Source of the DNA: Amoebophrya sp. A120
Taxonomy: Eukaryota; Protista; Dinoflagellata
DNA length: 64,000 nt
Reading direction: 5' to 3'
Assembly: GCA_905178155.1 (NCBI GenBank)
Contig: CAJINV010000003.1
Location: forward strand, 6,691,612-6,755,611
This document shows, piece by piece, positions 1-64,000 of this stretch (position 1 is its first letter; every line of letters begins with the position of its first letter). The notes below the pieces were generated by a model. That model saw only the letters and a list, made by a program, of their open reading frames with translations. It was not told the DNA's origin and ran no database searches. The position numbers were made by a program, and so were the translations under genes.

Positions 1-3000
1 CTTCCACGACTGCCACTTTGTGGCGGTCGTTCGCTTCCCACATTTCGCAGCATTGGACAACAGCGCGCAGTGTTTTCGGTCTCCTGCCCCTGTCTCGTAC
101 AAAATTAGCATAAACGAGTCGCAACCTTTCGTGACAGCGCACAGGTACCGACATTCGGCCACCGTGTACTCTCGCCGGTTGTCTTGGTAGAACCTCGAAG
201 CGGACCCGTCCGCAGTATCGTAAGGAAAAATCCCCCCTCCCCATATCGCGACGAAGTTCCTGACGGTGGATTTCCGTACACAAATGCGCGCTGTCCTGCA
301 ATAAGGCATCGCAGCCAGATCCTCAGCCTAGGGAGGGGCGTTCGGGATCGGGTCTAGTTGTTTAGCATTACAAACAGCTGCCCCCTAGGCCCAACAGCAT
401 GCCAAATCGCTTCCATAATGGCGCGGAAGCCTCTGCGCTTGTCCTCTTGCAGGACAGACATGGATTGTGGTCTCAAATCAGCAACACAAATTTTCGGAAA
501 CATACCGCTTCGATATGGGGAGGGCGGATTTTTCCTCTCAATACGCAGGGCAACTGCCGTGCGTCGTGAGAATTATTCCCGGGCCGCCATTCTTCGGACA
601 TATCGAAGAAAAAAACCCCATCACAATCACAAAATTCAAATTTTCAAAATTTTGCAGGAGCTGAACAAAAAATTATTTTGATTTTCAGGTAAGAAAATAC
701 TTTTCAATTCTCGAATGCGAATGTATTTATTTTTGTGTTAGCTATTTGGTTATGTCAAAAATGGCGGCTTGAATAAGCTAGTTAAGAAAGAGTTCTGAAG
801 ACAAACGATCAGCTTCCAGCAGACGAAGCTTGGTAGATGGGGTTGTCGCCCTCTGGCCCCAGGTGGGGCCAGAGGGCGACAACCCACACTACCACTGTTC
901 GTCTGCTGGAAGCTGAGCGATTGTCTTCAGAAATCTCTCTTCTTAACTAGCTAGCTTACCGCCAATAGCCAATATCATAAGTCATCTGCTGCAAAACTCA
1001 ACATTCAAAACCAGATACAACAGGTTCGGGAGTGCCGCGAAAGTCCAACGAAGTTTTAATTTTGATGGTCAAAAATTTTGAAAATTTGAATTTTGTGATT
1101 GTGATGGTGTTTTTTTCTTCGATAGGACAGGAATCCGTGTCAATCGGCGGGACCGCGGAGCTGTCGAGGCAATAGGCGCTGTTCTTCTCGAGGGAGTAGT
1201 ATTTCGTTGTCTTTAGCTTCTTCGGCTTTGGCTGGTCCGGACCAGGTGTGATATCCTCGCCCCGAGAAAAGCCAGCCTTTGTAAATTTACAGCCTCCATT
1301 ATGCAAGAAAAAAACTATGTGAGTGTAAATCTGTGATGGGAAACACACAACACAATCACACCTGTCATGCTGGTCAGCCATCAACTCCTGTTTTCGTATG
1401 TCTTTTCACGTACAGGCTGCGCATGACAGGTTTTCTTTGTCATGTAGAGCAATTTTGTCATGCTGTCTCTCCAAGACACCTACACTCACGCAGCTTTTTT
1501 CTTGGATATCCATCGTTCGCGCAAAAGCCGGTAGCTGACGGGGAGTCGTTGCATCTCCTGAGCAAAAACGTCCCCACACTAGAGTTCTTGTCATGCAAAT
1601 CTACACGCCAAAAAAGTTTCTCATGCGGAGCCCCATGAGAAGCATTCTCTATTCGTGTTTAGGGATTTTTGATGCTAGAATCAGCATGACAATCTAGGTC
1701 TGTGATGCTGCTTAACTAGCTAAAACAGAAGCACACTACGACGGCAAGCCTGTCATGCGAAACCACTTAAAGCTGGTTGATTTGTCTAGCAGATTTCCCA
1801 GCTTGACTCTGGTCGTGTGGGGACGTTTTTACACAGGATATTGCACATCTCGAAGCCAGCGCATTCCGGGTCCTCGCGACAGCGCGCGTCGCAGACCTTC
1901 AAGTTCCCGTTCGCCGTGGGTAGCGCCAAGCTCGTTTTCTCATCGAAGTTCAGCGGGATTCCACTGAACTCCGCGGGACACACGTCGTACCCGACGGCGC
2001 TGGCCCCCGGATGCGCGTGCACGCCCAGCGCGACCGAACGGGATGCCAGACGGCAACTGCGCATCTCGTACCCTGTCACGGCGTCCGCGTCCTGTGCGTT
2101 GGTGGAGCACCCTTCTCGAACCAGGTCACACGTACGCGGGAACGCGGTTGTGAGGAAAAACGCGGAGCATTCCTTTTCCTGCGAACACAGGTAGCGGCAC
2201 TCGCTCGGCGTGTAGGGGCGCTGTTCGCCGGAATACCGCAGTAGCAGCAGGTCGGCCTCGTACGATACGCCAGACGGGGGTACACAGGAACCGTAAAACG
2301 CGGGAGCGCAGGAAACCGAGTCCACCTTCGGCACCTCCGTCCGCTCCAGGCAGGTTTCCTGGTTCCTTGCCAAGGTGTAGTACGCCAAGCTCCCGGCCCC
2401 GCTGGTCGGCCCGCTGGTCGGTCCGGTCCTCGCGCACGCCCGCTCGGTTTTGCGGAAGAAGGAACACTTTGCCCCTTTGCCCTCACTGGTCGCACCTTCG
2501 TAGACGTACACGTGGGCGCCGCAGATTGTAAGGGGGTCGTCCCCAAAGGTGTATGACGTCCCTTTGGAGGTGCGGTCCAATTGGGCTAGCACGTACACCC
2601 GCTGCACCGGCTGCTTCGCCAAGAGGGTGGCGCTGCCCGCGTCCAGGCTGACCACCGTGCCGCCTTCGCTGCCCGGTAGCACGCGCCCGAGCTGAATGTA
2701 GTCCGTGCCCGCCACCATGGTGCCGCCGGTGAGCAGGCCGTACAGCTCCCCCGCGATGGCGGCGTAGTTGCTCGATTGATCTTCGTCCACTGTGATCGGC
2801 GGATCCAGCCACACGGTCGCGTAGTCCAGGCGTTCCTTCAGCGAGGGGTCCGACACATCCCGGTTGAACAGGTGCAGGTGGGACATGTGCCGCCGAATGG
2901 AATTCTTGAACCCGACCCGCCACCAGTTGAGACCCGTCTCCGGAGTGCTGTCGGTAGCGCCGGTCCCCGCCGTGAAAGCGCACGTGTCTCCCCAGGGGGA

Positions 3001-6000
3001 GCTGCCACGTTCGTACCCGAGCGGGTTCGTCGCCACTTTGTCCGTATAGCTGCCATCCATGCTCACCTGCTCCGCCGTCAGGTCTGCCTGTGCCACCCGT
3101 GTTGGCGCACCCACCAAGGTAAATCCCATGCAGTCGGCGATGGAGCGGCACTCCGCATCGCACGACTGCACGGACTGGCCCGCATTGGCCGACTCGGAAA
3201 TCTGTAGCGGGTGGGACAGCGCGGCGGCGCGGTAGTAAACCGCGGCCGCCGCCGCCTGATCCGAAACAAAATACGCCCCGCAGCCGCCGCGCCAAGCCGC
3301 CGCGCACACCGGGTCGGTAAGGTCGCGCGGAACACGGTCTCGCCGCTCTGGCTGCTCAGCCCCCGCCTCATTCGCCGGCTGCGGAAGCTGGTCCAAGAAG
3401 GGAATCAGCACGCAAATGTTATCCTGTGTAAAAACGTCTCCTGTCATGCAAATGTTGCGCAATGACAGGAACATTTCATCTCCATGAGGGGCATTTTCAA
3501 TCGAGTTTTGGCCTTTGTAATTCTGTAAACAGGATGAGCAACTGGCTTTCTCGTGCGGCTTCCCTTGCTAACTGTAACTACCACTACACTGCAGATGGAA
3601 TCTTGTCATGCACAACTCCCAACACGCCCTCGCGGAGATTTGTGTTGCAGATTTACCGACTTGACCAAGGGGTCATGGGAAGGCTTTTGCTCAAGATAAG
3701 TGTGGTAGTCGTCCGCGTGGCTGAGGTAGCTTGGCCGAAACCAGTCGCGGATCTGGGCCACATGGTTCAGCCTTTGGCACTCGGGCGGGTCGTACTGATT
3801 TATCTCGTTGGTGCTTTTTTCCAACCGGCAGGACGCGCCCAGTCGCCCGTTTTCACTGTTGCACTTAGTGCACCACCCAGGGACTGTTTCACTTACTGCA
3901 CCACTGCAGGGGAAGTGACTCTCCTGCGGCCGGGGACCACAGCCCGTGCACAAAGGCTTCTCGACCGGACCGGCCGAGCTGGCAGACGGCTCGGCGGTTG
4001 CAGTGCTGCTGCTGCTGGTGTGCGAAGCGTGGAGGATCTTCGGCAGACCTGCTCGGTCGGTATCGTGGAAAGGCATTCCGTGCCCCGGGAGGGCGGTCAG
4101 CTGGCGCGGATCGGGCATTAGCCGGATCGAGACCGTGTGGAGCTCACCAGCGGTGATAGTGGCCCCAGGGAGCAGCGCAGGATCCCAGATTTGCAGCGTT
4201 TGGTTAAAAACCTGTCCCGGTATGTCGTGCCACGCATCTCCCGGCTTCCAGCCGGCCCCGCCTCGCAGCGTGAAATAATCCAACTCGACAATGTACTCCT
4301 TGCCTTCCTCCTCGCACTGTAGCACCAACTCGAACGATGTCTTGGCTTCGCACTTGTCGGCGTTCAGGTAGCTGATACCGCATGTTTCCTCCGACCCCCA
4401 CTTCTCTGCCACGAACGTCATCTCGAAAGACTCCAGCACTTCCTCCGGACTGACTTCCACTCCCACAAAGAGCGACGTCGCGTTGCACTTCCGCTGGTCC
4501 GCCAGAGAGCTGGTCGGCGTGGTGCCCGGCTCCGTTTCCCCGCCGCAACCGAGATGGCACACCCAGTGGTTGAACTCGTAGCGGTTGTCCGAGGCTCAGC
4601 CGTGGCAAACCCAGTATTGCCCCCCGAATGCGGGCGTGAGCCCCTCGCAGGGGCGGGCGTCCGCGTCCACGCCACCCCGGGCAAAGTCGCCGGACCGGAT
4701 CGTTTTATCGTTCACTTTCATCTGCAGGAACACATCGGCGTCCGGAGAGAACAGGTTGGCGCCCGTGACGAAGTCAAAGGCGTGCTCGTGGGACGCACGG
4801 AAGTCGGTGGCTACCGTGCCGCCCAGGCTCGGAAAATGAGGAAAAAAGAAGGAGCGCGCCAGGTCCGCGTGGATCTCCAGGGAATGCTGCACGCGTGCAC
4901 CAGGCGTGGTGCCCCGTTCCTCCTCTTCGCAAATCTGGCCTCGCTTGACGCAGTGGCAGTAGAAGCTGAGTCCGGACCCGTCGGTGACGGGCAGAATGCC
5001 GTACGTCAGCACCGCCCCGCATTCGCGATCCTCGTCCACCTCTGCCCGGCAGCTTTCTGCCGTGTTGGCAGTCGCAGCGAGCGCCTTAACCACGGTCCCG
5101 ACCGTGCCACCGCAGGCGTAATTCTGCTTCCCGCTTCCGATGGGGTACTTGCGAAACCAGCGGGGCGAAGACAGCGTCTTGGCCGCGGCCATCGTGCGAA
5201 TGCCGATTTCGCGCGCATACAGGATGTCCGCGCCGGTGGTCCGCGCGGCTCTCGGCGGGAGCAGGTACGAGTAGGCGCCCGGGACAAGCACGTCGCTTGC
5301 TGTTTCCGTCGTAGTTCCTGCCCCGCCGCTTGAAGTAGAAGACGCACTGGTCGCGGTCGTCGTGTAGTTCCGGGACTGCACGAGCCAGGAGGGCGCCACG
5401 TAGTGGGTGGCGTAGTTCAGCAATGGCTTGACGCGTTCGCGGCCTGTGTAGGGGCTCCGCATCAGACTGGCGCGGTCCCGTGTGGCGTCCTGGTCTTCGA
5501 ACGTCATCTGGGTCCGTACGTAGATCCACGCACCCGCGAGCATGATATTTTTCGCGTGTCCGCGATGGCCCACGCTGAAGCCGACAATCCACTGCTCCAC
5601 ATTGTGCCACCGTCCGGAAGCCGGAATTTCGCCCGTATTCCCGCCATACTCGTCGCCGTACGGCCACGCGGCAAGAAAGTGGTCGCCTCTCGTGAAAGGC
5701 ACGCGGTCGCGGTGCAATAATGTGAAGAGCGCGATGCTGAGATGATTTTGCCGACTCCAGTACGACCCTGCGTCCTCGGCGCGGTTGAACAAAACAATGG
5801 CTGCAACGTAACGCGGAATGTTGTCGGGAAACACCACTTTCCACCAGCCCATTTCACTCGCTGCCGTAACCGTATGAACCGGAATGTGTTGGTACCGGAT
5901 CCACTGCATGCCCAATCCGTCTGCATTAGTCTTCGTCAAGTGGTAGTCGTGTCGCCGCGGGCTGTAGTCCCCGTACTGGCGGTTCAGGGGCCCCTCAAAA

Positions 6001-9000
6001 GCGACCTCGTGGTAAGGGTCAAGCGCTCCGGTACCCCCTGGGTAGACGTCCGCGCCCCGCCCGCTCGCCGTCAGCATCTTGCTTTGCCACGGGTCCAACA
6101 TCTCCCCGGGATGGGGCGACAGGGGCTCGGCGCGCGCCAGAAAGAGGTGGAACCCGCACACCGTCAGGGCCTGGTCGCCGAATCCACTGGCGCCGTCGTT
6201 GACGATTTTGATGCGGCGGAACCAGCGGTATGCATTGCAAGAAAATTATCGTACTAGTATAAATCGCAATACAAATTGCCTCAGCATTAATAGAAATGGA
6301 ATTTGCAATGCTGTTTTACGTTTAGGAAGAACATTTGTCACGACGCATAGTTGCAATTACTACGAGCAGTACGATACTTTTGCACAGGATAAGCGGCGCA
6401 CGGGGACGTAGGTCCCGAACGGGGATACGTACAGCGGGAGCCGGAAGGCCGCCGTCACCTCGTCGTCGAAAAAGACAGCAGCCTGGGCGAGGGACTGACC
6501 CTGTATGCCCTCGCGACTGTAGATGACAAAGCCGTCCACCGGCCGCGCAGTGGAGTGGGTGGACCGCCCCATGTCCGCATTGATGCTGACCCCGGGCTTA
6601 TCGAAAGGAAAAATCTCCCCTCCCCATATCAAATAAAACGCAATTTCTGAGGCTGGATTATTTGTGTACACAGAGCAGCTTTGTATTGCAGGAAGGCATT
6701 GCGGCCAGATCCCCGCGCTAGGTAGGGGCGTATTGGTCTAGTTGTTCACCATGGCAAACCGCTCCCCTTTAGGCCCAACAGCATGACAAATCGCTTCCAC
6801 AATGGGGCGGAAGCTTCTGCCCTGGTCTTCTTGCAAGACAAATGTGATTTGTGAACTCAAATCAGCAACACAAATTTTCGGAAGCATACCTTTTCACTAT
6901 GGGGAGGGGGAGTTTTTCCTTTTAATAGGGCTCCTGGAATTCCGCCTGCCAGAACGCGGTACCGCGAACGGCCGGCACGTCCGTTTGGCTGCACTGCCTA
7001 TGAAAGTGCACAACTACCCCTCCCCCTCGTTTGTCATGCAAGATCCCAAATCCAGCTGCTGCCTTGTAGCACTGTTTGCACCATGCTGACAAACTCTGGA
7101 AGCCCAAACAGTACTACATGAGGCGCATAAATTTCAAATTGTCAACATGCATAGGCTCCATGTGTGCTGGTGTCTGTATTACTGCTCATGCCATACGAAT
7201 GGGGGGGAGGGGGAGTTGTGCACTGTCATACTGGGACGCGAGGGACGCGAAGGCAGAGGAGTCGTAGTAGGCGCGCGCCACCAGCGACGTGTCCGCGGCA
7301 CCGGTGCCGGGGGCGTGGCTCGCCTTCAAAGTGCCGGTGTCATACGAGGAGACTCGGGGCGACTCGTTTGGCCGCTTCCCGCCGTCAAAGAGCAGCCCCG
7401 GAAGCGCCGCGTTGGGCTTCAGGACCATGACGCGGTCCCAGGGAATCCGCCTATGAAAGCCTCAGAATGGAAATTCTCAAAGTGGAATATAATTTGATGT
7501 AATGCATGATGAAATGCGGCACCAAAAAGACTGCATTCAAGAGAAGGCAATGGAGTCCGACTAATATTGTAGTGCTTCTACGGATTCAGAATTATTGGGC
7601 TGCTGACTTATTAGCACGATAGAGGGTCACGTCCCCTTTGCCTAACTAGCATGACAGACGCGTTTTGAGTGCCCCCGGGGAAATTTGTCATGCGCCGACT
7701 AGAAATGGCACTTCAACTGGAATGATCGTTTTTTTTGCAATTGCAAATTTACTATATTTTCACCTTGAGGATTTCCAACCTGATGCTTTCATACCGCCAC
7801 CAGTGCTGGGGCAGGGGAATGCTGAGCTGGCGTTCCTCCACCTCCGCCAGGGAAAGTTTCTCGCTAGCCCCGGTACTAGTCGCGAGCTCGTCCTCGGCAG
7901 AAAGCATGACGCCACTGGTCCGGAACTCGCTCTCGCGCAGGACACTCTTTCGGCACTCCGCCGTCATCTCCATCGCGTCGACGTCGCTCTGTGCCGACTT
8001 TGTTATGGAGGCATCCGCGGCCCATCCCAACAACAGGCAGCCATTGGTTGGGTCCCGCACGAAACCGTTGCAGGTGGGGTAATGCGCGCAGGTTAGCATG
8101 CACTCCTCGAAGCTGGAAAATTTCGACGCGCCACGACTGCCATAGGAAAAGGAGCCGTCCAGATCAGTGCCCCCGACGAGTGTCGTGGCTTCGTCCCGAA
8201 CGCAGGTGGTTGGGATGGGGATCTGGGTCATCACGTGCGCCAAGCGGAAACTCGCTTTCCACGGGTCCAGAAACTTCAGGAGCTGGCTACGGCACTATCA
8301 AATGCAAAAGTGTCTGGGTCTGGAATGTTGCCGGGGTTGTCATGCATATTTTGCATGACCCAGGATGTCTGTAATGCGTGGCCTAGCATCAGAGATTTTT
8401 AGAGGGCTTCCTGATGCCTATTCCGCATGACAAATGCCCGCCCCGCGTAGCAAAAGCTAGACTTTTCTTGCTGATCATGCAATACAGATTTTTTTAGAGT
8501 CCAAACTTAGCATCACAAGCTCCAACCTTCCAGACCCAGACACTTTTGCATTTGATAGGCAACCAGAAGACAGCACTGTCACGTCGTAGTCGTAGTTCGT
8601 CTGCCACTTCACATGGGTCATGTCACCAGTTTCAAAGCTATTCTTCTCTAGGAGGCAGTTACTGCTTTGAGGTGGAAAACCGCGCTTGTGAAAATTGAAG
8701 CCCGTGCACTCTTCCACCGCTGCACAGCTCAGGAGACAGTCCTGGTAGGTGCGCGCCTGCGGCACCGTCTCGAAGCCGGCGTCATTATAAAACCGGTTTA
8801 GGTACCGTACGCAATCCGCCGGCGGCGCGTGGAACTTTCGCGGCACCATCCGGCGGCGGCACTTCGGGGTATAGAGGGAAAACGCGTGATCTTAGGGAGT
8901 GCCGCTACTTACCCCTAAGAAAAGTCGCAGCCTGTCTTCATGCCGAGATGCTATTTCCTCCTGATTTGTCATGCAAAGAGCACACAAAAAACCACCCCAT

Positions 9001-11468
9001 GTCCATTCCATGCGGTCTGCAGTGGTTTTTGGTGGGCGTTTTGCATCACAACAAGAGGTTTCTAGGCGAATCTGCATGAAAGGCCGCGGCCTTTTTTCTT
9101 AGGACTAGCAGCAGCCGGGAAGGTCACTCATTTCCTTCTCCCCTCCATACGGGGTCATCACCAGCGAATCGGTGGTCAGGTCCGTCACGGCCGCGCTCGC
9201 GGGCATGTCCTGTTTGAGGCGGCAGTTTTTTTCGTTCACCCCGGCCCCCTATCAATCGCAAATATGTCTCCTGGTCTGGAGGAAGATTCTGAGACTTGTC
9301 ACGCACGTTTTGCGTGAGCCATGATGTCTGTGATACATGCCGTAGCATCCCAGATTTTTTAAGAGGTTCTTGAAGATGATGCCAATTCCGCATGACAAAT
9401 CCCCTCTCCGTGTAAGTAGCAATATTACAACATTCCCGCGTTTGCTGCTCATCCAATTCAAAATTTTTTCCAAATCCAAATGCAGCATCACAGGTTGCAT
9501 TCTTCCAGACCACCCAGACATATTTCCACTTGATACCCCCAGCCGGAACGTGATCCCGGCACAGCCTTCGAGTTTGGCACAGATGCGGACGCAGCCTTCA
9601 AAGTGCACCGCGTCGGTCACGAAGTCCGCCGCTTGGGCGGACCCGCCGAGCGCGTTGCCCCCGAGCGGAAGCGGGTAGTCCAGGAACTTGAGCCGTTTGC
9701 AGTAATACTTTGCGTCCCCCTCCGCGGAAGGAGCGCCGTAGGCCGGGACTGGAACCTCGAAGATGTTCGCCCGGGACAGCATCGCGGTGGTGCGGTTGGC
9801 GGCCGCCTGGTAGGCCGCCGGGGAGGCGAATTGGGGGACGCCGCGGGTAACGAACAGGTGGAAGCCCGCCACGCGGAGGTAACTGTCTCGGTTTCCGTCC
9901 TTGTCGGGGCCGAGCGCGGACACCAGGCGAATGCTGAACACCCACCGGTGCACATTGACCCAGGAGGTGCGCGCACTCTCACTGCCCCCCGACAAGGGGC
10001 TGGGGACGTAACTGTCCCAGTCGTATACGTTGCTCCGAAAGTAGGACTCGTCATCGTTGTACACCAAAAGCGCTCCCGCGAGGGTTGAAGTGCCCGACTG
10101 CTGCAGAAAAAACCCCTCCACGGGGCGCGGAACACCGTCCGCGAACCGCACCTCCCACCAGGCCGATTGCGTTAGCGGGGGTATGTACCGGGTCTTCCGA
10201 ATGAGCAAGGTGTAGAAGGGCACGTCGGTCATGGTGGACACCCCGTAATATCCGATGGGTGCCGCTCCCTCCGACCCGGCGAGATAGTCGCCGTACGGGT
10301 TGACAGATAGACCATCGCTTGCGGTCGAGCTATGGTAGTTTTCCGGCCCCTGACTAACGAGCAACCCCGCCGCATTGTCGGGGTCTCCATTTGCGTCCAG
10401 CAGAGGGAAGGCGGTCGGCGGGATCTTGGCGAGGGGGGAAGCTTGGTAGAGCCAAAGCCCACAGATTATCGCCCGGCCCTGCACCGTCACTTTCGTTGCC
10501 CTTGCGCCCACGGAGACCCAAAAGCCCGAGACTGTCCCCAAGATCGCGGGAAGGGCCGCAATATGAGCCGAGCCGGCGTCGTCCAAATAAATAGATGCGG
10601 CGGCAAAGCTTACGCTGCGCTCGCTGTTCCGGTCTAGCCCAAAGATGACCAGACCCGCAATTTCGCGCGGAACCTGATCCGCAAACTCGACGGAATATCG
10701 ATGCGGGCCTCCGTCGGAGGAATCAGCATTCCAACAGTAGAACGGCTCGTCAGGAAGGCCGCGATTCTTCGTGTCGCCCACAGGGCGGTTTAGCGGGTTC
10801 GTGGCTGCATATGTTGCCTGGTTGTTGTACACACTGGACGCGGTCACGGAGAGGCGCGCAGGCTCCACGAAAGTGCCGCTAGATGTGGCATGGTGCGTTG
10901 ATTCGTAGAGCCAGAAGCCGCAAAAGTTCAAACCAGTGGCTTCCAGTTTGATTTTCCAGACCTGTTTGTCGAGCTGGACGAAGGTGCCGTCGTAGCGTAC
11001 GATGCTCGGTGTCTTCGCTGGCTCTGGCGAAGGACTGTCGTTCAGGTAGATCAGCGCGTTTTGAATCTGATTCCCGTCGTAAATGTTGTTCCGCCTGAAC
11101 ACTGAAAATCCCGTGATGTGCCGGGGTTTTTTGTCCTGAAATTCGACCGCCCACCAGTAGGCGAACCAGTGGTAGCACCATCCGGTGTACGAGACTATGT
11201 CCGTCGCGGTATTGTCTCCCTCTGGGCGCGTTAGCGGCAGCGAATGGTGGCACTTGCTCTCGTCGCCCCCACCACACACCGCCCAGGTCCATTCCGGGTA
11301 CGGGGCGGAGCTCGTCTGCAACAGGGTCGGCGGTACAAACAACCCGTTTGTTCCAGCAGGCCTACCCGCCTCTGTTCCCACGGGGACCAGGGGCAACTGC
11401 TGCACCAGGAGGAGCAGCAGGCTGCTCAGTGTAGGCCACGCGACGTCGCGGACGAAGCAGTCCTTCAT
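1..11468 (-). CDS. Giant secreted/surface protein (>2,600 aa, 3' end outside the window) with several PAN/Apple-like and discoidin/fucolectin (F5/8C)-like domains; 13 exons in the window
   Basis: Likely start MKDCFVRDVAWPTLSSLLLLLVQQL (signal-peptide-like, ATG 11468). Repeated Cys patterns such as CxxxCxxxxxCxGF...CxL (ECRYLCSQEKECSAF, CVRICAKLEGCAGI, CMLTCAHYPTCNGF) and WWxVxF...LFNR motifs. Removing 12 introners plus one DR each (3,581 nt) leaves 7,887 nt = 2,629 codons in frame to position 1. One in-frame TGA at 4596-4598. Confidence 0.85.
216..543. mobile_element. Introner (non-canonical intron), family A
   Basis: TIR AGGAAAAATCCCCCCTCCCCATATCG / CGATATGGGGAGGGCGGATTTTTCCT; TAT...ATA ends; DR CGCAG at 211-215 and 544-548; excision joins GSCPA-DGSASRF in frame. 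Confidence 0.92.
601..1124. mobile_element. Introner with ~50-bp TIR and nested internal foldback
   Basis: TIR TATCGAAGAAAAAAACCCCATCACAATCACAAAATTCAAATTTTCAAAATTTT mirrored at ~1072-1124; DR GGACA (596-600, 1125-1129); joins TDSCP-KNGGPG. Confidence 0.92.
1300..1508. mobile_element. Introner
   Basis: TIR TATGCAAGAAAAAAACTATGTGAGTGTA / TACACTCACGCAGCTTTTTTCTTGGATA; DR TCCAT (1295-1299, 1509-1513); joins CANDG-GCKFTK. Confidence 0.9.
1554..1840. mobile_element. Introner (left terminus TCT rather than TAT)
   Basis: TIR TCTCCTGAGCAAAAACGTCCCCACAC / GTGTGGGGACGTTTTTACACAGGATA; DR TTGCA (1549-1553, 1841-1845); joins GFEMCN-DSPSATG. Confidence 0.88.
3420..3698. mobile_element. Introner
   Basis: TIR TATCCTGTGTAAAAACGTCTCC / GGAAGGCTTTTGCTCAAGATA; imperfect DR AATGT/AGTGT; joins DDYH(T/I)-CVLIPF in frame. 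Confidence 0.85.
6229..6391. mobile_element. Introner (short, 163 bp)
   Basis: TIR TATGCATTGCAAGAAAATTATCGTACT / AGTACGATACTTTTGCACAGGATA; DR AGCGG; joins PVRR-WFRRIK. Confidence 0.88.
6599..6927. mobile_element. Introner, family A (paralog of 216-543)
   Basis: Same TIR and shared internal sequence (TAGGCCCAACAGCATG.CAAATCGCTTCCA, CTCAAATCAGCAACACAAATTTTCGGAA); DR GGGCT; joins EFQEP-GVSINA. Confidence 0.92.
6999..7230. mobile_element. Introner
   Basis: TIR TATGAAAGTGCACAACTACCCCTCCCCC / GGGGGAGGGGGAGTTGTGCACTGTCATA; imperfect DR CTGCC/CTGGG; joins SLASQ-CSQTDV. Confidence 0.88.
7452..7793. mobile_element. Introner
   Basis: TIR TATGAAAGCCTCAGAATGGAAATTCTCAAAGTG / CACCTTGAGGATTTCCAACCTGATGCTTTCATA; DR CCGCC; joins HWWR-IPWDRV. 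Confidence 0.9.
8296..8557. mobile_element. Introner, family B (TCTGGGTCTGGAA TIR)
   Basis: Perfect ~30-bp TIR TATCAAATGCAAAAGTGTCTGGGTCTGGAA; DR GGCAC/GGCAA; joins SSGC-RSQLLK; closely similar full-length copy at 48266-48527. Confidence 0.92.
8870..9149. mobile_element. Introner, family C
   Basis: TATAGAGGGAAA...CCCCTCCATA ends; DR CGGGG; joins LVMTP-KCRRRM; related to 30072-30354. Confidence 0.87.
9250..9535. mobile_element. Introner, family B-related
   Basis: TIR TATCAATCGCAAATATGTCT..TGGTCTGGA / TCCAGACCA..CAGACATATTTCCACTTGATA; DR CCCCC; joins FRLG-AGVNEKNCRL. Confidence 0.9.
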
Positions 11469-12292
11469 CTTGAAGGCCTTTTTACTTCTTTTGCAGCAGA
11501 AAAAATTGTAGTGCTGCGCGCCGCCTCTACTGCGCGGCCGCCAGAACCACGAGCACAAGCGGTGGGCTGCGGCACAACATCCTGCAGCTGCAGCTAGACC
11601 CAGAATTTTTATCCATGGCAGAAACGAGGAAAGGTACCAATTCATCAAAAACGGCAATGTCTCGGCCGGACGAGCAGGAGAAGATGAGCCAGAAATCAAA
11701 AATACTGGCTTGCTCCTGGTGGTTCTGCTACAGCGAGAAGCGGGAAGATCTTGATGTTGCCTGGGCGGGTCGGAACAACATGTCATGATTTCTACTACCT
11801 ATCGGGATCTATAAATATATGCGCGTGTAGACAGCACGCACGGGACCCGCTGAAAAGTCTCGCTTCACCGTGGGACGAGGTAGATACCACATGTTAAAAC
11901 GAGGGGAGTTGCACTACCTTTTGTGCGTTGATCTTGATCTTAACTATCATGCGAGTAGATTATCTGATCGATTTTGCGGAGCGTTGCTAGTTTTGCTTCT
12001 GATATCGCAGACATGATTAGATTACTTCCTGTTCCTGTTCCTTTATTTTCATAGGTCCGCGTCGCAGGAACGCGGAACGTGCGGAATACGAAAGAACATT
12101 CGCGGACAGCGTGAGGATGTTCAGCGAAATACTGCGCAGACGTCACGCTGTCATGGACAGGCTTCGCATTCATCCTTAAATCTCATCCGATGCTCCACGA
12201 CGTTTCCTGAGCATTTTGCTTTTGATTTCTGAAATATGAGATAACAACTTCCATGGAAGTACTTTTGATTGTTGTTGCTAGCGCGTACATTT

Positions 12293-15161
12293 CTATCCGA
12301 ATGTGACGTAGTAGAGCCCAATAGGCATTTGGTTACTCTCTGCGGCATTTGATTCCAGAATAAGTTGAATACATGCAGTGTCGATTGCCGGCGAAAGCGC
12401 AAAAAACTGTGTGGCGGCCACATCCTGAGTTGTGAAAAAGGTATTGTCCGCCGGGGGATAGCGCACCCACTCCCATTCTTGTCGCTTTTCCTTCGCACCA
12501 GTGGAATTCGCATCGGTTGCTGTGTCAGCACCTAGCAAGTTGTCGCAACGGTGTTGAAACTGGACAAACCGTGACGAAAGCGCTGGATCCTCTTCGTTAA
12601 CTATAAATTGATCAGAAAACGTTCTCGTCTCCGGTTCCCCTGCAAGATTTTCTCCCACATCAATGTCTCTGACTGTAAGACAATCGGGGTCGCTCCTCCC
12701 AGTAGTAGTTGAAGGTGTAGCAGCCACTCCAACTCCATTTGGAAGCATAGTGGTCTTGGCGCCTTTAGTATTTTCGTTTTCTGCAGTACCGGCTAGCTTT
12801 TTCGAAACAACGTCCCGGTGATTGTCTTCTGATGGATCTTTTCTGCGTGCAGCGCGTAAGTAGAACTTGCGCACACTAAGCGGTCCCATCGGCATAGGCG
12901 GAATTTTCAATGCAACAAATCGAATGCGGCAAACATCCGCTATGTCTGTACTTACAGCATGTTCCTGTTCAGCCCCAGGAGGTGTGACAGCTTCGTCTAG
13001 CAGTTGCTCTGGTTGGTCGTGGACTGAGCCAGTCGCTCCTGTAGCCACGACGGCACAGCTGCGCTGAACGAAGTGAAAGAGTAAGCAAACGGGGCCGGTG
13101 TGCATTAGGGTCTGGTCAGAGATAAACCAGGTGCGCGCATGCTGATGCAGCACCTCCTCCAATGGAAAGTCACCGCGGTGGCTCGATGCATGCACATCGG
13201 TTGTCGACCACAGCTGTGTGATTTTATTTTTCCGCAGCTTGTAATCGCCATTTGCATAATTTGTTCGTCTTTCACTGCTCGGGTGGTAGCCTCCATGTCC
13301 ATTGTCGCTTCGATAACGATAGCCCCTTGTTGCTCCGTCATTCACTTCCGCGTCGCTGCGGCAGGAAGTGTTGGCGTTCTTGCGGTCTCTCATTTGTTCT
13401 GGTCCTGGGCACATTGCGATCTGTTGTGAGCAAGCGTCTACTTTGGTGGCGTCATTTGTAATTTCGTGCAGAATCTTTTTCCGTCCCCTTCGACTCACAA
13501 GCAGAAACGAACCAATTTGAAGCGCTAGAGGCTCTGAAAATCGACGTTCTAGCAAAAGGACCACTTGGGCAAAAGACGCGGGGCAATTTGCACCAGCGTG
13601 ATGCTGGCAGCCAAAGTCCAGTGTCGCGTGGCGAGTGAAACAGTCGTTCCGTTGGAAAAGAAGTCGGGACAGCTTTGCACGCTGGAAGCCGAGCGGCAGT
13701 TTTTTCCGCTTTGCGATGCGGGTGGCCCATCGCAGTGGCACCACATTGCTTCGCTTTACCGCTATGGTCTGCTGTTCTGTACCGCCCGCAAGGGGTTCAC
13801 TTTCTGCAAGCACATGCAGCTGTGCTGGATCAGTTTCAACATCCACCTCGTTCTCTGAATCCGAAAGATCGTGGGCTCGACCGCTTTGGTTCATCATTAC
13901 ATCTTCTGCACAAACAACAGAAGAAGCTCTGCCGCCACCCAGAAAATTCAGAGGCTTCACCAGCCGCTGCATGGCGCGTTCCGGATAGAGCTGCACCGCA
14001 ATGCGCTCAGCGTCTCGTGGTCGTTCCGAGGATACGAAAGATAGCCGCCGGGGCGGGGGTAGTGAGGTCGTGGGCGTTTTTTTGCCGACCGCCGCCTTGG
14101 CCGCGGCTTTGCTATTTCTGGGCTCGCCATACCGCCGTGAGTAACGTTATGCCGCACGGTATTGCGGCCACTTGGGAAACGTCACAAATTTTGGAACATT
14201 TCCAAAATTCCTTTCCGAAAGCCAACCCCGATGCTATGGGGCCGATCCGGGTGCCAAGGGGGGCGCCCAAAAAGCGAAGAAAAACCGGGCCCATAGCATG
14301 CGGATTGGCTTTGCGCGTCTGGAGCGCTTTTTATTTTTCGCGTTTTTATTTTTCCCGCCGGCGCTTTTTGCAAAGCTTCCCCGGCTCTAAAACCGGCGAA
14401 AAGGCGGCCGCTTTCGCGGCCGCCCAAAATGCTCCGAAATCGCGGCCGTGCCATGCTGTTTTGCTGTTCTGATTTTGGGCGCGTTTTTTGCGCGCCCCTT
14501 TTTGGGCGCCCCAAATCGCCAGAAACCAAGGCGGCGGGCGCCTCAGAAGGGCGCCCCTTTTGCCGGCTCCCCTGCGTCGTTTTATCAAGTGCGAATCGAT
14601 AGTTTTCGACCGGGCTTGTTTGCCAGCAACGCTCTGCCCGCTTGATAATTGAGAATCTTTTTTGTCAAAAAACGCTTCCGCCCGCTTGAAAACTGACGGC
14701 CGTTTTGCTGTCTGGCTGTCAAAAAAACTCCCTGGTTAGAACCGTTCGGTGACCTCACTACATATTATGCCAACATGGCCGTTGAGGTCCGGACGCTTAA
14801 CCAGTCCGTGAAAATAAACGAGAGCGCCCGGCTCGGTACCGCACTCGTAGTTCTCGGGAGCTACAGCTGGGTGGTCGAGGTTCGTGTCACTCGGTGCGAA
14901 AGTCGACGCGGAAGGCGGTCGCGGTAATGCTCCTTCTGAAGATTCTTCAGCCGCTGGCTCTACAAGGCCAGGGGCTAGAAGATTTTCCTGACGTTTCAAC
15001 GCATTATTTACTTCGTTATTAATGACGGACGTAGAGCTAGTGGGATTATTTTCAGCGGACACATTATTCGACGTTGAAGCATCCGCGGCGGGGCCGGGTG
15101 AAGCGGACGACCGCTCTTCGTGCAGACGCCGAAAGACGCCCTTCAGATTCAAGTTCACCAT
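12293..15161 (-). CDS. Hypothetical protein (~710 aa, 2 exons) with an N-terminal GLxxRPDLNG motif and a C-terminal beta-sandwich-like region
   Basis: ORFs 14736-15161 and 12293-13996 join in frame (ICSEVTER-PRDAERIAVQL) after removing 14027-14742 plus one CGTTC repeat; stop TAG at 12293. Confidence 0.7.
14027..14742. mobile_element. Non-canonical intron/insertion with a 5-bp DR but no TAT..ATA TIR; many GC-rich hairpins
   Basis: DR CGTTC at 14022-14026 and 14743-14747; removal restores the frame; internal palindromes GGCGGCCGC-TTTC-GCGGCCGCC and GGGCGCG-T6-GCGCGCCC. Confidence 0.7.
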
Positions 15162-15800
15162 TATTTGGCTGTCGCTTGCGCGTCAACAGTAAAACCAGGT
15201 GCCACTATTAAGGGGAACCATAAAAACAAACAACGATGGAGATAAAAATGAAGCTCAAGCTAGCCGATGATAGAGGGTAGGATATGGGTACTTAATAGGC
15301 GCTATGCGTTCTGGGACGATGATAAATTGAAAGGCGTCTACTTTAGCAAGAGTCTGGGAACAAATTATAAACTGCATATTAACTTGAAGATGTCTGGAGC
15401 CCTGTACTTAAGAAAAAAGTCGCTAGAACGAGAAAACTTTTTTGCGAGCGAAAATTTAAATTTATGCAGCTTCACTATATCAGCATGTTGATTCTGCTGC
15501 TTATCCGAATCCCACACTGTGTCCACTCAATTTCTCACTCACGGAATGGACAGATTTTGGGGCGTTTTATCCTTCTCTGTTCGTAGACACGCCAAACACA
15601 ACACAAAAACAAGAAGCCACTGCAGCTAGTGGCGCCGATGCGCAGCAAGCATTAGGAGGTCCTGAAAGATACGGCATACGCATAAATGTGTGAAGCTTTT
15701 TTTCCAGTAGTAACGGGCGTTGATGCGCAGAAGACATGGCGGATTCGGTACGATGAATGCTGTGAAAATGCTCGCCTCGCGTGATCGTGACAAACCAGGT

Positions 15801-18706
15801 TTATTCGTTTTCATATTGAGGCTTGAAGTTGCGTCCTTTGAGGAAGTACGGCACCGTCCTATCGCGATGGCGCAGTGGCGTGCGCAACTGGGGGTGGCCG
15901 AAGACCAGATGCCAAAATTTCATCATATTTTGGCACAGGGTTCGGGCCCGCAGATCCCACTGCATCGGGCGCGGGAAGGGAGGAATGGTGTACCCTTGGT
16001 GCGTAGTGAAGAGCAGGCGAGGGTAATCCCAGGAAATAAAAACTGGTTCACTGTGACTGTTTTCCACACGACCATGACAAATAGTTTGCCGCAGATAAAA
16101 TAAATGGCAGATCTGCGCGATTTAACACATGAGGAAGGATACCTTCCCACTGCGCGTGTGCTTCTACTTGTTCAGGGACTAAAAAAACGCCTGAATGAAC
16201 AAGAACAAAGTGGCTCGCTTGTTGCATCTCTTTTTTTACTAGCAAGGCCAGCACTTCTTCGGCGGCGTAGTGGCATTGACTTTGTGTGCGTGAGAGGCAC
16301 CAGCTCACAATGACACAAAAGCAAGATCTTGGATAGGCGTCGCGGTAGAAAGACTCTGGGCGGAGCCGGATGCGGTGCTTGGACACGATGAAGTGCGAGC
16401 AGCAGTACGATCTTGGGGCCACCTGGGGGCGGACGTTGGTCTTGAAGAGCCGCTGGAACAGGAACGTGGTTGCCGGGTGTTCGAAGGGGGACGTGTCGCG
16501 GTTGTGCGCCAGGTTCTGGTACCCCAGGTTGGGAATGTTTCCCACGAGCGCGGCGTGCAGCGCGGCCTCCAGGATGTTGTCGCTCCCGAGGGACTTCCTA
16601 CGCAAGTACCGGCTCGGGAGCTCCTCCGGGCTGGTGACGCCCTTCGCCAGCTGCTTCTCGTAGTCCGGATTCGGTCGCACGTAGGGGTCGTTTTCCACCA
16701 CCGCGGGGTGCACGCTGGGATGCGGGTCGTACTGCGTGTCCACGTTGATCATGATGTGCTCATCCGCGTCCGGGTGCACGAACATCGTGTAGTCAGCCAG
16801 GCTGGTGTACCGCTTCTCCAGAAATCCAAAGTACCCGCTGCACTCGTCCCCCCGGACGTCCTCGTCCTCGATTTGTAGGAACCGCAGCTCCTTGGTGTGG
16901 TTGAACACCTGGTGAGGCACCTGCCGCAGCTGGGGTGTGTCGCCACACTTCAAAATGACCGTGACCGTCAGGTGGATCTTGACGAACCGCGTGAAATATG
17001 CATTGCAATTATACGCCTGGGTCTGGAATCGCATGCGAATTGTGGATCGTGAAAAAATCTGTGTTGCCTGGTCATCAAAAGATGCTTACTTTTGACCAGG
17101 TTGGCAGGGAGTTTCTCATACAGGATAGACATAATAGCGATCTCGCACGACCATCTGTCATGCTAGGCGCTGCATTCTAGATCTAGACCTCATCCGTCAT
17201 GGAAAACCTGCATGAAAGATCTTGCGTTCTTCCAGACCCAGACGCATTTGCATTGGATATGAAGGCCTCCTTGTACCAGTCCAAGATGCGCGCGGCCGGC
17301 TCCTTGCAGTAGGGCAACACCAGCTCCACGGACTTTTTCTGGCTCTCGTACTGAGCCAGAAACTTCGCGTGTTTGCTGTTGCCCGGCAGAACGGACTGGA
17401 GGTGCTCCCATCCGATGTCTAGCGGCCACTTGCGAAACTCCCGCTCCCCCATTGCACCAGATTTTACCTGATTTTTTTGTAAAGGAATTCCATTTTTTAC
17501 CATTTATTACTATACTTATTCATATTTCCACCTATGATTGAGATTGACAATGCGTGTTCGAGTACGTGTTTCTTCTCTATTAAGTGGTCCAAGTCCACCT
17601 TTCTAGTTTGTCATCTGAACAATTCCACGCCGAGGCGCAACAACCTGTCGTGGAGTGACATCGGTCGAAACATCAGGTCGGTCTGGGGACTTAGCTTTCG
17701 TTGAAAACTACTTTACACAAGAAGCCAAGAAGGAGAATTAAACGCATCACATCCTCGGCCACATATTATCAGGATGAAGAAGAGCAGACAGCACCATTTC
17801 TTGCAGCTGGGCGGTGTACTGCAGGAGCCCAAAGAAGGCGCTATGCAGCGGCTTCATGGCCAAGTCCTCTTCGAGCTTGATCAGAATGGTGACCAGAACC
17901 GCGGGGGGACACAGGTTTTTGTGTGTCACCCAGTTGGCCACGGCCTTGGCGTGGGCCTGAAACATCCGCGGATGCGTTTCCTGGAATTTGAAGTAGATCC
18001 ACGCGTCGCGGCGGTAGTTGCGAAAAAAAGTGTTTTCGCACCCGAACAGCGTGTTCCGGTCCGAAACGTTTACCCGTGGCTGGAAGCAGCACACGTCGTA
18101 GGAGTAAATCTCGTCCCAGCAGGCCTTATTGCCGCGGACCCCGTCCGCACCGGCCCCGTAGTCCAGGCAGCAATCTTCGTACGCGAAGGCCCCGTCCTCG
18201 AAACAAAGCGGATTCCCCAGCGTGTCGCCATCGGTGTGAGCTGCCGCAGCCTGCGCGTCTGCATCCACTGCACCAAAAACCCTAGGACTGCTCTTTGTCG
18301 TTGGGAGCATTTTTTCCGTCTTCTGGTACACGTCAACATGATCCTGACTTCGAGTTGACGATGATGAAGCTGCTTCGTCCAACATCGGGGTTTCGGCCGG
18401 TGTGCTGGGTGATGATGTTTTCGACGTGGAATGAACAGAGGTGGACGATCCTCTATTTCTTGCTTTACTGGCATCTTGAACACTTCTTCTCGCTGCGGTT
18501 GTTCTTTTGCCAGGAGCGATGTTCGCTTCAACAGCTTTGTTGACATCACTTGTCGTTCCGTTGGTCGTTTCATCATCCTCTTCCGCGAAAAACTCGCGGC
18601 GCTCCTGCTCTTCCCCGTTAAAATCATCGTCCCACGTAGTCGACTGCACGAGGACCCACAACAGGAATCCGACCTGCAGACCAAATTGCCACCGACATCC
18701 TCCCAT
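15801..18706 (-). CDS. Secreted DUF3431-family (glycosyltransferase-like) protein, 4 exons
   Basis: Signal peptide MGGCRWQFGLQVGFLLWVLV; GNPLCF..CC/GNKACW..CC motif; DUF3431-like YTMFVHPDADEH, YCCSHFIVSKHRIRLRPESFY, FWHLVFG. GT-AG intron 17468-17794, introner 16997-17259, last intron (~16024-16335) imprecise. Confidence 0.78.
16997..17259. mobile_element. Introner, family B-related
   Basis: TATGCATTGCAA..CTGGGTCTGGAA / TTCCAGACCCAGACGCATTTGCATTGGATA; DR TGAAA/TGAAG; joins KEAF-TRFVKI. Confidence 0.88.
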
Positions 18707-19733
18707 CGATACATAATTCTTAGTTCACCACAAGAAAAATGACGGAGAAGAGGAACGCATCAAAACAAAAGAACCAGAGCTGAATGCTTTGAATCTTCTT
18801 TGAATAACCGCTGGGCCTGGACGAATCGAACGGAGTCTGTGTCTGTTCAATGGAGTGACGAAGAAAATAAAGAAAACCTTATTAACGAACTGAACCGAGC
18901 CTCAACATATGGAAAGTACAACTGAAAAGCCAGAAGTCGAAGTGCCGAATGACAATGAAAACCAACGAGGAAAGACGAAAAATAGTATGAGTGGCCCCAC
19001 TTTGATTTTGTTGCGCCAACTCGAAAAAAGGCACGATCGATGATGTGATCATTTCCTAGTGGCGGAGCCAAACGTGCAATGCTTGGGCACAAGAAAAACT
19101 CAGAATCGACGGTGCTGGATGGAACAGGAGGCTAGTGTATGATCATACGATCGAGGACAATACGAATGGATCGGCTCACAAGACACGGAGAAGCCAATTC
19201 GTGCTTAGTGATGTGCGCGATCATCAACGCGACCAAATGCTGGATGTGAACACGTCGTAGCGTGCTGCACACGGTTCATCTGATAACTGCCTCGCAGCGC
19301 TCCGCATCCACCACACACTTCTGTCGACTGATCGGGCATGAGCTACAATCTTCTTGTCGTTACATTGGGTTGGTCTTGGTTACGCCAAGCGATTTACATT
19401 TATGATGTTGCATTTACACATATTACATATACAAACATACTAGTGAAACAAAAAAATTATATTTATTTCACATGGGGACTTTAGTCAGCACTCAGCACGA
19501 CCATGAAGCCATCTATAATAGCGCGACATGGCGGGCACTGCAAAATCGAACGCTTCTTCTCGGTTTATTCAAATTTTCGGTGGCACTAAAAGAATGTATC
19601 ACAGCTCAACTCTGTCAGGGCAGAGCGTGGTCTTGACCTCGCCACCTTATCTTCATTCATGTACAAGAGAAAGGATACTTACATAATTACAGAAAGGACA
19701 GCGCTGGTTTTTTGTGGGCCGGGTTTTCGCAGC

Positions 19734-22060
19734 TCAGACAGACTGCTGAGGTTCTTCAAGGACGTGTGAAACTTGAGACAGGCGGTCCGCGGTGGCGGCC
19801 CGGTTCAACGTAGTTTGCTTCATCGCGTCGAGCATTTGCTGTTGTGCGTTCATCTTGTAGCAGAAAAAAATCGTTAAAAGGGCCCCGAAAAGAAGTGCGG
19901 CTCCGCCCAGCCCGAGAGCAACGATGATCATCATCTTGGCTGTTTCCGTCTCGTCGGCATTTTGCGAAATCACCGACTGGGCAACGCTGTCTTTCAGAGG
20001 TGCCTTCATCTGCTCCACCGACTGAGAGTATGAAAATTTTTTTTAGTAAGTCTAAGTTGGTTCGCGTTCGCATGTTCTAGTAGCGAGATGTACCACGTTG
20101 AAAAAGAAAAAAGGCCGCTGCAATCAGCGCATAAGCGAGGTAAAAATTTGCAAACGAGCCGAGACGCAAGGGCACAACGGAAGTTGTAGCACGAGAAGTA
20201 GTTTTGAGTCACAATCTGAAAAAAGTATGTACTGAACTACATCAACCTGCTCTACTTTAATAGTACCTGCTGTGCTTGTGTGGTAGCCGCGTTTAGGGCG
20301 TCCGCCGTGACCTGCTGCAACGAGTCCTGTTCGACCTTGGCGGCAACCATATCTCGCAGCTGCGCAACCTTGTCCACGACCTGCTGATTCAAATTCTGCT
20401 CCAGTCCCCCCAGCTGCCGCTCCGTGACGCTTTGTCGCCCTCCGAGCTTCTCAATTTCACCCTTCTGAAGCTGCAAGCTCTGCCGAGTGCTGGTGTTGTC
20501 CTCCTCTTGTTTTTGCGATTGGGTTTTCTGTCCATCTTCGAGCTGCGTCAGCCTTCTTTCAACCTGATCCGGATCCAAGGTCGTCCCCGCCACCATGCCC
20601 GGTGTCACCGCCCCCAGCTCGCCGTTGGGCCCCACGTTGGAAGCGACAGCCTGCTCGGATACTGATGGGGACGAGGGGGGAATGCTCGCTGCCGTTGTGC
20701 TTGTTGCCATGAGCCCCATTTGGGCTTCTCCGGTTGTTGCACCGCCCGCAGGCGGAGCGGGACTTCGTGGCGGCGCCGATGCAGCATCTTCAGAGGGACT
20801 GCGAGTACTACCTACTGGAGGGCCCAATACGGAGGGAGAATTCGAATTGGCAGCAGCAGAGAGGGGCGCGGCGGTTGTGCCTCCATTGACGGGTAACGAG
20901 TCAGGGAATGTGGGATTGCGTACTACTTCTGGGGAAGTCGCGCCACCGTCAACAGTGCCAGACGGCGTTGCTGGTTGACTGGGGAACGCGTCACCAGTGC
21001 GGGAGTTCGTCGCCGTTGATGGGAACGCTGGTCCGCCTTCGGTATTCGGAGGTGCAGTGGCGGAAGGTGCAGTGTCAGGAGCCGGACGAGGCACTGTGGA
21101 GGCAGCAGTACTATCCGGCGCCTTAGCTGCTTCTGGCGCTGAAACCCCTGCGTCACCTTGAAGAACTTGCGACGGATCCTCTGGTGGTGAGTTCTTGCTT
21201 GTATCTCTTTCCGGGTCCGGCGTTGGTGCCGCAGTGCGGCTCTGCGTATTCGCTTCGTTATCGCTGGTGCTCTCACTCGGGGGGGTTTGGCTTTGGACGC
21301 TATCCGGCTGTGGTTGTAGTTCAGCACTGGTGACACCTGTATCAGGAGAAGAAGTACTGGCGGACCCTGTATCTCCTGCACCTGGTACTTCTTGTGTGTG
21401 CGTATTCTTGCTGTTAATGTTATCACTTCCAGTTGCCGACGTAGCCTGTGGCGCAGCGTCGGACGCCGTTTCCTCTGCGCCAGAAGATGTCGAAGGTGAG
21501 TCAGGGAGAGCTGCTGCTGCAGGCACCGCGGACGAAGGCGTGCCGTCAACAGGCGGGGACGCAGCAGCTGCTGTGTTATCTGCACTGATTTCCAAAGCCA
21601 CACCGTGCGGCTCCTTGCGCATCCTTCGCTCGCGGTCCGGTGCGGGTATCTGTGAACATTGATTTTTGGTTTCAAACGAGTGGAGGTTCCTCCCGGGAAA
21701 CGGAAACAAAATCGTTTGCATTAATCTCACTTTGGAGAAGAAATGAATCGGCGTCACCATGATTTTTTTTGTAGTCGTTGAAATTTGTCATTGTCATGTG
21801 CAATTACAAGTTGCGCATTTTATCGTCGAGAGTCATACCTTCGCGTTTTGGTTGTTGTTTTCCCGTTCATGTTTTGCAGCCAACACGAAGTCCGATGAGG
21901 TCCTGCAGCACGCATATGCAATTATTATCATTCGTGCGAAAGATATGAGCGTGGTGCTAGGCACGGGCTTTCGCTGGGGGCTGATGCAGCCGCGGTACCG
22001 AATAGGAAAATGCGTCCTGTCCATCATCATGCCAGTCTTCAACTTCATACGCATCCACAT
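19734..22060 (-). CDS. Type I membrane/surface protein: signal-like N-terminus, S/T/P/A-rich mucin-like stalk, coiled coil, C-terminal TM helix; 3 exons
   Basis: GT-AG joins NQNAK|IPAPDR and QAQQ|SVEQMK; ORFs 20252-21760 and 19734-20018; TM segment IIVALGLGGAALLFGALLTIFFC. Confidence 0.7.
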
Positions 22061-22684
22061 CTTTGTGCTTTGGTTCACCGGAGCCACGATTTTCTAATTC
22101 GATTTCTGATAGCAAACCATCTGAAATGAACTGATAGACCTGTATGATGAATAACTTTCCGGGTAGCTTTTTTTCGATTGATGTACTTGTGAACTTTATA
22201 ATTTTGCACGAAGGAAGCTCGACTGCTGATTGAAGTGGCGAACTTATATATTACAGCCTACGGCAGAGTAGACGAGAGTACGCTTTTTTTATCTTTGTTT
22301 CAAGCACAAAAAAAATATATGTTTGATGTTGAATAATGTCACTCACACAGGCGTTTCCGTCTCTACTCAACGAGTTTCAACAACGAGCCAAACTCAGCAG
22401 CTCGCTATTGTAGTGCTAGTGGGGTCTTCTCCTCTCGAACGAATATTCGTGCGGACCGGGATAATTGTCTGGAACGAATTTTCTACTTAAAAAGGTGCGA
22501 ACAACACGAGACGAAATCACGCCCCCATCGTGTTAGTTCAACATGATGTGCTAATAACGAGTGATCTTCGACGGCAATAGCGAAAAAGCCTCTCATCAGC
22601 AGGTCGCTAGGTCCCCTACTCACAGGGTCTCTGAGGGTATCAAACAGTTCCTCTTCGTTGAAGGCCGTTTAAACAGCTCTTCTT

Positions 22685-25555
22685 CTAATATAAGTTGACG
22701 AATTGCTGCGCGGTGTCATTAAGCATCTCGCGACCGCACCACGTGTCATCGAAGAAAATGCAGGGGACACGGCGCGCGGAAATCGCGTCCTCACGTGTAT
22801 GCGCTGCAACGTCATAGGAGCGGCGACGATGATTGGAGGCCGCCGCCGCGCCGCTCTCGATAACTTGCTGCGCCAGTATTGCAGAGGACCACAGTGTGAC
22901 GTTCCGATTGCTTTCTCGGTCACGCCGGTGGGCCTGCAGGCGGTATAGGACATCCAACCTCGTTGGGTCGATCCTTAAGACGCCACTCATCCGGAGCCGC
23001 CGACACGCGAAGCCGTGCGAAAAATTTTCGTGGTCTACCTGCGGATCGAAGAAGTGGGCACTGAGATTCCGAAAGTACGTTTCCCAAGTTGCCTGAGCAT
23101 ACCTGGTGGGTCCCAGCTCCGCGCTGCAGTCAAACACGCCGGTATTCACTTCGTCGTCTACTTCTGCGGACACCAGCGGGCGTTGCCTCCGTGTGGGATG
23201 GCCGCCAGCAAGCCACCCCCGCTCCCCCAGTGCTTTCGTGTTGTTCAACCGGAAGGCGGTTATAAGTCCAACGAGGAGCTGCTCCTCATCAAGGGGAGCA
23301 ACACCTCCTTGATGACTGCTGGACGTTGTGGGTGCTGCCTCGTCAGAATTCTGCTGAAGCAATGGCAAAACCACGTTTGCTGCACGACCCAGCGCTCCTG
23401 TAAACTTCACAAATGGCGGGGTGGAATCGCTTGCACTCGCAGCTCTACTAGTTGACGTTTTCTTCTGAAGATTGTCAGACGCCTGGCTTTTTTCTGCCAG
23501 ATGAAACACCTGGTGATGAAGTTCGCGGGCGCGGTCGTAATAGTCCCGACGCACGTGCACCGAGCACAGCATGCGCTTCTTGGCATACTCGTCTCTGGGG
23601 CCCAGGCGCGGGTAGAAGTTTTGGTACTGCCAAGCACACTTTTCCTGCGCTACCGGTTCAGGATGTACAAACCAAAAATCGTTGTTAGTAACCTGCTGAC
23701 TGCTCTTAGCGGATATTTTAGGAGCCACCATCAATCTATGAATTTGGGATGAAAACGAATCTTCAGTTGCTTCAGCTTGTTTCAATGCGGAACCCCCGCC
23801 GGTACTATAATCAGTCTTATCTTTTCCTCCAGCAGAAAAAGCTTGCGAAATGAGGTAGACGATGTCGGGATTGATGTAAATGTCAGCCGTCGTCGCTCCC
23901 CGGACGTAAAGTCGGCTGTCGCGTTCCTGAGATTTCGACATCTCTTGCTCTTGGTCGGAGAGTTGTGAGCCGTTCATTTTACTCGAAGCTTCTCGACGGC
24001 GGCGGTCGATTCGGCTGTCAAGGAGAAATTGCGTGCACTCGTAGCGTCCTACAACGAGCTGGTAGTACTCAACAATCCGGCTGACTACCAGCTCCGCCGC
24101 TAGGCGCGTATTCGCGTCTCGCTGCAGCACCCAGAGCTGCCACATCCGGAACAATGTTTCCGAAACCATAGCAGAAAGTTTGGCTAGAGCGACGCGAGAG
24201 CTGCCTGGTTGCTCCTTCACATCTTCGCGGAGACGAGGATGTAATTCATGATGTTGGTGTGGTGCAGATCCCAGCCCCTCCTGCTTCATTTCTTGCCGTG
24301 CACCGTCAACTAATTGGAGTAGTCTTTCGCGAAGCAACTCGAAAGGAAATTGTAATACGCTGCCGAAGTGGCCGCGAAATGGACCACGATCCTGAAAGCG
24401 GTCGAAATACTTGTCCAGGTGCGCGAACCGTACGGTGGCCGTTCGGTCCTGAAGGCCGCCGTAATCTGCGCACATAGGAACCCAGAGGTCGACTTTTGGT
24501 CGCGCCCGATTCCACACCGCATACTGCGCACGAGAGGCCGGTCGCGCAAAGCTGTCGGCGACTTGGGACTCCAGCATCTTCGCTGGAGGGTGGGGGAATG
24601 CCCAGAATAAGTCGTTCCGTGTGAACACAACCCAGTCATACGTGCGTCGCTGCGCACGAATCAGCGCTGCACACCGTGCCTTGTTGTGGTGGTTGAGGAG
24701 GTCGTAGCGGAAGTTACCCCGGGCGGCAGCCCCGTCGCCGGAAAACACGTCTTCGTAGACTTGCGGATGGATCTCGGTGAGCACTTTGTCGCGCTGCCGG
24801 TCGATTTGCTTCAGCTGCTGCACCTTTTTTGGAAAAAGCGCCGAACTCCGGTGACGCCAGCGCGCGGCACTGTGGTACAACGGCTCCGCTGCGTGTTTGC
24901 GTGCGGCTGCACGAAAGAACTTTATTTTGTGCGTTCTTGCGCTGCTTGTTGTGCGCAATTGTTCGCGAATTTTTTCAGTCCTCGCCTGCTTTGATGTTGT
25001 AGTTGGTTCGCCCGCAGGGCTTCCGACGCTTTCAAATTCGAGTACAGTGTCCACCGCGCGCAGTCGTGGGCCGAAAAAATACGAAAAATACTCCCCCGCA
25101 TAGGCCTGGAACGCATCTTCATATGAGGGCTCCTTGATCTCGTCGTGGCGATCGCGAAGATAAAAATCTTCGACCGCCGGCGTCCGTTCGTCATCTCCTC
25201 TTCCATGCGTTAAAATGATTTCTTGGACGTCCTGAAGAACGAAATCGCGGGTAGCTTCGCTCACAGCAGCGACCACCACGACGTCGGCTTGCAACGCATC
25301 GACGGCATTGACCGCTATGGACTGCAACGATTTCGGGAAAGTCCGGTGCAACGCCCCCTCGACGCAGACCACCGCCTTCGCGGCGTCGGATCCGCGTGAC
25401 GAAGTCGAAGCTGCATGAAGATATGCTTTCCCTTTCGCATCGGCGGCCACAACAAGGAAAGTTGCAAGGGTACAACTTGCCAGGAACACACTGGTTGCGC
25501 CCGGCAACCCGCGTCGTACCCGGAGAGAATGCAAGCTTCCGTCCCTCTTTGTCAT
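22685..25555 (-). CDS. Secreted/Golgi glycosyltransferase-like protein, 956 aa, single exon
   Basis: N-terminal hydrophobic segment; motifs AVVCVEGALHRTF, YDWVVFTRNDLFWAFPHPP and DYGGLQDR resemble algal GT-A-like families (recalled, not searched). Confidence 0.65.
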   Translation of the reverse strand: MTKRDGSLHSLRVRRGLPGATSVFLASCTLATFLVVAADAKGKAYLHAASTSSRGSDAAKAVVCVEGALHRTFPKSLQSIAVNAVDALQADVVVVAAVSEATRDFVLQDVQEIILTHGRGDDERTPAVEDFYLRDRHDEIKEPSYEDAFQAYAGEYFSYFFGPRLRAVDTVLEFESVGSPAGEPTTTSKQARTEKIREQLRTTSSARTHKIKFFRAAARKHAAEPLYHSAARWRHRSSALFPKKVQQLKQIDRQRDKVLTEIHPQVYEDVFSGDGAAARGNFRYDLLNHHNKARCAALIRAQRRTYDWVVFTRNDLFWAFPHPPAKMLESQVADSFARPASRAQYAVWNRARPKVDLWVPMCADYGGLQDRTATVRFAHLDKYFDRFQDRGPFRGHFGSVLQFPFELLRERLLQLVDGARQEMKQEGLGSAPHQHHELHPRLREDVKEQPGSSRVALAKLSAMVSETLFRMWQLWVLQRDANTRLAAELVVSRIVEYYQLVVGRYECTQFLLDSRIDRRRREASSKMNGSQLSDQEQEMSKSQERDSRLYVRGATTADIYINPDIVYLISQAFSAGGKDKTDYSTGGGSALKQAEATEDSFSSQIHRLMVAPKISAKSSQQVTNNDFWFVHPEPVAQEKCAWQYQNFYPRLGPRDEYAKKRMLCSVHVRRDYYDRARELHHQVFHLAEKSQASDNLQKKTSTSRAASASDSTPPFVKFTGALGRAANVVLPLLQQNSDEAAPTTSSSHQGGVAPLDEEQLLVGLITAFRLNNTKALGERGWLAGGHPTRRQRPLVSAEVDDEVNTGVFDCSAELGPTRYAQATWETYFRNLSAHFFDPQVDHENFSHGFACRRLRMSGVLRIDPTRLDVLYRLQAHRRDRESNRNVTLWSSAILAQQVIESGAAAASNHRRRSYDVAAHTREDAISARRVPCIFFDDTWCGREMLNDTAQQFVNLY

Positions 25556-26180
25556 TCATGATTCACCATCGACGAATCAATTTCAATCGATCCTAGCTTG
25601 GCTCCTTTCGGAATTCAATTTTTAGGCCGAAGAAGTGGAGTCACGGAAAAATCTGGATCGATACAGCTAGTGCCCACAACGAACAGTCGTGATCGTGGAT
25701 TTATCACGCGTGACGCGGCAAAAACACGAGACTTTTGACACCACACATATATGGGTTCTTGGTCGTTGTAATTTCGGTGATGAACTTTAATAGGTGGTCG
25801 CGGTCTGTCCGCGTGAAACACCGTTGTCCAGAGGACTGGTCGCCGCATCGCGCAGGGTGCTGTGTCTGGTGCGCCAACTTGTGATGGCTTTGCTTCTGAT
25901 GAAATTTCTTTTCGGCGAAATGATGATTTTTACATTGCATTGATATATTTAGTTCCAACATTTACATATGCATACTTCGCATCGGATTTTGTTTTTGAGC
26001 ATGTACGCGCGGCCAATATGTACAACATGATTTCCCGCCTAGCGCGTCGCTCCCAATGCGCACTGTCAGCTATTGTTATCTCTTTCTTTCGGAATTCGGT
26101 AAACGCAAACGTTGAACTTGTTAAGTCTTGGTGGAGATCAAAAGTTCGTCGGTGATCTGCTATAGTGAACATCTAATCGG

Positions 26181-26226
26181 TATCGGTAAACAAGAGCTGC
26201 TTGAATAGGTAATGGTAATGGTAAAC
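26181..26226. repeat. 46-bp direct repeat, copy 1
   Basis: TATCGGTAAACAAGAGCTGCTTGAATAGGTAATGGTAATGGTAAAC. Confidence 0.95.
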
Positions 26227-27360
26227 TCCGCTTCGCGTCGGGCCACGGCTCCCTAATACGACTACAATGACAAAGGTAGACGGCCGGCACTGCACCGGGC
26301 TGGGTCACCTCCGCAGCGCAATGCGCATGCAATGCGCCAGCCACTGCCGAGCTCCGGCGGCCCGGCCCAACACACACGTTGCGCGCCGATTCTTGGGGAG
26401 GAGGGCCTGGGTCAGGCCACAGTCGCTACCGCTAGACCCACGCCAAGCAACAAATAAAAGCAAAAGGACGAAAATTGGCCCGAGCAGCCCCCGCGCGCCC
26501 GAGGTTGCTGGCCGTGGCCTTCCATTCACCCCTGCCTACCAAGAAACGCGTGGTGGTCTCGGTGGCCGTGAGCCCCACGGGCTCTGCGCCAACCATGACT
26601 CTAAAATAATATGAACTGGGCAGGCACGCGCGTTGTCGCACCGCGGCAGTGCGCGTCTCGCTCGCACCGGAGCACCCAGCTCGTTAGCCGGAGCAGACCA
26701 CAAAAAGCCAACCGGGCCGCAGAGCTCCGTCCGGAGGTCCGGCCCCGCGGAGGAACCGGCCCGCCGAGGGCTTTTTGTCCGCTGCCTTGCTACCCGGGCG
26801 CGCATACCAAAAAATCGCACAGGCCGGCACACAGGCCAACGGCGCCGGCGCTTCGCAGAGGGTCGCGGTGTGTGCGCGGGGCTCTGCAGCGCGTGCGTGG
26901 ACGCACAATCAAATTTCCGCGGCCGGCCGAGCCGGCGCTGGCAGCACAGGCTTCACCCTTCTTTCAAGAGAAACAGGGCCACTACGCTCCGGCTTGCTGA
27001 GGCCCGCTAGCGATGCACCGCCCAACGGTTCCAGGCATTTTAGAAACGCCCGCCAGTACTTGGGCTGCCGGACTGCGCCCTTCCGGGGCGGAAGGGCGCC
27101 AACGCTGCGAGCCGGGCTCACCTTTATCCGCGTGTCTGGGGGCAAGACGCGCAACGCCTGTCTCACCACGCAAAAGCGGCGGCCTGTCAGCTACTGAAAG
27201 TGCGCCACTGGTGGCCGCGCGATGATACCAAAACCCACAAACAGAGCGCCACCGTCGCGATTCGTCGCCCTTTTTTGCTATGTTTTTCGCTCATGATCGC
27301 AACATTTTTTCGATCATGAGCGAAGTCGCGATGGTACCGCAGCGGTATTGTGTCCGTCCA
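26227..27360. mobile_element. GC-rich non-coding repeat-like cargo with terminal hairpins
   Basis: Sharp GC rise between repeat copies 1 and 2; no credible ORF; hairpins GCGCCCTTCCG-GGG-CGGAAGGGCGC and TTCGCTCATGATCG..CGATCATGAGCGAA. Confidence 0.55.
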
Positions 27361-27406
27361 TATCGGTAAACAAGAGCTGCCTGAATAGGTAATGGTAATG
27401 GTAAAC
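27361..27406. repeat. 46-bp direct repeat, copy 2
   Basis: Identical to copy 1 except one T>C. Confidence 0.95.
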
Positions 27407-29036
27407 CGACAGATAGTCCCGGTCTGACGACACGTCCTACGCACGCGACTTACAGAAATTAGTTCCCATGATTTCCGTGTTTTTTCTACATCGCCTCATT
27501 TGGACACGCGGATCGAACTTTCACGAGCAAAGCGCCAAAGTTCGGCACTTTGCGTGTGAAAGTTCTCTGGCAGCTCACATCCGCGAAGTTCTCGGATGTG
27601 AGCTGACATCCGAGGAATTGTTGTATGTGGGATCCTGGGAACTAATTTCTGTAAGTAGGTTGCGTAGGATCTGCGTTTCGACCGGTAATCCCGACCTGAC
27701 TGCAAATCCTACGCAACGGACTTACAGAAATCAGTTCCCAGGATTTCTTCTAGTATCTCAAGGCGCCTCTGAGGCACCTTGAGACTCTAGAAGAAATCCT
27801 TTGAGAGTCTAAAAGAAATCCGTTGGATTTCTTTTAGACTCTAAAAGAAGTCTTCTTGGCTTCTTTTGGAAAAGGTCTCGCGGAAACCCCTTTCCAGAGA
27901 ACCTTTCGCTGACCCCTTTCGTTGACCCTTTGTTAGGTCGTGATTAAGGCACTTTGCGCGACCCCTTTGAAGACCCCTTTGCAAACCCCCTAGTTTGCGT
28001 TTTCTTCCTAGAAGAAAAAGTAGATCTTTCTGTGCATGTGTTCAGACGCACGCTTCTAGAAGGCCAGGAGGGGAAAGCTGCTGCGCGAGCTTTCTTACCT
28101 AAGAGCACAGCAGAACTCGCGCGCCTACAGCTTCGGCTTTCGTGCCTCAAAGAAATGCACTCCTGGGATTTGCGTACTGCGTTTCCAGTCGCCACACTCG
28201 GACACACTGATGATCCTCGTTTCCAAGTGAGGCGATTGGAGACGCAGCACGCAAATCCGGGGAAGTAATTTCTGTAAGTCACCTGCATAAGATTTGTGCC
28301 CAGATCGGTATTACCAGTGAGAAGACAAATCTTACGCAGGTAGCTTACAGAAATTATTTCCCAGGATCTTCGCTGCGTCAAGAATTCCGTGATGCGGCGG
28401 AAATCCTGAGAGCTAATATCCGTAACTCACCTGCGTATGGTTTGTGCTCCAATAGGTATTGCCGATCGGACCACAAATCTTACGCAGGTGACTTCCAGCA
28501 ATTTGTTCCCAAGGATTTTCGCCACATCAAATACTAACTCCTGGGATGTCTGCGCACACCCGAGAAAGTACTTCTCCGGCAAACCTTGGGAACGCATTTC
28601 CGAAAGGCTAAAGTGTGGCAGCTGCTAGGCGACCCCTTATATTGAAGGCGCGTTGCTTTCAACGACCTGGCGCTGAACACGAATTACTTGCAATATACTA
28701 GCACAGCAAACAAAATGCTTTCTATGCCAAGGCGTTGCAAGTAATTCATTTCCAATAGAAGCAGGGCACTTCAAAGAGATTCGCTTTCAACGAGCAAGAG
28801 CGTGAGGCCGACTCCTGCCAGCCCGGCAGGAGAAGCGCGGCAGCCCCGCCGAAGACGGCTGCCCATTCTCCCCCAAGCTCGCACGCTGGCTGCTTCCCAG
28901 CCACAGGGTTCATGGCCTTCGGCCATTCCAAGCGACTGCGAGAGTGTGCAAGCTAAACCCCCCTCGCGGTTTGTTTCCATTTTTTTCAAACCTAAGCTTT
29001 CGGGAACAAGGGTAGGAACTAATTTCTGTAAGCCTT
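27407..29036. mobile_element. Foldback-type element with eight alternating-orientation ~21-bp repeats
   Basis: GACTTACAGAAATTAGTTCCC forward at ~27448, 27719, 28343, 28490 and reverse at ~27636, 28260, 28408, 29015; additional palindromes at 27741-27846. Confidence 0.7.
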
Positions 29037-29074
29037 AACAAGAGCTGCTTGAATAGGTAATGGTAATGGTAAAC
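29037..29074. repeat. 38-bp core of the direct repeat, copy 3
   Basis: AACAAGAGCTGCTTGAATAGGTAATGGTAATGGTAAAC. Confidence 0.95.
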
Positions 29075-29346
29075 CCGGTAGACTTGTTGGTACTCGTGGT
29101 CTCGTCTGTTTTGCTTTTTCTTCGTAGGCTAGAGGGACAATCAGGTCCAGCTCGTTGTGGTCGGTCACCCCTTCTCAAGCGATTTACTTCTCTTATGTAA
29201 GAAACAACAAACACACGACGACCCACACACCTTATCTTTGTTCTTCTGATGATTGCTAGTGGATTTTAATGTTTCCTGAGCACTTTATGTGCTTATCCTG
29301 AAAAATAAGCAACAGCAGGCGATTTTTTCAGTATCCTGCCGGTTAT

Positions 29347-31762
29347 TTACACTTGCTGGGGATCGACATAATCATCCCAGATCGAAATTCGGTTTTTCGA
29401 CGCCCCCCCGGTCGTAATGCATGTCGAGGAACGATACCTGTCGTTTTGTTATCGGGAGCGTGGCTTTGAACAAAATCGAAAGAGCATCTTTTTTTCATAT
29501 CTGATCATCCCGTTACTTGAAAATGCGTTTCACGCAATCGAAAGAACAAAAAGCATTCAAAAGGGAGAAACACTAATTATAAAGGAAATCGTTGGTACAG
29601 CTTTCCTCCCCTTGCTTTTAGCTCTGCCATGATTTTCGCCTGCGCGCCGTCGCCGAGCGGCAGAGATAGCTCGTTGTCCTTTGCTGGCAGTTCCGGGCCC
29701 TTGCCACCAGTCCTGAAATGAAGTCATTCAGCGAAGGAGCATGTTGCCGCGGAAATGGTAGAGGTAGCCAAAAGAAAAAGCATATATCAAGCGCGACTCC
29801 TGTCATCAAGAAATAATGTAAATGTTTCCCATCTCTTTCTTCCTTGTGCTTGTCGAAGCAGGCATGGCTGCTTGTAGAACTGCTTTAGAATTTGAATATA
29901 GAAGGAGTTCTACATCTACATCGGAAAATAAAGTACTTTGAGTATTCGCGCAGACCGGGATCCTCCTGGTTCATCCACGACCGCTGCGTCGGGATGTCGG
30001 TTAGTTCCGGATTTTCCCCCACGAGATTAGTCGAGGTTGCTCTTCCTGGTTTGATGCTGGACACGCCGGCCTATGGAGGGAAAAGCGAGTGACAGACTTT
30101 CGGGAGTGCTGCTAGCACTAGAACGAAACATCGGAGCTCCCCATGCAGAATTGCTACGCTTGTCGTGCAAACCAAAAGCACACCAGAAAGCACTCAACTG
30201 CATGCGGTGCGGAACAATTTTTGGCAGTACGTTTTGCCGTTGCACCAGATCCTGAAATAGACTTCTATAGGCAAATCCGCATGACAACAAGCCCGGCTCT
30301 TTTTCCTTAGGACTACTAGCAGCAATCAGGGAGATCACACACTTTCCCTCCATACAGCCGGCGTGGTTTCCTTGAGCCTTGCTGTTCTCGCGACCATCAT
30401 CTCCTTGGTCAGACCCGCGTGCAGCACGGCGCTTTCCCGCGCGTCCCTCTCTGCGGTGCCCCACGCCCGGTCGTAGATGCCCTTTGGATGCTTGTCGATG
30501 GTAGCTGTTGATATGGGAACAGGTGAAGTTTGGAATCTTTTCTTTGTAGTGAATTTTGCTTTTTTGTAAATGTAAAAGTAAAACCGTACCCCCGGTGGTA
30601 GTACTTAATAATACAATTTATTTTTTTAGGGAGCGATGGTTCACCTTCGCCGGCAGGAAAAGTCAGCACTTTACTGGCACAAGAAGTACTCGACGACATG
30701 TGGTAGCGGGTAATAACTGCCGAGTGTCGCTAGCTATGTGCTGGTTCTGTACCGAAGCATCCCTTTCCAGTCTGGTGCAGCGGCCTTCGATCTTCATAGC
30801 AAACCTCGGCTATTGTTTCGCTGGTAATAAATTGCGGGTGGTCCAATCCCGTGAATGTGAACTGTCCAGTTTTGATTTTAAGGCTCTCTTTGGCTCGTGG
30901 TGACATTGTTTTTCAGGGGGTCATCCTTGTGAAAGCATATATAAAAAGGTTGTATTTATTATCTTATCTCACTCTCCGCATCGTGTGATGCTCGCATGAA
31001 GTAGCAGAAGAAGAACCGTACCTCTGGCACAGTGCGGGGGTCGGGATAGTCCTCGTGTGTTCTTGAGCAAACCACCCTACCGAAGCCATCGTTTGGTGTG
31101 CCAAAGCTAGCTCTGCATTGCAAAAATGTTTCTGTGTCACAAGGAGTGCAAGCTTATGCAGATGCAGCTCACTAGTAGTACTGCCGGAAGGAAATGCCTT
31201 GAGTTCTTTGATTTGTAACTTACTATAATTGCGATCGAGGACGATCCTTCATAATACGTTGACATGCATTCACATTCTAGACCTGCTGCATGATGCGGAT
31301 CATGCCGAGTCGTACGAAGGTTTTTCTCATTAAATTCAAGCATCTGAACGGTACTTCTTACGCAACTTCATGTCAAGGAACATAGCTGTTTGCAGGCGAT
31401 ACTAGCAGGCTTCTTGTATCGGATTTGTCTGCCTGCTTTCACGTCGTCGTCTGGTCGGATGAACTTCTGCACGTCTGCCTCTGGTGGAGCTAACCTATGA
31501 AACAAGAATTGGGAGGAGGACTTCTCCGTTTGATTGAACTTTCAATATCATATGTTCACCTTATAATTTTTTCGTGCCAAAAATCGAGGACCGTTTATTT
31601 TTCGTCGGTCAAAAAGGAAATCTCATGCGCCCGTTCCCGCACTTTTGAACTCTCTAAAGCAGTTCTTGCAAAGCAGTGAAAAAGCTGTGAGTCGTGCTTT
31701 CTATACCTGTCCTCGTACCAGTTGTCGGTCAGCGTCTTCACGCCGTACCCCGAGCCCAACAT
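29347..31762 (-). CDS. Ciliary microtubule-inner-protein-like protein with N-terminal NWE motif; multi-exon (not shown as one ORF in the track)
   Basis: Hand-spliced MLGSGYGVKTLTDNWYEDR|LAPPEADVQKF ... TDIPTQRSWMNQEDPGLREYSK|TGGKGPELP ... RISIWDDYVDPQQV*. GT-AG introns plus introner 30072-30354; middle exons not fully resolved. The NWxE(D/E)R motif is characteristic of the CFAP68/95/107/161 group. Confidence 0.68.
30072..30354. mobile_element. Introner, family C
   Basis: TIR TATGGAGGGAAA / TTTCCCTCCATA; DR CGGCC/CAGCC; joins ETTPA-GVSSIK. Confidence 0.88.
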
Positions 31763-32849
31763 TTTTATGCTGTGGCTACAGAGCTGCAGCCAGAAAAGAC
31801 CACGAGGCGCTCCCGAACCTCGAGTTTACTACTAAGTAAACACTGTGCTTATCAAAAAAAAACACTGCGTAACATTTTTACTACTGAATGGGTTCAGGCA
31901 AAGGTGGCGATCGGTATTTGGACGAGCCGCAGGTGAATACAAGTAGAAAAAATTCACAATCAACTGATTCGAAACAACTACTCACAAATTCGCGTTCGCC
32001 GAGTCATGATCCACTCTGCAACAATAAGGTCTCCATCGAGGGAACAACAATACTTTAGTACTGTATAGCAATACGTGAAGATACTAGATGTAACCGGAAA
32101 TACTTCGGCTATGAGGATGTGGAACTGGCAAATAAAAAATGGCCAGACGAGTAGAAACATCTCGCATCTCTACAACATTTATTTTATACGGACTACGATC
32201 GTCTCGCTCTCGTCACGTCACCCAGGCCTTCGCGATTCAGATGGTAGACCGACGATGAATTTTCACAGAACTAGGAATTGCGTAGAAGTACCACGAGTTT
32301 GCGCCCTTCACCGACCACAATCAATGACATGCTGAGGCTTCGTCGTACGCTGAGCATCAGTATCAATCATCTATTGAGTCGCGACATCAACGACCAGTAT
32401 CAATTATGTATCGAGTAGCGATCCTCCCCACGAGCAGAACGACTTTAGGGACTACTCGGAAAGTCCAGTGCATGACGACGAAAGATGCGAAGGATGTTCA
32501 CGAGCGGGCGCTTCTTTCCAAAAAGTAGACACAAATCGAGTTATTTAGTATGTTGTGAAGCAGTTGTCGTGACGAAGATTATGAAAGGTCTAGAGTACTT
32601 CTTTCACCAAGAAAAATTCAGCACTGTTTGTGTTTTCCAGCTGTCGCAAAGATTGAATAGAGAACATGCACTACTGAGCACGTAGTGTCGGGCTGTTTTT
32701 CACAGTCGTTTGTGTTTATTCGTCTTTGCTAGTAATTTTATGCACGTACACTCGAACGGCACCGCCAGCACAAAAATATCGAAGTCCTGGCGTCCGTTGG
32801 GTCTCAGGTAGTACAGCTAGGATCGGTGCGCAAGCGTGATCTGTATTCT

Positions 32850-35800
32850 CTAGTTTACGGCAAGATCTTGGCGAACATAGAACAGCAAATAGCACTGAGT
32901 TTTGATGTCTGGGTGACTTAGCACGACCTCGCTCCCGTTGGTGCGAGACCAGCGGTAGAATGCGAAGTCGTCATACATGACCCAGGTTGTTTTTCCGCGC
33001 GTCGCGTTAGCTCCGGGAAGGCCCTGCTGCCCGTAGTTCACCATGGCTATATAATGACCGTCATCCGGGCTTTCCCCCCGATGCAGGACGAGAGATTGCA
33101 AGCGGTAGGTGACTTTTCGTTCCAGAGCTATCACGTTTACTACTGTGCCTGGGGGACGGTTGCGGATCCTGTTCGAATTCCTGCTTCGGTAGTTGGGCGG
33201 CGCAGGCTCCTGAAATCTCAGTACCAAGCTTTCCTCCAAATCGACTTCGTCTGAATTCTTCACAGTGCCGGCGGGCGTGAAACCAAAGCGCGCCAACCGC
33301 ATCACCAATACCGGCGGTGGTGGGTGCTTTAACGCTAGTTTCTGCCAAAAGGGATAAGTCACGTCCCGCGCCTTTGCCGGTCGTGTGGACGAGTTCTCTC
33401 GTGCGCCGGGAGCGCTGCCAGTAGCGTTTTCCCTTTGATGTTTAGGGAGCCCAGCAGGCTGCGGGAATAAACTATGCGGCTGTTCTTCATCTTGTGCAGC
33501 AACTACTTGATTCGCCCTCACACTCACTCTTGAGGAAGATGTTGGATTGCTGAGATCGACAGGCGTTGCAAGAAACGCCTGATTTACTTGTCCGTTAGCA
33601 ATTGTTTGCGCGCTTTGGTGCAGTTCGGAGTTCCCCTCGCTAATTTTGATTTCTGTTGAGATCGTGATCGCTGCATTCCCATTCTCAACTACGGGTGGAG
33701 AGCGAAGCGAAGTTGATGTTACCGGGTCCTCTTCTCTGGCCGATTCCTCAACTGCGCGGTTGCAGTAGTCGTCCTGGTCTTCACCGTTGAACCGATTCCA
33801 GCTGATCGGACGGTCTGCTTTAATTCTCTCCGGCACAGAGAAGTAAGCCTTCACCAACTGCGACAGAGAGTGCGGGTCAAAGTCATCCGGAAGGTGCCCG
33901 GGTCCAGGACCTCCCCCTGCCGCACCACCAGCACTGGCAGCTGCACCGCTCCTCATCGGAATCGTAAGCACAACGTGCGTGTCCACCTCGTTGGCTTTGC
34001 AGCGCTGCCGGTCGAACTCCTGAAATCTCGTCTGCTGGATGTGAAAGGTGCAGACGGGTTCCGTTATGGGGTGGAGGAAGTGCGAAAACAGAATGTCCAG
34101 CACCTCCGTGGCATCCTGTTGGGCGTGCTCGTTCCACATAGGGTTCTCCGAGATCGTGGCGGCTCGCTCCCGAAAAGCCTGCAGGGCACTCTCCAGACGG
34201 ATGTAAATCTCCTCCGCAACCTGTCTGGTGTCCACACCTAGGGGGTCCATGTTTAGCGCGGCCCGCTCAGCGTCGACAAACGTGTGGTGCAGATTGCAGG
34301 CCCACTCACGCTATGCACGGCAAAATTTAGTCCAGGGCTGGATCCGCAGATTAAAATTTTTTCCACCACGAACGCTAATGCTCCGGGTGTGCGCGCGGGT
34401 GCTTGTGTGGCACGCGCACGTTCAGCTGAAGCGCTTTTCTTTGCATGATGTGCTTCGGAAGACGAAAATAGAGAAACGTTTATTATAATCAGTGTACATA
34501 TCTACCACATTGGAACCAGTCATAATGATATACTTACTTTCTATCCATCAAAGAAGAAAAGTGTGCTGCGTTTCTCCTGACTGAAGCTTGTTCTTGCTGC
34601 CTGTGGATTATCCTTCGCAAAAGTATCGCATCCTCACAAGTTAGTAGCAGTGCTGCGGTACTACAAGTGTTTTTGTTAGACAATAATGCATGATGATGAT
34701 TATGATGGGGGCAGGGTGCAGCTCCGACTGCTACTGCGTGGCGCTCCCGCCGCCAGTCCGAAGAAGACCAAAAGTGACTCACTCAGTTTACGCTGGCTCT
34801 AGTGTCAACGTCAAAGTTACCTCCACGACCGACAAAAATAGAAATGATATGGTCTGGATCTGGTCGAGTTCCAAAAATTTGCGATACTAAGGATGCATGG
34901 GACTGCGTCTAGCTACGTACTGGCAGAAGGCGATCTGAGTCACTTCATTATACGTCGCGTATACGATGCTTTTGCTGTGCATATGGATAGGAGCATGGGA
35001 TATCCACGGGCAGGACTTTCCGCAGCGGTTGGCGTTTCGCGGAAGATCGCATCAGATCCGGTTGCTGTTCCGTGTTCATCTGCTCCCTCGATTGCGGAAG
35101 TCGCATCTTCGCTTTGGTTGCGGAACTCTGCGCTTCTATCAGCAGGCGCTGAAGCCGCGACACCTGCTGCACGGGGTTCGTTTCGCTCAGAGAGAAGAAC
35201 GACCTGCTGACAGATTTGGTCCACGTGTCTGCGGACGGGTGGCAAACGCCAAAACGCTTGCAGGAATGCGTTCAGGTAGCAGCTATTTCCGACATTTGGC
35301 ATGCCAAAGAGCCCGTAACCGACATAGTGCATTGAAACTTCTTGGTCAGGTTTACTCGGAGGGACAAGAAGTTCCTCCAGCGCTTGCCGTCTAGCTCCAG
35401 CACCAGTTGTACTCTCTACTGCACCTCCTCCGCGACTGGCACTGCCAGCACCAGCTGCAGCTTGTCCACCACTTGCGCTCGATGGAGGACCCGCGCCCGC
35501 TTTTCTTGCAGCTGCATCTGGAGGAGCAGGAGGAGGCTCCGCAGCTGCACCCCCACCTCCAGTGGCAGTGGGACTTCCAGCCACCCCGGTCCGGCCTCCA
35601 GCTTCGCGTCGTACTGGTCCTGCTCGATCCGCAATCCTGCCCGAAGCATCAAAACTTACACCAATATCGGGTGCCCAGGCAAAATCAGTAGGATCTGGAT
35701 TGAATTGTTCTTCCCCGTCAACATCGTAGAAAATCACCTCCTGCTGTTGCGGATTTTTCTTGGCTGTTGCGGCGGGGCCTTCTTCTCCTTCACGACTCGA

Positions 35801-37024
35801 GCCGCCAACTGCAGCAGATGATCTTCCGCCTCCGCCGCGGCGCGCTACAGGTAAAGCTAAAGCATGCGCTTGCGCTTTAGCTGCAACAGGGTCCTTTGTG
35901 CTCAGTGTGTTGTTTTCGTTTTCTCCTCGAGGTCTTCCAAAAAAGGAATGTCCTCCCACCACCTGGCTGCGCTGATGGTCCTCTAAAAGTGCGTCACTCA
36001 ACGGTGGGAACTGTGACTGCGATCCTGGCCCCCGGGCGTTGCCAATTTTTGGTTTTCGACTGATGCCCGGCCGTTGCCAATTTTTGGTCAAGGTCACAGC
36101 TCCTGCCTCTGGTTGATTTTTATACCAGTACCGGTAATATATTTTCCCACCGACGAACGTTACGGCAGCCAGGGCTAGAAAAACGAGCAGGCAGTGGCCA
36201 CAGCATTCTTTAATACCACTTGACGCCACTGGTTTGTTAAGCTTCTTCTTTTTTGTGCTCGGCGGGGTCGGTGTTATAGTCGTTTTTCTTCGCGTACGTG
36301 TTCCTTCTCGTGCCTGCTGGTTTTTAACAGTCGTAGGAGTGTGTGTGCGAGATTCCCTTTTTGCAGCAAGCGGTTGCCCTTGCGCGCCGGTCGTTTTCGA
36401 AGAACTTCTTTTACCGTGGGTGTGGCTGCTGCGTCTACCAGTGTTGACACAGCTTCGCGGTCCAGGTCGCAGATGGCGAGGGGCGTCTGCCTCATGATCT
36501 CGCGACGTCGAATTATTAGTACAACTTGCGGTGGCCTGCTTTGTTCTGTTATGTTTCTCCTCGCTCTTCTCATTCCACTCGCGGTGGTGTTGTACACCGC
36601 TCGTGCTGTTCATGTTCTTGCTGCTTCGCAGCTTCCTCCCGCTACTAGCGCGCTTCGCGTCTTCTCGGTTGGAAGCAAAGGGACGTGCAGATTGTTGGTG
36701 CTGGTGCGGGTAGTCGTGGTTTTCTTTATTCTTAGGTAGAAAATTTATGTCCACGAGCTCTTGTTTCTTGCTGCGGGAAGATGTTGCCGGCGAAAGCTTT
36801 CTGTGATCACTCCTTCGCACGGACGCCCGTTCTCCGCGGAAAGCATGCGATGTTGCGCTTTCTCCTACACCTTCTGACAAATTGGAAATGGATCCTCCGT
36901 TATGCCCACGGGAAGAGAGGGGACGACGCGACGGGTTGTGGCCGCTCGTGCCCGGACGAGACGAGGCTTGTTCTCGCACAGTGACAGCGCCCGGGCTGGA
37001 GTATTTTTGGGTATCAGAAATCAT
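32850..37024 (-). CDS. Ubiquitin-specific protease (peptidase C19) with N-terminal low-complexity region and TM helix
   Basis: Cys box GMPNVGNSCYLNAFLQ, QQDATE motif, His box YRLQSLVLHRGESPDDGHYIA, WVMYDD, CYLLFYVR; TM segment CLLVFLALAAVTFVGG; intron(s) between ~34260 and ~34950 unresolved. Confidence 0.85.
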
Positions 37025-38641
37025 ACTTCACTTCCGGACGAAGACAACTTGAATACGAACGTACACTTATACTACAAGTAGCCAGGAGGTTGCAGCGTCG
37101 GAATGCGTATTTCTATTTGCTTTTAGCAACGATGCCGTGCTGCAACCGTTGAAGATAATTTGCATTTGTTTGGCTTCGGCCATTATTTTTTTCCGGTCAA
37201 GACACTTTGGTCTGCCATGTGATTGGCTTTATTCGAGTTCGACCGGTCTCTGTACTCCTAGTTGTGTGTTCTACCAGCTTGTTTCGAGTTGAAGAACGAA
37301 CTGCCCGAAAGAAAAGGAAGCAGAGTCGACTGCTGGCATGACAGGCATTCTGCCATTTTTATTAGGTAGGAACGCAAGACGTATCACATTCATGATAATC
37401 ACAGTTTTATTGGCTTCATTGGAATAGAAAAAAAAAACAAAAAGCAAAAACACGACACAAAAAAAATATTCGAGCGCATGGCCAAAAACTATATGAAAAC
37501 TACGGGAGATCGTTGTGCTGCGATCTGAAATAATAATAAATGAAAAGTTGCATAATAGCGAAATGGCCCCTGCCGGATCGTCCTGGCGCTCGCGAAAATC
37601 AAAGATCGTCGGAATACGAAATCAACAACAACATCCGACGTGCGCTCGAGAAAAAATTGGCACTGCTGACTCGAAAACAGTAGGCCGTGATTGCTTTAGC
37701 ACCGCCTTTGTGCGAATGTGCGAATGCGAGAGAGTCAAGCTCAGGCTGAAGCTCAGCAACAAATAATTCTGATTCACAAATCACAATTCCATGCGCACAT
37801 AACAACGCGGCAGATTCAGTTTGGGTGTCGGAATAATTGCTATCGCATCATCTTCGTTGATGGTGCTTGTCAGACGCCGACATTCCAAAGTAGTGTATAC
37901 AGTGCGACCGCAAACTCGGAAATAAATACTTTCGTATCTATCATGAAGTGCTGAAACTATTTCAACAAGAATTATACACAGTGCTGAAAGAACAGGAAGT
38001 GTAGAACGACTGTGAGAGCAGCAGGGTGAAGTGATTTATTTCCTCCACTCGTTGAACCGATCCTGGTCATCATACAATGATATATCATTATTCGCGTTCT
38101 TCTTGTCTTCGGTGGGTAGGAAATTTTTACTGCCTTCCAATGCCGTACAAATGCCCTCATATTCACCACTGGTGATCCGCTCGCAGTTCAGCAGCAGATC
38201 TGCCAGACCACGGACGGACGTCACTTGCGCCAGCGCATCTGCGTCGAAGAACAGATGTTGCATTCCTTCATCGTCGAGTGGGTCTTATGAGAGTGCACAA
38301 GTCCTCTGCGTCCTACCTATTTGCGTTGCTCAATATTAAAAAGAGTCCGTCGTTGGTGGTGCCTTTGTTGTTGTTCTTTTTTTTCCAGAACCGCAAAAAA
38401 CCAAGCGCATGCATCGTCACTGGCAGTAACTCATATACTTACATTTTCTTTTCTTTCTTACGCTGCTCGTGATTGTACGATAAAGAGAGGCTAGAAAAGC
38501 GCCCTCGTTCTCTTCGCCTTTTCTTTATGCCATGTTGCTTGACAAAGATTGACCCCTTGCGTGTAGATTATTTTTCACGAAGATAAAGCTGTATTTTTGC
38601 AGCTGTTGCTCCAGAGGGCAACGAGGATTTCTTGTGACTTG

Positions 38642-41600
38642 TCATAGGTCGTCCGACTTCGAAGTTCCGTCTCCTGCAGTGCTGTCATCTCCTTTCAGTT
38701 CCTGAAGACTCCTGTCTACATCGTGTTGCGACCAATGCGCTGTGAGAACGGAGGAAAGCGTTGCGGTTCCTAACGCGAAGGAGACCACCGCGATGTTCAT
38801 CCACACAATGCTGAAAGCTCGCAACCACCGGTGGTCAATGTACAGCCCGCCGAAGCCGGTGGTGCTGCTCGTAACCACCGCCCAATTTACGGCCTCGTAA
38901 AGGTTCCACTCAAGCACGTAGCCGTAAATAGCACCGCCCACCAGCAGGGGCGCCACGCAAAGCACAAATGCCTTCATTAATTTGCGAACCCTTTCCGCCT
39001 CCGCGTGGTCGTCGAGCTCTTTCTGGAGCTCCGCACGCCCTGCCGCGTTCATCTTCATCCGGGCGAGCTGCATCGATTTCCGTGCAACAGTGACGCGGTC
39101 GATCCTGAATTTACGTTTTTGATGGCATAGTTGTTCGTATAGATACTGTTCTATTTTACACACGCTTGTTCAGCACAGAATTTAATACGACATTCAAGCG
39201 GAGCCGGAGCAGGTGGTCTCCAGGTACTTCTCTACTACCTGTTCCTGCTGCGCGGTGGTCTAGCGAAAGAAGCACGAAAAGCTCTTTAGCCTGTCTCAAT
39301 AAAGAGAACAAGCATGATGTAAATGCCAGTTCGTCTTTTACGTGATGTAGTTTGTTCTGCAAAAAAGAAAAACGAAAGCCCTCGCTCGTCCACGTTTACG
39401 TACATTACCGTCTCTCGACTTGCGTGAAAGACGGATGTGGATACCAAAATGAGACTCGCATATTAGCGAAGGGAGGGGAAGTCCGGATACCTATCAAAAA
39501 CAGACCCAACCAGGTCCAGCGCTGTAGTCAGGGAGAAAGTTCGCAAGGGTAACGGGTTCGAACCGCCAGTGCCAAACGACCCCTCCTCCCATCGCAAAGC
39601 GAGACCGATCACTGTTCGTTGCCCCGAGGACAGAACGGTCAAACAGCATCTATCCCGCATAAGTAGCGGGCAACAAAAAAAAGGAAAATATTCCGACATA
39701 CGGAATCCAAAAACTCCCGCACAGCGGACCAAGCCAGATCATCCGACGAGCGAAGGGCAGAACTTTCAACTGGAGGAAGCCACATTCTCCGACAAGCGGA
39801 GGCCAAATAAAATTTCCGACAAACGGAGGCCAAATCATCCGCAAAGCGGGCCAAACGATCATCCGCAAAGCGGGCCAAACGATCATCCGCAAAGCGGGAC
39901 TAATCATCCGCAAAGCGGGCCAAATCATCCGCAAAGCGGGCCAAACGAGACTAATCATCCGCAAAGCGGGCCAAATCATCCGCAAAGCGGGCCAAATCAT
40001 CCGCAAAGCGGGCCAAATCATCCGCAAAGCGGGCCAAATCATCCGCAAAGCGGGCCAAATCATCCGCAAAGCGGGCCAAATCATCCGCAAAGCGGGCCAA
40101 ATCATCCGCAAAGCGGGCCAAATCATCCGCAAAGCGGGCCAAATCATCCGCAAAGCGGGCCAAATCATCCGCAAAGCGGGCCAAATCATCCGCAAAGCGG
40201 GCCAAATCATCCGCAAAGCGGGCCAAATCATCCGCAAAGCGGGCCAAATCATCCGCAAAGCGGGCCAAATCATCCGCAAAGCGGGCCAAACGAGACTAAT
40301 CATCCGCAAAGCGGGCCAAATCATCCGCAAAGCGGGCCAAACGAGACTAATCATCCGCAAAGCGGGCCAAATCATCCGCAAAGCGGGCCAAACGAGACTA
40401 ATCATCCGCAAAGCGGGCCAAATCATCCGCAAAGCGGGCCAAACGAGACTAATCATCCGCAAAGCGGGCCAAATCATCCGCAAAGCGGGCCAAACGAGAC
40501 TAATCATCCGCAAAGCGGGCCAAACGAGACTTACTACCAACGGCAGGGGCGTTACTCCCTGGGAACAAGAGAAGGCGAAACAAATACCACCCCGAAAGTC
40601 GGTGGGTTGTCCTGACTAATCTTCTCAAGTCCTGGCTACCGTAAACGAAAGGGCTGAGGGCGGACACGGGCATAAAATACCGCCCGACCATCCTCAGCCT
40701 AGGCTCACAGGCTCGCTAGCCTGCTGCTGCCCGGGCATACATTTTATGACACTAAAGTAGCAACAGAGAGATCAACATTGGATGATCGTCGTTGGATTCG
40801 TTCCTCTCCCGACACGGAGGCGAGCAAGCACCTAACAAGACGCGGTGGGCTAACCCCCTTACGAAAGAAGACGAGAAGGCTTCTGTCCAGCAAAGCGGCG
40901 CGAAGCCTCATGATCTCTCCGCTGTAAAATTCGCCTTCCTCACAAAACAGGGCGGGAGGGCGGGAAAACGACACAAAAACATCCGTGTCATCGCTGCGCT
41001 GATCTGACTTCGGTTTTGGTTACCGTGACACTAGTACTACTCGATGCATAAAATACAGACCGACCATCCTAGGCCTGGACTCACAGGCTCGCCAGACCTC
41101 TGCTGCCCGGTCATACATTTAATACCGTCTCTCGACTTGGTCCTGGACGACACGCGTGAAGACGGATGTGGATACCAAAATGAGACCCACGATTATGTAG
41201 ACCGCGTTCAGAAGCCGGAGGTAGTCCGCTATTGGGATGACGTCTCCGTAGCCTATGGTGGTCAGCACCTGAGTGGCGTAGTACGCTCCCTGGATGATGC
41301 AGTCCACTAATGGGGGCTTTTCTGTCATGCTGGGAAAATATTTGTCGTCCCAGGCCGACGCGTCGGTGAACACGTAAGCCGCAATCCCGACCAGGTAATA
41401 GCCGGGCAGCAGGTACCAAAACAAAAAGTTCCAGTCCCGCACGCGGCGCTTCGTCTCTAGAACGGTGGCTTTCCATTTTCGCACTGCCGGCAAGACCCGG
41501 CGTTGGACCGCGGCGGCCTCAGGGGTTTGCTCGTCCGAAAAGGAGACGGAAAGACGCCGATCAAGTACCGAAGTAGGACGATGGTCGTCGGGTTTTCTCG

Positions 41601-41715
41601 CTGCTGCTGTGGCGTTCTGGCTCTCTCGGTCTTGCAAGGTGTCCCGCCCTCGGTCAAGCATGGGACGGGACAAAGCGTTCTTCTCCAGCTCCAGCAATGT
41701 CTTACCCTGTGCCAT
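38642..41715 (-). CDS. Two-pore-domain K+ channel (K2P/TPK-like)
   Basis: Two pore loops TTIGYGD and STTGFGG, each flanked by TM helices; GT-AG intron 39105-41125 joins QVER-RIDRV in frame; ORF 38036-38263 may be a further exon. Confidence 0.85.
39401..41120. mobile_element. Composite intronic insertion with a decayed exon-end copy, structured segments and an internal 75-bp duplication
   Basis: 39401-39455 copies 41114-41186 (28-bp exact block plus deletions); 40670-40744 is a diverged copy of 41046-41120. Confidence 0.6.
39833..40531. repeat. Tandem minisatellite, ~30 units of AATCATCCGCAAAGCGGGCCA (21 bp; 24- and 30-bp variants)
   Basis: Directly visible; each unit contains a CCGC-AAA-GCGG hairpin; 51-bp higher-order repeat at the 3' end. 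Confidence 0.97.
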
Positions 41716-42582
41716 TTGGAGGTCTTTTTACGCTGTCTCGGACCGGAAGAGGCAAAAAAAAGTAGTCTACTTGAAGGGGGGGAAGCGCTACGCGTACGCG
41801 TTTGGGTAGACTGAGTACGTATCTTTTAGGCTGCGGTGCTAGCTCGTCATCGTTTTTCGTCGCACTCATATTTCACAAAAGATTCGCCAATAGATTCAGG
41901 AAGGGGGAGGTGGGATGCAACGGTGTGAAAAAACCTACGCGGCGACCACATGGCCTGCCCCAGAGAAGGCAGAGCCTGACGAGACAGAAGGACCGATGCA
42001 GATCATGGTGCTGGGCGAAATGAGGATCATGGGGTGGTGGTTAGCGGTAGTGCTGGCAGCCTGCTCGTTGAAACACATTCTATGCCTTACAAGGTTTGAC
42101 AAAGCTGAAGTACCAGAACAGGGAAAAAAATCGTCCCTCTCGCGAATTCATGATCGTCTGTACCGATATACCTGACAAAAAGATACAGATTTGGATGCTC
42201 TTTTTGCTCCCTGCAACTCTCTTTTATTACACACAATCCAGTGACGTAGTTCAAGTTCTAGATGTTAAGCAGATATGTGCATCCGCGGCTCGACCTTCGT
42301 GACAAGAACAGAGCAGCACACCAAACTGCGCCTCGGCTATTGAGAGACATTCTCTTTCTCGTTTCCGTTTCGCAAAAAAACATGCATTTTACACGAGTCT
42401 ATAGAGGAGGACCTGGCGGGTCTCGACATCGAATAAGAAAGTTGGAGAACAACCAGCTAACGTGTCTTTGTTTTTTACAAAAAATGATAAGAGAGCTACT
42501 AGAGCAGACGACTTATGAACCCACATATCAATGTCCATGTGAGTGAATGTGTAGTTAGCGTCGATGCCCCATCATGCGCCTT

Positions 42583-44971
42583 TTACAATTTTTGCAATAC
42601 GAGGTCGATGAACTTGATGCACTCAGACATCAGCCATCCGTCGACCTGGTTCTTTATAGCCATGACTTCCGGGTCGTCGTCGTCCTTGAAGCCGAGCACG
42701 CGAAGCAGCTCTAGTGCCTCAGGAAACGGCGCTATCCTCTCCGAAAACGCTTTACCCGCTTTCTTCAGCTTCTGGTACTTTGTCTCTTCCGGCTGGTGGA
42801 CAAAAGTGGTTTTTTTTGTTCGTTTCGAAAAAAAGGGCCGCCGCGTTACATCAACTCATGATGAGCCTCGGGAAAATTTGGTATCTTGTCGATCATGTAA
42901 CCAGGCTGCACAAAGGCTAGAGTAGAGTCAACAAAAATAGAGATAAAATACGCTTTCATGGCAGTTCTTCGCGAAGGTGCGAATGGTTGTCAAGCAGGTT
43001 TTCAGCTCCGCGGCCTTCGTAGCGGCGTATTCCTTTCGCAATGACTGGATCCAGAACGTCAGTTGCTGTTTGGACGGCTTGGCTTTTATGTCATCCTTAG
43101 CCTGTTCCTCCTCGGGGGGCGGCTCCTTCCCGAACCGCTCGATGTAGTCCAAGCGCAGCTGCTCCTTCAACTGCGCCGCGTGGGCCTCGTGTGCTTCCTT
43201 CTCCCTCTTGCGCTGTTCGATATCCCGCTTCCGTTGCTCCTCTTTCAGCAGCGCATCGGTTTCAAGCATCATCTTCTGGCTCTCGATTCGCGCCTTCTCT
43301 TTGTCCTTGGCCTCCTGCTTTTCTCGAGCCTCGCGCTCGCGCTTCAACCGGGCCTGCAGCTCCAAGGCGGCCTTCTCCGCCTCCTCCTTGGACATCTTGG
43401 GTTTTGCTGGCGCAGCAGCGGCCGGTTGCTGGTTTATTTTCATAGCAGGCAAGAATGCAACAACCCTTTTAAGCAGGCAGAATAAGTTGACAGCGTCTGT
43501 GCCACCTATAGTTAGTACATGATGATGAACTACTACTACAATGCAACTTTGCTAAATTCGCTTTGCGTCGTTTGTGAAAGTAGTATTGATCGTACCTGCG
43601 TTATTGGCACGTCAATGTCTGCGTCATTCTCGTGATCAGTCATCCATTGTATTGCGTGCTCGAGAGAGGCAGACTCCGTGAAGTAACACGCTTTTTCTGA
43701 TCGTATCTGGCCGAAACCCATTTCTCCCAAGGATGTTACGAGGCTCGGATTACCTGAGTTTTTGGCCTTAGTTAGCATTGAAGATGAACGACCGAATCTT
43801 TCGCAGGTCCATAGTATAGTGGAAGTAACAAGAGTAGTAGTAGTAGTAGTGATTCCCAGCAAGGGGAGAGAAGGGGGAGCCGAGACGTACTTATTATATG
43901 CACGGAGCGTATTTTTGAATCGACATCATCAGCTGTAGGATCATCAGCACCAGGATACACAGTATACACTTTTCCTTCAACCAGGCCCCGTTTTCCGAAG
44001 CGTCCGGGTCGGTTGGAAGGGCGGAGGCTCCGGCTACCGCTGCGCCTTCCCCGGTTTGTTCCGGAGCCGGGCCCTCTGCATCCACGTCCATCGGTACGGC
44101 CTCCGACCCTCCGCCCTGCATATCCGCTGGCAATCGAAGTGGCTTGTCGATGTCAGGATCGGTTTTGTTTGCCTCTATCCAGGCTTCTGCCTCCGAAACG
44201 CCTGATCGGTGATGGGTTGGGTTTCGCAATTATACCTTGCGGAACCGTCGAGCAAAAATGCATACGCTTTTTTTCTTGCACGACGAAGGAACGTCCTCGG
44301 AAGGCTTCTCGGTCGTGAGTGATCACTGGCACAACTCTTTACTACAACTTCAAAGATTTCGATGCGTACCTTTGTTTGATGTGAACCAGCAGGCCTTCTC
44401 GGAGCGGACGACGCCATGGCCCTTCACTTCCACGAGAGCGTCTACTATTTTCTTCTTCGCATAATTTATTACCTGATTCAAAGTAGTAGTAGTTGTGCGA
44501 AAAGCCAAGTAAAAATAAAGTCGTATTCTTAGGGTGGCAGACTGCAGCGAGGAGCTGAATCTACAGCTCGTGCAAAATTACATTAGTTGCGTTTACTTAA
44601 ATGATAAAAACGGAGACGGAGACATAATCAAAAGCTTGCTGGTGCACGTGCAGCAGCTTCTAGGTCGTGAAAATAAATCAAGCGAGCACCTTGGCATCAT
44701 TTAGAAACTTCTTCTCGTGTTCCAGCAGCACTTGCTGATACTCCGCCACAGTCAGCTCCAGAACTGCAAAGTCCGGCTGCCGCGTTCTCTGGCGGAAGCG
44801 CTGGACTTCGTCTTCGCTCCAGAAGCATCGCCGTTTCGTCTCAGCGTCGACGAGCAACTTTGAATCTGCGGACACCTCCGTGAAATCTTGGCTACCAATC
44901 TGCTCCGCATGTTGCTGCGCTTCCTGTGTGGAAAAAAGCAGCCTCCCAGTCTTGTTACACTTCACGATCAT
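42583..44971 (-). CDS. UBA + coiled-coil + PUB domain protein (p97/Cdc48 cofactor-like), 6 exons
   Basis: Two UBA-like segments (LVEVKGHGVVRSEKACWFT; LGEMGFGQIRSEKACYFT...AIQWMTDHENDADID); PUB-like PEETKYQKLKKAGKAFSERI...ALELLRVLGF; canonical GT-AG introns; stop TAA at 42583. Confidence 0.82.
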
Positions 44972-45706
44972 TCTTCTACCTCTGTTCTTCCGTCTGTGAC
45001 GTGGTTGTTTATAACTTTATCTAGGATAATATCTTGAGCTACGGCTACGCAATGATTAGCAAAAAACTACATATCCAATATTTATCTTGGTGCACTTTCA
45101 GTTGGATTTGGGAAGCTAGGAATAGGATACTACTGATGTTGAAGTGTTTGGAATAAAGATAACTTTAGTATTAGTTGTAGAATAAAGGTAGAGACAAGCA
45201 CAAACTGTGCTGAAACCTATCCTGGCGACAATCAAATATCTTCAAAGGGTGGGATGGAAGAAGTGAGAAGAAGCAAAGAAAGTGAGATAATAAAGCGAGC
45301 AGGGGCAGTATCAGGAGAATGCAACGCAGAACGGGACGAATTTTTCTATTTTGCTCGAAGCGTACGAGGACAAGCGATGAAGTTAGTTTGCCCTTGAGTG
45401 CACCGGAGAACTCGCGGAAGACATTCGTCGTTTGAAAAGGCGCTCAAGAGAAGGCATAATTTATCTTGCCTTGATCTAGGCGGGCTATTCATTGAGTTTC
45501 GCATAATTCTACATTTTGTTCTATTTGCATTTTCTATTTGCATTTTTGCGCACGGTGGATTTGAATTGATGAAAACAGGTGAAATAAAAAGCAGAAATGT
45601 TATTTTTCGTTTGCATTTTTGCGATATTTTTTTATCGCCCGCCTCGCTCTCCCGCATCTTCAGCCGGAAGATGCACCACAGAATCCTGTGGCAGTCTTGT
45701 AGTTCT

Positions 45707-47221
45707 TCATTCATTTTCGGTTTGTGCGGCCAGTTGCAGGCCGAAACCGAGGGCCTGGTCAAAGGCGGCCGACTGCACGGGCAGGTCCAGACTGACCACA
45801 AAAGGGTCCTGCAGGATGAGCACCGCAAAGCGTTCGTAGACGTACTTGAGGAACAGGTCGGCCTTTTTGCTGTCGAAAAAGCCCTCGGTGATCAGGATAA
45901 ACCGCAGGTTTGTGCGCGTCTGCAGCATGAACACCTGAAAGCCCGCCGCCTCAACGCGCGTTATGCCGCGCGGATGCAGGGCGGAATTTTGACACGCACG
46001 CAGCGTGCAGGCCTTGCGATGGTCGGTATATTGCTCGCGCCGGTACGCGACCAGATTCTCCGTCAGAACCTTCTCCGGCACCTGCCAGTAGAGAAATTCG
46101 TCCTCGGTGGACGCGAGCTCGAAATCGGACGCTTCTGCGGTGGTCGCGAAAGACGACAATTGTTGTGGAGAAGTGACCGCTCGTCCTGTGGTCGAGGGTG
46201 CCGCAGAAGATGATGCGCTGGACACAAAAGTAGTAGAGCCAGACGAAAACGCCACATCTCCACCGGTCGCGTTTCCGTTGATGGGGTTTTTATTCGATGA
46301 CGCAACACCAGGAGATGAAACAGATGAAGATGATACTTCTTCATTATGCCCCGATGCATTTACTATTCTGTGGTAGACGGCCGCGACTTGCGGAGCCTGC
46401 TCATATTGTGTGATGGGCAGAGTGGTTCCGTTCGCCATCTGTCGCACCAAGCGACCGGCCAGGGCGGGCAGTGCGGGCACTTCGCCAACCAGGCTGGTAG
46501 AGGCATGGTTTAGCAGGGCAGCGCTCGACGGAATCTCAAACCATTGGTCCCCGCCTTCGAGCAGCGACTCCTGGTCCTGCGCAGAAATGTCCACATTGTT
46601 GTCCTGGCCGCCTCTTGCCTTATTCCGAGCGGCGGTGCCCCAGGGTGCGTGGAAGACGTGCTTCGAAGTTGACCTTGTTCTTCTACTTGCGGCTGCAGGA
46701 ACGGTGCTGGAGGCCACGGAAGATACCGCTGCATGTTGTTCGGCAACTGCGTTCTTGTTTCCAGGAAACCTGCTGGCGCCGACCATAAACTCGGGTCGTT
46801 GAACGGCAACGGGACTGCTGGACCGTCGAATGGCACCGCTTGAAGATGAAGAGCCACCGGTCCTGCTTGTAGTTTTCGATTCGAAAGGCAGGCAGCCGGT
46901 GTAGCTTGGAGCTGGAGTTATGCTGGAAGCCGCGGCCGCAGGAGCGCCAGAAAAATCCCCGGTAGTTCGGTCGGTCGCGCCAGCGACACTCGAGCCTTTT
47001 TCGTGCCGGTTTGTTCTCTCTGCCGCGCCGTTACCTACACCAGAGGGCGCTGGTGTAATACGAGCGGCTACCGCCGATATTCCATGCAGTGTGGACGCCA
47101 ATCGAATGCGATCATTTGCGGTGAAACACGTCGGCTTGAAATCCCGATGGAAGATCAATGTTCCATTGCGATTCAGGATCCAGAGGCAGTGCGGCGTCGA
47201 CGAAACCACTAACGACGACAT
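45707..47221 (-). CDS. TRAPPC4: TRAPP complex subunit 4 (Trs23/sybindin) with a long low-complexity insertion
   Basis: LWILNRNGTLIFHRDF, NDRIRLASTLHGISAVAARITP, GITRVEAAGFQVFMLQTRTNLRFILIT, LKYVYERF...DPF...PVQSAAFD. Confidence 0.85.
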   Translation of the reverse strand: MSSLVVSSTPHCLWILNRNGTLIFHRDFKPTCFTANDRIRLASTLHGISAVAARITPAPSGVGNGAAERTNRHEKGSSVAGATDRTTGDFSGAPAAAASSITPAPSYTGCLPFESKTTSRTGGSSSSSGAIRRSSSPVAVQRPEFMVGASRFPGNKNAVAEQHAAVSSVASSTVPAAASRRTRSTSKHVFHAPWGTAARNKARGGQDNNVDISAQDQESLLEGGDQWFEIPSSAALLNHASTSLVGEVPALPALAGRLVRQMANGTTLPITQYEQAPQVAAVYHRIVNASGHNEEVSSSSVSSPGVASSNKNPINGNATGGDVAFSSGSTTFVSSASSSAAPSTTGRAVTSPQQLSSFATTAEASDFELASTEDEFLYWQVPEKVLTENLVAYRREQYTDHRKACTLRACQNSALHPRGITRVEAAGFQVFMLQTRTNLRFILITEGFFDSKKADLFLKYVYERFAVLILQDPFVVSLDLPVQSAAFDQALGFGLQLAAQTENE

Positions 47222-48165
47222 CTGTCTATCGCCAGAGGCCACTGGTCGAAGATGGGCTGTAGAATTGAACCTAGAGCCAGAGCTAGAGCTAGATGAGGAG
47301 AGCGCTATTCTTGCATTCCGCTGTGGTTTAGGAAGATTTAGACTTGATCCGCGGAAGGAACATCTAAATTTCCATACCAATACCAACCATAATCATTCAT
47401 TTTCAAGTTGTTGATCACCCAGGCCATCTATCAGCCTTAAACTTGAACGCGTCGAGCAACGGACGGCACAAAGAGGATCTCGATCATGTGTTAGTGAGCC
47501 AGCCCAGTCCAGCCTACGACAACGATAGTGCGAACAAACCAACTTCTGCCGGATGCGACCACTTTTCGTCGACTCGGCACTACGCTGTTCCTGCTGCACC
47601 TTCACGAACAGGACTAAAAATTAAAACCGGAGTACAACATCAACACATGATGACTTCCGAATCCAATAAACGTCGGCACAAGCAGGATAACACGGTCGAG
47701 AGAAGTTTGATACAGGAGTAGCACAATTGCACTAGAGTGGGTTCAATTTTACGCGCGACTCAATTACGATAAATTGAAGCACAATCAGATTTACACCTCC
47801 AGGTACAGGATTTTATACAGGCAGCTGTCTCGTCGAAGCTCTAGTGCTAGTGAAAGCACTAGCACTTCTAATTTGATTTTTTACATTTTTGATTTTCGAA
47901 AGCAGAAGCAAGACATCGTGTACTCAGCGAAATACGTTTTTTTATTTCAGATTACAGCCATTCGACTTTTCGTTTCCAATTTCAAGCAAATTTCGTAAAT
48001 TTTACAATCATGAGGACAATCACGAGGGGATTACTCATTTCTTCAAGGCGAAAGCTGATAGACGACCGCGAGGGAGCAGCAGCCACGAAAGACCTCGTGG
48101 TAGATGTCGACCTTATCCTCAACAAGATCGCCAACCGATGAAGTAGAACCATAGAAGATGAAAAC

Positions 48166-49484
48166 CTAGAGGCAAGCTGTGATTCCAGGGTCCTTCTCGA
48201 ACAGGTTCTTGACCAGCAATTCGTACTCGATCTCCCCGGTCTTGTCTTTGTCCGCGACACTGTGCTATCAAATGTAAAAATGTCTGGGTCTGGAAGAATG
48301 CAAGACTTGTCATGCATATTTCTCATGACCCATGATGCCTGTAATGCTTGAACTAGCATCGCAGACTTTTAGAGGGCTTCCTGATGCACCTTCCGCATGA
48401 GAAATGGCCTGTCTGTGTAGCAAAAACTGTACCCATTTTGCTGGTCATGCAATACAATTTTTTTTAGAGTCCAAAAACAGCATGACAAGTTCCAATCTTC
48501 CAGACCCAGACATTTTTACATTTGATATGTGCGCATAGTCCATGAAATCGTCCACGGCGTCGAGGTATCAAATGTAAAAATGTCTGGGTCTGGAAGAGTG
48601 CATGTTTGTCATGCTTGTCTGGCATGACTCTCAAATCTGTCATGCACGTTACCCAAGAGCGCCATTTTTCTGTCATGCAGAAACGCAGTTTGTCATGCAG
48701 AATAGGCAACACCTAGAAGCTCAGAAACTTGTCATGCTGAGCCAGCACTTGTGGCCTCCTCATGATACGCCACCCAGCATCACAAGTTTCCAGACCCAGA
48801 CATTTTTGCATGTGATACGAGGTCGAGAACGTCGCCGATGCATCCGAGAGCGTACCGCATGACCGCTGCCTTCAGAAACCCCGAACCGTCCCGGTCGAAT
48901 TGGCGAAAAGACTCGATCAGGATCTCTGGTTTCGCGGGGTCCTTTGGAGTTTTTAGCATGCAGGTGGTGCCTAAGGTGAAGATGAGAAGATGTTGTTCAC
49001 TAAGTGTTCCAAAACGACCTCATTGCGCTGCGACAGATCATACTACTGCAACACGCGGAACCGATTCTAAAACTTCGGGTGCGGCGCCTCTGGCTTTTTT
49101 TGGACAGAAGGAACCTCCAAGAACCTAAGCTTATCAGAAATCTTTTGAATTTCATATACAACAGAAACAAATCAACAACTCCAAACCTTAACCTATAGGT
49201 CGTACCTTCGCAAAGTCGCTGTCCATAATACGCAGAAATGTGTCGAGGTCAAACGTCTCGGCTTTTTTGAATTCGTTGATGACGATTTCAAGTTCTTTGT
49301 TCGTTGGGTTTTGGTTCACAACGCGAAACATGGCCCCGAAGTCCTGCCAGGAACACTTCCCCTCCTCCATCGTGTTCCCCTCTTCGTCCTCATACGTCGC
49401 ATACATCTCGAAAACGCCCGTGTAGCTCTCCAGCTGCATCTCCGTGAGAGCATACTTCGGCATCTCATCGAGAAGGTCCTCCAT
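48166..49484 (-). CDS. Calmodulin/myosin-light-chain-like EF-hand protein (apparent 1-nt frameshift near 48900)
   Basis: FGAMFRVVNQNPTNKEL, FDRDGSGFL...MRYALGCIGDVL, ADKDKTGEIEYE; GT-AG intron 48942-49205 and two introners. Confidence 0.8.
48266..48527. mobile_element. Introner, family B
   Basis: Perfect TIR TATCAAATGTAAAAATGTCTGGGTCTGGAAGA; DR TGTGC; same length (262 bp) and internal sequence as 8296-8557; joins DYAH-SVADKD. Confidence 0.93.
48566..48817. mobile_element. Introner, family B TIR with a different interior
   Basis: TIR TATCAAATGTAAAAATGTCTGGGTCTGGAA; DR CGAGG; joins VLDL-DAVDDF. Confidence 0.92.
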
Positions 49485-50176
49485 CTTGTCGGACTGCTCG
49501 GCACCAAAGAACCAACTGGTGTTACAAGTCGGTGCAGTTACGCTCGCGAGGTAGTCACGAGGATTCGACTGGGAACAAAAATTCCCTTGATGTTGTTGTT
49601 TATTAGTTGAGAAAAATTACTTAAAATAGTATTAGTATAATGGCACTGCTTCTCATACATCAACATCGACCTTGCAAAACGATCCCCTTCAATCGAAAGC
49701 AGACGCTACGCTCCATGTGGTCTCTCACAACACTCCACGAACATCTGTGTAGAATCGAAAGAATCAATCCAATCATCGACAACTCCCTCTTCATTTCGAC
49801 GAGCGGCTCCTGCGAACGAAACAAAAGTAATGAGACAAGGGAACAGAAACGAAAGGCTGCCTTGGTGGAAGAAATCATCCGTGTATTAATGTTAGTCTTA
49901 GTTGCGACGAGCAGTGGCAGTCGCTGCTCCAGGGAGAAGTCGTGACGGACCGCGTATTAGCTGATTATCCATGCGTTCGCTAGATTTCATAGGATTCATC
50001 CAAACACTTAGTATAATTGGGCTCTTCGGTCTTTTGCTTTTCGTTGTCGCTCGTTCGAACGTCTTCATTAAATTTTTTCATGTACATGTCAATATACCGC
50101 TCGATCCTCCGCGACCAATAAATGGGTCCTTCAAGGGCTGCTTACAGGAATGCAATACTTAAATTGCATAGGTGGA

Positions 50177-51429
50177 TCACAATTCCTGGTCTGGTAGCTC
50201 GCCAGCCATATGCCGAGCCTCGTAGCGATCTTGCGCCAGCTGTTCTCGGGCAGCCATAGCCTCCATGTCGCCTTCGCTCATCTTGGCAAAGTCATCCCGG
50301 CTATACATCTGCATCCCCATGCCTGTTTGGTTTTGGTGGACAAACAACAACTGGACGCTTTTCTTTTCTTTTTAGTTGTGGGATACAAGAAAAAAGCATG
50401 CAAATCTGTGCCGCAGGGGCTGTCTGAGGCCAGTCTGAGCCCCAAAGATAAAGAGGCTGTCTGAGGCCAGTAGGTACCAAGAAGAGAAAAAATTCCTTCA
50501 GCCACTGCAACTATCGATAAAAACCTGTTTTTGCTTTCATGTCCTTCATCATATCTTGCATTTCTGCCACCTTCGGATCGACCTCCACGAACTCTTCGTC
50601 ATCTTCGCGAAAAGCCTTCCTTTTGTTTTTGTTGGCATCGCACTTCTTCTTGCACACTTTTTTCTTCGCTTTTTTGAGAAGCACCGCAGTACTGACGTCC
50701 TCAGCAACGTCCTCCTCCTTGCGCAGGGCGTGCAGCAACGTATCGGAGTCATCCAATGCGGAGAGTCGGCACGCACGGGCTGCCAAGGAGCACTCCTGCC
50801 GGCACTCCCCTGGTTTCTGCATATTCTGCACCTCGATTTCCCCCGAAGGAGCGTTGATGAGATCCAGTTGCGACAACCACCTGTGAAGCGTGCGTTCGGT
50901 TTTATTATTTTCGCAAAAAAATATAGTAGGACATGAACCGTTGCTCTTGCTGGGAGGAAAGTAGTTGCTCCCGCTCACGGCTGGGCTGTAAAGACTGAAT
51001 CCTCGACGTAGCTGTCATATAAAAATTAGAAAATATTTTCGAGGCGCGGGCGCCCGTCCACCGCGGAGGACGTGGAATGTGGACAGGGGGGGCTCAGCAC
51101 GAAAAATGAGTAATGGACTAAGAACGAAGGGATACTTTCAACGTATTTTCATGTTGAACCTACCTTCCGTGCTTTTCTTTTGGCTCGCACAATTCCTCGA
51201 TTTGTTCTTCTTTTACTTCTTCGTTGAATGCTGTTTCAACAGCTAATTCGCACACTTGGCACAGCACCGCCTGGACGTCCTTTTTGCGAATCTTGGCCGT
51301 GACAAATACCGAGGGCGTCTGGGGCGTGTGAATCGAAGATATCAGTTCCTGTACAGTGCTCCACCAGACCCCAAGGAGCACTCCCGACGCTTTTGCTCTC
51401 CTGCTCCCCTCAAAAAATGTAGGCCTCAT
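50177..51429 (-). CDS. Canopy/saposin-B-like ER protein, 3 exons
   Basis: VLCQVCELAV...IEELC...CRQEC...AC...VCKKKC Cys pattern; last exon MGMQMYSRDD...GELPDQEL* ends in a KDEL-like signal; GT-AG introns. Confidence 0.72.
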
Positions 51430-53638
51430 TTTTCACGTCCCCACAACTTCAACTTCGAGAAATGAGATAGTACACCGCTTTTGAAAAGGCAAGACCTGGG
51501 CACTATTGACGAAAAGATGCACAAACTTCAACTTTTATGTGAGAAACTCAAAAAAGCATTTATATGGTTATGAAAAAACAAAAAGATCATCATGACAGAA
51601 AACTTTCGTTTTTCCTTGCGAAACTGAGTACAAGGTGAAGAAAGAATCAAGACTCGAAAAAATAACGCTTGCATCCATCGATACAGTTACAGGCGACAGG
51701 CTCAAATTATCTTCCAATAACTCACCTGGATCGGCGGCAACAGTTGTAGAAGCAACTCGAAGATGACACATAAATAAAACCATGATCAGTAGGTGCATAT
51801 TACGAACTCAACAAGTTAACGACTCACTTCATTTTTATTTAATCGAAGGAGCAGAAAAACAAAAATAAAGAAACAGAAATAGTCAATCTGGATCGTGTGT
51901 TTTTGATCAGACTGCCTTGTTGTTGTGAGGACTGTGTAGGAAAAGGAGCTACGGCACAACATGATCGTGCGTGCGAGCCTGATTGCTTGTTGACAGTTGG
52001 CATTTGTCGCCGTTCGCATCGGGGGTCGTAGTCTTTTGTGTCGCTCAATGAAAAGGATTAGACCTTCAGTTTGTTCGTTCTGTTTTTCTTTTTGTCGGAG
52101 GAAAAACTAAAGCAGCACTCTCGCCGTTGTTGCGCAGTCATCTGAGGCAATGAATAACATCGCACTAACGTCCGCTGACGAGAGTCTTCGAATATGATGA
52201 AGACCGCCTGAGGGGGGAAACTTTCGGTTACGCACACACCCATGCTTGACGTGGAGGCCGACGAGACCGGACGACAAATGCACGCTATCATTCCACTACC
52301 TTTCATAATTCTCATTGTACATATATTGCTTTCCAGCCAAACCCGCAGAGGAACGAATCCCTTCGTACCTCGAGTGGCTCTTTTGTTTTTATGGAGGGCC
52401 GACGAAAAAAGAATATCTTCCAAATCCTTATTTTTATTTTATTCTCGTGTGTGACCTAGCAAAATAAAACGCAATGAAGCTACGTGCGGTTGCGTTGGGA
52501 ATTCGGCCCATTGTTTAGGTATTATATGAATATGTCACATGTAGTTCATGTCAATCAAATCTGAATACAGAAGTACAAAGTTGCGTTCTCGACTCAACGA
52601 CGAGGGAGATGCAGCGTTGGCCGAGAACCCGTCGCCGGGCTGGTCAGCTGAAAAAATTATAGTGAAACCTGTTAGAGTCGGCTATCGCGATTGTCCTGCT
52701 GAGGAGCAGGGAAAAGAAAAAGTGTGTGCGTTTTCATCCTCAAACGTTTGTAGTATACATATACAGCATGTAGCACTGAGGTCCTTCCTTCTGTACAATT
52801 TTGCACGAATTTAGGAGAAAGATATCAGTTTGAATAATACGCATGCTATCTCAAAGTTTCGCTTCGGAATCCTTCGGACGTGGGGGGACTTTTCTTGGCT
52901 AGCAGTGCGGACCACAGAAGCACGAAATACAAGACGAAGCACAGGTGTATCTATGAGATACGCAATCGGGTAAGCGTGGTAAGCGTCAGTAAATGGTTCG
53001 CGTGACTACAGAATCAGGATACTGATATCATGACTCGTGTTATTTTTCATGTGGCCAAGATACAACTCTTTCTCTTCTACATGACCGCGACCACGCAACG
53101 AAAAAACCCTTGGTGCACAACTCGTGATGCGTTGTTTTGCTCTCGGGAATGATCTTGATCGTTGGGTCATGACAACCGGCGAGGATGGTGACCTGCTTGT
53201 GTGGGATTACTTGCGTTGGGCGGCGGTCTCCAAACCCGTGACCACTCTTCCAAAAAGTCATCAAGACGGCTGAAATGTCGCTCCCGGGTGCGATACAGAA
53301 GACCCGCCAACTGCGATCGTCCGGCCTCGCGTATGGCTCGTGCTTCTGCCGCCGAAACAGCATTCACTCCATCCGGAGGATCGTCTGCTCGACGGTCCGT
53401 CAGACTACCCAAAGTAGCACACAATATCATGCCAAAACCACAGTCAAGTCAAATCTCGCAAAAATAGTACCGTATGTAGAAGCATATATCATCTGCTCCG
53501 AGAGAGCAAATTGTATGAATCAATCATACATAAGATAACCTTTGTTCCTGCTGTTCATGTGGCAGGCGAACAGCCCCTGCAGCTAAGTACCACAGGTTTT
53601 GGCGGGAACGAAGCGCTTCTTGACGAATTTGACTTGCC

Positions 53639-56600
53639 TCACGATTGGCACGCGGGGATACAGGACCGAAGAGACGGCGACTGCGGCGATCTTCTCTCCG
53701 AAGGGTCGATGTTGACCGAAGACTCTGTTATATGGTTGGAAGTTGTTCCACCCGCCGGCGGTCGCGAGCCGCCGGGCTCATAAAACTCGGCGCAAGGGCT
53801 TTTGGATCTCAGTGCTAGTGGATTTCGAATTCCGAGCCTTCGACTCGTCCCCAATGGCCTCGTCACGGCCTGCCCCTCGGCGTACGGAGTTATTGCACTC
53901 TTCATGCTGTGGCCCGGACAGCCCAGCACAAAGAACACCAGTAAAACAAGGTCAACTTCTTGTTCGTCCTCTACTTCCTGACTTGTTGATGTCTGCTCTT
54001 CTACTCGGTCAACACTTGTAGAACTTTGGAGGATTCTTGTTCTTGCAGGTGGAGCCCCAGCCAACGGTTCCTGGTCCTCGTCTCCCTCTCCAGCGGTCCT
54101 GCTTCTCGCTACGGCGGCAGGCACTTGTTCTGCTTCTGCACCAGAGCGCTGCTTCCCAAGGGGAGCGTTGCAGTTTTGACTCGCGAAGGTCGCCGCATCT
54201 CCAGGCGTAGTTGCCCGCACGCCCGGCAGATTGGAAAGGGCTTCGACGCCCTATAGCACAAAAGAAACCTGTTCAACTGTCAAGATTCCGAGGTTGGCAT
54301 ATACATATCATTATACCAAACAAAAACGAATGCGTTTGAGTTTGGCGCAAATAAACCAAAGAAATCTGCGACGCGCGTCGGCTCTCGTCCGGAAAAGAAA
54401 CGAGGAAAGTAGTATACCAGAGAAGTTTTGGCCAGCAAGACGAGAACTAGGTTTTATATGCTGAATGCCCACTCGTCTTACTTTATCATATTGAATTTCG
54501 TCTTGAAAGCAGAATAGGTCTTTATTCATGATTGGATACAACCTCAATCACGTGCAGTGCCGTTCTCTGAGCCGCCTTCGCAGACTCGCATGCCGGAAAG
54601 CCTTGCCACACGGAACCGTCTCTGTAGAATTTTTCGAGCAGTTCCTTAACCGTTCCGTCATTGTAGGTGCTCGAACCAGGAGACGAGGAGCGGCCGAAGA
54701 GATCCACTATGCTTGGCAGCAGGGCTGGTTCCACTAGCCGAAATGATCCGTTAGAAGTACCTTCTTCGTGCTGCTCTCGTCCGCGGCTCGTTCTTGACTC
54801 AGTGCCCGTAGTTCTACTTCTTCTCGACGTAGTCCTGGCTGTGTGTGGGTGGTCCTCATGGAGATTATCTTGCACCTCAGCCAAGCACTGCACTCTCGCA
54901 CTCGATAGAGCCCGCCGCAGCACGGCGTGTTCGGTAATCTTCTTGTATATGTGTTTCACCAGTGTGTGCACCCGAGAAGGCTGTTTAAGTATCACCCCTC
55001 GGAAGAAACAAGAAAACTCGCGTTCGTTTTGCCCGGAACCACCAATCAGCAATGGCGAATCTATTTCTCGCCCTCTTTCCGCAGCCGCTGCCAGCGTGTG
55101 CCGCCGCAAGGCTGGTAGGGACAGGTCCGGGGACCGCAGGATCAGGGTCCACAGCATCGCACTCCAAACTGAATGCTGCGGATTCATTGCGGGAATCAAC
55201 TCTGCGTCAACGAACCACGCCGGGGCATGGTTGCCCTCGAGGAGGGTGGAATTGTCTTCAGTCGTGTCCAGGAGATTGGCTGCCACTGGTATGGCAGTCC
55301 TACTTCCAGGCGGACCGGGAGAAATAAGTGGAGGCGCTCCATGGGTGAGGAGCCCTGGGCTTTGTACTAGAAACGCGCTCCTTGTTTGCAGCTCCCGGCT
55401 CTCAGCACTTCGACGTTCTGCTTGTTCTCCTGTAGTACCTGTAACTGCAAGTGAAACCGAGCCAGTGCCAGCACCTGCCAAAGCCAATCTACCACTTTCA
55501 TCAACCGCCCCGGTAATCGTCGGTGCGTCAGGAAGCGCAAAAGATACTCGCCGAGCAGTCGGCTCAGGACTTGTTCTGGCATTACTAGTGGAGAGCACGA
55601 CCACACCTCCGTCTCCCGGTCCCGGTCGCGAAGTATTTTCGGCTACTGGGGCAGCTGGCGTAGTTGTAGCGTTATGGGCTTCGTGTTCGTCTGGTTGCGT
55701 TAGCCTGTAGTTTTGCGTGGTTAGGCCAAATGCAGTTGCAGTTGCTAATGTACTAGTCCTCGCAGCTGGATCTTCATCGTCGGGATCATCAGGACCGGCG
55801 TACACCTGAGGCAGGGCCTCGCGGCTTGCAGTCGTTGTGGTCGTAGCGCCGGCAACCGATGGCAACCAACTCGCGATTGCGCCGTCCGTCGCAGCACTTG
55901 GTGGCCCCTCCTGCGTCGGCGGTTGCACAGGTCCGGATGCTGGGGGAGGAGCGTGAAGTAGTGGCGGCTGGACCGGCACCATGCCCGAGTGCGGGGACGG
56001 CGCTGTGGACAAGCCTGGCAAGTGTGGAGATTGTGCGGGTTCCGACGACAAGCTTGTCAAATTATGGCCGCTGCTGGAGCTCGAACCACCGAGCGGCCCA
56101 CCCAGATGAACATGAGGCAGAGTGCTGCTGACAGCAGCAGCGGACGCGGACAATCCTGTGGCACCCTGAGACGTGGAATTAGCAGGATTTGGAGGTGGTG
56201 GAGTAGCTGCGGAACGTGGTTGTGGTCCGGCGGCTGGTGCAGCTGTGGGCTGTGAAGAGAGCCGCCTTGGCACGACAACACCGGTTGTCATCGATAAACA
56301 AGGTGTCGCGGTTACTAGTTTGTGGTACGATGCGAAGAAATCGATTAGAGACATCGACGGCCGCTGCTTGGTCGCTTGGTAAAACTGGCGTCGCAAAGCT
56401 CCTCTCTGCTGGTCAGCGGCTCTGTCAAGAACAGTAACATGCTTCTGCACCCTTGGCACGGAGGACTCATCGCGAGGACGAGAGGCATCATCAGGAGCAG
56501 AGGCGGCGGAAGCCACGATGGTTGGACGAACCAAGGTTCCTGGACAGCCCATGTAGTAGAAGAAAAGTTTGACGAGCCTCTGCGGGTCCAGGCTATGGAT

Positions 56601-59120
56601 GAACCTTACCGTGTCACGCATGTGCAAATAATTCGCTGCAAGAACAAGCTCTAGGGATGACAGATCTGTGTCTTCTTGATCAGGCTGCGAGGATGCTGAG
56701 GCGGAAGTAGAACTAATGATGCGAGGCTGACTGGACGTGGACACAGTAGAGGTCAATGTAGTTCGCAGTAAATGTTTCACAAAGCGCGCTCGGGAAGCGC
56801 GAGTGTAGTCAAGGGAAGATGACATTAGAAGAACCCCTGGAGGTGGTCTACTACTGCGATCAACAGAGGACCAAAACTCTGCTTCCTTCGGCAGAAACGC
56901 GGGCTCGAGAAGAGTCACTTGATTCCTGATCTTGTCCGCCGTCGAGGAGTTGGATGTAGAAGTACGACCGCCGCCGGCGCTGGTGTTGCTCCTTGGTGCC
57001 TGCAACTCTTCTAGGCAACGGCTTCGGCTAACAAAAAACTGCTCCTCGTCGGTGTCGGGTGTAGTCGAGGAGGTACGAGATGATGGTCCCGGCTCTGCGA
57101 TGTTGGAGGACGGCGCGGGCGCAGGATCATGTCCTTGCGGGGACGTGACGATAATCCCTTCGTAGATCTTGAGAGCGAGCCTGCGAACCTGCTCGGGAAA
57201 GGGAAAAACTTTTTTGCGCAGCCACGTCTCGGTGAGGACATAGGCCCGGTCGTTGCTTTGGGACGAGTCTGTGACAGGTCCTCCTGGGCTTACGACGTCA
57301 GGCACATGTTCTGAAGTATCTCCAGCAGAAGACTGTCGAGAGAGCGATAAAACATCTTGTTCCTGCTGTGTGCTGCTGTAGCTGTATGTTGTGGAGCTTC
57401 TGCCACTGCCGTCCGCAGCGCCGTGAATGCTCGCAGTATTTCTGTTGAGGTTGACCTCTTCTCGCTTTTTGTTGCTCGAAAATCCGATTTCGATTTGATG
57501 CTTCCCTTGACCGAAGTAAGCACCTAGTTGCTTTTCCGCGGCTTCCGGGGCTTCCTGGAACAGAACTTCGAACATCCATCGCCATTGCGACTCCTGAGGA
57601 TTCACAGCCTCAATTACTCGTACGTTTCTGTTTAAGAAGACAGCCCCAGCTGCTGCTGCCGCCCCGCCGCCTTGTGATCCTCCGCTTCGCCGTATCGGCA
57701 CGGTCGGGGGTGTTTCACCCGGAGGCACAATTTCGACGTCCGCGGCAAGCCAAGGCTTGAGGACTGCGACTGTAATGGAAACCCCAAGTGACAGGACCGC
57801 TAGGCAACCGCTGACGACGAGAAACCACGTCGAACGCCACCATGGAACTGGATCCGGTTTTTTAAGTGTATTTGCAATAGCATCCACATCTTTAGCCGCT
57901 GCGTCGTCGACGAAGTTACAGCACTTCTCTGCCACCGAAGCTGGCACCTCTTTTTTATTCTCTAGGAGCGCCTTCTTTTCCTCTTCCTCTGGCTGAAAAT
58001 CCACGCTACGTGCTGTACATGGTGGATGACGATCCATGTGGTCTTCAAATCGGCTTTCGTTTTTATCCTGAAAACGGTACCAATAGGAGCGTGCGTCTGT
58101 GCTGGGAAGTTGGACCGGAAAGAGCGCTTCGGACCACCTGATCGGCGAGAGTTTTCTTTTCGGCTTGCGCTTGATGGTAGAAGTAGCATCCACTTGTTCT
58201 TCTTCTTGCCTACGTTGTAGATTCTGCTGATGTTTTTGCATCAATTCGAATTTCGGATCAGCAACGGAGCTACCGTTACGATCTTCAGCTTCAGCATCCT
58301 CGTCCTGTCCTCCGGTAGCACTACTGCGGTCTACTCCGTGGGACAGTGAACGAGGCCGCGCGAAGTCGGGTAGTGCCGCACAGGCGATGATCGTATCAAA
58401 AACACTGTGAACGAGTCGTTCGTAATCACCATGGTTCGCCTGGAGTGTGTGTGATTGTGACGGAGGAACCTCCACGTCCACCTGTTGCGCCGGCGGCTGC
58501 GCACGGTCGTCTCTTTTTCTCGGCTGCGCCTGCATGATGCGACAAGACATAGTTTTCCACACCGCCAATTGCGTTGTAGGTCCCTTGCATTTTCTTGCTC
58601 CAGAACGTCTATGTCTACTTTGGTTATTACCCGCCAAGACTGCAATCTGCGTTTCGGGCCGTCGTAGCGCTAGCGGTCTCCACCAAACAAAATAGCCCTT
58701 ATCATTATAATATACACGCTCCATATTTCCAACCTCGTGATTGTCTCGCGCAAAGAGATGACTTTTGGGAAGTGTTGGTTGCAGGTGTGGATTTTCGTCG
58801 GTACCCCAGCGCGCCCTCGTCGGCGGTACCTCAGGAGGGCAAGAATTTTTGGGATGTGAATGTGAAGTTGTGCAGATCCTCCTTAAAAAGTTGCTAGCAC
58901 CTCCCCAGAAGATGCATCTTTTGCTGGTCTTCTGCTGCTTGTTTTGTATGTTATACTTTTTGTAGGCCAGCAATGGCTCCTTGGGTGCTGGGATCTTGTT
59001 TCGCACACGGATCCGCCTCTGCGGGGGCCGCCAAAGCAAGAAACCGTCGCCGGGAGAAGTCCGTGGGCCTTTGCGCAAGACATCGATCGATTGCTGCTCA
59101 GAAGAGGAACTACAGCACAA
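53639..59120 (-). CDS. Large hypothetical membrane protein (>1,500 aa) with one TM helix and an internally duplicated domain
   Basis: 1,532-aa ORF; GT-AG join VIE|GVEALSNL into ORF 53639-54220; TM segment WFLVVSGCLAVLSLGVSITVAVL; true start and end uncertain. Confidence 0.7.
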
Positions 59121-59383
59121 CAGCAGGCGGTGGCGCGCACACTCGACACAGTGTAGCTATGGCCTTCTCACACGCTACTACTTACATGGAAATCTCGTAC
59201 ACAGTTCAGTAAGTAAGTACATATGTGGTTGATGTGTGAGGCAGGCCTAGCAAAAGCACATTACACGTCTGTCACGAATCAGAATCTCCATACGACGCAG
59301 CGCATCGCACACTCGTCATCATGCGACCCAGCTTGATCAACATGCCAATTCCAATTGTGACAATAAATCAACAAAAAATAAAA

Positions 59384-62327
59384 TCACGCAACAGATGTCC
59401 GTGTGAAGGTCGTTTGAGAATGCCGCGAGCATAGCGTCCAATCGAAAGTTATTGCGTGTTCCTCAGCAATGCTGAGCGACGAAACCGACTTCTTCTCTTT
59501 CATCCGCTTGATCGCCTCCGCCGACAAGCTCTCCTCTCTGAGAGGTACCAGGCAGCGCCGGTTTTTAGCAGCCGGATAGGGATCTGGCAGACACAGCGAG
59601 ATCTTTCTGGCAGATGTGGTTTTTTTCCGCCCAGTTGACGTGGACGCGGAGTCGTGCTGTTGTAGCTTCTTATCCGAGGACTCCGTTTCCGTTGCTGCGG
59701 CGACGTCCGGAGAAGATGCAGGTGGCAAGTTCTTTCCATTGACACGTGTGGCGGCACCAGAAAGGCCAGGATCCTGGGGACGACTGACCTGCATGCTAGA
59801 CATGCTATCATGCGATGGCACCGAAAGTGAGCTTGCGTGGTGGGCCGGCACAAGATGGTCCCACTTCTGCAGGATCTCTGCACAAGACCAACGGGCGCTC
59901 GGCTCAAAGCGCAGGCAGTTCTGCAGGAGTGCCACTACATGCAACATCCCTGCCTGGATGGGCTGGCAAATTTCGGGCATGAGCGGGAGAAAGAGGCCAC
60001 GGCGCGCGGTCTCATCTTCCGCGCCTGGGCGGGGTTCTTCCTTAGGTTGAATGGCGTTAGTGTTTTCACACCCCGGTGCGGAGCAGCGACACTATCGAGG
60101 TGAAAAGCATCCCCACAACCCCAGAGCCAACGAATGTCTGTCATACACAGAAGTTTCGAGTACCTCGCAAACCCAATACTACGTCCCCCTACACTCCGAC
60201 TCCATTGTATATGCACTCGGAGGGGGCAGCTGCCCATGATACTGTTGTCTTGGAGAATCACACAAGAACAAAGCTGAAATCTACAGGCCGTTGTACAGCG
60301 CCCCTTGATTCTATGGCGCCGTATACTTATACTATCTCAACGCTCAACTATCTCAAAATTTTTCAACCCAATATTAACTAGGTAGTTCAAGTAGCTAGTT
60401 TATTCAGCTAACACATGATGCTTATGTAGCTAGATTTTTGGCGTGACAGATTAAGTTAGATCAATGAAAATCGTCCGGTCCTGCTCCGCCGATTTTTTCT
60501 AGTCCTGTTGCTTCCCTCATGACCCCTTCCGGACACCCCTTCCGCGAACCCCTGAAAGGTGCTCAAAAAGCTGCATTTTTTCAGTGCGCCCTAGCATCGG
60601 CGGAAGCTTATTATTGCCCCCCTCAGCTACCCCCCTCGCCGACCCCCCTTCCGGGGGGGCCCCTCACAGACGGGGTCGAAAGGGGTTCCGAAAATTGACA
60701 GGGCGGCGGAGCGGGACCAGACGATTTCTTCTAATATAGCTCATTTGTCATGCAAAACAGTTATCTACTTGCATATAATTCACTATCTACATAAACTACC
60801 TACTTTAGATAGCTATATAGAGTTGAGGTAAAAAAATTTGAGATAGTTCGACGTTGAGATAGTATACGGCGCCATAGATTCATCTACAGAAAATAAAGCG
60901 TTTCTGTTTTTTTCCTCTCAGTTTCATGCAAGACGAGCAGATGCTGATGCTACTTGGAAACTTGATATACACAAATCCTTTTTGATTCCAGGGCTGCGGG
61001 GAACTTTTCAATTTCGTAGAAACCTGGGCTTGTTGAGATGAGGGTACTGCACGACGAGACGGTTGTCACTGATTGCAAAGAGTGCCCGGGAAGCCCCCCA
61101 CTTTTGCAGCTCCTCATAGGGGCTCACAAAGTACAGCATGGTGTACAAAATGACGCCCAACGCGTACACATCCACGGTCGGGCGCATTCTGGAAGATGCA
61201 TCACATGATCCTGCCGCGCCCAGGTAGAAGGCCTCCGGGGGCATGTAGCGCAGCGTGCCCGCCCAGTCAGTGCGCCGGCTGTTGTTGTGCTTCCCACCGC
61301 CCTCTGTGCAGTGCCCGGCCAGGCCGAAGTCGGCGAGCTTAATGCGTCCACCCACCACGAGAAAGTTCTGCGGCTTTAGATCGCAGTGCACGATCTTCAA
61401 AGCATGAACGAAACGCGTCGCGCGGAGCATCTCCTGGAAATAGATCGCGATTTCGTGCAGGGAAAAACCCCGAGAGGGGCGCGCACGCACACGGTCCATC
61501 ACTTCTTGAAAATCGCAGTCGGCCAACTCCATCACAATGTGAGCGGTGCGAGGACCATTTATCGTGGGTGGTCCCTTCATCGGAAAACCGCCGGCAGATT
61601 TCACAAGCTTTTGATTCTCGCTGGAGGTGAACTGGCGAATGATGTAGCGGTTCGCTTCCTCGCCCCAAATCCAGCGCTGCTTCTCTCCGTCGGGCAAGAC
61701 GATCTCGCCCACCTGGTCCTCGCTGCGTCCCGTCTGCTGGAACTTGCACTTCTGCAGGCTCTGGAGCAGCTCGGCCTCCTTCCGGAACCTGCACAGTTCG
61801 CCATCCGAGGTCGCATGAATGATCTTGATCGCGTACCTTTTGCCCCCCTTTCCCTGCAGCTCGTACACCTGGCCCGATCCCCCTTCGCCCAAACGAATAC
61901 CAAGCCGGGCAAATTTTCTTGCGGCCGCCTGCTCCTGTTCGAAACAACTCCGGCCCAGGGGAAACAACTCCTGCGCATGCACTGCATGGGCAATAACATT
62001 TGCCAACTCTGCGGAATCCAAAACCGGGTCAGACGTCGTATCGTCGTCGGGATCTACCGCGAGGTCCTCTCCGGACTTCCCACGAGATTTCTGCATTTGC
62101 TTCTCGCTCCTACTCCTAATGGCTCACAGAGGAAAAGGTGAAGCGGCGAGTTGGATGCTGGCATCATACTGCCTGGTTTCTACGGCCTTCGACACTTGTT
62201 TCATAGAAAGCTGCGGCTTGTAGGTTTTCCGCTCTGACAAGCACCACCAATACTGGCCAGCATCCGTCGCTCGTACTACCCATCCTTGCAAGACCGGTGT
62301 GAAATCGAGGCGCAAATCGGGCGTCAT
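59384..62327 (-). CDS. Ser/Thr protein kinase, Mps1/TTK-like, possibly with an N-terminal WW-like segment
   Basis: LGEGGSGQVY, YAIKII, IVHCDLKPQNFL, KLADFGLA, GTLRYMPPEA, DVYALGVILY; subdomain XI (LQNCLRFEPSARWSCAEIL) in ORF 59384-59980; splicing between ~60090 and 61023 unresolved; in-frame TGA at 62124. Confidence 0.82.
60312..60876. mobile_element. Introner-type element with long (~180 bp) degenerate TIRs
   Basis: TATGGCGCCGTATACT..TATCTCAACG mirrored at ~60830-60876; inner arm AAATCGTCCGGTCCTGCTCCGCCG mirrored at ~60704-60727; DR GATTC (60307-60311, 60877-60881). Confidence 0.9.
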
Positions 62328-63378
62328 AACATCCCCGTTTGGCAATGGCGAACGAGAAAACTCAAATAACTATAACAATAGTGTCATATTAAAAGAAAAT
62401 TATCTTTCTTTGTTGGTATCTTACTCCCATGTCAATATCCAACAGGAGCAAGAACAAAAATTGTTGAAAAGAAGGCAATCGGTAAAGAAAAGTTTTCGCT
62501 CATCAGCTTTTCGTTTCGCTGTTGGAAGCACGAAATTACAGGCTAAAAAAGAGATGAAATGAATCTACTTACTTCCAGTCGACATGGAGATTCATTGTCA
62601 CGCTATCACTCAACAAAACCAAGGATAGGGATCGATAAGGAAGCGAAATTCTTGGAGCAATAATTTGTCCACTACAGGAAAGAACTAGAACTTGTGATGG
62701 ATATTGTGCAATGCTGAGCACGATGATGATGAGGATGATTCGTGTAGGTATATGCGATTGATGTATTTCCACCCGAAGCAACACTGCTGGATCGTTTCCA
62801 CCTCTTACTTCAAGATATCAGTACCTTCATAGTGAATAGGCAGTTGCACCACGGTTTCGGTGGCAATACAAGGAAGAAGCACAACATGATAAATCGTCGA
62901 AAAATTTGGTACGATTAGGATACGAACTCGAACAATTTTCCGGTAGGACTGCTGCATCGACAGGGATCAATGCTGTCGGGAGGGATCGACAAAGTATATT
63001 TTTCGATCCATGTCTTTGTCTATCCACGTAGTGGTGGTCATGTTCATTTCCTGGTTGCTCTTTTGCTCCTCCACGGTCTGGGACGGAAATTCGATAATAT
63101 GGAACGTCCAGGGCTCGTTCCTCCACTGTAAATAGGTCCTCTAGTACTGAAGCGTGTCGCTTTCTTGTTCATCTTCTATACCAGTTGTACCTGCTACTGT
63201 AGTACGTGTGACCAGGCGACTGCGTCGCGTAACTCGTTTACGATTCTCCTTCCCTTAAATGGCTTACGTGGTCCACCAAGCCGACACGACGCGTGGTCAT
63301 CATTTCCTTATAGAACTACATCATGTAGTCGAGGTCGACGTCGAGCTGAAGTGGAGAGTACTAGAACCTCCCCAGGAC

Positions 63379-64000
63379 CTACGGGGTCGCTACGACCAGC
63401 GCACGGCCGGGGGGCAGCAGGGTAACCGCGATTTTTTTGTGCACGAAGATTGGCTGCGTAAGGAGCTTCTCCGTGAGAGCCTCAGCTGAGATCTGCTGCT
63501 GCTCCTGCGTTTCTCCCTTGAACTTGACCGTGATGGTCATGTACTCCATGCCCGCTTCATAGTCGTCCGGCTTGCCCTTGGTGTCTTCCACCAGCGGGCA
63601 AGTGTTCACGTCCCAGGCCGGATCCTCAAACTGCCCCGCATACTCGGTGAACAGCTCCTCCAACTTGCACTGTTGCTTGAGCGCCTCGGGCGCGTCCAAG
63701 TTTGTGCTCGCGAGGTCTTGCCCAACCAGGTGAATCTTCAGACGCCACGTGCTGGTATTGAGGCCGCCCGCCTCCTCGCCCCCGCCGGTCTTCGTGTGGT
63801 CACCATCCGCACCCTCTTGGTGGGTGTGCTGCGCTATGTAGCTCTGGTTCATCTCCCCCGTCAAACTGTACTGCTGCTGCACGCTCGCAGCTTCGAACGC
63901 CTGTTTATTGTTGAAGATCATCAACGTCGGTCTCGGTTGTATTAGGTATTGTTCTATATATACACATAGACATAGGGCGGTGGGCTTCACCTTTTGCTTC
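63379..64000 (-). CDS. Hypothetical protein, partial (5' end outside the window)
   Basis: GC3-rich open frame ~63379-63900 after a CAG acceptor; no recognisable motif. Confidence 0.55.
   Translation of the reverse strand, partial: KQKVKPTALCLCVYIEQYLIQPRPTLMIFNNKQAFEAASVQQQYSLTGEMNQSYIAQHTHQEGADGDHTKTGGGEEAGGLNTSTWRLKIHLVGQDLASTNLDAPEALKQQCKLEELFTEYAGQFEDPAWDVNTCPLVEDTKGKPDDYEAGMEYMTITVKFKGETQEQQQISAEALTEKLLTQPIFVHKKIAVTLLPPGRALVVATP

Follow-up and report, generated by a model that had tools for sequence, protein, structure and literature searches.

Introners of Amoebophrya A120 are non-canonical introns of about 240 nt in many families; the available text of Farhat et al. (2021, PMC7789003) gives them inverted repeats of TAT, seven variable bases and AAA, direct repeats of 3-5 nt and no internal transposase. 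Roughly 30,000 of them make up 17% of the A120 genome, by the same text (PMC7789003). In the window studied here, a stretch of 64,000 nt from this genome, one 8-mer had been predicted to recur within introners of unrelated families as a shared cis signal, either a DNA-binding site or a recognition or pairing element for splicing. Why would introners with different ends carry the same internal sequence?

Introners and 8-mer copies in the window

A search for TAT..ATA ends, a TIR and a 5-bp direct repeat gave 19 elements. A twentieth, at 6999-7230 (E8), has two mismatches in its direct repeat and was added to these (Table 1). With repeat lengths from 8 down to 2 tried, the direct repeat was 5 bp in all ten window elements with an exact repeat. 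TAT..ATA ends, TAT-N7-AAA, a repeat within 3-5 nt and repetition in families are all shared with the published A120 introners; 13 of the 20 elements had BLAST relatives in the related loci described below, at up to 96% identity.

Twelve elements split one host gene. Excising E1-E12, each with one TSD copy, gave a 7.9-kb frame with one stop, where a DNA run shows another base. Depth of DNA-run contigs was far higher over the elements. In a contig of a possibly-RNA run, the alignment ends at the border of E13. One raw RNA run covers essentially 12.0-13.2 kb of the window only, and the other covers nothing; reads across splice junctions were not seen.

The exact 8-mer is present 28 times in the window, 19 on the + strand and 9 on the - strand, at exactly the 28 positions originally predicted. 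Dinucleotide shuffles of the window held 2.32 copies on average (maximum 7), and none of 100 reached 28. The elements, 6,172 bp in total, contain 26 of the copies (4.2/kb), and the other 57.8 kb contains two (0.035/kb), so that the motif is rare outside elements. Shuffled elements held a mean of 0.40 copies and at most 3, which confirms the concentration in introners. The 14 carrier elements also held up, though among 20 elements rather than the 17 first counted. Five elements of the same TIR type (E10, E12, E13, E18 and E19) hold 11 of the 26 copies. When a weight matrix for the degenerate motif was used, sites were found inside 17 of the 20 elements.

Table 1. Positions of introners, other TIR elements, isolated 8-mer copies and the split host gene in the window
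Feature	Coordinates	Strand	Remarks
Host gene split by E1-E12, weak PAN-domain match	1..11470	-	frame restored on element removal
Introner E1, 328 bp, 5-bp TSD	216..543	.	no exact 8-mer; 4 degenerate sites = two 32-bp pairs
Introner E2, 524 bp, long TIR, internal 78-nt hairpin	601..1124	.	no motif site
Introner E3	1300..1508	.	exact copies 1363, 1421, 1456
Introner E4	1554..1840	.	exact copies 1589, 1684, 1751; 7 matrix sites
Introner E5	3420..3698	.	exact copies 3442, 3604
Introner E6	6229..6391	.	no exact copy; 2 degenerate sites
Introner E7, E1 family	6599..6927	.	exact copy 6781; 4 matrix sites
Introner E8	6999..7230	.	exact copy 7032, variable base 37 nt from end
Introner E9	7452..7793	.	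exact copies 7649, 7686
Introner E10	8296..8557	.	exact copies 8338, 8425; 6 matrix sites: 46/78 (32-bp pair), 188/219 (31-bp pair), 95, 134
Introner E11	8870..9149	.	exact copy 8967; 31-bp pair at 178/209
Introner E12, E10 family	9250..9535	.	exact copy 9390
Introner E13, E10 family, opposite orientation in its gene	16997..17259	.	exact copy 17156
Introner E14	30072..30354	.	exact copy 30279
TIR element E15	31112..31401	.	no internal site; one match within TIR
TIR element E16	34609..34983	.	no site
Isolated exact copy, outside elements	37336..37343	-	chance level
Introner E17	38286..38646	.	no exact copy; 2 degenerate sites
Isolated exact copy, within ion-channel ORF, outside elements	41323..41330	+	chance level
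Introner E18, E10 family	48266..48527	.	exact copies 48308, 48480; 7 matrix sites
Introner E19, TIR as E10/E18, different interior	48566..48817	.	exact copies 48607, 48638, 48671, 48691, 48730 (spacings 31, 33, 20, 39)
TIR element E20, 565 bp	60312..60876	.	exact copy 60746

Enrichment across families

The sample was extended to 597 kb of related contigs (160 loci of a single assembly, recovered with one TIR as bait). In these, 426 further elements were found without use of the motif, giving 446 with the window. The 8-mer was the top 8-mer at the family level (42 of 67 families). Its enrichment survived de-replication: with one random member per family, it was present in 40.4 of 67 families, compared with 0.5 of 67 after shuffling. 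Of the two outcomes named beforehand as refutations, loss on de-replication and equal frequency outside introners, neither was obtained. With the bait families removed, the remaining 242 elements, from 59 families, carried it at 5.0/kb. Matrix sites numbered 2,047 in the elements, about 4.6 per element, and 17 in shuffles. Both orientations were present in 380 of the 446 elements and one strand only in 59. Seven elements, E2 and E16 of the window among them, had no internal site, which is counted against a reading as a binding site.

Conservation of the motif and kinship of families

The predicted 8-mer is real, but it is the core of a longer and degenerate motif, GCAT[G/C/T]ACA-R-R, of 10-11 bp. 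The middle base varies freely among G, C and T, and the neighbouring bases do not. On terminal branches, the substitution rate was 0.036 in the core, 0.072 in the other internal columns and 0.062 in the TIRs. The core/other ratio was about 0.5 on these branches (0.49, CI 0.44-0.53) and 0.24 on internal branches. The core was slower than the other internal columns in 13 of 13 families, which supports a shared cis signal under selection. Gap-free sister pairs gave ratios of 0.35-0.43. Of orthologous copies that could serve to follow change after insertion, the set had three near-identical duplicate pairs, too small a number for such a comparison. Matched trinucleotide contexts predicted 1,064 changes in the core, and 540 were observed.

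The TIRs had been described as not resembling each other. They do differ at the variable bases, but all share TAT-N7-AAA(A): the family-weighted end logo reads T9 A9 T9 at positions 1-3, which are partly imposed by the element finder, and A7 A8 A7 A7 at positions 11-14. Of 912 TIR changes, 232 had a matching change at the other end (145 expected). At BLAST E<1e-4, 426 of the 446 interiors fell into one network, which broke into 91 components when the motif was masked. To call the families unrelated was too strong; they look like one diverged superfamily, and the motif would be common to them because of common ancestry and selection.

Spacing, phasing and strand

Positions within the elements, first reported as variable, are phased. 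Spacings between same-strand sites have a sharp peak at 31-32 bp, about three turns of the DNA helix, which has ~10.5 bp per turn. Spacings of 30-33 bp scored 42.4 against a null of 6.4 +/- 1.9 (maximum 11.7), and a 30-33-bp pair is the majority feature in 31 of 67 families. The spacers between paired sites were 34% identical across families, compared with 27% when shuffled. Indels inside pairs were barely suppressed (any change, 18% vs 21%; changes of at least 2, 10% vs 15%). Inward-reading TGTCATGC sites lie at 36-38, 44-47, 67-69 and 75-78 nt from the element ends, and their phasing to the ends has a period of ~10.4 bp (power 0.354 vs 0.115, reached in 0 of 500 nulls). The opposite orientation had no end phasing (296 of 500 nulls), and the gaps between elements (n=134) had no clear periodicity.

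Orientation relative to the host mRNA was called for 341 of the 446 elements. Exact copies numbered 252 vs 275 on the two strands, and matrix sites 757 vs 806. Of the two biases for which checks had been proposed, that of strand is thus absent with respect to the host gene, and that of position appears as 31-32-bp pairs and end phasing. The elements insert both ways round.

A candidate binding site for a shared machinery

Of the two functions originally proposed, a DNA-binding site is favoured because of the 31-32-bp spacing, the end phasing and the lack of strand bias. An RNA recognition or pairing element is disfavoured because of the same lack of strand bias and because opposite sites agree in the variable base no more often than by chance (0.42). 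We lean, with moderate confidence, to the view that one mobilising complex, shared by the families, binds the motif in double-stranded DNA; the complex would be a transposase, or a host cofactor acting with one. Protein units might occupy sites spaced by three helical turns, lying along the same face of the DNA. With their distance to the termini fixed, the bound units might synapse both ends and cut at TAT..ATA. TIR positions 4-10 would be free to drift between families because only their mutual complementarity would be needed (an RNA hairpin is proposed for splicing). Sequence-specific recognition would then be located in the internal sites, and therefore one enzyme could move families with different TIRs.

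No transposase or other binding protein, and no autonomous copy, was found in the window and the 597 kb of loci. Four long TIR candidates were seen in the loci (L022:505-1608, L031:632-1465, L061:3862-4492 and one in L029). The first two had no Pfam match, and L061:3862-4492 had no ORF >85 aa. L017:290-840, also taken for a long element, is in fact two elements flanking an exon. Matches to the paired-site and end pattern in viruses (3) and prokaryotes (15) were attributed to chance, since all of them lacked both a TSD partner that matched and similarity by BLAST; for the TIR pattern, viruses gave 0 matches.

Other explanations

Selection on resident copies rather than during mobilisation deserves attention, although we regard it as unlikely to be the main explanation. 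A host DNA-binding protein on the phased sites might mark the element, recruiting non-canonical splicing during transcription or easing passage of the polymerase, and selection would act through the host gene in either orientation. The strand independence suits such a mark at the DNA level, as does the absence of a U1 snRNA from those found in A120, by the available text of PMC7789003. If decay in place were neutral, transposition alone would give a terminal core/other ratio of up to 0.78, by a rough estimate. The observed 0.49 is lower, which hints that resident copies are also under selection. The ratio was 0.40-0.54 whatever the terminal-branch length. It was 0.46 in copies whose TSD has a single mismatch, and 0.59 (CI 0.41-0.84) in the 49 copies in which a TAT/ATA end had mutated. 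In the loci outside masked DNA, the motif occurs at 0.17/kb, compared with about 0.03 by chance, and clusters of it remain there in decayed introns missed by the finder and the BLAST mask. Against this, the incremental ratio between defective and intact copies was 0.77 (CI 0.37-1.38), with neutral decay within the interval, and internal branches are under tighter constraint than terminal ones (0.24 vs 0.50). Terminal branches also contain unsampled source history. E2 is without the motif, yet its excision restores the frame, and CDS-like and non-CDS-like insertions did not differ (0.46 vs 0.42; n=22 for the latter).

The two functions might be combined. The phased sites could be a DNA-written "intron here" mark, with one protein, perhaps a domesticated transposase, bound to them in all resident introners, mobilising the elements and handing their ends to non-canonical splicing during transcription. 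We consider this a speculative and rather doubtful extension.

Action in the pre-mRNA seems improbable to us. There the motif would be the target of a small RNA or of an RNA-binding protein, or would form internal stems of the intron hairpin, and the two orientations carried by most elements would guarantee a sense copy. In predicted structures, 569 of the 1,563 sites have a second site as their pairing partner, and the paired fraction is higher for core bases than for others (77% vs 63%). However, pairing alone would not preserve identical letters between families, and no sign of pairing covariation was seen between opposite sites. Apart from the even strand counts, sites are confined to a single strand in 59 elements, and even the large family with the most one-sided sites inserts in both directions (29 vs 20). 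A branch-point- or Sm-site-like signal would lie on the sense strand of the pre-mRNA, be present in canonical introns and be complementary to an snRNA. The copies here were divided between the strands (252 vs 275 in 341 elements), two canonical-looking introns, a small sample, had 0 sites, and the window outside elements had the two exact copies in 57.8 kb. The window had no match in Rfam. A reading of AUUUGU as Sm-site-like was dropped in view of the lack of strand bias. A possible likeness to ApiAP2, octamer and TALE motifs was dropped as well. Ciliate-style DNA excision was set aside, as the elements are present in the assembled DNA and the available text of PMC7789003 reports their removal validated in RNA.

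A neutral relic of one ancestor with tandemly duplicated units, surviving by ancestry, low mutability or gene conversion, would fit the common TAT-N7-AAA ends and the single BLAST network but is very improbable and largely refuted by the collapse of that network on masking, by spacers near chance while sites and spacing persist, by matched-context rates that predict twice the observed changes, and by the free variation of the middle base among G, C and T, which its neighbours lack.

Relation to known systems

Tn7 TnsB and CACTA TnpA bind subterminal arrays of sites. Such arrays of transposase sites are established for piggyBat/piggyBac, with Tol2, Tag1 and Ac cited, in the available text of PMC11707139. 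They consist of short sites, several per end, in both orientations and at set distances, and are needed in non-autonomous derivatives (PMC11707139, same text). The sites here are likewise multiple, in both orientations and phased (one orientation only), and they are conserved in transposing lineages (internal-branch rate 0.008 in the core vs 0.033 in other internal columns). In contrast to those arrays, one site type here spans dozens of families with differing TIRs, fills an element of 150-330 bp with 31-32-bp spacing, and lies inside elements that are probably spliced introns.

IS3EU and GingerRoot elements also have TA..TA termini, TIRs and a short TSD without sequence specificity (PMC10045372, PMC6839031). 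Their TSD is usually 6 bp, compared with 5 bp here (10 of 10), and GingerRoot TIRs are 100-150 bp whereas those here are mostly 15-30 bp. Autonomous IS3EU and GingerRoot copies encode an integrase-like DDE transposase, while no integrase-like ORF was found here in the 597 kb and the window. The word "subterminal" has 0 occurrences in the GingerRoot paper. An A120 family, fam38, is labelled "Ginger, 5-bp TSD, TA/TA termini" in the PMC12130899 dataset. The available text of Farhat et al. (2021, PMC7789003) places putative transposases in strain A25 only, reports no transposase in A120 and argues against general mobilisation by transposase. Euglenid nonconventional introns are likewise TIR-paired, TSD-flanked and MITE-like, with an unknown route of removal, but have a conserved CAG/CTG in the terminal stem, and the available text of PMC11282704 mentions no phased internal motif.

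The motif was not found described in the literature searched. The only motifs described in the available text of the A120 introner paper, figures aside, are the terminal IR/DR ones; it gives neither an internal motif nor a rule for spacing nor a test of conservation. The main text contains the 8-mer 0 times on either strand, and the text of the supplement contains the 6-mer cores of the 8-mer 0 times (PMC7789003).

One phased site across families suggests that a single machine serves all introners, and this would explain the absence of a family-specific TIR code. The phased motif could be used as a bait for isolating the introner-copying machine. Were the site kept in resident copies for the benefit of the host, DNA binding would be linked to intron definition, for which the literature examined describes no precedent. 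If the sites are indeed a mark written in DNA, intron definition in these genes would begin at the level of double-stranded DNA and depend neither on strand nor on U1.

Copies of the 8-mer in the window

All 28 exact copies of the 8-mer in the original prediction were recovered at the predicted positions, against 2.32 expected from dinucleotide shuffles (maximum 7 in 100). The elements were delimited independently of that prediction, by TAT..ATA ends, terminal inverted repeats (TIRs) and a 5-bp direct repeat (target duplication, TSD). The window contained 20 of them, E1-E20: 19 from a systematic search and E8 from an earlier one. Four further candidates, longer or weak, were left out as unconvincing. 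The predicted 26 copies in 14 of 17 introners held for copies and carriers, with the element total corrected to 20. These 26 copies lay in 6,172 bp, where element shuffles gave 0.40; two lay in the remaining 57.8 kb. Eleven of the 26 fell in five elements of one TIR type, so the window alone leaves room for common ancestry.

The element ends agree with the pattern given for Amoebophrya A120 introners (TAT, seven variable bases, AAA; direct repeats of 3-5 nt) in the portion of PMC7789003 available to us. Deleting each of E1-E12, which interrupt one host gene, with one repeat copy yielded a 7.9-kb frame interrupted by just one stop, which points indirectly to precise intron removal. That stop (Table) could be allelic or a mistake of the assembly. 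Deletion of the motif-free E2 also restores the frame; E2 had no relatives in the related loci and is possibly a second introner class.

Enrichment across families

Metagenome contigs were scanned with a TIR pattern devoid of the motif, which gave 160 loci, all belonging to a single assembly and to 12 of the 64 parts scanned (merged, 597 kb with 426 elements). In 242 kb of shuffled sequence the element finder made 3 false calls, and it misjoined at least once in the loci. The 8-mer was present in 338 of the 426 elements. Its density was 6.4/kb inside elements and 0.17/kb in locus DNA resembling no element. Matches outside elements were often clustered, in decayed intron-like stretches; three such stretches (L017, L033 and L028; Table), one with a 31-bp site pair, are candidates for old introners that retained the motif.

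Together with those of the window, the 446 elements formed 67 families, and the 8-mer, found in 42 of them, ranked first among family-level 8-mers. Enrichment persisted after de-replication: a random single member per family carried the 8-mer in 40.4 of 67 families, compared with 0.5 after shuffling. With the bait families excluded, density was still 5.0/kb (242 elements, 59 families). The families had been predicted to be unrelated. At loose thresholds, one network took in 426 of 446 interiors, and masking the motif broke it into 91 components. We read the elements as one old superfamily, and the motif as the main feature still common to its members.

The full motif and selection on it

The full motif is H-GCAT[G/C/T]ACA-R-R-Y, in which the middle base varies freely. 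The elements held 2,047 sites, or roughly 4.6 each, where shuffles gave 17; 7 of the 446 elements lacked an internal site. Parsimony changes at the seven core bases were counted in 383 of the 446 elements, those belonging to the 13 largest families. The core rate was 0.036 on terminal and 0.008 on internal branches, compared with 0.072 and 0.033 in other internal columns, was reduced in 13 of 13 families and was also below the TIR rate. Core changes numbered 540, while 1,064 were predicted from matched trinucleotide contexts, and the core ratio in gap-free sister pairs was 0.35-0.43. The motif is real and selected, and it likely acts at the DNA level; its support beyond the window comes from one assembly and one TIR bait. 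Some TIRs of E6, E13 and E15 start with a degenerate motif-scoring sequence directly after TA, a hint that terminal and internal sites have a common origin.

Site geometry

Same-strand sites were most often spaced 31-32 bp apart, three turns of B-DNA. Family-weighted pairs at 30-33 bp numbered 42.4 (6.4 +/- 1.9 expected), and 31 of 67 families had a majority same-strand pair at the peak spacing. Spacers within pairs had a cross-family identity of 34% (27% shuffled), with weak suppression of indels. Inward-reading TGTCATGC sites lay 36-38, 44-47, 67-69 and 75-78 nt from the element end and were phased with it (10-11 bp power 0.354 vs 0.115; 0 of 500 nulls). No end phasing was detected for opposite-orientation sites (296 of 500 nulls).

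DNA-level or RNA-level action

Element families insert in both directions. Among the 341 of 446 elements whose host strand was called with a codon model (two methods concordant in 151 of 163), the motif had no strand bias relative to the host gene (252 vs 275). Predicted folds paired 569 of 1,563 sites with another site; the variable base agreed between opposite sites at 0.42, the chance level, and 59 elements had sites on one strand only. TIRs covaried across the two ends (232 of 912 vs 145, a count inflated by shared descent). Therefore, the ends resemble a pairing structure in their behavior, and the internal motif resembles a double-stranded DNA site recognized by its sequence. Of the two roles originally offered, DNA binding is the best reading, and RNA pairing is disfavored by the chance-level variable base and the strand neutrality.

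By analogy, we lean slightly towards binding sites of one shared transposase complex, which would bind the internal sites. The model is the subterminal transposase-site arrays of other DNA transposons, as described in the accessible part of PMC11707139. A host-side role that also keeps the motif in resident copies may exist but is less likely. The terminal core/other ratio of 0.49 (CI 0.44-0.53; 461 copies, defective ones included) falls below the 0.78 expected from transposition only, a rough figure that takes TSD mismatches as a neutral clock. The incremental ratio in defective copies was 0.77 (CI 0.37-1.38).

No transposase was found in the window and related loci, nor by Farhat 2021 in A120, according to the available part of PMC7789003. 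The L031 element (Table) may bear a likeness to Copia reverse transcriptase; it had no Pfam match. It is comparable in size to the published A120 family fam38 (about 810 bp; PMC12130899, in part). The TA..TA ends suggest the IS3EU/GingerRoot type, whose members usually have a 6-bp TSD, as far as the available parts of PMC10045372 and PMC6839031 go, and because of this difference our elements were not assigned to them. One A120 family is labeled Ginger, with a 5-bp TSD, among 20 of 58 A120 rows of PMC12130899.

Table. Features of the window and related loci
Feature	Position	Description	Reading
E2	window 601-1124	524 bp; 86-nt arms; internal 78-nt hairpin	
Remaining stop	window 4596-4598	sole stop in element-free frame of 11.5-kb gene; base 4596 differs in DNA run X1	
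RNA-covered region	window 12001-13200	almost sole coverage of raw RNA run X9, both mate orientations; inside 617-aa ORF without Pfam match	
High-depth region	window 14180-14740	summed contig depth raised (DNA run X1); TAT..ATA ends not found	repeat of another kind
Repeat nest	window 26180-29075	~38-nt segment x3 (about 26185, 27365, 29035) surrounding a cluster of long inverted repeats (27.4-28.5 kb); motif absent	another repeat or mobile element
Tandem repeat	window 39815-40535	~21-nt unit, about 30 copies; source of the window's most frequent 8-mers	
L017 stretch	L017:17140-17560	intron-like; clustered sites; TIR pair unrecognisable	
L033 stretch	L033:15686-16102	as L017	
L028 stretch	L028:3144-3748	as L017	
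L031 element	L031:632-1465	834 bp; E10-type ends; 5-bp TSD; ~600 bp unrelated interior; sites close to both ends	
L022 element	L022:505-1608	1,104 bp; E9-type ends; right 800 bp GC-rich, internally repetitive, motif-free	insert (right 800 bp)

Novelty

No description of the motif was found in the article text searched, including the available parts of PMC7789003, PMC11707139, PMC10045372 and PMC6839031, nor in the text of PMC12130899 (12 of 14 supplement files), PMC11282704 and PMC9860276, likewise in part. The motif is apparently undescribed so far. Subterminal site arrays as such are already known; what is apparently new here is that one phased site recurs in dozens of families that form introns and whose TIRs drift.
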